DNA of 64,000 bases from a virus (lineage: Duplodnaviria > Caudoviricetes): IMG/VR virus record IMGVR_UViG_3300032234_000388, positions 96,001 through 160,000 of that record. One strand, given 5' to 3'. Under the pieces are notes generated by a model, which was not told where the DNA came from, ran no database searches, and saw nothing but the letters and a program-made list of their open reading frames with translations. Below are positions 1 to 64,000 of this stretch, piece after piece (the stretch's first letter is position 1; each line of letters starts with the position of its first letter). The translations under genes and the position numbers were made by a program.

Positions 1-207
1 GAATATGCGCCTACTGAAAAAATTTTTCCCGAACCAGGAAAGTTAGTTATTTTTCCTAGCTGGATGTTTCACTACGCTGCTCCTCATGTAGACAACTTTG
101 ATCGATATATTATTAGTTTTAATTCCCTACCTTCTGGGTCTATAAACTATAATATAGCAACTGATTCTGTATCAGATATTTCAATAAATTCTAGAGAAAA
201 AATATAA
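1..207 (+). CDS. Partial (3' end) Fe(II)/2OG oxygenase, TIGR02466-like
   Basis: Hand translation of frame 1 gives ..PEPGKLVIFPSWMFHYAAPH..RYIISFN..; stop TAA overlaps the next ATG (TAATG at 205-209). Confidence 0.7.
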   Translation, partial: EYAPTEKIFPEPGKLVIFPSWMFHYAAPHVDNFDRYIISFNSLPSGSINYNIATDSVSDISINSREKI

Positions 208-1703
208 TGGTAAACTCAATATGTATAGTTGGGGGAGGCAACTCAGGATTAATGACTGCCCTTTGGTTAAAAAAACTATTTCCCTACATGTCTGTCTCAC
301 TGATAAAATCTAAAAACATCGGAACTATCGGAGTTGGTGAAGGAAGCACAGAACACTGGACTGTGTTTTCACAAACTGTAGGAATTAATATTTCTGAGCT
401 GATAAACGAATGCGGAGCCACTATCAAGGTTGGAATTAAATTTGAAAACTGGCACGGAGATAATACAAGTTATTTTCACAGTGTTCCTGAATTTCTAGCA
501 ACCATGGACCCGATGACTGGCGCCGCTACTAGTATGATGAGGCTAATAGGAGACAATATTAGTAGTGAAAAATTAGTCTGGGAGTTGCCTATGCAAGGAT
601 ACGTAAAACATCCTCTCAGTAATTATTATCAGTTTCACTTTGATAGTGAAAAATTAAATGCGTTCTTAGAAAAAAAATGTATAGCAGACGGTGTATCAGT
701 AATAGATACTGAAATTACAGATGTAAAATTAGATCAAAACGGATTTATTGATTCTATTATTGATAATCAAACTCGATCTTATTCAGCAGATCTCTTTATC
801 GACAGCAGCGGATTTAAAAGAGTGCTGTCATCTAAGCTAGGTGCTGAATGGGTTGATTGGTCTAAGTATCTACCTATGAACAGTGCTATTGCGTTCCAGA
901 CTCCATACGAAGAACAACTTCCACCATATACTCTTGCACGAGCAATGAATAGCGGCTGGAACTGGAGAAGCCCGGTACAAGAACGATTTGGTAATGGGTA
1001 TGTTTTTAGCGATCACTTTATTAACGAAACTCAAGCATTAGACGAAATACAAAAATATTTTAAAGAGCCAATTAATATTGGTCGAAAAATAAACTTTGTA
1101 TCTGGAAAAGTCAATAAGGCATGGATCAAGAATTGTATATCAATTGGTCTTAGTAGTAATTTTGTTGAGCCGTTAGAAGCCAGCAGCATTGCTACTACAG
1201 TAAAGCAACTACAGATGTTATTGGGTACAATATGGAATTGGTCTAAGAGCGATACCGGTACTGTTAAAAGATACAATATGTTATTTGATGACATGATGAC
1301 AAACGTTTTAGATTTTATACAATTGCATTATTTTACACAACGCAACGACACTGAGTTTTGGCGGTGGTGTAAAAATGAAATTACTATGACTGACTTTAAT
1401 AAAGAAAACTTAGAAGTATTTAAAACTAACTTTGTTAATCAAATGCTTTTACCAGAAGATGGCATTACAGGTAATTTTAGAATCTATGATTGCTTAAATT
1501 GGATACAAGTCATGCATGGATTAAGAATGTTTGATACTGCTAAAATTAAAGAAATTTATGACAAACATTTTAGTCATCTTAGACAAATAGACGAACAATA
1601 TGCGTCTCAGGCAGATCAAGAGTTGACAGATCAATGGGTAACTTGTAGAGACGCAATTAACTTTGTTAAGAGCTTCAATACTCGGGTAGAATATAAATTA
1701 TGA
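207..1703 (+). CDS. Flavin-dependent tryptophan-halogenase-like protein 1 (PrnA/RebH family)
   Basis: GGGNSG FAD motif, GVGEGS, ATIKVGIKF (catalytic Lys position), GWNWRSP, FVEPLEASS. Confidence 0.9.
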   Translation: MVNSICIVGGGNSGLMTALWLKKLFPYMSVSLIKSKNIGTIGVGEGSTEHWTVFSQTVGINISELINECGATIKVGIKFENWHGDNTSYFHSVPEFLATMDPMTGAATSMMRLIGDNISSEKLVWELPMQGYVKHPLSNYYQFHFDSEKLNAFLEKKCIADGVSVIDTEITDVKLDQNGFIDSIIDNQTRSYSADLFIDSSGFKRVLSSKLGAEWVDWSKYLPMNSAIAFQTPYEEQLPPYTLARAMNSGWNWRSPVQERFGNGYVFSDHFINETQALDEIQKYFKEPINIGRKINFVSGKVNKAWIKNCISIGLSSNFVEPLEASSIATTVKQLQMLLGTIWNWSKSDTGTVKRYNMLFDDMMTNVLDFIQLHYFTQRNDTEFWRWCKNEITMTDFNKENLEVFKTNFVNQMLLPEDGITGNFRIYDCLNWIQVMHGLRMFDTAKIKEIYDKHFSHLRQIDEQYASQADQELTDQWVTCRDAINFVKSFNTRVEYKL

Positions 1704-3205
1704 TAACCTCAATATGTATAGTTGGCGGTGGCACTAGCGGGTGTGTTGCTGCTCTAATGATTAAAGAAGCCTATCCTAATATGAATATAACTCTAATAGA
1801 GTCTAGTCAAATTGGTATTATTGGGGTAGGCGAAGGCAGCACAGAGCATTGGAAAAAATTTATAGAACATGTTGGAATTACTGTTCCAGAATTAGTTAGA
1901 GAAGCTGGTGCAACATTTAAAGTAGGAATTAAATTTACCAATTGGCACGGCGACGGCACACACTATTTTCACAGTCTTAGTGAGCAGTACGGAAGTCACT
2001 CTGTAAAATCAGGATTGCCAACTACATGGATGCGAATGATTGCAGAAAATTGGGACCCGTTAAACACTGCATGGGGTCTATCAATAAACAGCCGTCATGT
2101 GGAGCCTTTACATAACATATTAGCTCAATATCACTTTGACACATTTAAACTTAATGAATTTTTACATAAGAAATGTCGTGAAAGAAATATATCTATAATC
2201 GATACTGAGATAGTAGATGTTAAATTAGACGATCAAGGCAATGTTTTAGATTTGATTGATGTAGAATTAAAATCCCATAAACATGATTTTTATATTGACT
2301 GTAGCGGATTTAAAAGAATAATTGGAAGTAAGCTAGGCGCAGAGTGGATTGATTGTCAACATCATTTGCCTATGAATTCTGCATTGGCATTTCCAACTGA
2401 ATACACTGAAGAAATTCCGTCCTATACAGAAGCCACCGCATTAAGTAGCGGGTGGGCGTGGCGTATTCCTACTCAAGAACGCTATGGCAACGGGTATGTA
2501 TTTTGCGACAACTTTATTGACGAAACCAAAGCCTACGACGAAGTACAAAAACATTATAAAGAAGTTTTAAAGATTGAAAAGCCAATAGAGATTGGAAGAA
2601 AAATTAAATTTGGTGCCGGGTATGTTAAAGAATTTTGGTTGAAAAACTGTGTAATGGTTGGCCTAAGCGGAATATTTGTTGAGCCGCTGGAGGCTAGTAG
2701 TATAGGAACTACTATTCAACAGTGTTTTAGATTGCTGCCAAGTTTGGCATTTTATAATAAAAACGAAACTATTACTTCATCAAAGTATAATCGAGATATG
2801 AAAATAGTCAGCGAAAATATTGTAGATTTTATACAACTTCATTATATAACACAACGTCAAGACAGTAAATTCTGGCAGTGGTGTAAAAATGAACTAACTT
2901 TAACAGACTTTAACAATCAGTATCTTGATACATTTAAAGAAAGTTTTCCAAATATTCATTATTTTAATCACCCGTTGCAATTATTTTCTTATTTAAACTT
3001 TACCCAAGTTATGCACGGCCTCCGTCTTTTTAATATTGAAAAAATTAAAAAAATATACGATACACATTTTAGTCACTATACTGACGCTTCAGATAGACTT
3101 ATAAAAGAAAACAACGAATACTGCACTCAACTGCAGACCTATAGTCACAGAGAAGCGTTGAATATGCTAAAGGAACGCGGCCTTGAAGTCAAATACCATT
3201 TCTAA
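1700..3205 (+). CDS. Tryptophan-halogenase-like protein 2
   Basis: GGGTSG, ATFKVGIKFTNW, GWAWRIP, FVEPLEASS; closest paralogue of protein 1. Confidence 0.9.
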   Translation: MITSICIVGGGTSGCVAALMIKEAYPNMNITLIESSQIGIIGVGEGSTEHWKKFIEHVGITVPELVREAGATFKVGIKFTNWHGDGTHYFHSLSEQYGSHSVKSGLPTTWMRMIAENWDPLNTAWGLSINSRHVEPLHNILAQYHFDTFKLNEFLHKKCRERNISIIDTEIVDVKLDDQGNVLDLIDVELKSHKHDFYIDCSGFKRIIGSKLGAEWIDCQHHLPMNSALAFPTEYTEEIPSYTEATALSSGWAWRIPTQERYGNGYVFCDNFIDETKAYDEVQKHYKEVLKIEKPIEIGRKIKFGAGYVKEFWLKNCVMVGLSGIFVEPLEASSIGTTIQQCFRLLPSLAFYNKNETITSSKYNRDMKIVSENIVDFIQLHYITQRQDSKFWQWCKNELTLTDFNNQYLDTFKESFPNIHYFNHPLQLFSYLNFTQVMHGLRLFNIEKIKKIYDTHFSHYTDASDRLIKENNEYCTQLQTYSHREALNMLKERGLEVKYHF

Positions 3206-4694
3206 AATAGTTATAATCGGAGGAGGAAGTGCAGGTTGGATGACTGCAGCCACTCTAATTTCTTCTTTCCCTGACAAAAATATAACGCTTATTGAAGCTC
3301 CTAATATTCCAATTATAGGAGTTGGCGAAAGTACTACAAATTATATGAGAGAGTGGACCAGCTCTATAGGCCTAAAAGACGAAGACTGGATGCCAGAATG
3401 CGATGCAACGTATAAATTTGGTCTAAAGTTTGTAGACTTTGCAGAAGATGAATTTTATTACCCATTTGGTCAACGGGCCGAATCTACGTGTAATCTAGCA
3501 CACTGGTTTACATATGCCGAGGCAAATAAAATTTCAAACGGCGATTTTGGAAAAGTCTTTTACGATCAACTTCCGGCTATGGAACAGAATCGAATTCCCA
3601 ACAACTTTATTGAGAACGAATCAGGATACCATTTCGATGCTGTTAAGTTTGCAACTTTTCTTAAAGAAAAGTTTGCCAAGCCCAAAGGTGTTATTCATAA
3701 ACAACAAAAAGTCATAGATGTTGTACAGGATGACACTGGAATAAAATCAATAAAATTAGATAGTGGAGAAACTGTAGATGCAGATATCTATTTTGACTGC
3801 ACTGGGTTTTTGGGATTGCTAATCGATAAAACTCTTAAAACTCCGTGGATTAGTTTTCAAGACAAACTTTGTAATAATCGAACTTGGGCTGCAAGAATAC
3901 CATATTCAAACAAAGAAGAACAATTAAAGCCCTACACTACATGCACTGCACTAAGTAGCGGTTGGGTGTGGAATGTTCCGTTATGGAACAGAATCGGAAC
4001 AGGTTATAACTATTGCGATAAATTTATATCTCCAAAGGATGCATTATTAGAATTTAAAACTCACCTAGGAACAATTAGTGAAAATATAGAATTTAGAGAT
4101 ATTAGTTGGCCTACTGGTGTTAGAGAAAAAGTATGGAATAAAAATGTTGTTGCTATTGGCCTAAGTGGTGGGTTTATTGAACCGCTAGAATCTGGCGGAC
4201 TGTATAGTGTACACGAATTTTTAAATGCTTTTTTAGATGTAACAGAAGGGCATAATCGTTGGGACGGTGTTGCCAGAGATAGCTTTAATTGGAAGTGTCG
4301 AGATATTTTTACAAAATTTGCAGACTTTGTAGAATTACATTATACAATGTCTAGAAGAGATGATTCCAACTATTGGAAATGGTACACAAGTAAAGAAAAC
4401 GTTATTGATAATAATTCTATATTAAAACAATTGTTTGATTATCAACATCATAGTCCGTATAGTGTATCAGAATTAAACAACATGTGGTTTGGGTTATCGA
4501 TGTTAGTTGGCGGTTATAAGTATTCTCTTAGAAATCAAAGAAAATTAAAATACTTCACTGAAAAATTTTCAGAATTTAAATTAGCTGATGACATAATAGC
4601 TCGGATACAAACTAGATTAAAAAATTCAGATTTACCCCAAACGCACTATTTGAAAAATATTGATTTTTATGAACATACCTTATACAAAAAATAA
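3183..4694 (+). CDS. Tryptophan-halogenase-like protein 3
   Basis: GGGSAG, ATYKFGLKF, GWVWNVP, FIEPLESGG. Confidence 0.9.
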   Translation: MKSNTISKIVIIGGGSAGWMTAATLISSFPDKNITLIEAPNIPIIGVGESTTNYMREWTSSIGLKDEDWMPECDATYKFGLKFVDFAEDEFYYPFGQRAESTCNLAHWFTYAEANKISNGDFGKVFYDQLPAMEQNRIPNNFIENESGYHFDAVKFATFLKEKFAKPKGVIHKQQKVIDVVQDDTGIKSIKLDSGETVDADIYFDCTGFLGLLIDKTLKTPWISFQDKLCNNRTWAARIPYSNKEEQLKPYTTCTALSSGWVWNVPLWNRIGTGYNYCDKFISPKDALLEFKTHLGTISENIEFRDISWPTGVREKVWNKNVVAIGLSGGFIEPLESGGLYSVHEFLNAFLDVTEGHNRWDGVARDSFNWKCRDIFTKFADFVELHYTMSRRDDSNYWKWYTSKENVIDNNSILKQLFDYQHHSPYSVSELNNMWFGLSMLVGGYKYSLRNQRKLKYFTEKFSEFKLADDIIARIQTRLKNSDLPQTHYLKNIDFYEHTLYKK

Positions 4695-6216
4695 ATTGGT
4701 TATTGTTGGAGGGGGTAGTGCAGGATGGATGACTGCCTTATATCTAAAGAAACTGCACCCAACATGCGAAATATCAGTCGTAGAAGACCCTGATCGTCCA
4801 CCAATTATTGCTGGCGAAAGTGGTACAATAACCTTTGTTTCTTTTCTTAAAAGTTTGGGAATAGGAATCGACGACTTTGTTCGGCATACCAATGCTACTC
4901 CAAAATTAGGAGGTCGATTTAAAAATTGGAACGGAGTTGGACACGAATTTATTCACGCACTTCAAACAGATATTACTCCATGGCTTGATGAAGTTGACAA
5001 TGACCTAACATCTTTTAGTCAAACAATCGCTGGATTGAATAGAGAACACACGTCTGACAATTATGTTTCAACAATAATAGCCAACGACATACCGTTATCA
5101 AAAGCATTTTATGCTTATCAATTTATTGATCAAAATAAAGTTCCGTTTGGAGGAGACGCTGATTCGTTATCTATTGCTCCAATGTGGCACTTTGAAAGCA
5201 GGGCTGCTGCTGCGTATTTAAAAAATATAGGAATATCTAGAAATATAAAACTAATAGAAGGCAAATACAAATTTTCTAATCAATCGACCTCAGGCGATAT
5301 TTTATCTGTAGTATTAGAAGATGACACAATTGTTGCAGGCGACTGGTTTTTTGACTGCTCTGGATTTGCACGATTATTGCTAGGCGGTGTTTTAAACGAA
5401 CCGTTAATTGACTACTCCAATTTTTTTCCTGCTAGGGCTGTGGTTGCCTGGTGGGACAAAGCTGAACCTTCAGTAACTTCAAATGCTAATGCTATGGAAT
5501 ATGGGTGGTCTTGGAATATAAATCTTAGACATCGATCTGGCAACGGATACATTTACGATCCCGACCACATCAACTTGGACCAAGCTGTGTTAGAAGCAGA
5601 AAAATTTTATGGATATAAAATTGATCCTATTGCTAATTTTAGTTTTACACCGGGTATTATGAAAAATACTTGGAAAAACAATGTTATTGCTGTCGGGTTG
5701 AGCGGTGGTTTTTTAGAACCATTAGAGGCCAATGGGGTGCAAGTTATCATTGATACACTATGGGCAATAGAAGATTTATGGAAGCCAACCATTCAATCTA
5801 ATTTTAAACAACGTCAGGATCTTTTTAATCTACGAGTATTTGCAAATACCGAGGATATACGAGATTTTATATCATTGCATTATAGAGGAAAGCGCAGAGA
5901 TACAGAGTTTTGGAAAAGTCATGCTTATGATAAATTTAGAATACCAACATCACTCAATGACAAACTAGACCAATGGGGCAAGTACTATGCTGGAGAAGCA
6001 TGGGCATTTCCAAGATCAAACGGGTATTCACCAACTGCATGGTTAATGGTTTTGCAAGCACTTGATATATTTGATACTGCTCCGTTAAAGGCTCGCAAAT
6101 CTCAATTGCTAGCTATCGGAAAAACAGCACTAAATAACAACTATAACAGATACAGAGATTATGCTAACTCTTGTTTAACCATAGAAGACTGGTTAAAAAA
6201 CAGCATAAATACATAA
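4660..6216 (+). CDS. Tryptophan-halogenase-like protein 4 (start possibly ATG 4669)
   Basis: GGGSAG, ATPKLGGRF, GWSWNIN, FLEPLEANG. Confidence 0.88.
   Translation: MIFMNIPYTKNKLVIVGGGSAGWMTALYLKKLHPTCEISVVEDPDRPPIIAGESGTITFVSFLKSLGIGIDDFVRHTNATPKLGGRFKNWNGVGHEFIHALQTDITPWLDEVDNDLTSFSQTIAGLNREHTSDNYVSTIIANDIPLSKAFYAYQFIDQNKVPFGGDADSLSIAPMWHFESRAAAAYLKNIGISRNIKLIEGKYKFSNQSTSGDILSVVLEDDTIVAGDWFFDCSGFARLLLGGVLNEPLIDYSNFFPARAVVAWWDKAEPSVTSNANAMEYGWSWNINLRHRSGNGYIYDPDHINLDQAVLEAEKFYGYKIDPIANFSFTPGIMKNTWKNNVIAVGLSGGFLEPLEANGVQVIIDTLWAIEDLWKPTIQSNFKQRQDLFNLRVFANTEDIRDFISLHYRGKRRDTEFWKSHAYDKFRIPTSLNDKLDQWGKYYAGEAWAFPRSNGYSPTAWLMVLQALDIFDTAPLKARKSQLLAIGKTALNNNYNRYRDYANSCLTIEDWLKNSINT
6204..6211 (+). 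promoter_or_regulatory. T4-type late promoter CATAAATA
   Basis: Near match to T4 late consensus TATAAATA, followed by SD AAGGAG and ATG 6232. Confidence 0.65.
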
Positions 6217-6231
6217 TAAAGGAGTTTTATA

Positions 6232-6402
6232 ATGGCAACTTGGAAAATGATTTTACGCAAAGCTGAACCACCCGGAACTTTAGCTGTTGAGGCTGATTTT
6301 TGCGAAGCAGAAAAAAAGGAAGAAGCGGCTAAAATTTTTGAAGAAAGACACGGTGTTGGACGAGTAGTAGCAGGTCCAATGTTAGTTGAGCAACCTAATT
6401 AA
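6232..6402 (+). CDS. Small 56-aa hypothetical late protein (absent from ORF track)
   Basis: MATWKMILRKAEPPGTLAVEADFCEAEKKEEAAKIFEERHGVGRVVAGPMLVEQPN; strong SD and late box; fills the gap between convergent operons. Confidence 0.75.
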   Translation: MATWKMILRKAEPPGTLAVEADFCEAEKKEEAAKIFEERHGVGRVVAGPMLVEQPN

Positions 6403-7037
6403 TTTTGATTGGAATTTTTTATTAACGATTCCATAGCAGCAATACGTTTTATTTCGCCCTGAACTTCAGGCCTAGCCCAGTCAAAACCTAGGCCTAGTTT
6501 TGGCTTAGAATCCCACTTTAACCAAGCATCAGGTCCGTTAGCATCCACATACTGTAAAAATGCTTGTATTTGTTTAGTTCCTTGAAACGGATCTCTCCAA
6601 TGCATATTCTTTCTGCCACTGTATATTACTAGATCTCCAACATTTAAAAAAATCTCGTGTATCTGTTTATCAGTACCTTGAATTTTTAAAGGCCAATTTG
6701 TATCGTCGTGTGTTATGCACACCGAAATTGTAATTTCACTACTGGGCCTGTCAACGTGTTTTTGTAATTCTGATCCGGTATAGTAAATTCGAGCAAACGA
6801 ATAAGACGGCCACAATTTCATTCCAACTGCTTCTTCAACTAATGGCAATAGTTTAACGCTTAGGGCTTCGAACATCAGAGGCGCATAGCGGGCAAAACTG
6901 TTTTTGCAAAAATCCGATAGGTCCGATTCTGGATATAGTGTTTTGCAAACATCTTCCATCATGTTAAATTCTAATGCTAGAAACTCACAAAGTTCTTGAG
7001 AAACTGCATTTCTAATAATTTTAAAATCTTCGTTCAT
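6399..7037 (-). CDS. Fe(II)/2OG oxygenase (prolyl-hydroxylase-like phage family)
   Basis: HVD...HWR facial triad; RIYxxGxxLxKH motif. Confidence 0.8.
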   Translation of the reverse strand: MNEDFKIIRNAVSQELCEFLALEFNMMEDVCKTLYPESDLSDFCKNSFARYAPLMFEALSVKLLPLVEEAVGMKLWPSYSFARIYYTGSELQKHVDRPSSEITISVCITHDDTNWPLKIQGTDKQIHEIFLNVGDLVIYSGRKNMHWRDPFQGTKQIQAFLQYVDANGPDAWLKWDSKPKLGLGFDWARPEVQGEIKRIAAMESLIKNSNQN

Positions 7038-7600
7038 AATAAGGGCATCAGTGATAAGTTAGCGAATGGGCGTTCTGTATATTCTAAAATTAATTTGTGT
7101 TCTGGAAGACAATGCACATCAAACCCAATTGTAGTTCTATATCCCTCAAACGGTTCTAAAACTTCAACTTTGTGTCGTCTATTTCCAGGACCAAAATAAA
7201 TTTGACCTGTTTTATTTTCTATACTGTAGTTGTCAAACACAGTGTTTGTCTTTTTTGAATCAATACAAATATACCCGTGATAGTCATATGTATGCGTATG
7301 CCAATCTAGCACGCTATCTGCAGTATGATAATTTAACCATGCTTCAAACCATAGAGGTCGAGTGTCACCAAGTTGATTTCTAATTACATTTCTCATTTCT
7401 TTATAAATTTCATAAAATGAAGAGCATGGCGCAGTTAGTGCAAAAATATTGTAGCGATCATACGACCAGGTTGAGTCGGCATTAGGAATTGATGCAAACA
7501 TTCGATTAAAAAGTCGATGTGCTTCGTTAATGTCCTCAAAAATTGTGTTTTGATTGTTAACAATATAATCCGATTGATGTAAAATATAATCCTTGGTCAT
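7034..7600 (-). CDS. Putative Fe(II)/2OG oxygenase
   Basis: AWLNY..WHTH...RHKV...RTTIGFD double-stranded beta-helix pattern. Confidence 0.65.
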   Translation of the reverse strand: MTKDYILHQSDYIVNNQNTIFEDINEAHRLFNRMFASIPNADSTWSYDRYNIFALTAPCSSFYEIYKEMRNVIRNQLGDTRPLWFEAWLNYHTADSVLDWHTHTYDYHGYICIDSKKTNTVFDNYSIENKTGQIYFGPGNRRHKVEVLEPFEGYRTTIGFDVHCLPEHKLILEYTERPFANLSLMPLL

Positions 7601-8205
7601 AATATAATTTTTTCTAAATTCATATTAATAACGCATCTATATTTAGAGTCTCGAGCAAAACTTGATGAGTGGTAATATTTGCCTGGGAATATTAAAACTT
7701 TTCCTTTTTTTGGTGTGATTCTTTTTTTGATCGTGAATTTGTTTTCTTTGATTCTTAAAACATCATCTTGTCCAGCATCATATGTATCGTTAGTTTCATT
7801 AAAAATCACAGTGTCACCGTCGCTGTCGTTTACATAGTAAATTGCGTTCCAGTGCGGAAAAAAACTATCAATATGAGGCATATGATGTTCTAGTGTAGAA
7901 CTTTTATTAGGCATGGTTAAATTTGCTCTCATTCGTATTAGCCTATTAAAAGATACTCCGGTTTGACTAGTTAAAGTAAGCACCAAAGGATACACTAACT
8001 GAAAAAAGGGACTTTGTGCTTCGCCATGTTCATAAAAGAAATGATTAAAACCTGATAAATTATTTTCTTGTCCAACAAAACATTGATCACCCGATACCAT
8101 ATTAGGATTAAAAAGCCAAGGAAATTCAAAGCTGGTCATTAAATTTAACAAGTGATCTTGATAATCTTTAGGGATTACATTTTCAATCTCAATAATATCA
8201 TCCAT
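7597..8205 (-). CDS. Fe(II)/2OG oxygenase
   Basis: PHID..IYYVNDSDGDT...YHSS..RCVINMN. Confidence 0.8.
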   Translation of the reverse strand: MDDIIEIENVIPKDYQDHLLNLMTSFEFPWLFNPNMVSGDQCFVGQENNLSGFNHFFYEHGEAQSPFFQLVYPLVLTLTSQTGVSFNRLIRMRANLTMPNKSSTLEHHMPHIDSFFPHWNAIYYVNDSDGDTVIFNETNDTYDAGQDDVLRIKENKFTIKKRITPKKGKVLIFPGKYYHSSSFARDSKYRCVINMNLEKIIL

Positions 8206-8825
8206 TATACTGCTCTTCCAAAAAAGTTTAAAGTAAGTCTTGAATTATGTTTGGCATTTCCAAAAAATTTATCAGCACTGTGCCAAACTAGCGGACTGTA
8301 CAAAACACAACGATTAAAAACATTATGAACAGTCATATTTTTTTTAAAAAAAGAACGCTGTTCTTCTTTGTGTTTAGCAAAGTTAACACGATGTTCTGGC
8401 AAACTGGTAAATTCTTGAAATTTATAATCTTGGTAAGAGTTATTTGTTCCTGTTGTATTTGTATACAAAATAGTTCCAGAGTTTGGCGCAGGATTTGTAT
8501 TAAGATATATTAGTCCTGCTACATTGTATTCAGGATCGTCATGATGAATCCAGCCGTCTCCATATGATTCGTCTGCTATTCTAAAACTTGTTTCTAATCT
8601 TTGAAAATGTGTGAACCCTTGCAGGTGTTGAATTAATTTTGAAGCCAATGCATGAAATAGATTTAAATTTATTTCGTTTAACGGACTTGAATACTGTCCA
8701 GGAAACATTGGTGTATCGTCGCTATGAAAATCTTGCTTTAATGCAAAATGTCTCCATAATTCGGGTGCTTCTAAAAAATTATCAATAATTTTTGTAGGAA
8801 TATTATTTGATAGTTGCTTTTTCAT
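8205..8825 (-). CDS. Fe(II)/2OG oxygenase, DUF6445-like
   Basis: IIDNFL..WIHHD..AGLIYL..GT..NRCVLY..WHS..RLT. Confidence 0.75.
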   Translation of the reverse strand: MKKQLSNNIPTKIIDNFLEAPELWRHFALKQDFHSDDTPMFPGQYSSPLNEINLNLFHALASKLIQHLQGFTHFQRLETSFRIADESYGDGWIHHDDPEYNVAGLIYLNTNPAPNSGTILYTNTTGTNNSYQDYKFQEFTSLPEHRVNFAKHKEEQRSFFKKNMTVHNVFNRCVLYSPLVWHSADKFFGNAKHNSRLTLNFFGRAV

Positions 8826-9529
8826 ATTGCTCTTGCAAAAAATACTTGTGTTAATCGAGTATCATTTTTTTCTTTTCCAAAAAATGTATTAGCACTATGC
8901 CATGTTCTCGGATCAAAAATAATACAACGATTAAACACACTTTCAATAGTTGTAGTAGGAGTAAAGTGTGCTCGCTGATCTTTTCTATATTTTGTGTGTT
9001 TTTCTCTTTCTTCGTCAGATGCAACTAAAACATCATTCATAAATATTTCGCTGTATACTTCTCCATTAAAATCAGTTTGATTAGAATATAGAGTTGTACC
9101 TGCACCGACTGGTGCGTCAGGATTTAGATATATTAATCCAGCAACTGTAAAATGCGGATCGTCGTCGTGTACCCATCCTTCGCCGTAGGTTTCGTCTATT
9201 AACTGAAATGTTGTTTGTAGTTCTAAAAATTCACTGTATCCATAATCGTTTAAAACATGCATTAATTTTGATGATAGCAATCTAAATAACTCGCTGTCAA
9301 GGTTTTGTAAAAAATCACTACGAACTCCCGGCCAACTTCCTCGATTACCTTTATAAAATTCTAAATCTAATGCAAAGTCTCTCCATAGTTCTGGATTTTC
9401 ATAAAAGTTATCAATTACAATAGTTGGCAAGTACGGATATAAGAATGCATCTTTTAAATTTTTACTCGCAATAAGATCACGACTTCGTTCGTCCATCTTA
9501 AGTAGTGAGTTAATATAGTCTTTATTCAT
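8822..9529 (-). CDS. Fe(II)/2OG oxygenase, DUF6445-like; paralogue of 8205-8825
   Basis: VIDNFY..WPGVR..WVHDD..AGLIYL..NRCIIF..WHS..RLTQVFF. Confidence 0.75.
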   Translation of the reverse strand: MNKDYINSLLKMDERSRDLIASKNLKDAFLYPYLPTIVIDNFYENPELWRDFALDLEFYKGNRGSWPGVRSDFLQNLDSELFRLLSSKLMHVLNDYGYSEFLELQTTFQLIDETYGEGWVHDDDPHFTVAGLIYLNPDAPVGAGTTLYSNQTDFNGEVYSEIFMNDVLVASDEEREKHTKYRKDQRAHFTPTTTIESVFNRCIIFDPRTWHSANTFFGKEKNDTRLTQVFFARAI

Positions 9530-10103
9530 TTGGTGTTGCTGTAAAATTTATTGTTATAGCGATTCGTTTAGTACACATTTTAGGACACGTACTAGCATGA
9601 TAGTGTTGTCCGTTAAACAACAACACTTTGCCTTTGTCGGGCCTACTTTTATGCATTGGTCGATATTGTTGTGATTTTTCAGTTTCATGAAATATTACAG
9701 TATCGCCGTCTGCATCATTCACATAATATATAGCAGTATAGTGATTGTCCTCGAAGTCCTTGTGAGGCTCGTTGTATTTGTAAGGCATGCTAGGCAATAC
9801 ATATTTGGTGTTTAGTAGGAATCCTGCTCTTACTCTAATTAAACTAGTCATCTTGAGATTTGATTTTTTTAAAATTTCGTCAATTAACGGAGTAAAGAAT
9901 TCTAAATAGGGATTTGAATCATTGTTAGGATGATATATTAAATTGGCAAAACTAGGAGTCGAGTTCTGTGTATCATTGATATAAACGTTGGTAGCATCGT
10001 CTAAAAAATGCCAAGGAAATTTAATATCGGTTAAAAAATTATAAATTTGATTTTGATAATCTTTATCTATAGCATTTAGGATTTCGATTGGTTTAAATGT
10101 CAT
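9522..10103 (-). CDS. Fe(II)/2OG oxygenase; paralogue of 7597-8205
   Basis: PHKD..IYYVNDADGDT..YHAS..RIAITIN; start taken at ATG 10103. Confidence 0.78.
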   Translation of the reverse strand: MTFKPIEILNAIDKDYQNQIYNFLTDIKFPWHFLDDATNVYINDTQNSTPSFANLIYHPNNDSNPYLEFFTPLIDEILKKSNLKMTSLIRVRAGFLLNTKYVLPSMPYKYNEPHKDFEDNHYTAIYYVNDADGDTVIFHETEKSQQYRPMHKSRPDKGKVLLFNGQHYHASTCPKMCTKRIAITINFTATPNE

Positions 10104-10812
10104 GATTAATCCTATAAAAATTTCTATCGATGTCGTAGTTTGGTGGATCAGTTGCAAATTTATTCCAGCACGGTATGCTCATTGATAGTCGTTTTTCGTC
10201 TGGGTATGCTACGTGATACATTCTAGATGGGAAATATAAAGCATCGCCTGGCTCAAGCACAACGTCGATTGCCACTGATAAATCCTTTTCGTCAATGCGT
10301 CCATTCATTGTACCAGTTTTATAAAGATAGGAAATTCTATTATTAAATATTTTCCATCTTGTTTTTCCTTCAATTTGAATAACAAAGTTTGCTGGGTAGT
10401 CATCGTGTATAGAAAAAGATTTAGAACCCTTTAATCCGCCGTAGACATGTATAGCTGCATTTACGTTAAACATGCTTTCGAATATTCTTAAAAGCTCTGT
10501 GGTTTTTCTATTATGAAATCCGTAATTCATTATTATAATACTATGACCCTGATGCAATTTTTCAAACATAAATTCTTTGTCTTGAACAAGATTTTCCCAC
10601 ATCCATGCTTTTCGAGATTCTGGAATGTAAGTTTTATTATTGTATTGATCAATCATTTCAAATTTATAAAAATGAGGATTGTTCATACACGCTTCCACAT
10701 CCTGCCAGGTCAGTAGATCCTGAGGATCCTTTAATAATCCTTTGAAAAAATGTGGCTTATCGTCTATTAATAAATTAGTTTCGTTTAGTATGCGTTGGCC
10801 GATATCTATCAT
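10093..10812 (-). CDS. JmjC/cupin_4 (YcfD/ROX-like) oxygenase
   Basis: HVY..SFSIHDD..NFVIQIEGKTRW..LEPGDALYFP..YHVA. Confidence 0.8.
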   Translation of the reverse strand: MIDIGQRILNETNLLIDDKPHFFKGLLKDPQDLLTWQDVEACMNNPHFYKFEMIDQYNNKTYIPESRKAWMWENLVQDKEFMFEKLHQGHSIIIMNYGFHNRKTTELLRIFESMFNVNAAIHVYGGLKGSKSFSIHDDYPANFVIQIEGKTRWKIFNNRISYLYKTGTMNGRIDEKDLSVAIDVVLEPGDALYFPSRMYHVAYPDEKRLSMSIPCWNKFATDPPNYDIDRNFYRINHDI

Positions 10813-11407
10813 CGTCTGTCCTAATAATTTTTACGTTAAATGAAATGCTAATTCTATCTTCGTCAAGTTCGTTTCTTTCTACGCCATGAGGCAACCAGCC
10901 AGGAAACATAATTAATTTTTGACTTTCTGGCACAAACGACATCGCTGATGCACTCAATGAAGTGAATTGACCAATAGTTGCTTGTGATGCTACGATAAAA
11001 TCTTGCCCGTAGCTTTTATAAAAATTAATATTTCCGTGACCGTGTCGTGCTTTTAAATAAAAAACACCAGAAATAAAACTGTTATCGTGAGTATGTACTG
11101 CATTAGTATGATTTTTGTGATTTATATTAAACCAAAAATTTTCAATATCCACAAAACACAAATCTTCTCGATAACCAAAATCTCGAACACACTGTTCTGC
11201 TTGTTCTAAAATTCGGTCTTCAAGTTGTTTCATTTCTGGATAGGTACCTGCACGAAAGTCTCGGCTTTGCCATCCGCCTTGATTGCTTAATTTTCTTCCA
11301 ACTGGGTCCTGTTCTCTTAATCGATAGCATAGTGCTACCATATCTTCAGTTTTTATTTCGGTGTGTTCCCACCATACCGGTGTAGGAAAATATAAATCTA
11401 TATTCAT
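10775..11407 (-). CDS. TIGR02466-like Fe(II)/2OG oxygenase
   Basis: YFPTPV..SNQGGWQS..WFNIN..HTH..ISGVFY..FPGWLPHGV..RISISFN. Confidence 0.85.
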   Translation of the reverse strand: MNIDLYFPTPVWWEHTEIKTEDMVALCYRLREQDPVGRKLSNQGGWQSRDFRAGTYPEMKQLEDRILEQAEQCVRDFGYREDLCFVDIENFWFNINHKNHTNAVHTHDNSFISGVFYLKARHGHGNINFYKSYGQDFIVASQATIGQFTSLSASAMSFVPESQKLIMFPGWLPHGVERNELDEDRISISFNVKIIRTDDDRYRPTHTKRN

Positions 11408-12210
11408 AAAAATAGATCCTTGAGCATCAGTGGGTTATTTTTTGGAGATAGGTGTGAAAATGCAAAAGCATGACTCCACCTAAAATCTACAGATGGAGAA
11501 ATATACGCACTATGGCACACATTTGATTTATACATAGTTATAGTTCCTTCAGTTGTGGGAGCATCTCCAACATGTTCAAATCCCCATCTTGTTAATTCTG
11601 CTTCTGTCATATTAAACCATTGAGATGATCTTGTAGGATTTTCAGCTATTGATTTCCATTCGTGATACATTTTATGATTTTCATCTACCTGAAAATCATA
11701 TATTTCATCTTTCATTACTCCGTTATATCTATATAGCTTAGTTGAGCTATCGGCGGTATCATGATTGGTAAACCACAAATTTGCAACCATTCCGTATGAA
11801 TAGTCAATATGTGGTATGCGCCAGCAAGAGATAGGCCTAGATCGATTTTTAAAATAAACGTTTCCCCATTCGTGTATTTCAGGATCCACAATTGGAAGAT
11901 TGACCTGTGTAAGATAAAATTCTTTTATTAAAAAACAAATATCTTTATAAATCCATTCTGGCAAATGTATTGTATCAAATGGATTAGGGTCAAAGTTTTC
12001 TAGATTGTTATTATCTTTTTGTATAGGAAAAGTAGAAACTAAGTTTCTAAAAAGATCAAATCCGTTATCATAAAATGGATTTTCAGCAATCCAGTACCCT
12101 ATGTCTTGATCAAGTTTAACGTATTCGAGTTTCCAATCCTCTAATTTTTTAATTTTTATAATTTTTTTAAAATTATTAGCGTCGGGGTAGCAGGTTTTAA
12201 AATCTATCAT
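11404..12210 (-). CDS. Putative Fe(II)/2OG oxygenase (DUF6445-like)
   Basis: IPHID..ANLW..T...MY...HSA..R. Confidence 0.6.
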   Translation of the reverse strand: MIDFKTCYPDANNFKKIIKIKKLEDWKLEYVKLDQDIGYWIAENPFYDNGFDLFRNLVSTFPIQKDNNNLENFDPNPFDTIHLPEWIYKDICFLIKEFYLTQVNLPIVDPEIHEWGNVYFKNRSRPISCWRIPHIDYSYGMVANLWFTNHDTADSSTKLYRYNGVMKDEIYDFQVDENHKMYHEWKSIAENPTRSSQWFNMTEAELTRWGFEHVGDAPTTEGTITMYKSNVCHSAYISPSVDFRWSHAFAFSHLSPKNNPLMLKDLFL

Positions 12211-12791
12211 TTTATATTAAATGTCATTACTATTCTTTCTTGATCGGTATGATTAATTTGAGTTCTGTGTCGAAGCCAACCTGGAAAAATTATTACATCA
12301 TTGGTATTACATTGTACTTCTTTGTAAAATGATAATTCTGGAATTACTGGAAAATTATGTTTGTGATATTCGAGAGGATCTTTAAACTCAATGTTTCCAG
12401 AATTAGGAGGACACTTAATATAACAACTTACTACAAACGTTGAATGACTATGTGAGTGTTCTAATGTTTCTCCAGATTCTAGATGACGATTAACCCACGA
12501 TTGATGTACTGTTGAATGATTATGAACAAAATCGTATTCTTTTCGAATACCGTTAATTTTTTCTCCTAACCAAAACTGAAAATCAGACAGCTCAACCCAT
12601 GTGTGTGGTTGAAATTTATCATCTAGTGATACTGTGGATATTGCATTTCCCTTCTCTAATAAAGAATTAGTTTTTACTAAATTTAAAATATTATTAATTT
12701 TTGGATATAATATATCCAAATCAAAATCGTAATTAAATTTCCATACTAGAGGAGGAAATAAAAATACCCCGCCATTACTCAGCTGTAACAC
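12207..12791 (-). CDS. TIGR02466-like Fe(II)/2OG oxygenase
   Basis: SWVN..HSH..GNIEFKDP..IFPGWLRH..RIVMTFN. Confidence 0.82.
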   Translation of the reverse strand: MLQLSNGGVFLFPPLVWKFNYDFDLDILYPKINNILNLVKTNSLLEKGNAISTVSLDDKFQPHTWVELSDFQFWLGEKINGIRKEYDFVHNHSTVHQSWVNRHLESGETLEHSHSHSTFVVSCYIKCPPNSGNIEFKDPLEYHKHNFPVIPELSFYKEVQCNTNDVIIFPGWLRHRTQINHTDQERIVMTFNIK

Positions 12792-13026
12792 CTATGTCGT
12801 CCTTAAATGTTTCTAAGGCTAGCGTTAATCCCATAATTGCCCCTTCCATTTTAACTACATCTTTGGCTAGTTCTTGTCTTTTGCTAAAGTCGATTGAAGT
12901 GATTCCGTATGGATTAAGTTTTACATTTGCAAATTCTTCTTCGAGTAGTTTAAGTTCGTTATTTGTTTTATCAAGTTCTTGTTGTACCTGTAGTATATTT
13001 TTTTGTAATTTTTCTGCGTAGTTCAT
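12775..13026 (-). CDS. Small coiled-coil hypothetical protein
   Basis: Overlaps both neighbours in the operon; heptad-like sequence; SD AGGAG. Confidence 0.7.
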   Translation of the reverse strand: MNYAEKLQKNILQVQQELDKTNNELKLLEEEFANVKLNPYGITSIDFSKRQELAKDVVKMEGAIMGLTLALETFKDDIGVTAE

Positions 13027-13826
13027 AATGCTCTCCTTTTAAACTTTTTTAAAATTTTACTAACTCTGTGCAATCTAGAAGACAGTGTGTCTTTTTCTAA
13101 AATTACACAATTGGCAGCATAATTATATGCTCGTTCTCGTTGCATATCTAATTCGTCAGCATTTTCGATTGTTATGTCGTACTCTGCAAGATTTAAATAT
13201 TTCCTAGGAATAGGAATAAGTTGGCACAGCGGTGTTCCTGCCTTTATCAATGTTGTACTGTTAAGATTTTTCCAAAACATTGGTACATTTAATGTGTGAG
13301 AAAAAATTGGATCTAGTATACCCGTAGCTGCAACAAATCGGTGCTCGTCGTTGTAGGCTACAGGCAATTGAAGAAACACTATATCGTTTGATGCATCGAC
13401 TCTCCACGGAGTTTCTACTTTAATTGTAGTGGCTAAAGTTGTAGTATTATCAATCAAAGGCAACGTCTGCTGAGAGGGGTGCGTAGCAATATAACTTTCA
13501 GTACCTGCTATTCCTTTATCAAAGACAATTGGTTCACGCCAGTTCATCGATATATTATCGCCATTAGTAGTTATTTCAAAATCTGCTGGTGCCGGAATAA
13601 TGAACCCTGTTGATACTAATTTTTTTAAACCAGGACAATTTGAAGTTGCTAACATATGATCCGGATATAGTTCTCTGTTTAAAAATTTTCTATCTAACAT
13701 TGAAGATTTTGTAATTGGAAAAAGATCTATAACACCCGGATATACTGAATAAAATCTAATATAAGATTTCTTTTTAGTTGTCCAACCAAACAGTTTTTTA
13801 CACAGCGTGGTCATCTTTTCCGCCAT
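13023..13826 (-). CDS. Hypothetical protein (CPG..GFIIP..GILD..AGTPL motifs; possibly dUTPase-like fold)
   Basis: Operon-coupled ORF; motif style seen in T4-like oxygenase islands; start possibly 13814. Confidence 0.6.
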   Translation of the reverse strand: MAEKMTTLCKKLFGWTTKKKSYIRFYSVYPGVIDLFPITKSSMLDRKFLNRELYPDHMLATSNCPGLKKLVSTGFIIPAPADFEITTNGDNISMNWREPIVFDKGIAGTESYIATHPSQQTLPLIDNTTTLATTIKVETPWRVDASNDIVFLQLPVAYNDEHRFVAATGILDPIFSHTLNVPMFWKNLNSTTLIKAGTPLCQLIPIPRKYLNLAEYDITIENADELDMQRERAYNYAANCVILEKDTLSSRLHRVSKILKKFKRRAL

Positions 13827-15408
13827 AAATGTTATCTTTTAAGAACTGATAATGGCTTGGCAATTGTTTTACATGATCAATAACAAAATTTTTATATTCT
13901 TCGTAGGCACGCTTAGTAAATCCCGTTTGTTGATCGTGTAATACATCTGGAATATTTCTAGAATATAAGAGTTCTTTAGTAGATATTGCTCGAACACCAA
14001 GGCCTGCCAAAATAAACATTTGACCGATGCCCTCATGCCAATAGCTTTGATTTAATAAAATATTGCCAACAGTATTAGGATATTGAGCTTGAACCATCAT
14101 ATGCGGGCCCATCATGTCGGGACTGTACTCGTTATATTGTGTACACCATCTCCAATATGGAGTGTCTGTTCTTCCCGAAAACGCATAGTGCATACTAACA
14201 AAATCTCTAAATCTGTCAACTTCTGTAGCTACTGCAAGATTAAATCCATCTTGTTCAATTCTAGTTACATACCCTTTTCTTCGATTAAGAGTTTCTACTA
14301 ATTTAATTATATTTTCGTGAGTTGTTAACAGGCCTGTTGATTCTAAAGGCTCAACAAACCCGTAGCTTAGACCAACACCTACTACGTTTTGATGCCACGC
14401 CCTACGACGTTTTCCGTGTTTAATTATAATATTAAACATTTCTGCATTTTCTGCAAGCTCCGGACTGTGCTTTTCAGCAATGTGTCTTCTAAATTCTCTT
14501 TTAGCATCTTCGTCTGTTACAAATCTACTAGAATACACATAGCCTGTACCAATCCTATTCCACAACGGAATATTCCATACCCAGCCGTTATCTAATGCAT
14601 GACAATCAGTTACGTTATGCATTTCTCGTTCTCTGTCAATATACGGCAATCGACATGCCCATGCTCTATCATTGGCTAAAACTTTACTAAACGGTTGAAA
14701 CTCTTGTCCCATCCATTGTTCTAATAGTTGTGATCTAAAACCAGTACAGTCGATCCAAAGGTCAGATTTTAAAACCTGTGTATCTTCTAACATCACGTGA
14801 GAAAGATTGCCAAGATCGTCTTTTTTATAAGAATGCACTTCGCCAATAATGTGTTTAACACCATTAGGCAATGCAATTTTTTCTTTTAAATATTGTCCAA
14901 ATAACTGCGCATCCATATGATATGCGGTGTCCCAGTCGAAGGAAAAGTTTCTTAATATACCGTTTTCATTTTTGCTCTGTTTATTGTACTTGGCCAGCAT
15001 TGTATTGCCTGTACAATAAAATTCAGCAAATGTTTCTGAGGTATATTCTTCTGGATATTCTGCAGCAAGTCGAGACCATGCTTGCTCGCCTGCCGGTTTA
15101 TCGGTTAGATCCAATCCTCCACTAAACGGATATTCAAAATGTGTTCCGTCTTTGGCTTTAAAATTTGTAAATCTGATAGAATTTTTATAGGTTGCATTAC
15201 ATGCGGCCATCCAATCTTCATCTTTTAAATCTAATAATTTTAAAAATTTGTTAATGTGACCTAGAGTGCTTTCTCCGACTCCGACAGTGCCAATTTTTTT
15301 AGATTCAACTAATGTTATTTCTAAATGAGGACATAGTTTGGCTAGTGCGGCTGCAGTCATCCATCCTGATGATCCACCACCCACTATAGTTACTGTTTTG
15401 TAATGCAT
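13798..15408 (-). CDS. Tryptophan-halogenase-like protein 5
   Basis: GGGSSG, ATYKNSIRF, GWVWNIP, canonical FVEPLESTG. Confidence 0.92.
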   Translation of the reverse strand: MHYKTVTIVGGGSSGWMTAAALAKLCPHLEITLVESKKIGTVGVGESTLGHINKFLKLLDLKDEDWMAACNATYKNSIRFTNFKAKDGTHFEYPFSGGLDLTDKPAGEQAWSRLAAEYPEEYTSETFAEFYCTGNTMLAKYNKQSKNENGILRNFSFDWDTAYHMDAQLFGQYLKEKIALPNGVKHIIGEVHSYKKDDLGNLSHVMLEDTQVLKSDLWIDCTGFRSQLLEQWMGQEFQPFSKVLANDRAWACRLPYIDREREMHNVTDCHALDNGWVWNIPLWNRIGTGYVYSSRFVTDEDAKREFRRHIAEKHSPELAENAEMFNIIIKHGKRRRAWHQNVVGVGLSYGFVEPLESTGLLTTHENIIKLVETLNRRKGYVTRIEQDGFNLAVATEVDRFRDFVSMHYAFSGRTDTPYWRWCTQYNEYSPDMMGPHMMVQAQYPNTVGNILLNQSYWHEGIGQMFILAGLGVRAISTKELLYSRNIPDVLHDQQTGFTKRAYEEYKNFVIDHVKQLPSHYQFLKDNIYGGKDDHAV

Positions 15409-15450
15409 GAAAAGTTCCTTATTATATAGTAATAAAATAAAACTACCAGA

Positions 15451-15457
15451 TATTTAG
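15451..15457 (-). promoter_or_regulatory. Late-promoter-like CTAAATA heading the halogenase/oxygenase operon
   Basis: TAAATA core about 40 nt upstream of ATG 15408, just downstream of a terminator. Confidence 0.55.
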
Positions 15458-15476
15458 CTACTGTTTTTAGAGAGGT

Positions 15477-15508
15477 AAAAAAAAGGTGCCTATAATAAAG
15501 CACCTTTT
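15477..15508 (-). terminator. Intrinsic terminator closing the fibre operon
   Basis: AAAAGGTGC...GCACCTTTT inverted repeat with an 8-U tail on the minus strand. Confidence 0.75.
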
Positions 15509-15528
15509 AAGTAGGTTTATTAGGTTAA

Positions 15529-16026
15529 TTAACTAATGCCATAACCTTTCCATCCTGGATATCTTTTCCAGGCAGGCATTTCTAAAGTTGCAGGTTGATT
15601 TCTCTTGTCCTTGCTAGGTTCTTCAGTCAATGACCTTGCTAACATTTCTTCCATTGTAACAGGAGCTTCAGGCGGAGGTGGTTTTGGTATTACTGATTTT
15701 ACTGTTTGGATATGATTATACCAATCTCCGTCTGCTGAAATACTTCCGCTAGTTGCTAACTCATGATACAACATATCTAATTGAGCGCCAACGTCGCCAT
15801 AGGCGACCTTACGTGCTACTGCTAGATCAGTAAAAGGAGCATCTCGTTCTATCCAAATCATTTTACCTTGGCTAGGACTCCATTCTAATGTCCAATCTAA
15901 CGTGATTTCGTCAGGAGCATCTACCCAAACTACTGTAGCGTCTGGGCCTTCATAAATTTCATAATCTAATCCGGGCTCAACTATTTGTTGTACCCAACCT
16001 TGATATACTACTAGTGCTTTTTTCAT
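15529..16026 (-). CDS. Hypothetical fibre-associated (assembly/chaperone-like) protein
   Basis: Follows the three Gly-rich fibre genes; contains R..AY....QLDMLYH motif typical of phage fibre-adjacent proteins. Confidence 0.5.
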   Translation of the reverse strand: MKKALVVYQGWVQQIVEPGLDYEIYEGPDATVVWVDAPDEITLDWTLEWSPSQGKMIWIERDAPFTDLAVARKVAYGDVGAQLDMLYHELATSGSISADGDWYNHIQTVKSVIPKPPPPEAPVTMEEMLARSLTEEPSKDKRNQPATLEMPAWKRYPGWKGYGIS

Positions 16027-16043
16027 AATGTTTTATTCCTAAT

Positions 16044-16898
16044 TTATCTATATTCTTCTACAACAATAATTCCGGGACGACCATCTGAACCTCGATGTCC
16101 ATGATAGTGACCTCCAGTGCCTCCAGATCCTGGAGCAGAATGTCCTTGATGATTGTGTGCAAAATTGCCACCTTGTGGATGACCTGATGGAGCGCCGCCG
16201 CCCCAATAACTTGACCCGCCTGGTCCAAAATTATCATGATGAGAACCACCACCGCCTTGGTGCATATTTAGATCTCCACCACTTCCGACACCACTAACAC
16301 CGCCACTATGCTGATTTTGTCTATTAGCTCCGTGGCCTGCACTGGCAGAACAGAATCCACCAAACGAGGTTGTGCCTGCATTGCCGCCAGCACCCGCATA
16401 CCAAGTACCTCCGCCTCCGCCGTCAATAGTAACACCTACTGAACTAGTACCTGTTACATCTATAATTCGTTCTGCATATCCACCGGCAGCACCTGACTCG
16501 CCGTGACCACTTGCGCCACCGCCTGAGCCCTGAACTTTTACTCGAATAAATCTAACTCCTGCTGGACGATTCCATGTGCCGCTACTGGTAAACACTTGCA
16601 TGCCGCTAAAACCAGTGACTGCATACTCAAACGCATTTCCAGAGGAATTAACTCGAAGCACAGTGTTTGCTGAGCCTACAGAAGATAATCCAGTACCGCC
16701 TTTGGCAATAGGCATTACTCCAGTGACTGTAGATTGTGAAAAATCTACAGAGTTGTTTGCAAGTTTTGCAGAAGTAATTGCTCCGCTTGCTAAGTCGCTA
16801 GTAGGAATTGATCTATTAGCAATATCAGCATCCGGTATGCTAACGTCAATAATAGCTTGTCCGGTTAAATTTCGTAATGTTTGATAATCAAATGGCAT
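16044..16898 (-). CDS. Gly/His-rich fibre or adhesin-like protein, paralogue C
   Basis: ITxxKLA repeats, P..KGGTG, VFTSSGTW..P.GV..I.V...GGG Gly-rich domain ending GxxGxPGIIVVEEY. Confidence 0.75.
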   Translation of the reverse strand: MPFDYQTLRNLTGQAIIDVSIPDADIANRSIPTSDLASGAITSAKLANNSVDFSQSTVTGVMPIAKGGTGLSSVGSANTVLRVNSSGNAFEYAVTGFSGMQVFTSSGTWNRPAGVRFIRVKVQGSGGGASGHGESGAAGGYAERIIDVTGTSSVGVTIDGGGGGTWYAGAGGNAGTTSFGGFCSASAGHGANRQNQHSGGVSGVGSGGDLNMHQGGGGSHHDNFGPGGSSYWGGGAPSGHPQGGNFAHNHQGHSAPGSGGTGGHYHGHRGSDGRPGIIVVEEYR

Positions 16899-16910
16899 AT
16901 TTTTCCTAGA

Positions 16911-17768
16911 TTAAAAGAATTCTGTAATAACAATTAAGCCGGGTCTACCGTCTGAGCCTCTATGACCGCTAAAATATCCTGCAGATCCACCTGTGCCGGG
17001 CGCAGAGTGCCCTTGATGATTGTGTGTAAAATTTCCACCTTGTGGGTGTCCGCTTGGGGCTGGCCCGCCCCAAAAACTCTTTCCGCCCATGCCGCTTGAA
17101 CGCTGTTCGTGTCCGCCACCGGCGCCACCGTATAAATTTAAGTCTCCGCCGGATCCAATTCCTGGTAATCCGCCGTTATGATTATTATGTCTATTAGCTC
17201 CATGACCTGCAGTTGCTGAAACAAATCCGCCAAATGATGTTGTGCCAGCATTGCCTCCAGCATTGTTGTACCAAGTACCACCACCACCACCGTCAATAGT
17301 AACACCCACAGTAGTGATTGATGTTGCATCAATTAGTCTTTCGGCATATCCGCCGGCAGCACCTGACTCACCGTGGCCACTTGCTCCGCCGCCTGAGCCT
17401 TGAACTTGTACCCAAATAAATCTAACTCCGGATGTTTTAGTATATGTTCCAGAACCAGTAAACACTACCATTCTAAAAATTCCTGTAGGTGCAAATTCTA
17501 ATGCAGTATTTGCAGAATTTGCTGCTAGTACTCGAAATGCTGATCCTACAGCACTTGCTCCAGTACCTCCTCTAGAAAACGGTGTTGCTCCGGTGACTGT
17601 GACCGAGGCAACATCAATAGCTCCTGCACCTATTTCTGATGCTGTAATTGTAGTATTGGCTATTTTTGTGTCTGTTACTGCGCTATTATTTAAATCGGCA
17701 CCAGTAAGCGTGCCTGGAAGAATTGCAGCGTCTGTTATATTTTTTAATGTTTGATAATTAAATGGCAT
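16911..17768 (-). CDS. Gly/His-rich fibre or adhesin-like protein, paralogue B
   Basis: Same architecture; MPFNYQ start. Confidence 0.75.
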   Translation of the reverse strand: MPFNYQTLKNITDAAILPGTLTGADLNNSAVTDTKIANTTITASEIGAGAIDVASVTVTGATPFSRGGTGASAVGSAFRVLAANSANTALEFAPTGIFRMVVFTGSGTYTKTSGVRFIWVQVQGSGGGASGHGESGAAGGYAERLIDATSITTVGVTIDGGGGGTWYNNAGGNAGTTSFGGFVSATAGHGANRHNNHNGGLPGIGSGGDLNLYGGAGGGHEQRSSGMGGKSFWGGPAPSGHPQGGNFTHNHQGHSAPGTGGSAGYFSGHRGSDGRPGLIVITEFF

Positions 17769-17776
17769 AGTTATTC

Positions 17777-18628
17777 TTAGAAATAGTTAGTTACAACAAC
17801 AATGCCCGGACGACCGTCAGATCCGCGGTGCCCGTGAAAGTGTGCTCCAGCTCCGCCCGTCCCTGGCGAGGTATGACTTTGATGATTGTGTGCAAAATTG
17901 CCGCCCTGAGGATGGCTGCTAGGTGCGCCTCCGCCAAAGAATGTATCTGCACAACTTTGTGCGCTTCGGGCATGGTGACTAAATCCGCTACCTTGGTGCA
18001 TGTTTAAATTTCCGCCGCTGCCAACGCCACTAACTCCGCCCGAGTGTTGATTTTGTCTATTGGCTCCGTGGCCGCCGCTAGCTGATAAGAAAGAACCAAA
18101 ACTACAACCACCAGCATTGCCGCCCGCATTAGCATAAAATGTTCCACCACCGCCACCGTCAATGGTTATACCTACCGAGCTAATTCCAGTTACGTCAAGA
18201 TACCGTTCGCAGTATCCGCCAGCAGCTCCACCTTCTCCGTGGCCGCTGCCGCCTCCTCCTGATCCCTGTAATTGAACTTTAATGTATCTAACTCCTGCTG
18301 GTCGATTCCATGTTGACGACCCAGTAAATACTTGAATACTAGCAATCCCGTGATTACTAGCAACAGGGTTAGTTCCGTCACTGTAAAACGCTCTAAATGC
18401 TCCAGGTAATGATGTGGTTCCTAGTCCGCCTTTGTTTACAGGCAAAGTTCCAGTAACAACTGTTGTAGTAGTATTAACTGCGCTGGTAGCTAATTTTGAA
18501 GAATCAATAGCACCAAGGGCTATTTTTCCTGCAGTAATTGACGTATTAGCTAAATCTGCGGTGTCAATAGAACCATCAATAAACGATGCTCCTGTTAAAT
18601 TCCGTAGACTCTGATAATTAAACGGCAT
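17777..18628 (-). CDS. Gly/His-rich fibre or adhesin-like protein, paralogue A
   Basis: Same architecture; MPFNYQ start. Confidence 0.75.
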   Translation of the reverse strand: MPFNYQSLRNLTGASFIDGSIDTADLANTSITAGKIALGAIDSSKLATSAVNTTTTVVTGTLPVNKGGLGTTSLPGAFRAFYSDGTNPVASNHGIASIQVFTGSSTWNRPAGVRYIKVQLQGSGGGGSGHGEGGAAGGYCERYLDVTGISSVGITIDGGGGGTFYANAGGNAGGCSFGSFLSASGGHGANRQNQHSGGVSGVGSGGNLNMHQGSGFSHHARSAQSCADTFFGGGAPSSHPQGGNFAHNHQSHTSPGTGGAGAHFHGHRGSDGRPGIVVVTNYF

Positions 18629-18637
18629 TTTTAATCC

Positions 18638-19096
18638 TTAAATTGATTCAAGTAACCATCCCCTGGGTACATCGTAATACACTAGTCTTATAGATGCACC
18701 GTTGGTAGTAATATCCATATCATCTGCAATACGCATGATATTTTGACCATTTCTTGCTAGAACGCATCTGTTAGTTGCAAAAGATCCAGCAAGATCAGTA
18801 ACTTTAATAAAATCTCCAATAACTGGTGCTGCCGGTAATGTAAGTGTAACTACACCACCAGATGTATTTACCCAGTACGTTCTATTGGAAACAGCTATCG
18901 TATTTGTACTGATTAAAATGCGTTCATAGTCTCCCACTACATGCCATGCGCTGCCGTTATAAATTTCTAATTGATTAGTTGTTCTATTAAAAAATGTTAC
19001 ACCAGCATTAGCAGCAGGTGGCCGCTCCGTAGTAGTACCCATGACCATAATAGGTGCGTTTGTATTAACAATCCCGCTCGAAAGGATTCTTCCCAT
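18638..19096 (-). CDS. Fibre connector-like virion protein
   Basis: GTTTERP..FFNRT.NQLEIYNG..W module plus VNT.GG..TLTLP..P..GD domain resembling the T4 gp34 N-terminal repeat. Confidence 0.6.
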   Translation of the reverse strand: MGRILSSGIVNTNAPIMVMGTTTERPPAANAGVTFFNRTTNQLEIYNGSAWHVVGDYERILISTNTIAVSNRTYWVNTSGGVVTLTLPAAPVIGDFIKVTDLAGSFATNRCVLARNGQNIMRIADDMDITTNGASIRLVYYDVPRGWLLESI

Positions 19097-19107
19097 AATA
19101 TTATTCC

Positions 19108-19428
19108 TTAGGTTGTTGAAGTCTCAATGCCCATAACTACCACAGACACGTTAGCGGCACTAGTTCGAACTACAATAAGTCTACCTGCATCTAAAACTAG
19201 ACCTGTTCTCTCTAACACACCACCTGCTGGAATCGTTGAATCAAATTCAATAAATTCACTATTTACGGGGGTTGCAGCACCAGCTATTGCTACTCTAACT
19301 GTAACTGCTGTTGCATTTCTATTACAAATACTAACAGTAGCTACAGTGAATGTATCAGCTGGGCATGTGTAAACTGTAGTATTTGTGGTTGCAGACATGT
19401 CTGCATTTCCTAATCTTCCTGTTGGCAT
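19108..19428 (-). CDS. Small virion structural protein
   Basis: Beta-rich; similar pattern to 33378-33710 and 43757-44191; late box CATAAATA at 19448-19455. Confidence 0.6.
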   Translation of the reverse strand: MPTGRLGNADMSATTNTTVYTCPADTFTVATVSICNRNATAVTVRVAIAGAATPVNSEFIEFDSTIPAGGVLERTGLVLDAGRLIVVRTSAANVSVVVMGIETSTT

Positions 19429-19450
19429 AATTTATTCTCCATGTTTATAT

Positions 19451-22400
19451 TTATGTAAGCATCATTGACATTGCTAAAGGTATTCCGGTAACGCCAGCTC
19501 TAAATTCAAATGTAGCCTTCATTTGTATTGCTGAAGCTGTGACGGTAGTAATTTGATTACCTGCAATGTATATACTACCAGCTGTTACGCTATTTACGTT
19601 TAAGGATGCGCCACCGCCACCAATTTGTGATGCAATATATGCTTTAATTGCTCGCTGTGTTGGAACTACATTATCACTATTTGAAGTAAAGAACGGATCA
19701 GTTGAGAATTCAGTAATCGACGCTGAACCGCCACCTAACGTAATATTTCCTAAAGTAAGTTCTTGTAGACCAGCAATATTAAACGCATCAGCATTTAATG
19801 TTGCAACACCTGTGGACTGCTCAATTGTAAACAAGTCGCCAACTCTAAAATTACCGTCTTGGTCAGTCGACGTAAAGAACACACGACCACCATTATTGTC
19901 TACTGTTTCGTTGGCTTGAACAGGCAACTGTGTTGGTAAGTTTGGATAATTAGTTTCATCAAAATTACCTGTACCGATATCTAAGAAATCGTGACCTGTT
20001 AAACGAACCTGACTATATCGTATTCTAGTAGTAGCTCCATCTAAGTGATTTGGTGGGCTAAATCTCTTCATATCTGGAGCAATCTGGAAGAATGCTCTAT
20101 AGTCGCCGGGTATTGTTCCTAATTGTGTTAATACCTGAACTAGTTTAAATGTTTGATCCGGTAAATGAGCAAACACTACGTTTGATCCAGCAACTGGGAA
20201 TTTAGTTAATCGTTTAACTGATATAAACTGTCCGTCTTGGAAGAAATCTCCGTAGCCGTCACCTGTTAATATTTCTGCTTCAGCAGCAACATATCCTGTT
20301 CCTCTATTAACAAATGAAGGATTAGCAATTGCACCATTGCCTGTTCTGACTAAAAACGGTGCTTCAAAAATATTGTTAGGATCAGTGATTGTCATTGTTG
20401 GTGCTGAAGTGTATCCAGAACCCGGTTCTAACATTCTAATAGCAAATATTTTTTCTTGTGCTACATATGCTCTTGCACGGGCTGTAGCTCCAACTAGTAT
20501 TTGACTTGCTACTGTCGAAGCTGTGCCACGCTGTATTGCTACCCATCTGCCTGATTGGTTAGGATTACCAAATATACATGCGCTAAATCCATTGGCTGCT
20601 GTACTGGTTGTTCTTGAAGTCCATACAATACCGTCTTCAGAACTAGCTGCTTGTGTGCTTTGACTTACTGCTAAGAACACTCCTTGACCGTATCTAACAT
20701 CAGTATACTGTGCCGAAGGTATAACACTAGCTGTCCAAATTTGACCTGTTAAGCTGTATGCAGCAGTTGTTCCGCTTGAATTAGAAACTGCAACGAATCT
20801 ATTATTACCCCAAGACACAGAAGTCCAGTTAGAAGATGCTGGCAATACTTTTTCAGTCCATGTTGCGCCGTTGTCAGTTGACACCGCAGCAACAGCTCCG
20901 CCGGATGCTACGGCTATCCAATTACCGCCGCCGTATGCAATTCCAGACCAAGTAGTGCTTTGAGGCAAGTTGCCACCAGTCAACCATGTTTGTCCGCCGT
21001 TTGAGCTATATGCTGTGGAGTTTGATCCGCTACGTACAGCGACCCATAGGCCGTTGCCGTAAGCAATTGCACTCCAAGTGCCTGTTGTCGGCAACGCTGC
21101 GCCCGAAGTCCAAGTTATTCCGCCATCAGTAGAATATGCGTTAGCAGTGCCGCCTGAACTAATAGCGACCATACTGTGAGCCATTGGAATAGCAGTTCCC
21201 GAACCAGCACCGACTGCTGTTGCTATAAAGATTCTACCTACTACGTCCGCTGAAGAACCAATTGCGGTAAATGCTGTGGTACCAACTGTGACTATTTTAT
21301 AGGCAGTGCCAACTACAAATGATCCTGCGTTAACTATTGTTCTATCTTCTCCGGATGCAATTGCTGTCCAGCTAGCAGTACTTGGCAAAGCATTAAGTCT
21401 TTCAGTCCAAGTAATTCCATCAACACTGGTGTTAATTGTTCTCGATCCAGAAGAAATTGCAACATAGTTGCCACCTTGTGCAGTTCCAACAAATTCATAA
21501 GTTAAAATTGCCCCGGTAATTTCATTAACAGCAGTAATTGTTATTGTAATGCTGTTTGTTGGATTTGTTCCAGTAAGTGTTGTTCCTGCAATAGTAATAG
21601 TATCTAATCTAGCATACCCGGTTCCTGCAGTTTTTAATGCAACTGTACTGTATTTGGTTCCTCTTCTAACTACATCAAACGTAGCATTGATTCCAGTGCC
21701 GCTAGTAGTTCCAGATACTCCTAAATATGTTCTATATAAAGGTGCATACCCAACATCTGTATAAGTTTGACTGGTAGCTAGTGTTCTTGCAGTTGAACTA
21801 TAAGTTGGAGCTGTAAATGTAATTCTAGGCTCGATAGTATATGTAGTTGATGCATCAGGTGCTACTATTGTTGTACCTGCAATAATATGATCAAATCCAG
21901 GAGCACCAGTACTTTCTCTAGTAACAGTTGCTACTTTAGTTCCTGCATTGTATGTTGCAATATTAGCAAACTGACCAACGCCTGCGCCACCAGTTAAGTA
22001 AATTCTCATACCTACGTATGCAGATGAAATTTCTTGATCGGTAGCAGCAATTGTGATCTGAGTAGTTGTTCCGCCTTGAGCTGTGTTAGCATTTGATACA
22101 TAACCAAATCCGCCAAAGTTTCCGTCGGATTCTGGAGCAGTAGTACTATCATCAACGCTATCTAATAACCTAACTTCAAAAACTGCACCGTCACGGAATT
22201 CATCTTGCTCTACGCGAGCGTTAGCGCCAGCGCCAGCAATAGTCCATGTAACATCAGTATAGTCAGATCCTGCATTTTCAAATTCAAACTGTAATACATC
22301 GTCAGCAGCATCAGTGAATACTGACCCCACAGTTGATACAAAGTTTCTATTATCAACAACTCCTGTGCCGATAACTTCTGTAGCATCAAAACCTTCAGCT

Positions 22401-25400
22401 ACGGAACCAAAATCTCCGTATGAGTTATTACCGTTGGTAGCACGGATACGTCCGCCGTTTTCAGCAAGATAACCAATATGTGCATAATATGAGAACACTG
22501 AAACTAATTCAGCACGCCCGTTATTGGTAATCCAAGCACCAATACCATCACTAATAACCTGTGTAAAGTCGTTGGAAACTATAGAATCATTACCGCCGTT
22601 GTGCAATGCGCCGTCAATCTTTTGACCAATTGCTGCATGACCGAAGGTAGTTACGTTTTGCACATATGGGGATCTGCTGATAATCCATGTACGGAAATCA
22701 TTTGGTCCCCAACCTGGATCTAACGAAACATACGCACCAGCAGAAACTCTTGATGTTCCGTATTCGTTAGGCGCTAAAAGATCTCCGCTTAGGTCGGCTA
22801 AAGTTTGATTTCTAATTCCAGTACCATTTCTAACATAGTACATGTCCTCTTCAAGACTGCCCATAACTGCATTAGCATAGTATCTTGCAGCCATTCTTGA
22901 TTTGTAATTTCCAGGATACATTAAATCAAATTTCAATGCGTCAATATATGCATGTACGTCTCTTTCGCAAGACGTTGTGCTATAACTCAATGCCACAGTC
23001 ATAGATCCTGTACCGTCGTCCATAATATCAAATGCAGTATTGCTATTTCTTGTGGTAGAAATTGTAAATGTTGTTGAACTTACTACATTCTGAACATAGT
23101 ATGTTGTACCTGCAACTATTCCGCCAAACGTTGTGCCTGTAAATCTTATAGCAGCATTACGTTGCATCCAAGCAGTGCTTGTACAAGTAAAGATATCAGT
23201 TGATGCGGTTGCTGCTGTTACAGTAGTTCTATTGGTAGCACCAATGTAAGCAGTAATTTCAGATACAATATAATCTCTGTTTCTTTCTAATTGTAATCTT
23301 GCATGATCGGCTGCACGAATTGAAGTTTGGCAGACAGATCCCTCATTGGTAGCACTGTAAACGATGTCATCTAATGCGTCCATTAACACACTAATACGTG
23401 CTTGTGCCGTAGCGTTTCCGCCAACGTTTGCCTGTGCCGCTGTTTTAACAAAAGCAAATGCTGCTCTTGTGGCTGCTTTTTGTCCAAGGTCAAACACATC
23501 ACTAGCTGAAGAACGTAGATAAGCATATGCAGCGTTGGTTGTTTGAACATTTGAATTAAACATAAAGTCAAACATAACTGCTTCAAGAATTAATCTTACA
23601 TCGCGCTCACATTTAGTTGAATTATAAACCAATGTTGGATAATTTGTAGAAATAAATGCTGTTGTGTTTGTTACAATAGTTTCTTGTGCAGCATCTAATG
23701 TCTGAGCTGCGGTAATTAATGCTGTTGTTGTGTTTACTCCGTTAGTTGCAACTGGGTAATCGATTACTTCGATATCGATGTCTAATCCAGTACCGTTAAC
23801 AAATGTAGCAAGAGTCGATCCACCGTAAGTGGCCGACAACTGGAATGTACTTCCAGTTAGAGTTCCAACTACCCAATATTTTACTCCAGCAGTCAACCCA
23901 TTGGCAGTTATTTTTGGAACAACTGCATCTCCTATTACTAGACCATGTGATGCTGATGTAAATGTATTGTTTGTAGCAATTTGTGTTACGTTGATCTGCG
24001 GAGTTAATCCTGTAGTCGAATCTCCTGAAATGATATTTGTAACAATATCAATTCCGTTGCCTACAAATGTGCTAGCTAGATTGCCATTAATTAGATACAC
24101 CGATGTCCATTGTGTAGCTGTGTTTCCTGTAGATCGTGTTACTGTTGTATTAGATACGATTTGTTGTAGTACAGTTTTTAATCTACCGTAAGCAGACACT
24201 GTTGCAGCAATTTCAGTTGAATCAATCATTAAGTTTGATCCAGGACCATCATAGTATGCCAAGCCGGCATTTAAAATTTGAGAACGACCACCATAGGTAA
24301 GGTCGTATATCATTGCGTCAACAATGTATCCAATGTCACGTTTACATTTTGTTTTAGAATATTTTACATTCGGAAAATTTTCTGCAATATAAGCAATTAA
24401 TTCAGATTTAACAAATTCTTTGTTTTCTCTTATTAGTGTTCTAGCATCGCCGTATCCTTGCAGGAATCCAACGTTATACCCAACTGGGTCGGCGCTTGAG
24501 AAAAATAATGCGGAACCAGTACTAAAATCAATACGATGTTCCATTACTCGAACCAGTTGTCGAACGGTGCTTACTTCTACAGAACTAGCATACGGCCAAG
24601 CTGCACTTTGAATTGCAGTATTGCCTGAACTTTCTGTAACATTAGTTCCAACAATAATTTGCCCGACTACTGTTTCTAATCTGCTTAGAGCATCTACAGA
24701 ATATTTTACGTCGTCGCGACTGGTTATGATTCCTGCAGGTCCTGCATTAGTTGAACGAACTTCGTCGCCAAGAATAACTGTTTCTGCTGGAACAATAATA
24801 GGTAAAATTTCACGATATCTTCCAGATTTTACATTAATTGTACTGTTAGGCACTGAACGTTCTGGTATACTGCTGCTGCTTAATGTTGATAGTGCATCAA
24901 CAACAATGTTTATTAAACTTACTGCAGTTTCTGTTGTTCCAGTTTCTGCAGCTTTAGCAACGTCTGAAACAAAATGTTGAGCAACAATAGCTGTTGAATC
25001 ATTTAAAACTGATTGATAGGCAACTGCTGGTGCAGTATTTGCCAACACTGCAGTCACAAGCTCAGTCATATATTGATATGCTGCTACACCTTCTTCTTTT
25101 TCTGAAGCTAAGGTTGCATAAGGTACATCTTCTTCTGCTGCTGAGAACGGACCTTCATCCAATACACCTAATAGACTTTGTGCGGCAGCACGAATTTTTA
25201 AATTTCCACCGTGACCAATATCCCAAATAAGTCTATCTACAATATAGCCAACGTCTCTTTCGCACTTGTATTCGTCGTAGTCAAATACAAAATCAATAGT
25301 TAAGCCAGTTCCGTCAACCAATGTTCCGACGGCTGGACCGTTTAATGTTAACGATACTCTAAATGCAGTTGAAGTTAACCCTGCAGAAATAACATAATAA

Positions 25401-27322
25401 TCGCGTTCGCTAATTATACCATTTAATGTAGTCTTGGCTCTAAGTGTGCGACCTGCAATTAATCCGTGATCAGTAGCGGTGTTTAATGTATTACTAGAAG
25501 TTATAGAAGTTGCTATAACTTTACTAAATGGAGATAGATTATTATCAATCTGATATCGAATCCAAGCACTAACTTCTCGTTGTATAAATGCTCGATTTAA
25601 CTCTAGAAGATGTTGTGCGTTTGGATTTCTAGCGCCATTCTCAACTTGTTCACAAGCATATCGAATAGTCTTCCAAGGTTTGTCTAGTGTTCCGCCGTGG
25701 GCTGGGTATGGTGCATCGGTACCGTTTGGAGCAACATAGTACACATGATCTATCTTACCCAATGTTCTCCATTCTGGATCTGTTCCGTTTGAAACTAAAA
25801 CCTGACCTTCTACTCCTACGGGCAATCTTGTTGGGCCTGCGCCACCAAAATAAACCAAGTCGCCTCGAACGCTAAGAATATCAACTTCGCTTCCTAATGA
25901 CAATGAATTCCAATACACTCCGGTAGAGTCTCTGTCCGGTCTGCTATTTGCCTGTCCGCCACCAGTAGCTCCAACTGTTGAACCGTCGTCTGCTTCTGAT
26001 CTATGAGCTAATACACAAATATATGCATTTGAACCAAATCTAACAGCGTCGCCTAACAAATACTCAAAGTCGTCTGCCCACTCCCCTCTCCACTTAATAC
26101 CAGAATTTAGTGTAATCCAATATGCAGCATTTGGAGGTTCTGCTGATACAACTGCGGTCATTGTGCCAGAGGCATTAGCAGTGATATTAAATGTTACACC
26201 GCCTGGTGTGGTACTAACTGTTATATTTCCAGCAGAAACTGTTTTAACATAGTATCTAGCTCCTGTGAACACATTGCCAAATGTAGTACCTGTGAATCTC
26301 ACAGTCATTCCTACTACGATACCAGTTGTGCTGGCAATGGTAAATTGATCGTTTGCTGCTGTTACAGCGGTAACTGTATAGGTGTTTGATGGAGAATCAG
26401 TAGTTGCTAGATATGTGTATCCTCCATAACTAACTACTTCGCCAATCTTGTATGATGTATTATTTGCCCAGTCGGACTGAAATTTTATTCCTTCAGAAAA
26501 TAAATCCCAGTCTGCTGTAATTGTTAATGGATTTGAGCCTGTGCTGATTGTTTTAGCCACATATTGATTTCCGCCATAGCGAACAATATCGCCAGGTTGA
26601 TATGTAGTGCCGATGTTCCAATTATCTTCAAACTCAACACCTTCAACAAATTGACTCCAGAATCCAGAATTAACATCAGTGCTAAAAGTAAGAGCCGCAG
26701 CATGTGCAGTGGTACAAATCCAAAGGCCTGCGCCTTGCTTAACAACGTCATTTAGTTTATAACGTGTAGAAGTAGCCCATGCTCCTTTGTACTGCAATCC
26801 TGGATTAAAATCGTCCCAAGACGATTGATTTCCTTCTAGTCCAACCGAGGCAGTTGATGCAGAAGTGTGTGCAGTATTACAAACATATGTATAACCGCCG
26901 TATCTTACTAAATCGTTTACTTTGTATCGAGTGGCTGTTGACCATGCACCTTTCCAATCAAGACCTTCAGCAAATAATGTCCATTTACTTTGATCATTTT
27001 CTAGTCCAAGGGCAACACTAGCGGCAGAAGTATGGCTATCAGAGCAGATGTATAGTAGTCCGCCGTACTTAACTAAATCGTTAAGTTTGTAAAAGGTAGA
27101 AGTGTTCCAGTCGCCTTTCCATTCTTGACCGTCACTCATCTGATTCCATTTGGAAGGACTGTATTCTAGATCTACATTAAAATCCGCATCTGATGTGTGC
27201 CCAACTGTACAAATATAACTACGACCACCGTATCTAATTACGTCGTCAACGTAGTAAACTGTACCATTTGTCCAGTCGCCTTTCCATACGAATTTTATTC
27301 TACCAAGTTTAAACTCTGCCAT
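19451..27322 (-). CDS. Giant fibre-like virion protein (~2620 aa)
   Basis: N-terminal WKGxW..Y..D.V.YGG..Y.C..H repeats (CBM5/12-like), beta-helix-like core, S.DG..W Asp-box propeller repeats; start MAEFKLGRIK after SD and late box at 27352-27359. Confidence 0.8.
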   Translation of the reverse strand: MAEFKLGRIKFVWKGDWTNGTVYYVDDVIRYGGRSYICTVGHTSDADFNVDLEYSPSKWNQMSDGQEWKGDWNTSTFYKLNDLVKYGGLLYICSDSHTSAASVALGLENDQSKWTLFAEGLDWKGAWSTATRYKVNDLVRYGGYTYVCNTAHTSASTASVGLEGNQSSWDDFNPGLQYKGAWATSTRYKLNDVVKQGAGLWICTTAHAAALTFSTDVNSGFWSQFVEGVEFEDNWNIGTTYQPGDIVRYGGNQYVAKTISTGSNPLTITADWDLFSEGIKFQSDWANNTSYKIGEVVSYGGYTYLATTDSPSNTYTVTAVTAANDQFTIASTTGIVVGMTVRFTGTTFGNVFTGARYYVKTVSAGNITVSTTPGGVTFNITANASGTMTAVVSAEPPNAAYWITLNSGIKWRGEWADDFEYLLGDAVRFGSNAYICVLAHRSEADDGSTVGATGGGQANSRPDRDSTGVYWNSLSLGSEVDILSVRGDLVYFGGAGPTRLPVGVEGQVLVSNGTDPEWRTLGKIDHVYYVAPNGTDAPYPAHGGTLDKPWKTIRYACEQVENGARNPNAQHLLELNRAFIQREVSAWIRYQIDNNLSPFSKVIATSITSSNTLNTATDHGLIAGRTLRAKTTLNGIISERDYYVISAGLTSTAFRVSLTLNGPAVGTLVDGTGLTIDFVFDYDEYKCERDVGYIVDRLIWDIGHGGNLKIRAAAQSLLGVLDEGPFSAAEEDVPYATLASEKEEGVAAYQYMTELVTAVLANTAPAVAYQSVLNDSTAIVAQHFVSDVAKAAETGTTETAVSLINIVVDALSTLSSSSIPERSVPNSTINVKSGRYREILPIIVPAETVILGDEVRSTNAGPAGIITSRDDVKYSVDALSRLETVVGQIIVGTNVTESSGNTAIQSAAWPYASSVEVSTVRQLVRVMEHRIDFSTGSALFFSSADPVGYNVGFLQGYGDARTLIRENKEFVKSELIAYIAENFPNVKYSKTKCKRDIGYIVDAMIYDLTYGGRSQILNAGLAYYDGPGSNLMIDSTEIAATVSAYGRLKTVLQQIVSNTTVTRSTGNTATQWTSVYLINGNLASTFVGNGIDIVTNIISGDSTTGLTPQINVTQIATNNTFTSASHGLVIGDAVVPKITANGLTAGVKYWVVGTLTGSTFQLSATYGGSTLATFVNGTGLDIDIEVIDYPVATNGVNTTTALITAAQTLDAAQETIVTNTTAFISTNYPTLVYNSTKCERDVRLILEAVMFDFMFNSNVQTTNAAYAYLRSSASDVFDLGQKAATRAAFAFVKTAAQANVGGNATAQARISVLMDALDDIVYSATNEGSVCQTSIRAADHARLQLERNRDYIVSEITAYIGATNRTTVTAATASTDIFTCTSTAWMQRNAAIRFTGTTFGGIVAGTTYYVQNVVSSTTFTISTTRNSNTAFDIMDDGTGSMTVALSYSTTSCERDVHAYIDALKFDLMYPGNYKSRMAARYYANAVMGSLEEDMYYVRNGTGIRNQTLADLSGDLLAPNEYGTSRVSAGAYVSLDPGWGPNDFRTWIISRSPYVQNVTTFGHAAIGQKIDGALHNGGNDSIVSNDFTQVISDGIGAWITNNGRAELVSVFSYYAHIGYLAENGGRIRATNGNNSYGDFGSVAEGFDATEVIGTGVVDNRNFVSTVGSVFTDAADDVLQFEFENAGSDYTDVTWTIAGAGANARVEQDEFRDGAVFEVRLLDSVDDSTTAPESDGNFGGFGYVSNANTAQGGTTTQITIAATDQEISSAYVGMRIYLTGGAGVGQFANIATYNAGTKVATVTRESTGAPGFDHIIAGTTIVAPDASTTYTIEPRITFTAPTYSSTARTLATSQTYTDVGYAPLYRTYLGVSGTTSGTGINATFDVVRRGTKYSTVALKTAGTGYARLDTITIAGTTLTGTNPTNSITITITAVNEITGAILTYEFVGTAQGGNYVAISSGSRTINTSVDGITWTERLNALPSTASWTAIASGEDRTIVNAGSFVVGTAYKIVTVGTTAFTAIGSSADVVGRIFIATAVGAGSGTAIPMAHSMVAISSGGTANAYSTDGGITWTSGAALPTTGTWSAIAYGNGLWVAVRSGSNSTAYSSNGGQTWLTGGNLPQSTTWSGIAYGGGNWIAVASGGAVAAVSTDNGATWTEKVLPASSNWTSVSWGNNRFVAVSNSSGTTAAYSLTGQIWTASVIPSAQYTDVRYGQGVFLAVSQSTQAASSEDGIVWTSRTTSTAANGFSACIFGNPNQSGRWVAIQRGTASTVASQILVGATARARAYVAQEKIFAIRMLEPGSGYTSAPTMTITDPNNIFEAPFLVRTGNGAIANPSFVNRGTGYVAAEAEILTGDGYGDFFQDGQFISVKRLTKFPVAGSNVVFAHLPDQTFKLVQVLTQLGTIPGDYRAFFQIAPDMKRFSPPNHLDGATTRIRYSQVRLTGHDFLDIGTGNFDETNYPNLPTQLPVQANETVDNNGGRVFFTSTDQDGNFRVGDLFTIEQSTGVATLNADAFNIAGLQELTLGNITLGGGSASITEFSTDPFFTSNSDNVVPTQRAIKAYIASQIGGGGASLNVNSVTAGSIYIAGNQITTVTASAIQMKATFEFRAGVTGIPLAMSMMLT
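22479..22579. repeat. 101-nt direct repeat, copy 1 (copy 2 at 30381-30481)
   Basis: Identical on base-by-base reading; a further identical 46-nt block at 22593-22638 / 30495-30540. Confidence 0.85.
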
Positions 27323-27367
27323 TTTCCACTCCAAAATTTATATAGCACGTATATTTATGCATTATTG

Positions 27368-30300
27368 TTACCTGTCCTTAAACGATTTTATAAACATGAT
27401 TTGTGCCAGCCAGCTGCCTCTCATGCCTGCGGGTCTACCGTATGTTCCTATTCCTGCAAAATTAGCCACTATCGGTATTAGTACAGATAACGACGCTGTA
27501 TTGCCTATAAGGTTAGGACCCACTCTTACAGTACCAGCAATAAAACTAGCGGTAAGCAAATCTGCTCCACCTACGTTTAGTCTGTTTTGCAAATAAGCCT
27601 TAATGGCTCGCTGCGTCGGAACTACGTTATTAGAATCTGCAACAAATAATGCATCTGTTGAAAACTCTCGAACAACTGCTCCTGATCCGCCAAGACGAAC
27701 ACCGCCTAGTGCTAACTCTGTAAGACCTTCAAGATTAAAAAAGTCTGCGCTAATAGTTACAACGCCAGTTGATTGTTCAACTGCAAACAATTCGCCTGCT
27801 CTAAAATTACCGTCTTGGTCTGTTGAGGTATAGAATACTCTACCGCCGTTAAATTCTACTACTTCATTTTCTGGCGCTTTAAAAAACGGTAATCCAGATG
27901 TGTATAATTCAGGATAGTTTGTATCTACAAAGTTTCCAGCACCGATGTCTAAGAAGTCATGTCCAGTTATACGTACTTGACTGTATCTTTCTCTAATTTC
28001 TACAGATGATCCGTGTTCTAGATCATAATCGTAGTCTAATCGAGGACTGACTCTAAATGTTGCAGTGTATGTTCCGTCTTGTTCTTGTGTTTCTACTTCA
28101 ACTGTAGTCACTGTAAAGAAATTTTCTTCACCCCTAAATCTAAATTGTGTTCCAGGGCCAGGTAATACTGTTACCCCTTGAATAGTTACAAAATTTCCGT
28201 TAGGAATAATGTCAGCATATCCGTCGCCTCTAATTACAACTGAGGTATTACTAGTTTTATAAGAAACTCCGCGATTTATCCAACTTGGTTGAGCTAACAC
28301 CTTGTCGCCCATACGCAAATTAATATAAACATCTGTAGTATTGTTAGGATCAATAATTGTATACGATGGTGCTAAATCGTATCCGCTTCCTGGTTCCCAT
28401 ATCCTTACGGATCTAACTCTACCAGATTCGACAATTACACGTCCTAGTGCTCTAGCACCGGTTAAAACTTTACATCCCTGTGATGAAAAATCTTCAGATA
28501 ACAATACCCACATAGGTCTGTTATTAGAAATTGTGCTATCATCGAGAGTAACATCTGGATTACCAAATGCTAGTGATGCCCAATTAGCTGCTTGAGATAA
28601 TAGTCTTGGTGTCCAGTGAATGCCGTCATATGAGGTAGCTGCAAATTGTGTAGGACTTGTTGTTGGATCTTCTCCGATGTCTCGGCCTCCGGTATTTCCT
28701 ATTGCAAAAAATACTCCTTGACCGTAACGTATTCTTCTCCAAAAATGTGCTGTTGATCCGTCCTGTGATGGCATTGTTGCTGGAAGCCACGTAACCCCGT
28801 CAAAACTATAACCAATTTGGCCGGTACTGCTTATCGCTACAAATCTTTGATTTCCATAGGCTACCGATTGCCAATCTAATGCAGAGGAATCCTCCGAAAC
28901 GTCCATTAATGTTGGCGCCCAAGTTAATGCGCCGTTAGCAAATGTTCCAGTGGCTGCGGTATTTCCGCTGTTTGCAATGGCAACAAATTTGCCTTTACCG
29001 TAAGTAATGTCAACCCATTCGTTACGTGTACTGTCACCAAAAGCAGGTAAGGTTGTGTTAATCCACGATGTACCGTTTAAACTATATGCTCCAATATTTG
29101 TATCGTCGGCAATAGCAACAAATATTCCGCTACCGTAGGCAATTCCAGCCCAATTTCGTGTAGCTGGCATACTTCGGGCAGTCCAGTTTATTCCATTTGT
29201 ACTGCTAGCTGCTTGATCGCTGTTATATCTAATTGCAACTATGGTGTTTTCACCGGCCGCACTATTGTACCAGTCTCCAGAACTAGGCAATGTAAATGAA
29301 GTCCAAGTGGTTCCATCATAGGAATATCTTCCAACATTACTGTCTGCCGGCATCGCTATGAATTTTCCACTAACTCCAACACCCTCGTATTCAAAGGTTA
29401 AAATAGAGTTTGTACTGTCATCAGATGTAGATTTTACAGTAATTGTGATGTTGTTTTCTGGTGAGGTTCCGCCTAATAATGAGCCAGGTATAATTAATGT
29501 TTGTTCATCGGCATATCCTGCACCGCCCGAAACTAGTGATACTGTATAGTTTCTTCCTATTTTAGAAATATTAAAAAATGCTTGAGAAGGTATTACATTA
29601 ATTGTTGTGCCAGATCCAAGGTCTGCGGGCACAGCCGTAAAGGTTTCTTGAGTTTCGCCATATATGATACTTGCATATGTTTGTGTTGTAATTAAGTTTG
29701 AACTTGACACAACGTATGGGGGTTCGTCAACAATTAGTCTTGGTTCAAATCTATACACTGCCGAAGTATTCAATGCTCCTAAAATTGGAGTACCCTGTAC
29801 CACATGATCCCATCCCGGCTCTCCAGTGGTTTCTTTAAGAATATTAACAACTTTAGTTAATTCGTTAAATCCACCTACATAACCGTACTGTCCTGTACCG
29901 TCTCCGCTGGTTATTATAACTCTTAATCCCAACAACTCTTCTTCGGTGTTTTCATTACTAGTTGCAAGAGTTATGGTTGTTGATGTTCCAGACTGAGCAT
30001 TATTACCAATAAGTGAATAGCCACCGCCGCCAGGAGTTCTTCCAATGTTTTCTGGGCTATTTCTTACTTGAAATTCAAATATTGCATTATCTCTAAATTC
30101 TTCTTGTATTACGCTAGCATTAACTCCAGATCCAATTACTGTATAATCTGCAGTAGTATACTGTTCTCCAGCATTTCCAAATTCAAATAATAAAATTTCG
30201 TCGTTGGCTTCGCCTGCTAGTGCTGATACCACTGTTGCTGGAGTTAATCGATTATTAATTACCCCAAAAGTTGGTGACTCTGTGGGGTCGTTACCGTCGG

Positions 30301-32983
30301 CTAGTGTTCCATAATTTCCGTAAGAACTATTACCGTTGGTAGCACGAATTTTTCCACCGTTGTTTGCAAACATTCCGATGTGTGCATAATATGAGAACAC
30401 TGAAACTAATTCAGCACGCCCGTTATTGGTAATCCAAGCACCAATACCATCACTAATAACCTGTGTAAAGTCGTTGGAAACAATAGATTTATTTCCGCCG
30501 TTGTGCAATGCGCCGTCAATCTTTTGACCAATTGCTGCATAACCAAAGGTAGTTACGTTTTGTACGTAGCAGCTTCTTGTAGTGATCCATACTTCTTCGT
30601 GAGATGGTCCCCATCCTGGATCTAACGAAACAAATGCGCCACCGGTTGGTATTTGATACTGTAGAGGCGGTGCCGGATTTGGCAATGTGCCAATTAATCC
30701 AGAAAGTGTCATGTTTCTAATGCCGGTAGCATCTCTAACATAGAACATATCTTCGCCTGCAGAGCCTAATATTAAATTTCTATAATATCTTGCAGCTCTT
30801 AGAGATTTATAATTTCCATCGTATTGTAGATCGTATATCCAAGCATCGATGTATCTAGAGATATCTTTTTGATATCTGTCTAAATCAAATTCGTAAAATG
30901 AGAATTCATCTTGCATGTAAGCTATTGCTTCAGCAATAAAAAACTCTCTATTAAAGTCTAGATAAATTGCAGCATCTAAGAATCCTTGCTCAGTATGTAG
31001 ATTATTACTACCAGTTAATGATGGTTCAGTGATATCTGCATCGTTTATATGATAATTAATATAGTTGATAATTTGTGAAATCAATACTTTAATTGTGTCA
31101 ACTGCTTCTATCGATGCAGACACCGGTCTTAACAATTCTTCACCAATAATTGGGTTTCCAAATTCATCAGTAGTATTTGGTGAAAATTGTGGAGGCACAA
31201 ATGGTACTCGAATATTGTTGACCGGAGTTTCATTATTTCCAGGCGAAGCTGGGGGAGAAACCATAGTAGGTTCTCCTGGAGCGAGCATCTCAGTAATCAA
31301 TACAGATTCAACCATTGATGATATTCTATTTAAAACTGCAATGATATAAGTGCTATCAGAATTTAATGATTCATTTGCAGGATTAGGTTTAACTGTTACT
31401 GATCTTAATTCTTCTCCTCTTACTGCTGTACCTGCTGGAACAACGATTGGTAATATTTCTGTGTAATTACCTGTAGATACTTTAATTGTGTGAAGATATG
31501 TGCTTGTGGGTCTATAGTTTTCTATATATTCGCAGGCAAATCTAATAGTTCTAAAGGGTTTGAATACTGAAAATCCTCGTTGAGGATCAGTAATATCGTC
31601 AGCTGCAACGCTGTCATCTGAGCTAACATAGATTATTTTTTCTATTTCACCCCATTGATTATAAACTAAACTATCCTCAGCATTAGGCATTAACAGTTCG
31701 CCATCAAGTTGAGAGATTCTTACTGGAGTTGTTCCAATAGTACTTGTATCGCCTGCTGCTGTTCTTGAAAAATCAAAAGTTAATAAATCTCCTCTTGTGT
31801 CCATAGCAACATTAGGACCGGCCATTAATATTAAGTCCCAATAATAAAATCCGGAACCGTTGTCGCCTGGATAATTTTCACCACTCGATACGTGAGAAAA
31901 ATTACAACTATACAGACTACCCGCAAAATTTATATAATCGCCAATGAAATACTGAGTATTTGTAATCCAGTTTGCTCTAAAATTAGATCCAACAATTAAA
32001 ATTTCCCAGTTACTACTATCTAGATAATCTAATGAACTTCCGTCGTCGCTTGAATCAACTAATGCAACATAAACATAACCGCCTCTTCTTACAATGTCGC
32101 CACTTTTATAAGTTGCATCGGCTGTCCAATTACCTGCAAAATTTATGCCTTTTGAAATAACAGACCAATTAGAATTGGTTGCTTGATACATTGATGTGTC
32201 TGGAGAGCTATTAAAGTTATTATTATTTGCACGATAGATATAACCGCCATGTTTGACAAAGTCTCCAATAGCATAATATGTGCTGGCATTCCACTCGTCG
32301 TTAAAACTAAATCCGTAAAATTCTGTGGCAAAATTTTCACTAACAATTGCAGCGGTTGTTGTATGCCCGACCGTACATCTTAGTATACTGCCACCGTATT
32401 TTACTAGATCGTTTGATTTGTATCTAGTTCCGTTGGGTATCCATTCTCCTCGATATTCGATATTTGAATGTAAAATTGCCCATTTAAACTGATCGTTTTC
32501 CAACCCTTGAGCAACTGTTCCGGCGGTATGTTCTGTTGTGCATCGATAAACAATTCCACCGTACTTTACTAAGTCTCCAATACCGTATCTAGTTTCTGCG
32601 ACCCATTCATTGGTCCAGTTGAATAACGAAACGTATACAGTCCAATTATCCTGATTAGCAGCAAATGTATTTTCAGCAGTATGACTAATTACGCAAAGAT
32701 ATATTACACCTCCGTATAATACTGTATCTCCTGGATTATATAATGTTGATGCTGTCCAGTTATTACGGAATTGATAACCGTCGGTCATCTTGACCCATGC
32801 TGGAAGCGGCTGTGTTCCTTCGATAAATGCTAGATCATCTGCAAACTCTGATGCTGTGTGTTGTCTGACACAAACCCAAGATCCTCCGCCGTATCGAACT
32901 ACGTCATCTCTATTATAGGCTATAGAACTAGCCCAAACACCCTTCCAGGTGTATCTTAGTCTACTGATCTTAAACTCTGCCAT
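27368..32983 (-). CDS. Giant fibre-like virion protein (1871 aa), paralogue of 19451-27322
   Basis: Same domain order; shared C-terminus (SQVR.TGHDFLDIG, STDQDGNFR, VVPTQRAIKAY). Confidence 0.8.
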   Translation of the reverse strand: MAEFKISRLRYTWKGVWASSIAYNRDDVVRYGGGSWVCVRQHTASEFADDLAFIEGTQPLPAWVKMTDGYQFRNNWTASTLYNPGDTVLYGGVIYLCVISHTAENTFAANQDNWTVYVSLFNWTNEWVAETRYGIGDLVKYGGIVYRCTTEHTAGTVAQGLENDQFKWAILHSNIEYRGEWIPNGTRYKSNDLVKYGGSILRCTVGHTTTAAIVSENFATEFYGFSFNDEWNASTYYAIGDFVKHGGYIYRANNNNFNSSPDTSMYQATNSNWSVISKGINFAGNWTADATYKSGDIVRRGGYVYVALVDSSDDGSSLDYLDSSNWEILIVGSNFRANWITNTQYFIGDYINFAGSLYSCNFSHVSSGENYPGDNGSGFYYWDLILMAGPNVAMDTRGDLLTFDFSRTAAGDTSTIGTTPVRISQLDGELLMPNAEDSLVYNQWGEIEKIIYVSSDDSVAADDITDPQRGFSVFKPFRTIRFACEYIENYRPTSTYLHTIKVSTGNYTEILPIVVPAGTAVRGEELRSVTVKPNPANESLNSDSTYIIAVLNRISSMVESVLITEMLAPGEPTMVSPPASPGNNETPVNNIRVPFVPPQFSPNTTDEFGNPIIGEELLRPVSASIEAVDTIKVLISQIINYINYHINDADITEPSLTGSNNLHTEQGFLDAAIYLDFNREFFIAEAIAYMQDEFSFYEFDLDRYQKDISRYIDAWIYDLQYDGNYKSLRAARYYRNLILGSAGEDMFYVRDATGIRNMTLSGLIGTLPNPAPPLQYQIPTGGAFVSLDPGWGPSHEEVWITTRSCYVQNVTTFGYAAIGQKIDGALHNGGNKSIVSNDFTQVISDGIGAWITNNGRAELVSVFSYYAHIGMFANNGGKIRATNGNSSYGNYGTLADGNDPTESPTFGVINNRLTPATVVSALAGEANDEILLFEFGNAGEQYTTADYTVIGSGVNASVIQEEFRDNAIFEFQVRNSPENIGRTPGGGGYSLIGNNAQSGTSTTITLATSNENTEEELLGLRVIITSGDGTGQYGYVGGFNELTKVVNILKETTGEPGWDHVVQGTPILGALNTSAVYRFEPRLIVDEPPYVVSSSNLITTQTYASIIYGETQETFTAVPADLGSGTTINVIPSQAFFNISKIGRNYTVSLVSGGAGYADEQTLIIPGSLLGGTSPENNITITVKSTSDDSTNSILTFEYEGVGVSGKFIAMPADSNVGRYSYDGTTWTSFTLPSSGDWYNSAAGENTIVAIRYNSDQAASSTNGINWTARSMPATRNWAGIAYGSGIFVAIADDTNIGAYSLNGTSWINTTLPAFGDSTRNEWVDITYGKGKFVAIANSGNTAATGTFANGALTWAPTLMDVSEDSSALDWQSVAYGNQRFVAISSTGQIGYSFDGVTWLPATMPSQDGSTAHFWRRIRYGQGVFFAIGNTGGRDIGEDPTTSPTQFAATSYDGIHWTPRLLSQAANWASLAFGNPDVTLDDSTISNNRPMWVLLSEDFSSQGCKVLTGARALGRVIVESGRVRSVRIWEPGSGYDLAPSYTIIDPNNTTDVYINLRMGDKVLAQPSWINRGVSYKTSNTSVVIRGDGYADIIPNGNFVTIQGVTVLPGPGTQFRFRGEENFFTVTTVEVETQEQDGTYTATFRVSPRLDYDYDLEHGSSVEIRERYSQVRITGHDFLDIGAGNFVDTNYPELYTSGLPFFKAPENEVVEFNGGRVFYTSTDQDGNFRAGELFAVEQSTGVVTISADFFNLEGLTELALGGVRLGGSGAVVREFSTDALFVADSNNVVPTQRAIKAYLQNRLNVGGADLLTASFIAGTVRVGPNLIGNTASLSVLIPIVANFAGIGTYGRPAGMRGSWLAQIMFIKSFKDR
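30381..30481. repeat. 101-nt direct repeat, copy 2
   Basis: Identical to 22479-22579. Confidence 0.85.
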
Positions 32984-32986
32984 GTC

Positions 32987-33367
32987 TTATTCCGTATATC
33001 TGTTTGCGGACACACCTGTTGGATAGGTGTAGCCTTGGTTAATTCTTAAAACTAATTGTCCTTGTGCATCTACATAGTACAAATTACTTCTGTTGTCCCA
33101 TTTATATTGAGTCCATACTAAATTCTCATATTCTATTTCGTGGTCGGCAGTTACGCCTTCAAAAAAATCAATACCAGATTCAAAATCTTCAAAATTTTCT
33201 GAAGGATCGCCTGGCATGTTAATAGTTATAGAATCTTTATCTTTAGCTTGGTCAGATCGAAATAAGAATAGTTCCCCGTCCTCGTTTCTTGTTATCAAAT
33301 AAAGATATCTTGGTGAGGCTCCCAATGCTTCGTCTGGGCTTTGTCCTAGGTAGTATGTACTTGGCAT
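32987..33367 (-). CDS. Hypothetical virion protein
   Basis: SD AAGGA; lies within the structural operon. Confidence 0.6.
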   Translation of the reverse strand: MPSTYYLGQSPDEALGASPRYLYLITRNEDGELFLFRSDQAKDKDSITINMPGDPSENFEDFESGIDFFEGVTADHEIEYENLVWTQYKWDNRSNLYYVDAQGQLVLRINQGYTYPTGVSANRYTE

Positions 33368-33377
33368 ATGCTAATCC

Positions 33378-33710
33378 TTATGATATCTCAACGTAACTTA
33401 TGGTTACATCGATACTTTCTTCTGTATCGCTTTCTATGCGTATACCCGAGGTAGCTGGTAAAATTAATTTTTCACCTTGTGTAATAACTTTTACAGTGCT
33501 GTTAGGAGGAATAATAATACCTCGAGCATACGTGGCCTGTGTAGAGTTTTCGTCTACTACATACATGTTTACCACTGCTGTGTCGTAGTCTGTTACGTTA
33601 GCTATATTGCAGCCGATAACGGTAGCTCTAACACCGTCTTGAATTTGTAATACATCTACTGGTGTGATTCCTACTGATGTTGTTACTGCGTGTCTAAATA
33701 GGGTTGGCAT
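33378..33710 (-). CDS. Small virion structural protein
   Basis: Beta-rich; resembles 19108-19428. Confidence 0.6.
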   Translation of the reverse strand: MPTLFRHAVTTSVGITPVDVLQIQDGVRATVIGCNIANVTDYDTAVVNMYVVDENSTQATYARGIIIPPNSTVKVITQGEKLILPATSGIRIESDTEESIDVTISYVEIS

Positions 33711-33717
33711 TTTTCTT

Positions 33718-34770
33718 TTATCCTAAAGCGATGGCAAAGCCCGCTGAAATGTCGTTTGCTTGAATTTCTGATACAGCTCCAGATGCACCAGCTGGACTTG
33801 CCCAAGAATTACCATCCCATACTTCTAAAGCCTTTGACTCTGTATTATATCTAGTCATACCTAAAACTTGATATCCTATAGGTCGCTGTGCATTATTACC
33901 GGTTGGCGGAACAAATCCGTTAGTACCTTGAATCTTAAAATATCCTGTTCCAGTTTGTGCTATTTGTGTAATTGCATTTACTGATATATTAGTAATAACA
34001 TTATCAACAATTCTAAAATTACCTAGTCTGACTCCACCGGCACCGTTTCCGTCAATATATAAATCTTGACCCGTGGTGGTTGTAATTTCGTTGTCGCGAA
34101 ACATTAGATTTCCAATATCTAATGACGGTACAGTAATTGTATTTGTAAAGAAATTATTGACATAGACAGATCGCCATCTAAAAGACGAGCTACCTAGATC
34201 ATATATGTTGTCTGTTTCAGGAATTAAGTCACTTCTAATACTAGCATTAATTTCAATAACGTCTGTTAGTGCGTCACCGATGGTAATATTTCCACCAATA
34301 ACCACATTGCCTGTGGCTGTGACATTGCCTGTAACTGCTAGGTTTCCTGTGATATTAGTGTTAGCAGCAATATTAACTGTTCCAGTGCCGTTGGGATTTA
34401 ATTCTATGTTAGCATTAGATGCTGTAGTAGATATTGTGCCGCCGGCAAATTGCAGGTCGTCAACCTGCAGTCTTGAATGATATACTGTGGCTTCTCCTGC
34501 TGCCGCTATAAAATTAATAGTAGCAGAATCGCTGGTAATTGTATTACCAGCTATGTGAAAATCGCCAATGTTTAATTGATTGTCTACTGTGAGACTTGTT
34601 GAGCGGGTATGGCCGTTAACGTCTAAATCGGTAGTCGGAGTGGCAGTGTTCACGCCAATGCGGGAGTTGGTTACATTTAAGTATAAGAGGTCAGTCTCAA
34701 ACGCTAAATCTACGCCATCACGGACAAGATTAGCCTTTAAGAGCGGACCGGAAATTCGACCAATAGCCAT
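33718..34770 (-). CDS. Fibre/baseplate-associated structural protein
   Basis: Start MAIGRISG after SD GGAG; RIGVNT..P..LDV.G and L.PNGTG.V fibre repeats; C-terminal P.G..A.RP..G..RYNT. Confidence 0.7.
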   Translation of the reverse strand: MAIGRISGPLLKANLVRDGVDLAFETDLLYLNVTNSRIGVNTATPTTDLDVNGHTRSTSLTVDNQLNIGDFHIAGNTITSDSATINFIAAAGEATVYHSRLQVDDLQFAGGTISTTASNANIELNPNGTGTVNIAANTNITGNLAVTGNVTATGNVVIGGNITIGDALTDVIEINASIRSDLIPETDNIYDLGSSSFRWRSVYVNNFFTNTITVPSLDIGNLMFRDNEITTTTGQDLYIDGNGAGGVRLGNFRIVDNVITNISVNAITQIAQTGTGYFKIQGTNGFVPPTGNNAQRPIGYQVLGMTRYNTESKALEVWDGNSWASPAGASGAVSEIQANDISAGFAIALG

Positions 34771-34870
34771 GCGCTCTCCAAATACCCCGTGTTTCACGGT
34801 TAACCACCTTACATTGCGGGTTTACCACAGTTTGATATCGTAAAAGCCTGGTCAGCCTTTACAGTAATAG

Positions 34871-34878
34871 TATTTATA
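34871..34878 (-). promoter_or_regulatory. Canonical T4 late promoter TATAAATA
   Basis: Exact consensus, about 100 nt upstream of ATG 34770. Confidence 0.75.
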
Positions 34879-34890
34879 TCTTTTGAAAAT

Positions 34891-36135
34891 TTAGCCTAGA
34901 ATGGCGCTGTAAATAAACCCAAGATCTTCCATTAGACGTTGAGTTACAATCTCTCCTCCGCCTGTGGATAATACCCAAGCGTTGCCGTCATAACTTTCTA
35001 AATATTGATCTAAACGTGCTGTAGTATTCCAACGAGTTTCACCTAACTCGGGATTATCTCTACGATCTGCGTCGGGTCCTGCAGGAATAACCATGCCGTT
35101 GCTTCCAGCAAAAAGCACGTAGCCAATACCTGTACTAGCAACTGTTAGTGCAGTGTTGTTTAGGTTGGTTATGTCACCATCTTGCCACTTAGTACGTTCA
35201 ATGTAAACTATGCCTGTATCTGATAATAATTCGATATCTTCGTTGCTTTGTACACCAAAAATGGTATTAGCTATTCCGTTTATGCGCAGTTGATCGCTAA
35301 CTGTTAATGTCTCTGGTCTAAGACCGCTGCCAGGCCAAGCTCCTGTAGTAATGTTAGTCCAATCTGTAGCATGAATTTCACTCCAGCGTCTAGGACTAGA
35401 ATCTCCGGTATTTTCACCTAGAGACCATCTTAGATCATCTCCTGGAATAATACTTTGAGCAAAATCAGTGTTAATGGTCACTGTGTCAATTATTTGATCG
35501 CCTAGAATTAGGTTTCCCTGTTTGGAAAGATTACCACTGATATTGATGTTTCTTGGAGCTAAGGGTGTTCCAACCACTAGATCTCCAGTAATATTAGTGT
35601 TGGCAATGAACTGAACAATTCCAGTACCTGCTGGATCTAATATTATATTTGCATTACTAAAACTAGCAATGTAATTGTCATTAACATCTAGGCTGGCTGT
35701 GTTTAATCGATCATGATATATATCAGTTCCTGCAATAAAAATATCAATTCCGCCCACAGAAGTAGTAAACGTATTTGGAAGGTTAACTACTATATTATCA
35801 ATCGATAATTGATCGATTACAGTTAATTCTCGAGTAAAGATGTTTGAATTTACGTCTAAGTCGTAAATTGGTACATCACGATTAATACCGATTCCTGTGC
35901 CCGTTACTCCGGGATAGTTGGGATCTCCGTCCTCGGCTGGATCAGTTCCTAGTATTTGCGGGCTTACTTTAAGATATAATAGATCTCCGTTAAATGCTAG
36001 ATCAATGCCTTGTCTTAGTAGATTAGCTTCTAGTGCTTTACCACTGATTCGGCCAAGGCTAGCTACGTAGTTATTTTCACTACCGCTGGGTGTTGAACCT
36101 AGTAAATTGTCGTCATCGCCTAGAATGTTGCTCAT
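34891..36135 (-). CDS. Structural protein, paralogue of 33718-34770
   Basis: GRISG..L.ANL.R.G.DLAF shared; same C-terminus; TAAATA at 36153-36158. Confidence 0.7.
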   Translation of the reverse strand: MSNILGDDDNLLGSTPSGSENNYVASLGRISGKALEANLLRQGIDLAFNGDLLYLKVSPQILGTDPAEDGDPNYPGVTGTGIGINRDVPIYDLDVNSNIFTRELTVIDQLSIDNIVVNLPNTFTTSVGGIDIFIAGTDIYHDRLNTASLDVNDNYIASFSNANIILDPAGTGIVQFIANTNITGDLVVGTPLAPRNINISGNLSKQGNLILGDQIIDTVTINTDFAQSIIPGDDLRWSLGENTGDSSPRRWSEIHATDWTNITTGAWPGSGLRPETLTVSDQLRINGIANTIFGVQSNEDIELLSDTGIVYIERTKWQDGDITNLNNTALTVASTGIGYVLFAGSNGMVIPAGPDADRRDNPELGETRWNTTARLDQYLESYDGNAWVLSTGGGEIVTQRLMEDLGFIYSAILG

Positions 36136-36188
36136 ATACGCTCTCTTTTAAATATTTAGCTAGTTTAAGTTACGAGCTCAGGGCATTA

Positions 36189-36638
36189 TTACCTAAAGTT
36201 AAATGCCACTGAGATCCTAAAATCCTCGCTCATATTCTTCAATACCCTGTGTGCTAGATTGCCAGGGAATACTAGAAAGTCGCCCGGTGTGGGTTGGAAA
36301 ACTTGAAACTCACCGTGCCGTTTAAATTCTATGCCCCCGGAATTCTCCGGAGTCTGTATGTATAATACACCGGCCCACTTATAGGGCGTATGACCGTGCC
36401 ACCGATATTCGTCACCAGGAGCCCCACAGTTAAACCACCATTCGTCTATGGTTAAGTCACCTATTGACTCCGCTACTCTATTGTATGTTGATGCGAACCA
36501 AGGATAAGGGTTGGTTTTAATTCTAGGGCTGTGCCAAACACTGTATCTATGCCCGCGAGCATTACTAGGATCTCTGTAGAGTTTTACAACTTCTTCTGCG
36601 ACAATATCATCAACTTCTATATGACTTTGATCAAACAT
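36189..36638 (-). CDS. TIGR02466-like Fe(II)/2OG oxygenase inside the fibre operon
   Basis: WWFN..WHGH..AGVLY..P..GD.LVFPG.L.H.V..RISVAFN. Confidence 0.8.
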   Translation of the reverse strand: MFDQSHIEVDDIVAEEVVKLYRDPSNARGHRYSVWHSPRIKTNPYPWFASTYNRVAESIGDLTIDEWWFNCGAPGDEYRWHGHTPYKWAGVLYIQTPENSGGIEFKRHGEFQVFQPTPGDFLVFPGNLAHRVLKNMSEDFRISVAFNFR

Positions 36639-37318
36639 TATAACCCGTAGACTGCTTTGGTACCAAGAAAATTAGATCCTGAAGGGGAAGAGGTGATATC
36701 AACATCACCTAAACTACCTCGAAATCTGTTACTTGTCGTCATGGCTGTTAAGAGGTTGGAACCAACGGTAAAATATGAAGTTGTGGGTCTGTCTCGTGCT
36801 GCCGTTGTTGTTGCTCGGGTACCGCCGTTGAGTTCGATGCCTAGTGTTCCGCTGCCGTAATAAAAAAACAAATGATTCCACGCATTAAGATTTACTGTGT
36901 CCGAGAATGTAATAGTAGATATACTCTCACCGTTCCATACCCCAGCGTTAATTCTGTTAAAGGAATTTATCTCAAGCATATTGTAGTAGAAGACTGTGTT
37001 CTCAACAGGACTACCTTGTTCAGACATCAATGCTATGTTGTTGGCAGTAGGGTAGAACCAGATATTAAAGAAAAATTCAGGAGCAGCGTTGCCCGCAGTT
37101 GAGATATAGTTTGAACCGTTAAAGACGTGTATATTTTTAGTGGTTAAGCCGTCTGGCATTAAAACTGATTGCAATGCTGGATCATTGCCACCATTTGGTC
37201 TGGTATAACTAGTAGGTGCCGCGTCCCACGTATAGGTACCAACCGCGTCACCACCACCGCCACCACCACCGCCACCGCCACCAGTGTTTGCCGTCAATAA
37301 TATTTGTGTAATAGGCAT
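36638..37318 (-). CDS. LamG/ConA-like lectin-fold protein with an 11-Gly linker
   Basis: F.IWFYP..LNAWNH..LNG..F.G.LGDV.I pattern. Confidence 0.65.
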   Translation of the reverse strand: MPITQILLTANTGGGGGGGGGGGDAVGTYTWDAAPTSYTRPNGGNDPALQSVLMPDGLTTKNIHVFNGSNYISTAGNAAPEFFFNIWFYPTANNIALMSEQGSPVENTVFYYNMLEINSFNRINAGVWNGESISTITFSDTVNLNAWNHLFFYYGSGTLGIELNGGTRATTTAARDRPTTSYFTVGSNLLTAMTTSNRFRGSLGDVDITSSPSGSNFLGTKAVYGL

Positions 37319-37327
37319 TGCGTTTCC

Positions 37328-40300
37328 TTAATCTGTAACATTGCCAGTCAAGAACCAACGGTCTTCACCAACTTTCAACAGTGTGGCCATACCTTGAGGT
37401 GCTAGATCCCAATATTGACCACTACTTACGCCTGGAACTACCACCGTGATACTACCACCATCGGCATCAATGTTGACATTGCCACCATCAGTGTCGTTGA
37501 TAATAACCACAGTAAATCCTATGGGCAGCGGATTATCGTAATGATAGGGCACATTAATTGTAATACTAGGATAAGTTACATAGATATGTTTGCCCATATC
37601 GTCTAGGCACAATCTATGATCCACATTATTTAAAATCTTAAGTTGTGGAATCTGCTGTGCTGAACTGGTCTGTCTAGTACCGTCTGCAAACTCAATAGCA
37701 CCACCATCACGATCCACTACAGGTTGTAGAGTTTGGTAAGAGTCGTTGTTGCTAGGATCCCACCAGTTGCTTAAAATATCTGGAGTCCAGGATTGGAAAT
37801 TGCCATTTCTAATATTTGGTGTAAATGTGTTGGCCTCGGAGACATTGACCTTGTCTACATCATAGGCTTCGGTCTGTACTGTCCAACTGCCGTAGTAGCC
37901 ATCACAGTCTCCGCTCTTGGGCAGTTTGACTAAGAATGCTCTTTCAGCATCATCATCAAAGGCGTTGGTATAACCCGACACATAAAAGTGCTCTGCGTCT
38001 AGAGTTATGTTGCGACCGTTCTTGAAGTATTCGTCATTATTACCAAACTGGTACATTCCTAATGTGCCAAAGAACTTGCGCCAAATAGGTTCACCGTTTG
38101 AGGCAAATCTGATTACCTTGATAACATCTTCGTATTTGTTTTCAAAGTTGGCTTCTGCCACAGCGTAGATGTCACCGTTAGTGTCAATGGCCACTGAACT
38201 GTCGTCACCCGAATCTGTTTTTCTCTGCCATAGAATATTGCCCGAGGTATCCAGTTTGGTAATAACTGTATCGTACTCATAACTATCAAAATAACTTACT
38301 ACCACTGTGGTGCCACGAACTGCCACACACTTGGCACTAGCTCCATTGTCGTCGACATTGGTATTTAGAGCACGACTCCATTGATGTACACCACTGCTGT
38401 TAAACTTGCTGATCACTGCTTGGTAGTCAGTGGAGCTGTCGTTAGTGTAGATTTCGCCTGCGGCATAGATGCTGCCATCACTGCCTGTGGCCACGGAGAA
38501 ATATCTTTCGCTGGCATTGGGGTTTAGACTGCCTACTACTTTGTTCCAGCCTGCCTGCCTGTTGGACCAAACAAACGCTTCACCGCTTGTAGGATAGCTC
38601 AAGGCCCAAGTGCCTGTACCACCAAAGTTCACATTTGATCCGCTTACTACTTCAATACGGACGGTTGTGTTCTGACCGGTACCTCTAAAATCACTAAATC
38701 CATCAACAGTACCGGTAGTGACATTAACAATGGCCGTTAGATCATTGGCAGGGCTTGTGCCACCCAGCTGTGTGCCGGAAATCACTACCACATCTCCATC
38801 GGCATAGTTTGTGCCACCGTTAGTAATATCGTGGTCGTCCCAATCGCCATAGTTGGTGCCTTCTTCTGGACCCCAGAAATCAAATGTCAATCCTGAACCA
38901 GTTTGATAGTTGGTGCCTGATAATCCTGAATAGGTTCCATCATTCCCTAAGCCGGCCCCGAGATATTCAGCGGTTATGCTGGTAATAACGCCATTGCCGG
39001 TTATTTCTGTAATTGTAACAACGATATCAGAATTAGAATTAGCACCTCCCCAAGGGGTGCGATTTAATAAAATTTTATGTCCTACACGATAATTTGTGCC
39101 GCCAGACGCAACAAAGTAACTGTCAATATCTCCGTCGTTAATGGTTACATTAAATGTAGCACCCGAGCCTTGGCGCACTGTGCCAGTCAGTCCTGAATAA
39201 CGATTAAAAGATATATTATTGTATCCTGTTAACCCAGTACCAGAAATTTGCCAGTCGTTGGTATAGACATCAGTGCCTATATCACTTCTGTTGAAGACCA
39301 ATACATCGGTGGTACTACCAGTCTGTGGGGTTAATGTGTATATTCTGCGTTCGTCGTACTTGCGACCCACAGCCACGATACTACCATCACTTTGGAAGTC
39401 AAAATCATAGGCTTCAGTCTCGGCATTAGATAGATCGCCACTGGCACTGTCTTTGAATCCTATCTGATTAACTATTTGGGCAGTGTCCGGATCAATCTCT
39501 AATATCATTGAGTTTTCACCACCGTCATATTCTGCCAACACTGTGACATTGCCTGTAACAGGATTCATTTTGATCGCATTACCGCGTGTTTGGAGCTCAT
39601 CATCATTGTCATAGAGTCTAATGCTCCATAGAATCTCACCCGCACTGTTGTAGCGAACCACAAAGCCTTGCTGACCGTTATTCTCCTGTCCTGTCACATA
39701 GACATCGCCTGTGGCAGGGTCCACACAGTTGGCACGATTCCATACATTAAAATTGTCGTCGTCAACTTGACCAAATATCGAGAACCAACCAATCTGTGTC
39801 TGCGTCAGTTTGATATCACCATCGTTGGGTATGGTCAATGTGCCATCGTTGCCAAATACATATTCGTAAGATGCTGTTTTGATTATCTGCTGTGCCAGTT
39901 CAGCCTCAGCGTAGGTAATTGTGGGAGTAGTAACTTCAATATCGGTTGTGAGAGTTGCAACTATTGGCTCAACTGTGATGCCACCAAGTGTACTGTCTTC
40001 TAGATCCTCTAGGTTAACAAACTTACCTGGTATGCGGCTTTCTTTAACTGTGAACTTTTCATCGCCGCTTCCAATGGTCATTTCACGACCATCTTGGTCA
40101 ATTTGGAATGTGATACTTTCCCAGTAGCGAGTGTTCCAGACATCATCGTCTAGATCACGCTTTTTCACAGTGGCCTGCACGGCTAGTTTACCAGTGGCAC
40201 TGACAGTGAGATTACGGCCTGAGTTTTCGTTCCAATCAAAGTTTGATGTGCCATCTTCTGCAGATTTGCTCTGATAAAATTGGTAGCCATTTGCTTCGAT

Positions 40301-41902
40301 ATAGCGTTGCCATAACACAGCGCCCGAAGTGGAATACTTGGCAATAGCCAGTACATCTCGAGCGATAGTCATATTATTGAAGTAGTGGTTGTTGTCATCT
40401 CTGTTGGGATTTTTCTGTGATGTGGTTAGAGCACTGAGGTAGACATTGCCAGTTGCGTCACAGTCAATGCCTGTGCCAATGCTGGCGCAAGGTCCTGGAC
40501 CCACTCTACGTGTCCACTGTATTACACCCGAACTGTTGAGTTTTGTAATGTATACCGCAGTTCTATTATAGGTATTGTTGTTGTCATGTACAATTTGAAT
40601 GCGAGCATTGATGCTGACAAACACATTACCCTGACTGTCTGCGGTAACATCGCCACCTGTGGATTCAAAACTCTCTGTGGTTAACATTCTAGTCCAAACT
40701 TCTGCCCCAGTACTGCCATTAAACTTAGACACATAGGTAAAGGTTGGCCCGCCAGTATACTGAGCCCCCACAACAACGAGATCACCGTTGGAGTCTATTT
40801 CCATACCATACGGTTGGTTGTTAGGAAGATAAGGGTCGCCTCCATTACCAAAAGAAAAAGTTTTTGCCCATACCAATGATCCGTTGCTGTTGGAAATTTT
40901 TATTAGGCAACTAATAGGAACTGAATCAAACCTGTCATTTTCGATATATTCAGCGGCAATATAAGTATGTGTGCTGTCAGTGACTGCTCCTGCTAGTTCT
41001 AGATTACTGTTGACTCCTTGACGAGTCACACGATGACGATAACTGCCACCTAGAGTTAAAGTCACTCCAGAATTGGCCTCTAGATACAAAGGAGTAGTGT
41101 CGGAGCCACTATCGTAGGCTCCAAAGCCCAGTACTGGTTCAAGTGTGGTCCAAGAGTCACCGCCATCGGCACTTTGCTGTAAACTCCATCCGCTACGAGC
41201 GCCTAGACTGTCTTCGTCAGCTACAAGAGTCACTACATCAACTGTGGTGCCATTAAATGTTCCCGAGGTGATGGTAGCGGAATCTAACTCAACCCCTCGA
41301 ATATCTGTTACAACAACTGAGGGGTGATAGTCTTTCTTCCACAGTTCAGAACCTGCTGATGTATACTTGATCGCCGCCACTGTGTCATCGAGGGGGCCAT
41401 TGTCTATACTGAACACCACAATGATGTTGTCATCATCGTCTACGCAAACATCGTGTGCTTGACTGACATCCATATCTTCCTGTATCTGTTTTTGCCAGAT
41501 CAGTGTGGCTGAGGAATCAAACTTTGAGATGATCAGTCGATCTCGAAAAATGTCATTGTTATTGTTGTCAACGCCAATTATAACTTCACTGATGTGTAGG
41601 GCAATTAGGTTGCCCTCACTGTCGTAGGCCACTGCGGATGATTCAACACCGCTGTCATTGTTGTTGGCACGATTTACAATGGCAAAATAATCATTGTTGC
41701 CCACAGTGACAGTAACAGCGTTATCGTCTGTGAGACTGTCGCCACTGCTATTGGCATAGTCTAGACTGGTCCAGGCTGTCTCTCCGTCACCGATCTTAAA
41801 CAGGCCGGTATCGTGTTCAAAGCCTGGTTCACCCTGTGCTAAGATTGGATTTGCGTCTGTCCAGGCCGCAGCCGTGTCGCGTCTAAATTTAATTTTTGCC
41901 AT
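37328..41902 (-). CDS. Receptor-binding/fibre protein: Mtd-like N-terminal anchor plus beta-propeller repeats (1524 aa)
   Basis: IKFRRDTAA.W...NPILA.GE.G.E.DT..FKIGDG...W..L.Y N-terminus; KFxSSG..W.R and DS.GN.YV propeller repeats. Confidence 0.75.
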   Translation of the reverse strand: MAKIKFRRDTAAAWTDANPILAQGEPGFEHDTGLFKIGDGETAWTSLDYANSSGDSLTDDNAVTVTVGNNDYFAIVNRANNNDSGVESSAVAYDSEGNLIALHISEVIIGVDNNNNDIFRDRLIISKFDSSATLIWQKQIQEDMDVSQAHDVCVDDDDNIIVVFSIDNGPLDDTVAAIKYTSAGSELWKKDYHPSVVVTDIRGVELDSATITSGTFNGTTVDVVTLVADEDSLGARSGWSLQQSADGGDSWTTLEPVLGFGAYDSGSDTTPLYLEANSGVTLTLGGSYRHRVTRQGVNSNLELAGAVTDSTHTYIAAEYIENDRFDSVPISCLIKISNSNGSLVWAKTFSFGNGGDPYLPNNQPYGMEIDSNGDLVVVGAQYTGGPTFTYVSKFNGSTGAEVWTRMLTTESFESTGGDVTADSQGNVFVSINARIQIVHDNNNTYNRTAVYITKLNSSGVIQWTRRVGPGPCASIGTGIDCDATGNVYLSALTTSQKNPNRDDNNHYFNNMTIARDVLAIAKYSTSGAVLWQRYIEANGYQFYQSKSAEDGTSNFDWNENSGRNLTVSATGKLAVQATVKKRDLDDDVWNTRYWESITFQIDQDGREMTIGSGDEKFTVKESRIPGKFVNLEDLEDSTLGGITVEPIVATLTTDIEVTTPTITYAEAELAQQIIKTASYEYVFGNDGTLTIPNDGDIKLTQTQIGWFSIFGQVDDDNFNVWNRANCVDPATGDVYVTGQENNGQQGFVVRYNSAGEILWSIRLYDNDDELQTRGNAIKMNPVTGNVTVLAEYDGGENSMILEIDPDTAQIVNQIGFKDSASGDLSNAETEAYDFDFQSDGSIVAVGRKYDERRIYTLTPQTGSTTDVLVFNRSDIGTDVYTNDWQISGTGLTGYNNISFNRYSGLTGTVRQGSGATFNVTINDGDIDSYFVASGGTNYRVGHKILLNRTPWGGANSNSDIVVTITEITGNGVITSITAEYLGAGLGNDGTYSGLSGTNYQTGSGLTFDFWGPEEGTNYGDWDDHDITNGGTNYADGDVVVISGTQLGGTSPANDLTAIVNVTTGTVDGFSDFRGTGQNTTVRIEVVSGSNVNFGGTGTWALSYPTSGEAFVWSNRQAGWNKVVGSLNPNASERYFSVATGSDGSIYAAGEIYTNDSSTDYQAVISKFNSSGVHQWSRALNTNVDDNGASAKCVAVRGTTVVVSYFDSYEYDTVITKLDTSGNILWQRKTDSGDDSSVAIDTNGDIYAVAEANFENKYEDVIKVIRFASNGEPIWRKFFGTLGMYQFGNNDEYFKNGRNITLDAEHFYVSGYTNAFDDDAERAFLVKLPKSGDCDGYYGSWTVQTEAYDVDKVNVSEANTFTPNIRNGNFQSWTPDILSNWWDPSNNDSYQTLQPVVDRDGGAIEFADGTRQTSSAQQIPQLKILNNVDHRLCLDDMGKHIYVTYPSITINVPYHYDNPLPIGFTVVIINDTDGGNVNIDADGGSITVVVPGVSSGQYWDLAPQGMATLLKVGEDRWFLTGNVTD

Positions 41903-41905
41903 TTG

Positions 41906-43189
41906 TTATGCTCCGTTTCCGTCAATTAGTAATTCACCAGCTGCTGGTGTATAGGCATTGCCGCCGTCTATTTCAAAGTTCTCTAATGCTGCCATCTTGG
42001 CCGCAAGTTCGTCTAATGCTGCTTGAACAGTATTTACCGTAGGGCTATTCCAGTGGTCTGGCTCCTCAGGAGTATAACTGTTGTCACCGCCACCGCCGCC
42101 TTCGATAGTAACTGTAGGAATGTCATTAATTCTATCAACACTGACTCCTGCTCCGGCAAATGCCAGTGTGCGAACACCCTGTACTTCAAAGTCTTCTGGA
42201 GTGATAATGGTTAAGCCACCTAACACACTAGCACCTGTGCTGTCTACAATGTCACCACCCGAGGGTAGTTTTAGATTGCCGTTTGTGCCAAACTCCCAAA
42301 CATTTCCGCCTTCGTTAGCATAGTTGGTTATTAACTGTAATTTTTCATTACCTAATGTTCCAAGACGCATCCATTCTTCTTCATTAACATTAAAGTTTAC
42401 GAAGTTTCCACTACCATCATCAAACATATTGGCCGGGGAATCAACAAGGATATCTCTTAAGTTTGCGCCACCACCGCCAATTTCGCTGGTTGCATCGCTG
42501 TCGTCTGGATCTTCTTCTTCATCATCTTCACCAGGATTAATAACTTTAAGAGCAACAAGTTTACCAGCAACGTTTGACAGTTTAACATCACCAATATAAA
42601 TTGATCCGTTAGATACAAATAATTCTTTCCATTTAAAACTTGGACTACCTAGAGTGTATCCTGTAGTACCGTCACTGTCTACACTTGGTAGAACATTTTG
42701 TGATATACTTGTTAAATTGTTGTTAATGGTAATAGTATCAGTAGTAGCATTAGTAGCAATATCGATGTTATTACCAGCAACTAGTGTTAGTGTATCTGTA
42801 GTGCCATCTGCTACTACATTTGATTGTCCGGCTACTGCAATTGTACTAAACGAATCGGAAGCAGCACTGGCTATAATACTAGCTGCTACACTTGAAGGAA
42901 TTGTTACAAAAACTGATTTTCCACCTGCTGGAAAATTTACTTTATTGTTTGAGTTTGAAGATGATATTACTGTGTCTCTAAACAATAATTCTTGGGTACT
43001 ATCTGTATCGTAAGTGCCGCGCCCTACTTCCCAATTACCTGCAGCATCTTCGATACCGTAGTAGCATTCGTTGCCTGCACCTATAGCTGCAAATGACTGA
43101 AAGCCAGGAACTGCGGTTTCTAATGTGAATTCAGCTGTACCGGTGCTGTATGATCTAACCTTAACCTTATCGGCAAAAACAATGGCCAT
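41906..43189 (-). CDS. Fibre-associated structural protein
   Basis: ADKVK..S..TGT..L..A..GF and SF.TIAV.GQ..VVAD..DTLTL.AG modules; TAAATA at 43214-43219. Confidence 0.65.
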   Translation of the reverse strand: MAIVFADKVKVRSYSTGTAEFTLETAVPGFQSFAAIGAGNECYYGIEDAAGNWEVGRGTYDTDSTQELLFRDTVISSSNSNNKVNFPAGGKSVFVTIPSSVAASIIASAASDSFSTIAVAGQSNVVADGTTDTLTLVAGNNIDIATNATTDTITINNNLTSISQNVLPSVDSDGTTGYTLGSPSFKWKELFVSNGSIYIGDVKLSNVAGKLVALKVINPGEDDEEEDPDDSDATSEIGGGGANLRDILVDSPANMFDDGSGNFVNFNVNEEEWMRLGTLGNEKLQLITNYANEGGNVWEFGTNGNLKLPSGGDIVDSTGASVLGGLTIITPEDFEVQGVRTLAFAGAGVSVDRINDIPTVTIEGGGGGDNSYTPEEPDHWNSPTVNTVQAALDELAAKMAALENFEIDGGNAYTPAAGELLIDGNGA

Positions 43190-43232
43190 TACGTATCTCC
43201 AAATCGATACGTATATTTACCGCTATTTGATA

Positions 43233-43760
43233 TTAGTTGGCGTAGCCAAAATAGACTGTAACAAACTTTCCGGTCGGAACTGGGCTGGTAAATCGAATAC
43301 CGTCTAATCCACCTAGTAGTGTAAAGTTAGTGGTAGAGATTTGCATTACATTTTCTACTAGAACTATTAGATTGTCTGCACTAACCACAGGTGGGTAATT
43401 AGCTGAAAAATAAAAATCAACATCAACGTTATTGCCGGGACCTAGCGTTTGTTTTACAATTGTAGCACTTCCGGGAGATCTAACAATTTCCCAAGCTCCG
43501 TCTACATAAGCTTCGATGCCGTATACTCGTCCAGTTGAAGGATTAATACTAGTATTATATCTTATAGTGCCGTTGGCATCTGTAGGCTGTCGAACTCCTG
43601 TTAGTTGTGGTCGCTGAGCAGTAGTGCCTTTGGGTAGCATTAGTCCGCCTTTGGCATTTAATACCACACGACTTGCAGGACCGTTGGCATCTGGGTAAGC
43701 AATTAATGTTCTATCATTAATGCTAAATTTTGAAATATTTTTTGTTTTTAGAAATTTCAT
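43233..43760 (-). CDS. Virion structural protein
   Basis: LPKGTTAQRP..G.IRYNT; V.VENVMQ..F.SP.P..V.V; start at ATG 43760 overlapping the upstream stop. Confidence 0.65.
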   Translation of the reverse strand: MKFLKTKNISKFSINDRTLIAYPDANGPASRVVLNAKGGLMLPKGTTAQRPQLTGVRQPTDANGTIRYNTSINPSTGRVYGIEAYVDGAWEIVRSPGSATIVKQTLGPGNNVDVDFYFSANYPPVVSADNLIVLVENVMQISTTNFTLLGGLDGIRFTSPVPTGKFVTVYFGYAN

Positions 43761-44191
43761 ACTGGAAGTGTGCTTATTGTAACTGACAATCTGCTGGCTG
43801 CTGAAGTTCCAACCCAAATTTCATCGCCGCCGAGCAATACCATTCTTTCCTCTGAAAAGAATACTGTTTCCCCTGCAGGCACTGTGAGATTACTGACTAT
43901 TAAATTTCCGGCAGTGTATGATTTTCCTCGTCTAACTATATAGACATTTACAATCACAGCATTTGCAGTTTCGTCAGCTGCACTAGGTGCAGCAGTATTA
44001 CAGAACGCAATGGTTGTTATTGCGTGATCTCTTGCTATAGAAACTCCAGGACCTTCTGGGTGTCCTGCTGGTAATGATGTTCCTAACGGAGATCCGTTAG
44101 TTGAACTGGTAAAAACTTTAACCGGAATATTCACATCGGTAGAGTCTATTAGTCCAATAGTATCTTCTGGGTTTTCATAATTTCTAATCAT
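43757..44191 (-). CDS. Small virion structural protein
   Basis: Same pattern as 19108 and 33378 (CN..., L..GD.I.V). Confidence 0.6.
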   Translation of the reverse strand: MIRNYENPEDTIGLIDSTDVNIPVKVFTSSTNGSPLGTSLPAGHPEGPGVSIARDHAITTIAFCNTAAPSAADETANAVIVNVYIVRRGKSYTAGNLIVSNLTVPAGETVFFSEERMVLLGGDEIWVGTSAASRLSVTISTLPV

Positions 44192-44200
44192 AAATATCTC

Positions 44201-45286
44201 TTAAAATAGCATACTGAATACTAATGCTTTGTTTTTACTTATCAGTTCGCCATTTCTATGGCGTGCTGTTCGACTGTCGTTGGCAAACCAAAGTCCGGTT
44301 TGTCCGATGTTTGGACTAGCAGCATATAACAGTGTACTGCCAGACACGTAAATAGGTTCCCCTGCTAATCTTTCTAGTTGTAGCGCATAGTTGGTTTGTA
44401 ATTTAGCCGTACCTTGCGTTCTTATATAAATGTTTTCGTTAGTAATGCTAGCTCGACTAGAAATTTCGTTGCGATTCTCCCCGCCGCCTATTTCAAGGTC
44501 GCCCACTTCTAGTCTGTTATTATAAAATTGTGCGATTAGAATTCCGTCAACTACTACAGATACAACACTTTCGTCGGTAGGATTATTAATCCCAGTAATT
44601 GATTCAAAATACGCTAGACTTCCCGGAATAGATGGATCGGGGGGATCTGCTTCTAATTCTTTGTCTGATATAATAACTCTAGTATCTTGTGACTGAGGTG
44701 CAACAATTTGAAACGTAGGATTATTTAGAATCGAATCATCGACATATTTTTTATTTGTTAAAATATCGTCGGCTTCTGGATCTGATGCTGCTGCTCGGTC
44801 AAGAATTTCTTGAGCATAGTCTGAAGTTCCAGAAACTTTAACTACTCCAGTACCTGTACCAATTAAGGTAAGATCTCCGTTATCGGTAGTGGGGTTGGTA
44901 TAGATCCGTCTAAGTCTTAGATTGCTGTTGTCGTAGTTAAAAGGACCGGGTGATGCACCGTTAGCTAACAACCACGAATCTGCAGGCTCATCAAACAACA
45001 AAACCGCTGGGGATAGGTCGCCTCGATCAATTTCGATGCCAGCATAATCTAGTATTACTCCGCTAGGAACATTGTCACGATCTTCGCCATAATAGTTGAT
45101 GATAAGAATATTATCTTCAACATTTAAATTAGTTGCAGCAACGGATACAGTTTCTCCTTCAACTACAAGATCCCCAGTTATTCGAACTGTGCCGCCGGAG
45201 GCGGAAGGTCCGGTGTCAAGAATAATCTTAGCACCTTCTGCGGTCTTGATATTATAGTCGCCGTTGACTTGGAGGAACTGACCCAT
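44201..45286 (-). CDS. Fibre/baseplate structural protein
   Basis: I.GDL.VEG..L.VEDN...AGIEIDRG..FDE..W. Confidence 0.6.
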   Translation of the reverse strand: MGQFLQVNGDYNIKTAEGAKIILDTGPSASGGTVRITGDLVVEGETVSVAATNLNVEDNILIINYYGEDRDNVPSGVILDYAGIEIDRGDLSPAVLLFDEPADSWLLANGASPGPFNYDNSNLRLRRIYTNPTTDNGDLTLIGTGTGVVKVSGTSDYAQEILDRAAASDPEADDILTNKKYVDDSILNNPTFQIVAPQSQDTRVIISDKELEADPPDPSIPGSLAYFESITGINNPTDESVVSVVVDGILIAQFYNNRLEVGDLEIGGGENRNEISSRASITNENIYIRTQGTAKLQTNYALQLERLAGEPIYVSGSTLLYAASPNIGQTGLWFANDSRTARHRNGELISKNKALVFSMLF

Positions 45287-45300
45287 CTTTGTATCCTAAA

Positions 45301-45696
45301 TTAAACGATCGGAGTTAGAACAATAATGTCTGCTGACGAATCGTTTTCTAAACGCCATGTGTACTTAACACCATCGAAGTCTGTAGCAACACGTTTGGTA
45401 ATTTTAGCAATAAACTTGAGATTGTTTACACCATTACCGCCAACATAACCAACTAGGCTCATTTCACCTGCAGCGTCTGGTGCAGTTGACTGTAGTACCG
45501 CTGTTGTATAATTAGCTGTAGTGCCGATGTCTTCAACTCGTGCAACAACAAAAGTTTTTGCTCCACGTTGTTTGATAATAACACCATCTGTTCTTAGTGC
45601 AGAATCATAAAAATCAACTCTTACACCCGTGGCTGCGTCTACACCGGTTCCGATAACATCAGTACCGAACACATCTTTTTTTAATGGACGTCCCAT
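45301..45696 (-). CDS. Small structural protein (MGRPL.K..FG domain only); possible capsid decoration
   Basis: Shares its N-terminal domain with 45777-46895; strong SD; close to gp23. Confidence 0.6.
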   Translation of the reverse strand: MGRPLKKDVFGTDVIGTGVDAATGVRVDFYDSALRTDGVIIKQRGAKTFVVARVEDIGTTANYTTAVLQSTAPDAAGEMSLVGYVGGNGVNNLKFIAKITKRVATDFDGVKYTWRLENDSSADIIVLTPIV

Positions 45697-45717
45697 TTTG
45701 TTTCTCCTTTAATTTGA

Positions 45718-45750
45718 CGTTCTAGGTCTACGGGGATGGTTACCCCATAA
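45718..45750 (-). promoter_or_regulatory. Conserved two-hairpin 5'-UTR element, copy 1
   Basis: UUAUGGGG-loop-CCCCGUAG then GAC-CUAGAAC-GUC; covaries with copy 2. Confidence 0.6.
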
Positions 45751-45776
45751 GTCCGGACCTATGTCGGACATTGTAT

Positions 45777-46895
45777 TTAGTAACCTCTAGTTGCTGAATT
45801 GTGTGCAACTGTAAACTGTGTTGCTCCGGTACCTAAACCGTATAGTGTACCGTTTACGCTGTTGTTTGCGCCAAGTTGCATCTTTTCTGCGCCGGCCCAT
45901 TCCTGGAACCAAATACGTACTGGATACCACTTATTTGCTTCAACTGTTACACCGTTAGTACCATCGCGAGCATTACCTGATTGTGCAAATAGATAGTTAT
46001 TATTTGCTGGGTTTAGTGCAGGGGCTCCAATCCATACTACAACATCATCATCTACTGTAGCAAAGAACCGCATATTACCTGTTACAGGTGCTTGGATATA
46101 ACCCTTCCACTCGAGAGCATAGTTGTTTTCTGCGTCTAAGTCGGTTCGTAAACCAAAACCTACATAAGTATCAACTTCTAGAGCATCTGTTGATATTGGG
46201 CCGTTAGCAGGAACAAAGAAGTTCATGTTTAGACCTGAGCCAAAACCAACTTCGTCAATATAATCTTCTGAGAAGTTACCGACATACTTTTGACGAATTA
46301 ATCCGTTTGTAGTGTTTGTAACACTAGTTAAACCGCTGGCTGTAATATCGCGGAATGTAATACCTGTTGCGTTATAAGCATCGATATAACCACTTGCGCC
46401 AACAAATGTACCCGGTACGTTACTGTTGCTACCACCAGAACCTGCTAATGGCTCATCTGGATCCATACCTGGAGGAATTGTTGGGCCTTCGTCACCTTCT
46501 AAATCTGTAGCACTTGTTAAGCTAGTATCTGTTCCAGCTTCTTCAACTTGCCAGTATCCGTCTATGGTGCTAGTGCTGAAATTCCATTGTGAGTTAGTAT
46601 TTGTGCCGCTAACAGAAATACCAATTCTGTGAGCTGCGATCTTTGTGGCTTGGTTAACTGTGTCATCGTCAAATTTAAATGTAACCGTCATTTCTCCTGC
46701 TGCTAGATCTGCAGAGGCTTTGTCTACCATTCTACATAATGCAGTATTACCGTCTGCATCTTTACATAAAAATCTCTTAGAGCCTTTTTGTTTTACAATA
46801 TAGCCTTTAACACTAGCTGTACCGTTATGAAATTGTACTTTAATATTGTTGTCAGCATTTGCGCCAAACAGTCGTTTATTTAATGGGCGTCCCAT
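45777..46895 (-). CDS. MGRPL domain plus PA14-like carbohydrate-binding domain (Hoc-like decoration candidate)
   Basis: W.GYI.AP.TG...F....DD...VWIG..YPVRI.F.E..G PA14/GLEYA pattern. Confidence 0.65.
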   Translation of the reverse strand: MGRPLNKRLFGANADNNIKVQFHNGTASVKGYIVKQKGSKRFLCKDADGNTALCRMVDKASADLAAGEMTVTFKFDDDTVNQATKIAAHRIGISVSGTNTNSQWNFSTSTIDGYWQVEEAGTDTSLTSATDLEGDEGPTIPPGMDPDEPLAGSGGSNSNVPGTFVGASGYIDAYNATGITFRDITASGLTSVTNTTNGLIRQKYVGNFSEDYIDEVGFGSGLNMNFFVPANGPISTDALEVDTYVGFGLRTDLDAENNYALEWKGYIQAPVTGNMRFFATVDDDVVVWIGAPALNPANNNYLFAQSGNARDGTNGVTVEANKWYPVRIWFQEWAGAEKMQLGANNSVNGTLYGLGTGATQFTVAHNSATRGY

Positions 46896-46911
46896 TTGTT
46901 TCTCCTTGTAG

Positions 46912-46943
46912 CGTTCTAGGCCTACGCGGTGGGTGCCGCATAA
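46912..46943 (-). promoter_or_regulatory. Conserved two-hairpin 5'-UTR element, copy 2
   Basis: UUAUGCGG-loop-CCGCGUAG then GGC-CUAGAAC-GCU. Confidence 0.6.
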
Positions 46944-46962
46944 ATCATTCTAGATACTTTAT

Positions 46963-47232
46963 TTATCTACTACTTAGCAAAGCCATAAGCTCAATTTTTT
47001 CAACTGTGGCAATAACTTGATTAATTGTGTCTATTTCTTTTTGTGCTTCTTCTAAATATCGGTTTCTGTGAGTTTGTCTATACTGAATTAGTATTTGACT
47101 GTGCCGTTTAATATGTTCTTCAACAATACGTTCTATGCTGTTTACATCATGAACAAACATAGGAAATCGCTTGCGCCACTCACTAAATTGTACCCGTAGT
47201 TTAGAAAAATCTTTATCGTTTTCAATATGCAT
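46963..47232 (-). CDS. Hypothetical protein (start probably ATG 47232)
   Basis: TAAATA at 47238-47243 lies 5 nt before the ATG. Confidence 0.55.
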   Translation of the reverse strand: MHIENDKDFSKLRVQFSEWRKRFPMFVHDVNSIERIVEEHIKRHSQILIQYRQTHRNRYLEEAQKEIDTINQVIATVEKIELMALLSSR

Positions 47233-47250
47233 ACGGATATTTAAGTCAAA

Positions 47251-47276
47251 CAAAAAGGCTCCGAAGAGCCTTTTTG
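47251..47276 (-). terminator. Intrinsic terminator after the major capsid gene, C(UUCG)G loop
   Basis: CAAAAAGGCTC-TTCG-GAGCCTTTTTG. Confidence 0.9.
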
Positions 47277-47300
47277 AAGTTGCGTTATACGAATTACTGA

Positions 47301-48467
47301 TTAAGCAAAACGTAGGTTAGCGGATGTTACAGCAACAGTCGCTAAGTAATCAGCTGCGTTACCTAGAGAAGAAGCTGTGTTTGTCAACTCAACATAACCA
47401 TAACGTGTCATGAATGATACGACTGGTTCGAAAGTTGCTGGGTCAAGAACAACACCACTGCTCATCAATGGAATGTATGGGCAATAGAATGCTGCTGCGT
47501 CAGACTCAGAAGATCCTTTGTAGCCAACTAGAACGTTGTCGTTCTCAGCGTATGTGTTAACATAAACTTTCATTGCGCTATTCAATGTACCAACAAACTT
47601 AGTGTTTGTAGGAGCTTCAAATGTACCTTCTGTTGTACGAGCAAATGCGCTTGTAGTAGCAGACTGTAGTAGTGTCAATGTAGTTGGGGAAACAACAGCC
47701 CAATTACCTGCACCACGACGTGTACGCTGAGCGATCAAGTTAGCAGCACGGTTGATTTGAACAGCCAATGCAGCGTGCTCATCACCAACGAATGTAGCTG
47801 TACCAGATACAGCAGCTTGGTCGTATGTTAATACTGTTGAGCTCAATGTAGCCAAGCTACGTAGAACTTCTTGGTCGATCTCAGCTGTAATTTCTTGTGC
47901 AAGAGCAGCCATGATCTCTGCTTCGATGTCAATACCTTGTTGGGCTTGTGCATCTTGAGCAGCTTCAAATGTCCAGCGAGCTGACAATTTACGTGTCTTA
48001 GCTTCAACTGTTTGTTTCAAGATTTGAATGCTTAGTTTGTTACCTGCTACACCTTCTAGTGCGGCTGTTGAAGCAGCTTTACCAGTTGTAGCACCAGCAT
48101 AACCTTCAGCAATCTTGAATGGGCTTAGAGCCTCATCACCAGCAACAGTATTACCGCCAGTACCGATAAATGTATCGCTGTAGCGAACACGTAGAGTATG
48201 GATCTGTCCGACTGGACCTGTCATTGGTTGTACACCAACTAGTTCATTAGCAATGACTGTTGGCATTACACGTCTGATCACTGGAAGGATCACACGATTT
48301 AGGGTTGCAACGTTACCGGCGGAAGTTGCACCAGCAGTGGCACTTTCTGACAAATACTTGCGGGTATTTTCTAGAGTTGTTGCCATTACGGTACGCTTGT
48401 TACCTTGAAGACCTTCTAAAAGGGCGTCTTTGGTTTCCGACCAGCGTGACTCGAGTAGTTGTGACAT
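47301..48467 (-). CDS. gp23: Major capsid protein (T4 gp23-like)
   Basis: GVQPMTGPVGQI..LR; VEAKTRKL.A.WT.E.AQD; YCPYIPL; F.TRYG. Confidence 0.96.
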   Translation of the reverse strand: MSQLLESRWSETKDALLEGLQGNKRTVMATTLENTRKYLSESATAGATSAGNVATLNRVILPVIRRVMPTVIANELVGVQPMTGPVGQIHTLRVRYSDTFIGTGGNTVAGDEALSPFKIAEGYAGATTGKAASTAALEGVAGNKLSIQILKQTVEAKTRKLSARWTFEAAQDAQAQQGIDIEAEIMAALAQEITAEIDQEVLRSLATLSSTVLTYDQAAVSGTATFVGDEHAALAVQINRAANLIAQRTRRGAGNWAVVSPTTLTLLQSATTSAFARTTEGTFEAPTNTKFVGTLNSAMKVYVNTYAENDNVLVGYKGSSESDAAAFYCPYIPLMSSGVVLDPATFEPVVSFMTRYGYVELTNTASSLGNAADYLATVAVTSANLRFA

Positions 48468-48477
48468 ATAGTTCTCC

Positions 48478-49578
48478 TTAAACTTTTAGTCCCGCAAGCC
48501 TGCGGATGTCAAATATCTCAGCGGTCTTTTCCTCACCACTGATTGGTTGTGCCTGTGCTTTGTCGCCTGTAATTTCTTTGCCTTCTGTTAATGCTTGTGA
48601 TTTTTTGACTGGAGTTCCGCCATTCATTACTGCTGGTAGATACTTGTCATAAGCTACACGTAGCTTTTCAGTTTGTACTGATTCTAATAGCTCGCCCATA
48701 ACTGCACGCTTATCGCCACCTAAAGGACCTAACAATTCGCTCATAACTTCCTTGCGAGATGCACTATCTTTGGCAATGCGTAATTCAGCTTCTTTGCTTT
48801 CTACTAGTTTTTGTGTTTCTGCAACAATCTTTGCTGCTTCTTCTAATTCAGCTTGCTTCTCAGCAACTGCTTTTAGAAGTTTGCTTGTCTCTGACTTTTC
48901 GTTCAGGTGACTTGCAGCATATTCGCTTGCGAATGATTCAAAAATTCTACGACCAAAGTCATTCTTGCGAGCATGTTCAATGTCCTCTTTCAACTGAGTC
49001 ATTTCAGATTTTAGTCCTTTTGCAACTGTTTCTTCAATGATTTGTGCTGAGCGAGCAATAAAATCTTTCTTAACAGCTTCAAACTTAGCTTTGCTTTCAC
49101 GTACTAAACGTACTTTAGTTTCAGCTAGGTCTTTTTTGTCGCTGTGGAATTCTGCGATTTCTTTCGCTAGTGCATCCACAATAAAAGATTCTAATTTTGC
49201 AACATTACCTGCAACTGCTTTACGATCTTCGTGTAGTTCTGCTAATTCCTTTTTAAGGTTTTGTAGAACAAATGATTCCATTGTTTTGGAGTCATCTTTC
49301 ATTTTCTTTGCATACTTGGCACGAGCTTCAATTAGTCCTTGACGATCTTCTGCAAGCTCGCCTAGTTCTGCTTGTAGGCGATCTGTTAGCATGGCTTCAA
49401 CAGCCTCTACCATAGCACCTTTATCATGCTCATACTTTTGTGCAAATTCTTCACGTAGTTCAGCAGTAACTTGTTCGCGGTTTTCTTGAATTTTGCCATT
49501 CCATGACGATTCAATTTCCGATTTAATTTCTTCGGAAATCACATTGTTCTCAAACAGTTGTTTTACGATATCTAGCAT
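48478..49578 (-). CDS. gp22: Prohead core scaffold protein (gp22-like)
   Basis: Coiled-coil, located between gp21 and gp23. Confidence 0.75.
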   Translation of the reverse strand: MLDIVKQLFENNVISEEIKSEIESSWNGKIQENREQVTAELREEFAQKYEHDKGAMVEAVEAMLTDRLQAELGELAEDRQGLIEARAKYAKKMKDDSKTMESFVLQNLKKELAELHEDRKAVAGNVAKLESFIVDALAKEIAEFHSDKKDLAETKVRLVRESKAKFEAVKKDFIARSAQIIEETVAKGLKSEMTQLKEDIEHARKNDFGRRIFESFASEYAASHLNEKSETSKLLKAVAEKQAELEEAAKIVAETQKLVESKEAELRIAKDSASRKEVMSELLGPLGGDKRAVMGELLESVQTEKLRVAYDKYLPAVMNGGTPVKKSQALTEGKEITGDKAQAQPISGEEKTAEIFDIRRLAGLKV

Positions 49579-49593
49579 GTGATTCTCCTACTG

Positions 49594-58839: not shown

Positions 58840-59274
58840 TTATTTTGCCTGAGATTGTTCTAAAAGACGCTGTCTAAGTATGTTTGATCCGCCAACTCTG
58901 ACGTTTATAATGCCATTATAATAGTCATCTGTTTCTAAAACTCTGCGTTCAAACTGTTCTCTTGCCTCTAAGTAGCTAAGTTCTGCCTTGGATTTGCAAA
59001 GATATAATATTTCTCTAGTGAAGTTTTCCGGACCTAATGCTTGGACGTCTGCGTTTAACCTATCAGATGAACCCCAGTATTCGCGCCAATCGCTTTCTAC
59101 TGTGCTTCTTCTTTTAAGTTTTTTGCCTTTGAGTGGGGGTTTAGTGCGTTTGAATTGTGCTAATTTCTTGCCTATGTACTTCTGTCCGGATTGTAGATTC
59201 GTGATGATGTAAACAAAGCCAATGTAGCCTTCTGGTATTTCTTCTACGGGTTGATTTTGATACGTCCATTGCAC
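58840..59274 (-). CDS. denA: GIY-YIG endonuclease, T4 endonuclease II (DenA)-like
   Basis: GFVYIITN..KYIGKK..SDW..YWGSS..F.REIL..E..YYN. Confidence 0.75.
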   Translation of the reverse strand: MQWTYQNQPVEEIPEGYIGFVYIITNLQSGQKYIGKKLAQFKRTKPPLKGKKLKRRSTVESDWREYWGSSDRLNADVQALGPENFTREILYLCKSKAELSYLEAREQFERRVLETDDYYNGIINVRVGGSNILRQRLLEQSQAK

Positions 59275-59505
59275 TCACTTAATTACCTTGGGTGGTCTGC
59301 CTAGCTTGCCTTTTCTGGCTAATTTTCTTTGTTCTCGCTTTTCCTGTATTTCTACTCGCCTAGTTGATGCCTCATTGCGTATTTCTGATAGCCAATATCG
59401 TGCCTTGATAGCTGCTTCGTCTGAGCCTCGGTATTCAAACCGTTCCTGCCACTTAAAATATTCTTGAAAAGCAGCAATCATTTTATCGTGTGCTTCGGTT
59501 GTCAA
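59275..59505 (-). CDS. Small basic hypothetical protein
   Basis: Coupled to gp46 and denA; AA..AR..L.EIR...RR.EIQ helix; C-terminal GRP AT-hook-like motif. Confidence 0.6.
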   Translation of the reverse strand: MTTEAHDKMIAAFQEYFKWQERFEYRGSDEAAIKARYWLSEIRNEASTRRVEIQEKREQRKLARKGKLGRPPKVIK

Positions 59506-61283
59506 GCAACAATCTCCACATCATTTGAATAACTAGTAAATCCGTTTTCTTTAATAACCTTGAGTACGTGATTCACACGACTGGTTAGGTCGTCTCTATG
59601 TGAAATTAAGAATACATTCTTATCACGCTCGCGAGTCATACGCTTCAATACGGCAATACTTGATTCAACACCACTAGCATCCATGCCTGAATCAACTAAC
59701 TCGTCGATAAACAACAAGTTGATGCTATGATACAAGTTTTCCCACACATCGCGGAATGCCCAGCTCATAGATAAAATCAATCTATTACGCTCACCCCTAG
59801 ACAAATTATCAAAGTCTAGATCCTGTCCTAGCTGTGTAATTAACACACTTAGATCATTCTGGAATTCAACAATGTGAGGCAATCCAATCTTATCGAGATA
59901 ATAGGTTAATCTTTGATTTAAGAATGCTAAATTCTGATCAATAATACGTTTGCGAACAAAACTATCTTTGTTAGTCAATAGTTTGTATAAGAATTCCTGA
60001 TGTTCTTTGACTCTAACTAGAGCATTGACTGATTCCCAGTCAATTTCTTGTACCGCTGTCTTTTTAAGTTCTTCAATCTGTTCAAGATACGGATTAGTTT
60101 CAGCACTCTTAATAGTTAATTCTTTTTCTAAACTAATAACTGTGTTCTTGTGATTCAAAGCTTCTTCTAGTGTATCGTATTGTACCTTAGGACAGTCACC
60201 TAACTCGCCTAGTTCTTTTAAGGCAAGCTCAGTTTCCATAATAACTTCGCCTAAATCTTCGAAAGCTACACTAGCATCGCTGAGATCTTTTCTAGCAGCC
60301 GCAAGAACAGCTTCATGTTTAGCATCGTGAAACTCTTGACCACAAGTATGACACTGATGATTTTCTAAACTGGCAATTTCTTTTTCAATTTTATCGCATC
60401 GCTTGCGTTCTCGATCTTGTTCTAATTTAGAACGTTGCATAGCTGACGTGAGATCGTTAATATCCTTACGCTTTTGATTATACGCAACAAGTGCCCGATG
60501 ATTTAATATCTCTTGCTCCGAGTCAATGTGACTTAAAACGTCAATACTTTTTAAAATATTTTCAACATTCTTTTCTTGAGTTTCGTCCCATAAGCGTTGT
60601 TTACGCTCTAAAGCTTCGATACTTTGTTGAATTCTATCATTACTGGCCTTGACAGTTTCAATACGAGTATTTTCAGTTTGAATAGCATCCTTGCTAATAC
60701 GAATCTGTTCTTTAAGATTTTCTGCTTTTTCAGAAAGTAGTGTAATACCTAACAACTGTTCAATGATATTACGTTGATCGGCTGCCTTCATAGACAAAAA
60801 CGGTTCTGTGTAAGTATTCAAAGCCACAAGATGTTTGAACATGTCGTGGCTCATGCTCATCATTTCTTCGATGGCCTTTTGTGTTTCACGACTGTCGCCT
60901 TGACTTTCGTCTAGGTCTTCTAGTTGCTGCTCGGTTCCGTTGATGCTAAATCTTAATAAGTTGGGTTTACGACCGCGTTCGATATGATACTCGATCCCAT
61001 CTTTTTCAAAAGTAACTGTACACAACATGCCTTTGCCGTTGATCTTGTTAACCAAGTTGTCTTTCTTAATGTTGGTCAGAGCTTGACCGTAGATAGCATA
61101 GCTCAAGCCATTAATAATAGTAGTCTTACCAGTACCATTACGAGCACCGCTATCATCACCGCCTAGGTCCATATTTTCACCTAGCACTAAGGTAAGCTGA
61201 CCTTTGTCAAAATCGATGGCCTGGGTTTGATTGCCCACACTCATAAAGTTGCGTACTGTTAGATTTTTAATTTTTATAGTCAT
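59502..61283 (-). CDS. gp46: Recombination exonuclease ATPase subunit (gp46, Rad50/SbcC-like)
   Basis: NFMSVGN, Walker A NGTGKTT, CHTC hook, LSRGE signature, LFIDE, ISH. Confidence 0.95.
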   Translation of the reverse strand: MTIKIKNLTVRNFMSVGNQTQAIDFDKGQLTLVLGENMDLGGDDSGARNGTGKTTIINGLSYAIYGQALTNIKKDNLVNKINGKGMLCTVTFEKDGIEYHIERGRKPNLLRFSINGTEQQLEDLDESQGDSRETQKAIEEMMSMSHDMFKHLVALNTYTEPFLSMKAADQRNIIEQLLGITLLSEKAENLKEQIRISKDAIQTENTRIETVKASNDRIQQSIEALERKQRLWDETQEKNVENILKSIDVLSHIDSEQEILNHRALVAYNQKRKDINDLTSAMQRSKLEQDRERKRCDKIEKEIASLENHQCHTCGQEFHDAKHEAVLAAARKDLSDASVAFEDLGEVIMETELALKELGELGDCPKVQYDTLEEALNHKNTVISLEKELTIKSAETNPYLEQIEELKKTAVQEIDWESVNALVRVKEHQEFLYKLLTNKDSFVRKRIIDQNLAFLNQRLTYYLDKIGLPHIVEFQNDLSVLITQLGQDLDFDNLSRGERNRLILSMSWAFRDVWENLYHSINLLFIDELVDSGMDASGVESSIAVLKRMTRERDKNVFLISHRDDLTSRVNHVLKVIKENGFTSYSNDVEIVA

Positions 61284-62290
61284 AGGTCTTGATAAATTTT
61301 TAATAACATCGACTTGTCATAGCTATCGCTTTCGATAGCGTTAATTTGATTCATAACAATTGTATCTACTGATTCAAAGTTAATATCAATAGGAACAGCA
61401 TTAGATTCAACCTCTACTTTTTCTGGAATTAACATTAACTCACGCAGATTATACTGAGGCATAAACTGTTCTTTGATAAAGTTAGCTTCTTCAAATGTAA
61501 TAGGCAAGTCAATAGTAACACGACAGTGCATTTTATCACGCAATAATGCATCTGGGGTGTCAATAATTTGACTGAGCTTGTAAGTTCTATACGTAGGCTG
61601 ATCCGGCCATGAGCGATATTCTGGTTTACCGCCCCACTCTAGTATCATCATGCCGCGATCATCGTCGCCGCTGTCTGCGTAGTTGTGTGGAAAAGCGTTG
61701 CCAATGTATGTGACATTGCCTTTGCTTTGACGTTTATGAAAATGTCCACTAAACACATATTCTTGATGACCAAAATGCCCCGCCTGCAACTGCCCGTGGT
61801 CTGGCATTTGCACCATGGCATTCATATAGAACAGCGGCAGTTCTAAGTGACCAAACACATAGCGGCTTTTAAGTTTAGAAACAGACTTCCACTCGTCACC
61901 TACTAGCCAAGGCATAATTGTCACATCGCCCTGTGTAAGTGTTTCCCTGATAGGAACGATATTAGGAAACAGTCTCATAAACTCTACAGAGTTAATTTCA
62001 CGTTTGTCTTTGTAAAACAAATCGTGATTGCCTAGAATAAAATAAACTTTTTCAAAACTTTGACTGAGTTTTTCTAAGTTGCTAACAGTATAGTTCATAG
62101 TACTAACATCAGTAGTACTACGATTGTGATGCCAGTCGCCTAGGAAGATTGCAGTTTCGCAACCTTGCTCCTTAGCAGTATCACAGAACCAATTTACAAA
62201 TTCTTCGCAATCCTGATTGTGTGTACGGCTACCGCTTTTAAGCCCAAAGTGTATGTCGGTGAAACAAGCTACTTTTTTAAATAGATTCAT
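61280..62290 (-). CDS. gp47: Recombination nuclease subunit (gp47, Mre11/SbcD-like)
   Basis: DIHFG, LGD, GNHD, GHLE, SGHFH. Confidence 0.95.
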   Translation of the reverse strand: MNLFKKVACFTDIHFGLKSGSRTHNQDCEEFVNWFCDTAKEQGCETAIFLGDWHHNRSTTDVSTMNYTVSNLEKLSQSFEKVYFILGNHDLFYKDKREINSVEFMRLFPNIVPIRETLTQGDVTIMPWLVGDEWKSVSKLKSRYVFGHLELPLFYMNAMVQMPDHGQLQAGHFGHQEYVFSGHFHKRQSKGNVTYIGNAFPHNYADSGDDDRGMMILEWGGKPEYRSWPDQPTYRTYKLSQIIDTPDALLRDKMHCRVTIDLPITFEEANFIKEQFMPQYNLRELMLIPEKVEVESNAVPIDINFESVDTIVMNQINAIESDSYDKSMLLKIYQDL

Positions 62291-62296
62291 AGATAT

Positions 62297-62325
62297 ATTA
62301 TACTACCTTAATTTGAAAAGATCAA
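62297..62325 (-). promoter_or_regulatory. Sigma70-type promoter TTGATC-N17-TATAAT for gp47 (probably leaderless mRNA)
   Basis: -35 at 62320-62325, -10 at 62297-62302, ATG 6 nt downstream with no SD. Confidence 0.65.
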
Positions 62326-63179
62326 TCAGAGTCCGATCCGCCGTCACCTGTACCACCTACAGACGGACCAGCAGCAATATTAACACTGCCTCCTGAATTT
62401 TGACGACTCCAACTTGGATTCATGCCATTCATTTCTAATATGTCGTCTCGAATATTTTGATTACGTTTTTCAATATTAATAATACGCACAAAACTATTGG
62501 TCACTGCAGCAGTATAGTAGGCAAATGGATTATCGCTTTTGCTTTCGTCAAACTGTAGTCCAATCTGTGTTAATTGTAAAATGGCCTGACCACGCATTTC
62601 GTCGTTGTAGGTATAGCCCCGAACGTTGCCTCTAGTGGCATAACGTTCACACAATTTCAAAAACATACGAGCTAGATTATCAGTCATCTTACCGTATTCC
62701 TTATTAAACTCACCGGTGACTAAATCTCCCTTCCAGTGACTTTTTCCTACACAAATTAAATTGTTGTTGGCATCAAACTTCCAATGTTGAAATGGAGGAA
62801 AATTAACCTTTTCGTGACTGTCTGCAGTATTCTTCAGTGTCTTTTTACGACCCGGAGCTAACGGCACATGAGTAAAAGTCATGACTCTAAAAACTACATC
62901 TTCTTTCTTGATAGTTTTATAATCAATCTCAAATTCTTTAGCCGGTAGCTTTTTACCGCCCGCAAGTACAGCGGCTTCGTGTGCTAGTTTAGCTAGTCTG
63001 CTAGCACGATTGCGTTTGGCCTCTGCAATAGTTCGAATGTTAATTTTTTCTACACTAGGCACAATAAGATCATAATCTGCAAATGCTTTGTCGGTGTAGG
63101 AACAGTAGGTATTTTTGCTGCGGTGTATTTCTTTCAACAAATCTTTGTTGGTAAGATACTTTATTTTTGGTACATTCAT
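62322..63179 (-). CDS. gp55: Late-transcription sigma factor (gp55-like)
   Basis: Y..NK.LL; N.RGYTY.DEM...A; FD..KS.NPFAYYT....NSF.R.I..EK; gp55-gp47-gp46 synteny. Confidence 0.9.
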   Translation of the reverse strand: MNVPKIKYLTNKDLLKEIHRSKNTYCSYTDKAFADYDLIVPSVEKINIRTIAEAKRNRASRLAKLAHEAAVLAGGKKLPAKEFEIDYKTIKKEDVVFRVMTFTHVPLAPGRKKTLKNTADSHEKVNFPPFQHWKFDANNNLICVGKSHWKGDLVTGEFNKEYGKMTDNLARMFLKLCERYATRGNVRGYTYNDEMRGQAILQLTQIGLQFDESKSDNPFAYYTAAVTNSFVRIINIEKRNQNIRDDILEMNGMNPSWSRQNSGGSVNIAAGPSVGGTGDGGSDSD

Positions 63180-63227
63180 TAATTATAATTCTCCTATTAG
63201 TAATATAATAGCACATTTTGTCAAGAA

Positions 63228-63233
63228 TAAATA
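63228..63233 (+). promoter_or_regulatory. Late promoter core TAAATA
   Basis: Upstream of SD AAGGA and ATG 63262. Confidence 0.6.
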
Positions 63234-63261
63234 GACTATATGACAAGGAAATTCACTCAAA

Positions 63262-64000
63262 ATGCCACTTTCGATTAATCCTATTGCTCAACTTGTTGCT
63301 TCGGTTTCCTCCAGCATATCTCAATCCACAAACGAAGCATCTTCGTTTGCTTCGGGATCTAATATGCTAGAAAAAGCCAATTTAGATTCAAAAATTGGCC
63401 AGCTATCTGGAGGTTTAAATTCAGGTCTTAACGGTCTATCGAGCAATGCTAAAGGCGCTTTTGGACAGCTGTCTGATAGAACATCAGCAATTGGCGGCGT
63501 GCTGCCAGGGGCAACTGCATTAGGCGGTATTGGTAATAGTATCACAAGCACAGTCTCCGGCGGTGTTAACTCATTACAAAGTGTTGCTGGGTCAACCAGT
63601 AATCTAACTGCTGACATTGCCGGCGGTCTTAATAAGTTAGCCGGAGGTAGTCTTGGCGGCGGTCTCATGAGTCTTGCAGGTTCTATTAGCAAAGCCGCCG
63701 GCATGTTAAACAATGTACTTAGTTTAAAGAGAGGAGTCAACCTGCCATCGGGAGCAGAATCTTTTATCAGACAAGGCCAAGCAATTCAACTTAATGCCTC
63801 AGCAAAAAACGATTGGCGGGTAAGAATTAACTGTCAGTGGAATATTTTTAATAGTCCGCTGTTTGCACTATTAGAAAACACAGGCGGTGTGGTTTGGCCA
63901 TACTTGCCAAATATCACAGTATCGACTAAAGCAGACTATTCTGCACTTAGCACCACACACAGCAACTACACTAATTATGCCTACAAAAGCAGTATGGTAG
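63262..64000 (+). CDS. Partial baseplate/tail-tube initiator-like protein (runs off the window)
   Basis: Open frame MPLSINPIAQ..; Gly/Ser-rich N-part, then DWRVRI..L..TGG.VWPY.P.I...A.Y..H.NY. Confidence 0.6.
   Translation, partial: MPLSINPIAQLVASVSSSISQSTNEASSFASGSNMLEKANLDSKIGQLSGGLNSGLNGLSSNAKGAFGQLSDRTSAIGGVLPGATALGGIGNSITSTVSGGVNSLQSVAGSTSNLTADIAGGLNKLAGGSLGGGLMSLAGSISKAAGMLNNVLSLKRGVNLPSGAESFIRQGQAIQLNASAKNDWRVRINCQWNIFNSPLFALLENTGGVVWPYLPNITVSTKADYSALSTTHSNYTNYAYKSSMV

Follow-up and report, generated by a model that had tools for sequence, protein, structure and literature searches.

The window analysed here, 64,000 nt (positions 96,001 to 160,000) of the 198.7-kb record IMGVR_UViG_3300032234_000388, belongs to a large uncultured T4-like cyanophage that carries an enlarged version of the Syn9 halogenase/oxygenase cluster, with five halogenases and about 12 iron/2-oxoglutarate (2OG) oxygenases. 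Part of this cassette is a plus-strand operon that begins just before the window:

genome 95012-95590, plus strand: complete PF13640 oxygenase preceding ox_up2
1..207, plus strand: ox_up2, C-terminal 68 residues of a 205-aa oxygenase (PF13759, 30.2 bits; cut-off 27)
207..1703, plus strand: halA, flavin-dependent halogenase, 498 aa (PF04820, 347 bits)
1700..3205, plus strand: halB, flavin-dependent halogenase, 501 aa (PF04820, 345 bits)
3183..4694, plus strand: halC, flavin-dependent halogenase of Syn9 gp41 type, 503 aa (PF04820, 344.5 bits)
4660..6216, plus strand: halD, flavin-dependent halogenase, 518 aa (PF04820, 287 bits)
6232..6402, plus strand: small conserved gene, 56 aa, with a ribosome-binding site, closing the operon

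A second, minus-strand operon converges on the first and opens with the remaining halogenase:

13798..15408, minus strand: VirX1 orthologue, 536 aa, first gene of the operon (PF04820, 372.5 bits)
13023..13826, minus strand: gp43-like protein, 267 aa, with an invariant Cys64 (AF2 model, pLDDT 88)
12775..13026, minus strand: small gp44-like protein, 83 aa (conserved core KLNPYG.T.IDF..RQ)
12207..12791, minus strand: ox10, 194 aa (PF13759, 53.3 bits)
11404..12210, minus strand: ox9, probable oxygenase, 'Gp46 family', 268 aa (phrog_1644; atlas leads)
10775..11407, minus strand: ox8, 210 aa (PF13759, 77.4 bits)
10093..10812, minus strand: JmjC oxygenase, Syn9 gp49 orthologue, 239 aa (PF08007, 63.4 bits; cut-off 22)
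9522..10157, minus strand: ox6, prolyl-4-hydroxylase-type domain, 211 aa (PF13640, 28.4 bits; cut-off 27)
8822..9529, minus strand: ox5, oxygenase-like, DUF6445, 235 aa (PF20043, 63.2 bits)
8205..8825, minus strand: ox4, oxygenase-like, DUF6445, 206 aa (PF20043, 56.9 bits)
7597..8205, minus strand: ox3, 202 aa (PF13759 26.6 bits, PF13640 22.8 bits, both slightly under cut-off)
7034..7600, minus strand: ox2, 188 aa, PF13759 type by profile comparison (phrog_2696)
6399..7037, minus strand: ox1, 212 aa, last gene of the operon (weak PF13532, AlkB-type, E 0.0018)

All five halogenase genes are intact, score 287-373 bits against PF04820 (cut-off 21) and are the only five that a search with this profile recovers from the 198.7-kb record. 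Their pairwise identity is 26-34%, with the exception of halA and halB (51%). halA keeps GxGxxG, the catalytic Lys, WxW and FxEPxE, and the motifs are also retained in halB (WAWRIP among them) and in halD, but there WSWNIN replaces WxWxIP. Between halC and the gp41-position halogenases of Syn9, S-RIM44, P-TIM40, S-B64 and Sf-CH11, identity is 42-45%; in most relatives this type is either placed between gp40 and VirX1 or missing. The halogenase of the minus operon is orthologous to VirX1, a viral iodinase that has been characterised (PDB 6qgm; E 8.6e-201 over residues 4-530) and 56% identical to the Syn9/Syn10 gene. The 56-aa gene follows halD in more than 40 loci (tblastn, 35-79% identity), with the conserved pattern M..YK.I.R...A...A...VAGP.

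The initial annotation had counted five halogenase genes and some 11 oxygenases in the window, in agreement with the five PF04820 genes, the ten full minus-strand oxygenase genes (6399-12791) and the last 68 residues of a plus-strand one (1-207) that we find. The cassette comes to 12 oxygenases with the two genes that open the plus operon: a complete one just ahead of the window, and ox_up2, whose start lies 410 nt outside the window and whose end is at 207 (full ORF, genome 95590-96207). ox4, ox5, ox6, the JmjC enzyme, ox8, ox10 and the ox_up2 fragment exceed their Pfam cut-offs, and PF13640 (prolyl-hydroxylase-type) matches three members of the cassette, two of them above cut-off. Altogether, the twelve form at least five profile-distinct groups.

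Conserved HxD/H..H..R residues recur across the array: H94-x-D96..H146..R148 in ox1, whose orthologue occupies the same position in relatives; HxH..H..R in ox2, which is assigned to the PF13759 type through profile comparison alone (hhalign, 95% to ox8); H111-x-D113..H179..R190 in ox3, 0.4 bits under the cut-off and matching ox6 at 100% in hhalign; H121-x-D123..H211..R225 in ox5, a paralogue of ox4 (hhalign 100%); H132-x-D134..H187..R198 in ox6; H105-x-H107..H174..R185 in ox8, which matches PDB 3bvc and 2rg4 (function unassigned) at E 2e-10; and H112-x-H114..H175..R186 in ox10. ox9 returned no Pfam or PDB match; its atlas leads to DUF6445/PF13640 clusters (0.94-0.95) and its conserved H134-x-D136..H233..R244 make it a probable oxygenase. 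The JmjC enzyme conserves H136-x-D138..H200, and among solved chains it comes closest to NO66 (E 2.6e-9) and MINA53, both protein histidine hydroxylases. Its sequence points to a catalytic domain of the NO66/MINA53/YcfD type, YcfD being a ribosomal-oxygenase type like the other two. At 239 aa, it comes without extra domains, whereas ribosomal oxygenases measure about 440-490 aa.

The gp43-like model matches dUTPases in Foldseek (E 4e-5 to 1e-3, 8-17% identity) and is predicted to be a dUTPase/dCTP-deaminase-like beta-barrel; Iyer et al. 2010 were the first to point out a dUTPase-type fold for gp43 (PMC2938197). The gp44-like protein gave no significant match in family and PHROG profile searches, and its gene sits at the same position in most loci.

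Upstream of the minus operon, on the same strand, lie fibre-associated genes:

15529..16026, minus strand: gp40-like protein, 165 aa (phrog_1787)
16044..16898, minus strand: Gly/His-rich fibre-tip paralogue 1, 284 aa (phrog_863, E 2.5e-54)
16911..17768, minus strand: Gly/His-rich fibre-tip paralogue 2, 285 aa (phrog_863, E 1.8e-48)
17777..18628, minus strand: Gly/His-rich fibre-tip paralogue 3, 283 aa (PF21722, 32.2 bits, cut-off 24.3; phrog_863)
18638..19428, minus strand: two small fibre-type proteins, 152 and 106 aa (PHROG tail-fibre and tail-protein matches)

The three Gly/His-rich paralogues (16044-18628), which adjoin the cassette as had been described, share 62-64% mutual identity (62% between paralogues 1 and 2) and each carries an HNHQ(G/S)H motif. 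Conserved among the Gly-rich proteins are seven His, two Tyr, one Trp, two to three Asn and one Pro, and the Trp positions vary among the paralogues (none is invariant). An AF2 model of paralogue 1 (pLDDT 77, mostly above 80 in the domain from about residue 70) matched the Pam3 fibre (7ypx, E 6e-8), the Bxb1 tail tip (9d93) and the ALK glycine-rich domain in Foldseek, so that a fold known from solved fibre and tail-tip proteins of virions is predicted for the Gly-rich proteins. HxH-rich, Gly-rich fibre tips of the kind matched in Pam3 and Bxb1 are an ordinary architecture with no need of tailoring; the iron sites of T4 gp37 are an example of an HxH-rich tip. To our knowledge, neither Pam3 nor Bxb1 has such halogenases or oxygenases, which argues that the fold does not require tailoring. 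The 152- and 106-aa proteins lie between a 2627-aa fibre and the Gly-rich genes, a position kept in relatives.

The gp40-like protein, which the initial annotation does not mention, combines a Pro-rich linker with a conserved C-terminal tail, ..PAW.RYPGWKGY. It averages 4.2% Trp; six Trp are conserved, four of which are invariant in A4, and P151 and W153 are invariant. In the loci compared, its gene is always directly upstream of a halogenase. The atlas names it 'Gp40 family' and gives weak chaperone leads. We see in it a possible substrate of the halogenases or a possible chaperone for the fibre; this Trp-rich protein may suit the halogenases better as a target than the fibre paralogues do.

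Transcription signals separate this gene from the enzyme operon:

15481..15508, minus strand: intrinsic terminator hairpin after the gp40-like gene, 11-bp stem followed by a T-run
15451..15458, minus strand: late-promoter-like box GCTAAATA, 50 nt before the ATG of the VirX1-type gene

The hairpin (-14 kcal/mol, z -3.83) and the box match what had been reported from the sequence, a terminator and a box shared with structural genes: the same 8-mer, GCTAAATA, stands 39 nt before the tail-sheath gene, and boxes of the N[AC]TAAATA type precede both the tail-sheath and baseplate-hub genes. Counted over the 100 nt that precede each of 215 ORFs, N[AC]TAAATA occurs 35 times in sense and 12 times in antisense orientation, versus 11.5 +/- 3.2 in composition shuffles. 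Among relatives, 26 of 40 distinct sequences upstream of the VirX1-type gene contain such a box (many as TATAAATA at -33 to -35); it also precedes gp40 in 35/49 and the plus operon in 6/13, and it was found before none of 109 internal genes. Conservation at operon starts only thus holds for the boxes; the late expression claimed at the outset is read from these promoter motifs, which suggest late timing of the enzyme operons.

The absence of an NRPS/PKS or flavin reductase, first noted for the window, extends to the whole record, in which the profiles for a flavin reductase (PF01613), the NRPS C and A domains (PF00668, PF00501) and the PKS KS domain (PF00109) found no match. PF01613 and PF00668 are likewise absent from the complete Syn9 genome, that is, it has no reductase or C domain.

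A genomic link to fibre genes, also proposed initially, proved deep. All 75 IMG/VR loci, defined as matches to the Gly-rich protein with enough downstream sequence, keep one order on one strand, with VirX1 identity ranging from 86% down to 44%: fibre, Gly-rich protein, gp40-like protein, halogenase(s), mostly the gp43-like and gp44-like proteins, and the oxygenase array. Nine cultured phages keep this order, which is seen in Syn9, S-CREM1, S-RIM44, P-TIM40, P-RSM6, S-WAM1 and S-SZBM1 and is indicated for Syn10 by tblastn match positions. Typically, two to four Gly/His-rich fibre-tip proteins behind giant tail-fibre genes are followed by the gp40-like protein and an enzyme operon of one or two halogenases (VirX1 type with or without gp41 type), the dUTPase-fold protein, the gp44-like protein and 4-11 oxygenases, among them the NO66/MINA53-type JmjC enzyme. 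Here and in many uncultured relatives, a further, convergent operon (the plus-strand one in this phage) adds two oxygenases, three to four halogenases and the 56-aa protein. Each oxygenase and halogenase has an orthologue kept in relatives. The isolates and contigs are related, so agreement among many loci does not amount to as many independent events, and gene order is broadly shared among T4-like genomes.

The unit relocates as a whole: its 3' neighbours are gp13-gp15 in S-RIM44, small genes and a helicase in Syn9, and the convergent operon here. S-B64 is a partial exception to the linkage, with a Gly-rich protein behind a fibre gene but only one oxygenase near, no halogenase there and no adjacent array. 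Sf-CH11 is also a partial exception, with a halogenase and three to four oxygenases among structural genes and no Gly-rich protein. In S-B64 (38% to the VirX1 query) and S-MbCM6 (33%), a halogenase lies among replication/photosynthesis genes with no adjacent array. We tentatively regard the region as a conserved functional unit of T4-like cyanomyoviruses that would be transcribed with the late (virion) genes.

Fibre linkage and late-type boxes make chemical tailoring of phage proteins a testable idea; it is our leading reading, one that we hold as possible on circumstantial grounds. The enzymes would act on ribosomally made phage proteins produced concurrently from the same gene block, the oxygenases hydroxylating side chains (those of His, Pro, Asn or Asp, for example) and the halogenases halogenating Trp or Tyr with host-supplied FADH2 and seawater halide. 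The likeliest substrates would be the gp40-like protein, with its invariant Trp in a flexible C-terminal tail, and the Gly/His-rich fibre-tip proteins, whose conserved His, Tyr, Trp, Asn and Pro residues are candidate sites, and the outcome would be a chemically tailored receptor-binding apparatus. At least five profile-distinct oxygenase groups and halogenases only 26-34% identical, each kept as an orthologue, fit many distinct sites better than one small product, and the JmjC kinship with NO66/MINA53 and the three PF13640 members indicate enzyme relatives that act on proteins. Protein tailoring also gains from the distant singleton halogenases of S-B64 and S-MbCM6, which lack the array, from the large open active site of VirX1 (PMC8407142) and from its grouping with the peptide halogenase MibH, outside the free-tryptophan halogenases (PMC8269204). 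Against it stand the S-B64 and Sf-CH11 exceptions, the shifting Trp positions of the Gly-rich paralogues, and general T4-like synteny together with the cyanomyovirus fibre region being a known hypervariable hot-spot for accessory genes (PMC3037559). The initial annotation had enzymes modifying fibre residues; fibre link, fold, boxes, the lack of a scaffold synthase, JmjC kinship and VirX1 grouping lend partial support to tailoring as such, and do not extend to the fibre residues themselves.

A strong rival, if a somewhat doubtful one, is that a host free amino acid or small peptide (e.g., tryptophan or indole) is converted into halogenated, poly-hydroxylated small molecules, serving as an antibiotic, siderophore-like compound or signal around lysis, with fibre proximity a matter of genome architecture only. 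The Syn9 cluster and similar bacterial neighbourhoods have been read this way in the literature (PMC2938197, PMC2984593, PMC7824862, PMC9964418). The substrates demonstrated for VirX1 in vitro, many small aromatic molecules (PMC8407142), count for a metabolite and against tailoring; every characterised PDB relative of the five halogenases works on small molecules or substrates without a carrier, no protein substrate is known for PF13759 and DUF6445 oxygenases, and a metabolite set free at lysis would fit late timing just as well. However, VirX1 falls outside the free-Trp halogenases (PMC8269204), no scaffold-building enzyme, carrier protein or flavin reductase turned up, the complete Syn9 genome included, nor any exporter among the family matches run, and seventeen tailoring enzymes without a core enzyme would be unusual. 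Nor does a metabolite predict the strict, relocating fibre-tip linkage or the late boxes.

We think it improbable that the enzymes modify host ribosomal or other proteins or cell-envelope components late in infection, for translation tuning, as a lysis aid or as a superinfection block. The JmjC member of ribosomal-oxygenase type (NO66, MINA53, YcfD) would suit such a role, but it lacks the additional domains of those enzymes (239 versus about 440-490 aa). A 2OG oxygenase in purified S-SCSM2R cyanophage virions makes delivery into the host conceivable (PMC12801897), and Iyer et al. 2021 considered capsule decoration for another cyanophage halogenase cluster (PMC7824862); the fixed position behind fibre-tip genes is left unexplained, and late promoter boxes speak against early host take-over. 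More improbable still is a metabolic or repair role, in which the oxygenases drain or sense 2-oxoglutarate (host nitrogen signalling) or repair alkylated DNA/RNA and the halogenases are passengers. The literature has suggested each of these roles for 2OG oxygenases of cyanophages at large (PMC3037559), but a 2OG sink would have no need of twelve different enzymes, each conserved on its own and arranged in a fixed order beside halogenases and a dUTPase-fold protein, the AlkB-like evidence is the one weak match of ox1 (PF13532, E 0.0018), and late boxes are ill-suited to replication-phase repair. Least credible, and already disfavoured, is a hot-spot that collects unrelated accessory genes: the fibre region is hypervariable (PMC3037559) and oxygenase number runs from 3 to 12 between lineages, but orthologues stay in fixed order despite 31-47% protein identity, with overlapping start and stop codons.

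Whichever substrate the enzymes have, the cassette is not the fresh find as which it was presented: it is the gp38-gp54 neighbourhood of Syn9, published in 2010 by Iyer et al., who proposed a secondary metabolite (PMC2938197). Compared with that neighbourhood, the phage described here has an extra convergent operon with two oxygenases and four halogenases.

The record that holds this DNA measures 198.7 kb at an estimated completeness of 56%, and the window covers its bases 96001-160000. Since it carries the T4-type genes gp15, tail sheath, portal, major head protein and baseplate hub, and since the closest cultured relatives for the genes studied here are the cyanomyoviruses S-CREM1, Syn9 and Syn10, we regard its source as a T4-like cyanophage, large and uncultured. 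No match was returned when the region was compared with the phage collection by megablast. The stretch was partly present in two DNA metagenome runs, both from one study, and no RNA run was among those listed. Using profiles, motifs and hairpin prediction, we recovered every element that the initial annotation had listed for the cassette, namely five halogenases, the oxygenases, three Gly/His-rich paralogues, a terminator and a promoter box shared with structural genes. These elements and their surroundings are given below in window coordinates unless marked as genome; the gp40-, gp43- and gp44-like genes are named after Syn9 genes.

genome 87337-94179, minus strand: giant fibre-type protein, 2280 aa
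1-207, plus strand: fragment of the second plus-operon oxygenase (ox_up2)
207-6216, plus strand: halogenases halA to halD, with halC (gp41 type) at 3183-4694
6232-6402, plus strand: 56-aa gene
6399-12791, minus strand: ten oxygenases (numbered ox1 to ox10, the JmjC member in slot 7)
7034-7600, minus strand: ox2
10093-10812, minus strand: JmjC member
10775-11407, minus strand: ox8
12207-12791, minus strand: ox10
12775-13026, minus strand: gp44-like gene
13023-13826, minus strand: gp43-like gene
13798-15408, minus strand: VirX1 orthologue, the fifth halogenase
15451-15458: promoter box before the VirX1 orthologue
15481-15508: strong hairpin followed by a T-run
15529-16026, minus strand: gp40-like gene
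16044-18628, minus strand: three Gly/His-rich fibre-tip paralogues
19451-27334, minus strand: giant fibre-type protein, 2627 aa

Giant fibre-type proteins are thus encoded on both sides of the cassette, and the one of 2280 aa has a faint match to a phycobilisome protein (PF00502, E 0.0078).

All five putative halogenases scored far above the curated cut-off of the tryptophan-halogenase family PF04820 (287-373 bits over the whole protein versus 21), and they are the only PF04820 genes in the entire record. The flavin-binding GxGxxG, the catalytic Lys (K79 of PrnA and VirX1) and the Glu of FxEPxE aligned in 5/5. The WxWxIP motif was exact in the VirX1 orthologue and halB; in the other three, WxW is kept and the end varies (halA, WNWRSP; halC, WVWNVP; halD, WSWNIN). 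Pairwise identity was 26-34% except between halA and halB (51%), and, judged by their sequences, the five are old paralogues.

The minus-strand member matched PDB 6QGM (VirX1, the flavin-dependent halogenase of cyanophage Syn10) over residues 4-530 (E 8.6e-201). It shares 56% identity with the Syn9/Syn10 gene, retains GxGxxG, the catalytic Lys, WxWxIP and FxEPLES, and lies after gp40 and before gp43, matching the position of Syn9 gp42 and the Syn10 gene. VirX1 of Syn10, reportedly described by Gkotsi et al. in 2019, is to our knowledge the only characterised viral halogenase. It is an iodinating enzyme with an open active site, whose substrates so far are small molecules (PMC8407142), and has been classed with the MibH-type "indole" halogenases, apart from the enzymes of free Trp (PMC8269204). 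In the free-Trp halogenases PrnA, RebH, PyrH and Thal, a C-terminal module holds the amino-acid part of the substrate. Alignments of the orthologue to these four, taken as a whole rather than by single binding residues, end at about residue 420-436 of 536.

The cassette comprises 12 oxygenases, that is, the ten complete minus-strand genes and the fragment at the window's left edge, with the rest just before the window. Eight of the 12 exceed a Pfam cut-off (PF13759, PF13640, PF20043 or PF08007); ox3 falls slightly under it, ox2 was tied to the group by hhalign only (95%), and ox1 and ox9 by weak leads and a conserved HxD..H..R pattern only. As a sequence motif, HxD/E..H..R is kept in ox1, ox3, ox5, ox6, ox9, the JmjC member and ox_up1, the first plus-operon oxygenase, and is not clearly seen in ox4. 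In the PF13759-type members (ox2, ox8, ox10 and ox_up2), the classical HxD/E..H is replaced by HxH..H..R, which may point to an iron site of three His or may result from misplacing the motif; the sole solved relatives of this type, PDB 3bvc and 2rg4, have no assigned function. Two more PF13759-like genes were found by tblastn and in the ORF list beyond the cassette, one amid structural genes of the window (36189-36638, minus strand) and one at genome ~36.9-37.35 kb (plus strand). The presence of a 2OG-type halogenase among the oxygenases was considered and dropped, as no conserved HxG/A triad stands out.

Two kinds of oxygenase have protein-modifying kin. Prolyl-hydroxylase-type PF13640 domains occur in three members (in two of them over the cut-off), and the JmjC member scored 63.4 bits against PF08007 (cut-off 22), conserves H136, D138 and H200, and has as its closest solved structures the protein histidine hydroxylases NO66 (E 2.6e-9) and MINA53. 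The match spans its own residues 105-203 against ~128-233 of the NO66 and MINA53 chains, and the dimerisation and winged-helix domains are absent from its 239 aa (440-490 aa in those chains). NO66 and MINA53 are classed as ribosomal oxygenases, as is the bacterial YcfD, an Arg hydroxylase. RefSeq labels carried by several array members in Syn9, S-RIM44, P-TIM40, P-RSM6 and S-WAM1 ("DNA endonuclease V", "ferrochelatase", "minor coat protein") find no support in the profile, motif and fold results.

The three Gly/His-rich paralogues share 62-64% mutual identity and the motif HNHQ(G/S)H. One is over the PF21722 cut-off and another under it, and they match phrog_863 at E 1e-42 to 1e-54. A sequence-only search of the PDB with the Gly-rich profile gave nothing; the structural match came from the fold search alone. 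With a model at pLDDT 77, mostly >80 from about residue 70, Foldseek returned the fibre of cyanophage Pam3 (7YPX, E 6e-8), the tail tip of mycobacteriophage Bxb1 (9D93, E 4e-7) and the ALK/LTK glycine-rich domain, the matches overall lying at E 6e-8 to 1e-6, TM 0.4-0.55 and 20-23% identity. Because of these fold matches, we consider the modelled Gly-rich proteins to be very probably virion fibre-tip proteins, not assembly factors. The RefSeq annotation "tail fiber assembly", given to Gly-rich proteins of five phages, is unsupported by the profile, motif and fold results. Across 147 homologues, seven His, two Tyr, one Trp, two or three Asn and one Pro are conserved. The initial annotation had suggested that tailoring might build a metal-binding tip from such residues, an assumption that seems unnecessary: the HxH motifs of the trimeric T4 gp37 fibre bind metal ions without modification. 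A search for literature on phage tail-fibre hydroxylation found no paper.

Between the fibre-tip genes and the VirX1 orthologue lies the gp40-like gene, which the initial annotation had left unmentioned and which directly precedes a halogenase at every locus. Its product averages 4.2% Trp. The N-terminal part is folded, a Pro-rich linker comes next, and the conserved C-terminal tail (..PAW.RYPGWKGY) contains the invariant residues P151 and W153. From its sequence, this P-x-W tail is a candidate substrate or docking motif. Weak leads from the atlas suggest that the protein could act as a fibre chaperone; alternatively, it could serve as a halogenase substrate with the layout of a RiPP precursor, in which a recognition domain is followed by a C-terminal core. 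A complex prediction for the VirX1 orthologue and the gp40-like protein scored 0.00; run without controls, it counts neither for nor against an interaction. For the gp43-like protein, a fold search with its confident model (pLDDT 88) confirmed a dUTPase-like fold, and Cys64 is invariant in 28 homologues; its profile had no significant match among PDB sequences. The 56-aa gene, which has a ribosome-binding site, ends the plus-strand halogenase operon. At the protein level it is kept in >40 related loci, its pattern being M..YK.I.R...A...A...VAGP, with Trp at position 4 here and Tyr in relatives. To regard the gp40-like, gp44-like and 56-aa proteins as precursor peptides is speculative.

The minus-strand part of the window corresponds to the Syn9 gp38-gp54 cluster gene by gene and, on this gene content, the cassette is an enlarged instance of the cyanophage neighbourhood published in 2010. 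Iyer, Abhiman, de Souza and Aravind (NAR) called such neighbourhoods "remarkable" and proposed halogenated, hydroxylated secondary metabolites; in the sections of the paper drawn on here, the account concerns the enzymes only (PMC2938197). Compared with those sections, what is new is the link to fibre-tip genes and to late promoters.

To follow this link, IMG/VR was searched with the Gly-rich paralogues as bait, and all window proteins were then mapped onto the 75 loci recovered. Every locus with enough downstream sequence showed one order on one strand: two small fibre-type proteins, two to four Gly-rich genes and the gp40-like gene, followed by one or two halogenases, the gp43-like gene, the gp44-like gene (in most loci) and oxygenases in fixed sequence. 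As the loci are related, they cannot be tallied as so many independent events. The order persists over VirX1 identities of 86% down to 44% and at gp43 identities as low as 31%. It is complete in the cultured phages S-CREM1, S-RIM44 and P-TIM40, is indicated in Syn10 by tblastn positions, and appears in reduced form in P-RSM6, S-WAM1 and S-SZBM1, with another small gene at the gp43 slot and 3-7 oxygenases. P-RSM6 also has, upstream of its main array, an annotated 2OG-Fe(II) oxygenase gene (3942-4685 of the P-RSM6 sequence examined) that is flanked on one side by the gene of a virion structural protein and on the other by the Gly-rich genes. The downstream flank of the unit consists of the neck genes gp13-gp15 in S-RIM44, of small genes and a helicase in Syn9, and here of the convergent operon and a further giant fibre gene. 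By these comparisons, the module is tied to the fibre-tip genes and stays intact despite differing surroundings.

The more distant halogenases of S-B64 and S-MbCM6 are singletons that have recombination or photosynthesis genes as neighbours and no array. There are two partial exceptions: S-B64 has a distant Gly-rich protein behind a fibre gene with one oxygenase nearby and no halogenase, and in Sf-CH11 three or four oxygenases and a halogenase of the gp41 type lie amid structural genes, with no Gly-rich protein. The initial annotation had also proposed that enzyme copy number might co-vary with the fibre family. In nine related isolates, presence and absence agree well, but with 0-3 Gly-rich paralogues against 3-12 oxygenases there is no clear dose relation, and we give no statistic because the phages are related.

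The convergent plus-strand operon has its own conserved core, kept in ~50 IMG/VR loci, of two oxygenases, halA, halB, halD and the 56-aa gene. Relatives mostly carry three halogenases in this operon and often another gp43 paralogue as well; no second gp43 paralogue was found in our whole record. In most close IMG/VR relatives, its halogenases are halA, halB and halD only. The extra halogenase here, halC, lies between halB and halD; in Syn9, S-RIM44 and P-TIM40, the gp41-type halogenase sits between gp40 and VirX1.

Promoter motifs point to late expression of the cassette. The box GCTAAATA lies 50 nt upstream of the VirX1-type start, the identical 8-mer is found 39 nt before the tail-sheath gene, and the same type of box also precedes the baseplate-hub gene. 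The general form N[AC]TAAATA fits the cyanophage late consensus NATAAATA (PMC2984593), except for C as the second base in some boxes. Within 100 nt upstream of 215 ORFs, it occurred 35 times in sense and 12 times in antisense orientation, with 11.5 +/- 3.2 in composition shuffles. In relatives, a box stands 27-50 nt before the VirX1-type gene in 26/40 distinct upstream sequences, often as the canonical TATAAATA and in many cases at -33 to -35. Boxes also precede the gp40-like gene (35/49) and the first plus-operon gene (6/13), as compared to internal operon genes (0/109). As evidence for late promoters of the T4 type, these motif counts from relatives are stronger than those from this genome alone. 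The plus operon here has TATAAATA at genome 95000-95007, ending 4 nt before the ATG. In some nine further genes of this record, a TATAAATA-type box (motif at -12/-13) likewise stops 4-5 nt short of the start codon, which suggests leaderless late mRNAs or mis-called starts. Two papers, PMC7238727 and PMC5082946, make no mention of the cassette genes.

What might these enzymes act on? We propose that as many as 17 enzymes (5 halogenases, 12 oxygenases), forming a line expressed late, would hydroxylate and halogenate the gp40-like protein, the Gly/His-rich fibre-tip proteins or both, with iodide or bromide from seawater as the halide source. The initial annotation had likewise read the cassette as tailoring fibre residues, and this is supported in part: the fibre linkage, the late boxes and the enzymes' kin speak for it, on evidence that is circumstantial. 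In its favour are a linkage to fibre-tip genes that persists through relocation, the late boxes, the lack of a scaffold synthase even in complete genomes, the NO66/MINA53 kinship of the JmjC member, the three prolyl-hydroxylase-type members, the open active site and MibH grouping of VirX1, and the many different enzymes, each conserved as its own orthologue. On the other side, no modified residue is directly in evidence, the known VirX1 substrates are small molecules, and phages with the Gly-rich fold in their virion lack such enzymes, as far as we know. Moreover, T4-like genomes are generally syntenic, S-B64 and Sf-CH11 are exceptions, and the fibre region is a hot-spot of accessory genes (PMC3037559). 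Weighing these points, we hold it quite possible, if short of probable, that the enzymes act on phage proteins; that the Gly/His-rich paralogues specifically are the target seems unlikely.

The main alternative is that halogenases and oxygenases together yield a small-molecule product, as published for the Syn9-type neighbourhood in the sections cited here (PMC2938197). Late timing would suit a metabolite released at lysis equally well. However, the scaffold synthase and flavin reductase that the initial annotation had noted as absent from the window are also lacking from the whole record, in which no NRPS condensation or adenylation domain, PKS ketosynthase (PF00668, PF00501, PF00109) or flavin reductase was found, and the complete Syn9 genome has neither a flavin reductase nor a condensation domain (PF00668). 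We regard this alternative as rather doubtful. Modification directed at the host appears improbable, and metabolic or repair roles very improbable. Antibiotic protection, DNA repair and 2-oxoglutarate manipulation have been published as further suggestions (PMC3037559, PMC2984593, PMC9964418).

The role of "prnA" halogenases and many 2OG oxygenases in marine cyanophages has been a question since the first genomes (2005-2010). It is now narrowed to VirX1-clade enzymes in a fixed unit with late promoters that travels with fibre-tip genes and without a scaffold synthase, and the value of our finding lies in the quantified link of the cassette to fibre genes and late promoters. If tailoring of phage proteins were true, it would mean enzymatic halogenation and hydroxylation of virion proteins, which would greatly surprise specialists, and it would provide a family of biocatalysts with natural protein substrates. 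That a cyanomyovirus lineage chemically tailors its own receptor-binding apparatus is a doubtful prospect; it would make for the first virion protein known to be halogenated and would add a further level at which host range is determined.

The cassette can be compared with several known systems. Relative to the Gly-rich (polyglycine-II/TNF-like) domains of Pam3, Bxb1 and ALK/LTK, the paralogues here have additional conserved His motifs, and we know of no neighbouring halogenase or oxygenase arrays in the source systems of those structures. With NO66 and MINA53, the JmjC member shares the JmjC_2 catalytic domain, being that domain alone and in a phage fibre-gene block. VirX1 of Syn10 has a full-length match here, its iodide preference and broad substrate range being biochemical features of VirX1 itself. 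VirX1 also groups with MibH, a peptide halogenase of a RiPP pathway, and a gp40-like protein with a Trp-bearing C-terminal tail is encoded directly upstream here; SrpI is another peptide-acting flavin-dependent halogenase in a RiPP pathway. Unlike in such pathways, no lanthipeptide or cyanobactin machinery, leader peptidase or exporter was recognised. The same logic as here is seen in bacterial dioxygenase/sulfotransferase operons, in which several hydroxylases are encoded together with a non-enzymatic Gly-rich or fibre-type protein, and a tail-collar or collagen-like protein is the predicted substrate (PMC2938197); the enzyme families here are different, there is no sulfotransferase, and in the sections drawn on, the prediction is not extended to the cyanophage cluster (PMC2938197). 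Closest is the Syn9 gp38-gp54 cluster, with which our phage shares, in the same order, the Gly-rich gp38/gp39, gp40 and the gp41-type and gp42 (VirX1-type) halogenases, and also gp43, which has the dUTPase fold and a conserved Cys, gp44, and a tandem run of about ten dioxygenases, among them a JmjC member of the MINA/NO66 type. In contrast to Syn9, the gp41-type halogenase is found here in a second, convergent operon, together with two oxygenases, three further halogenases and the 56-aa gene.
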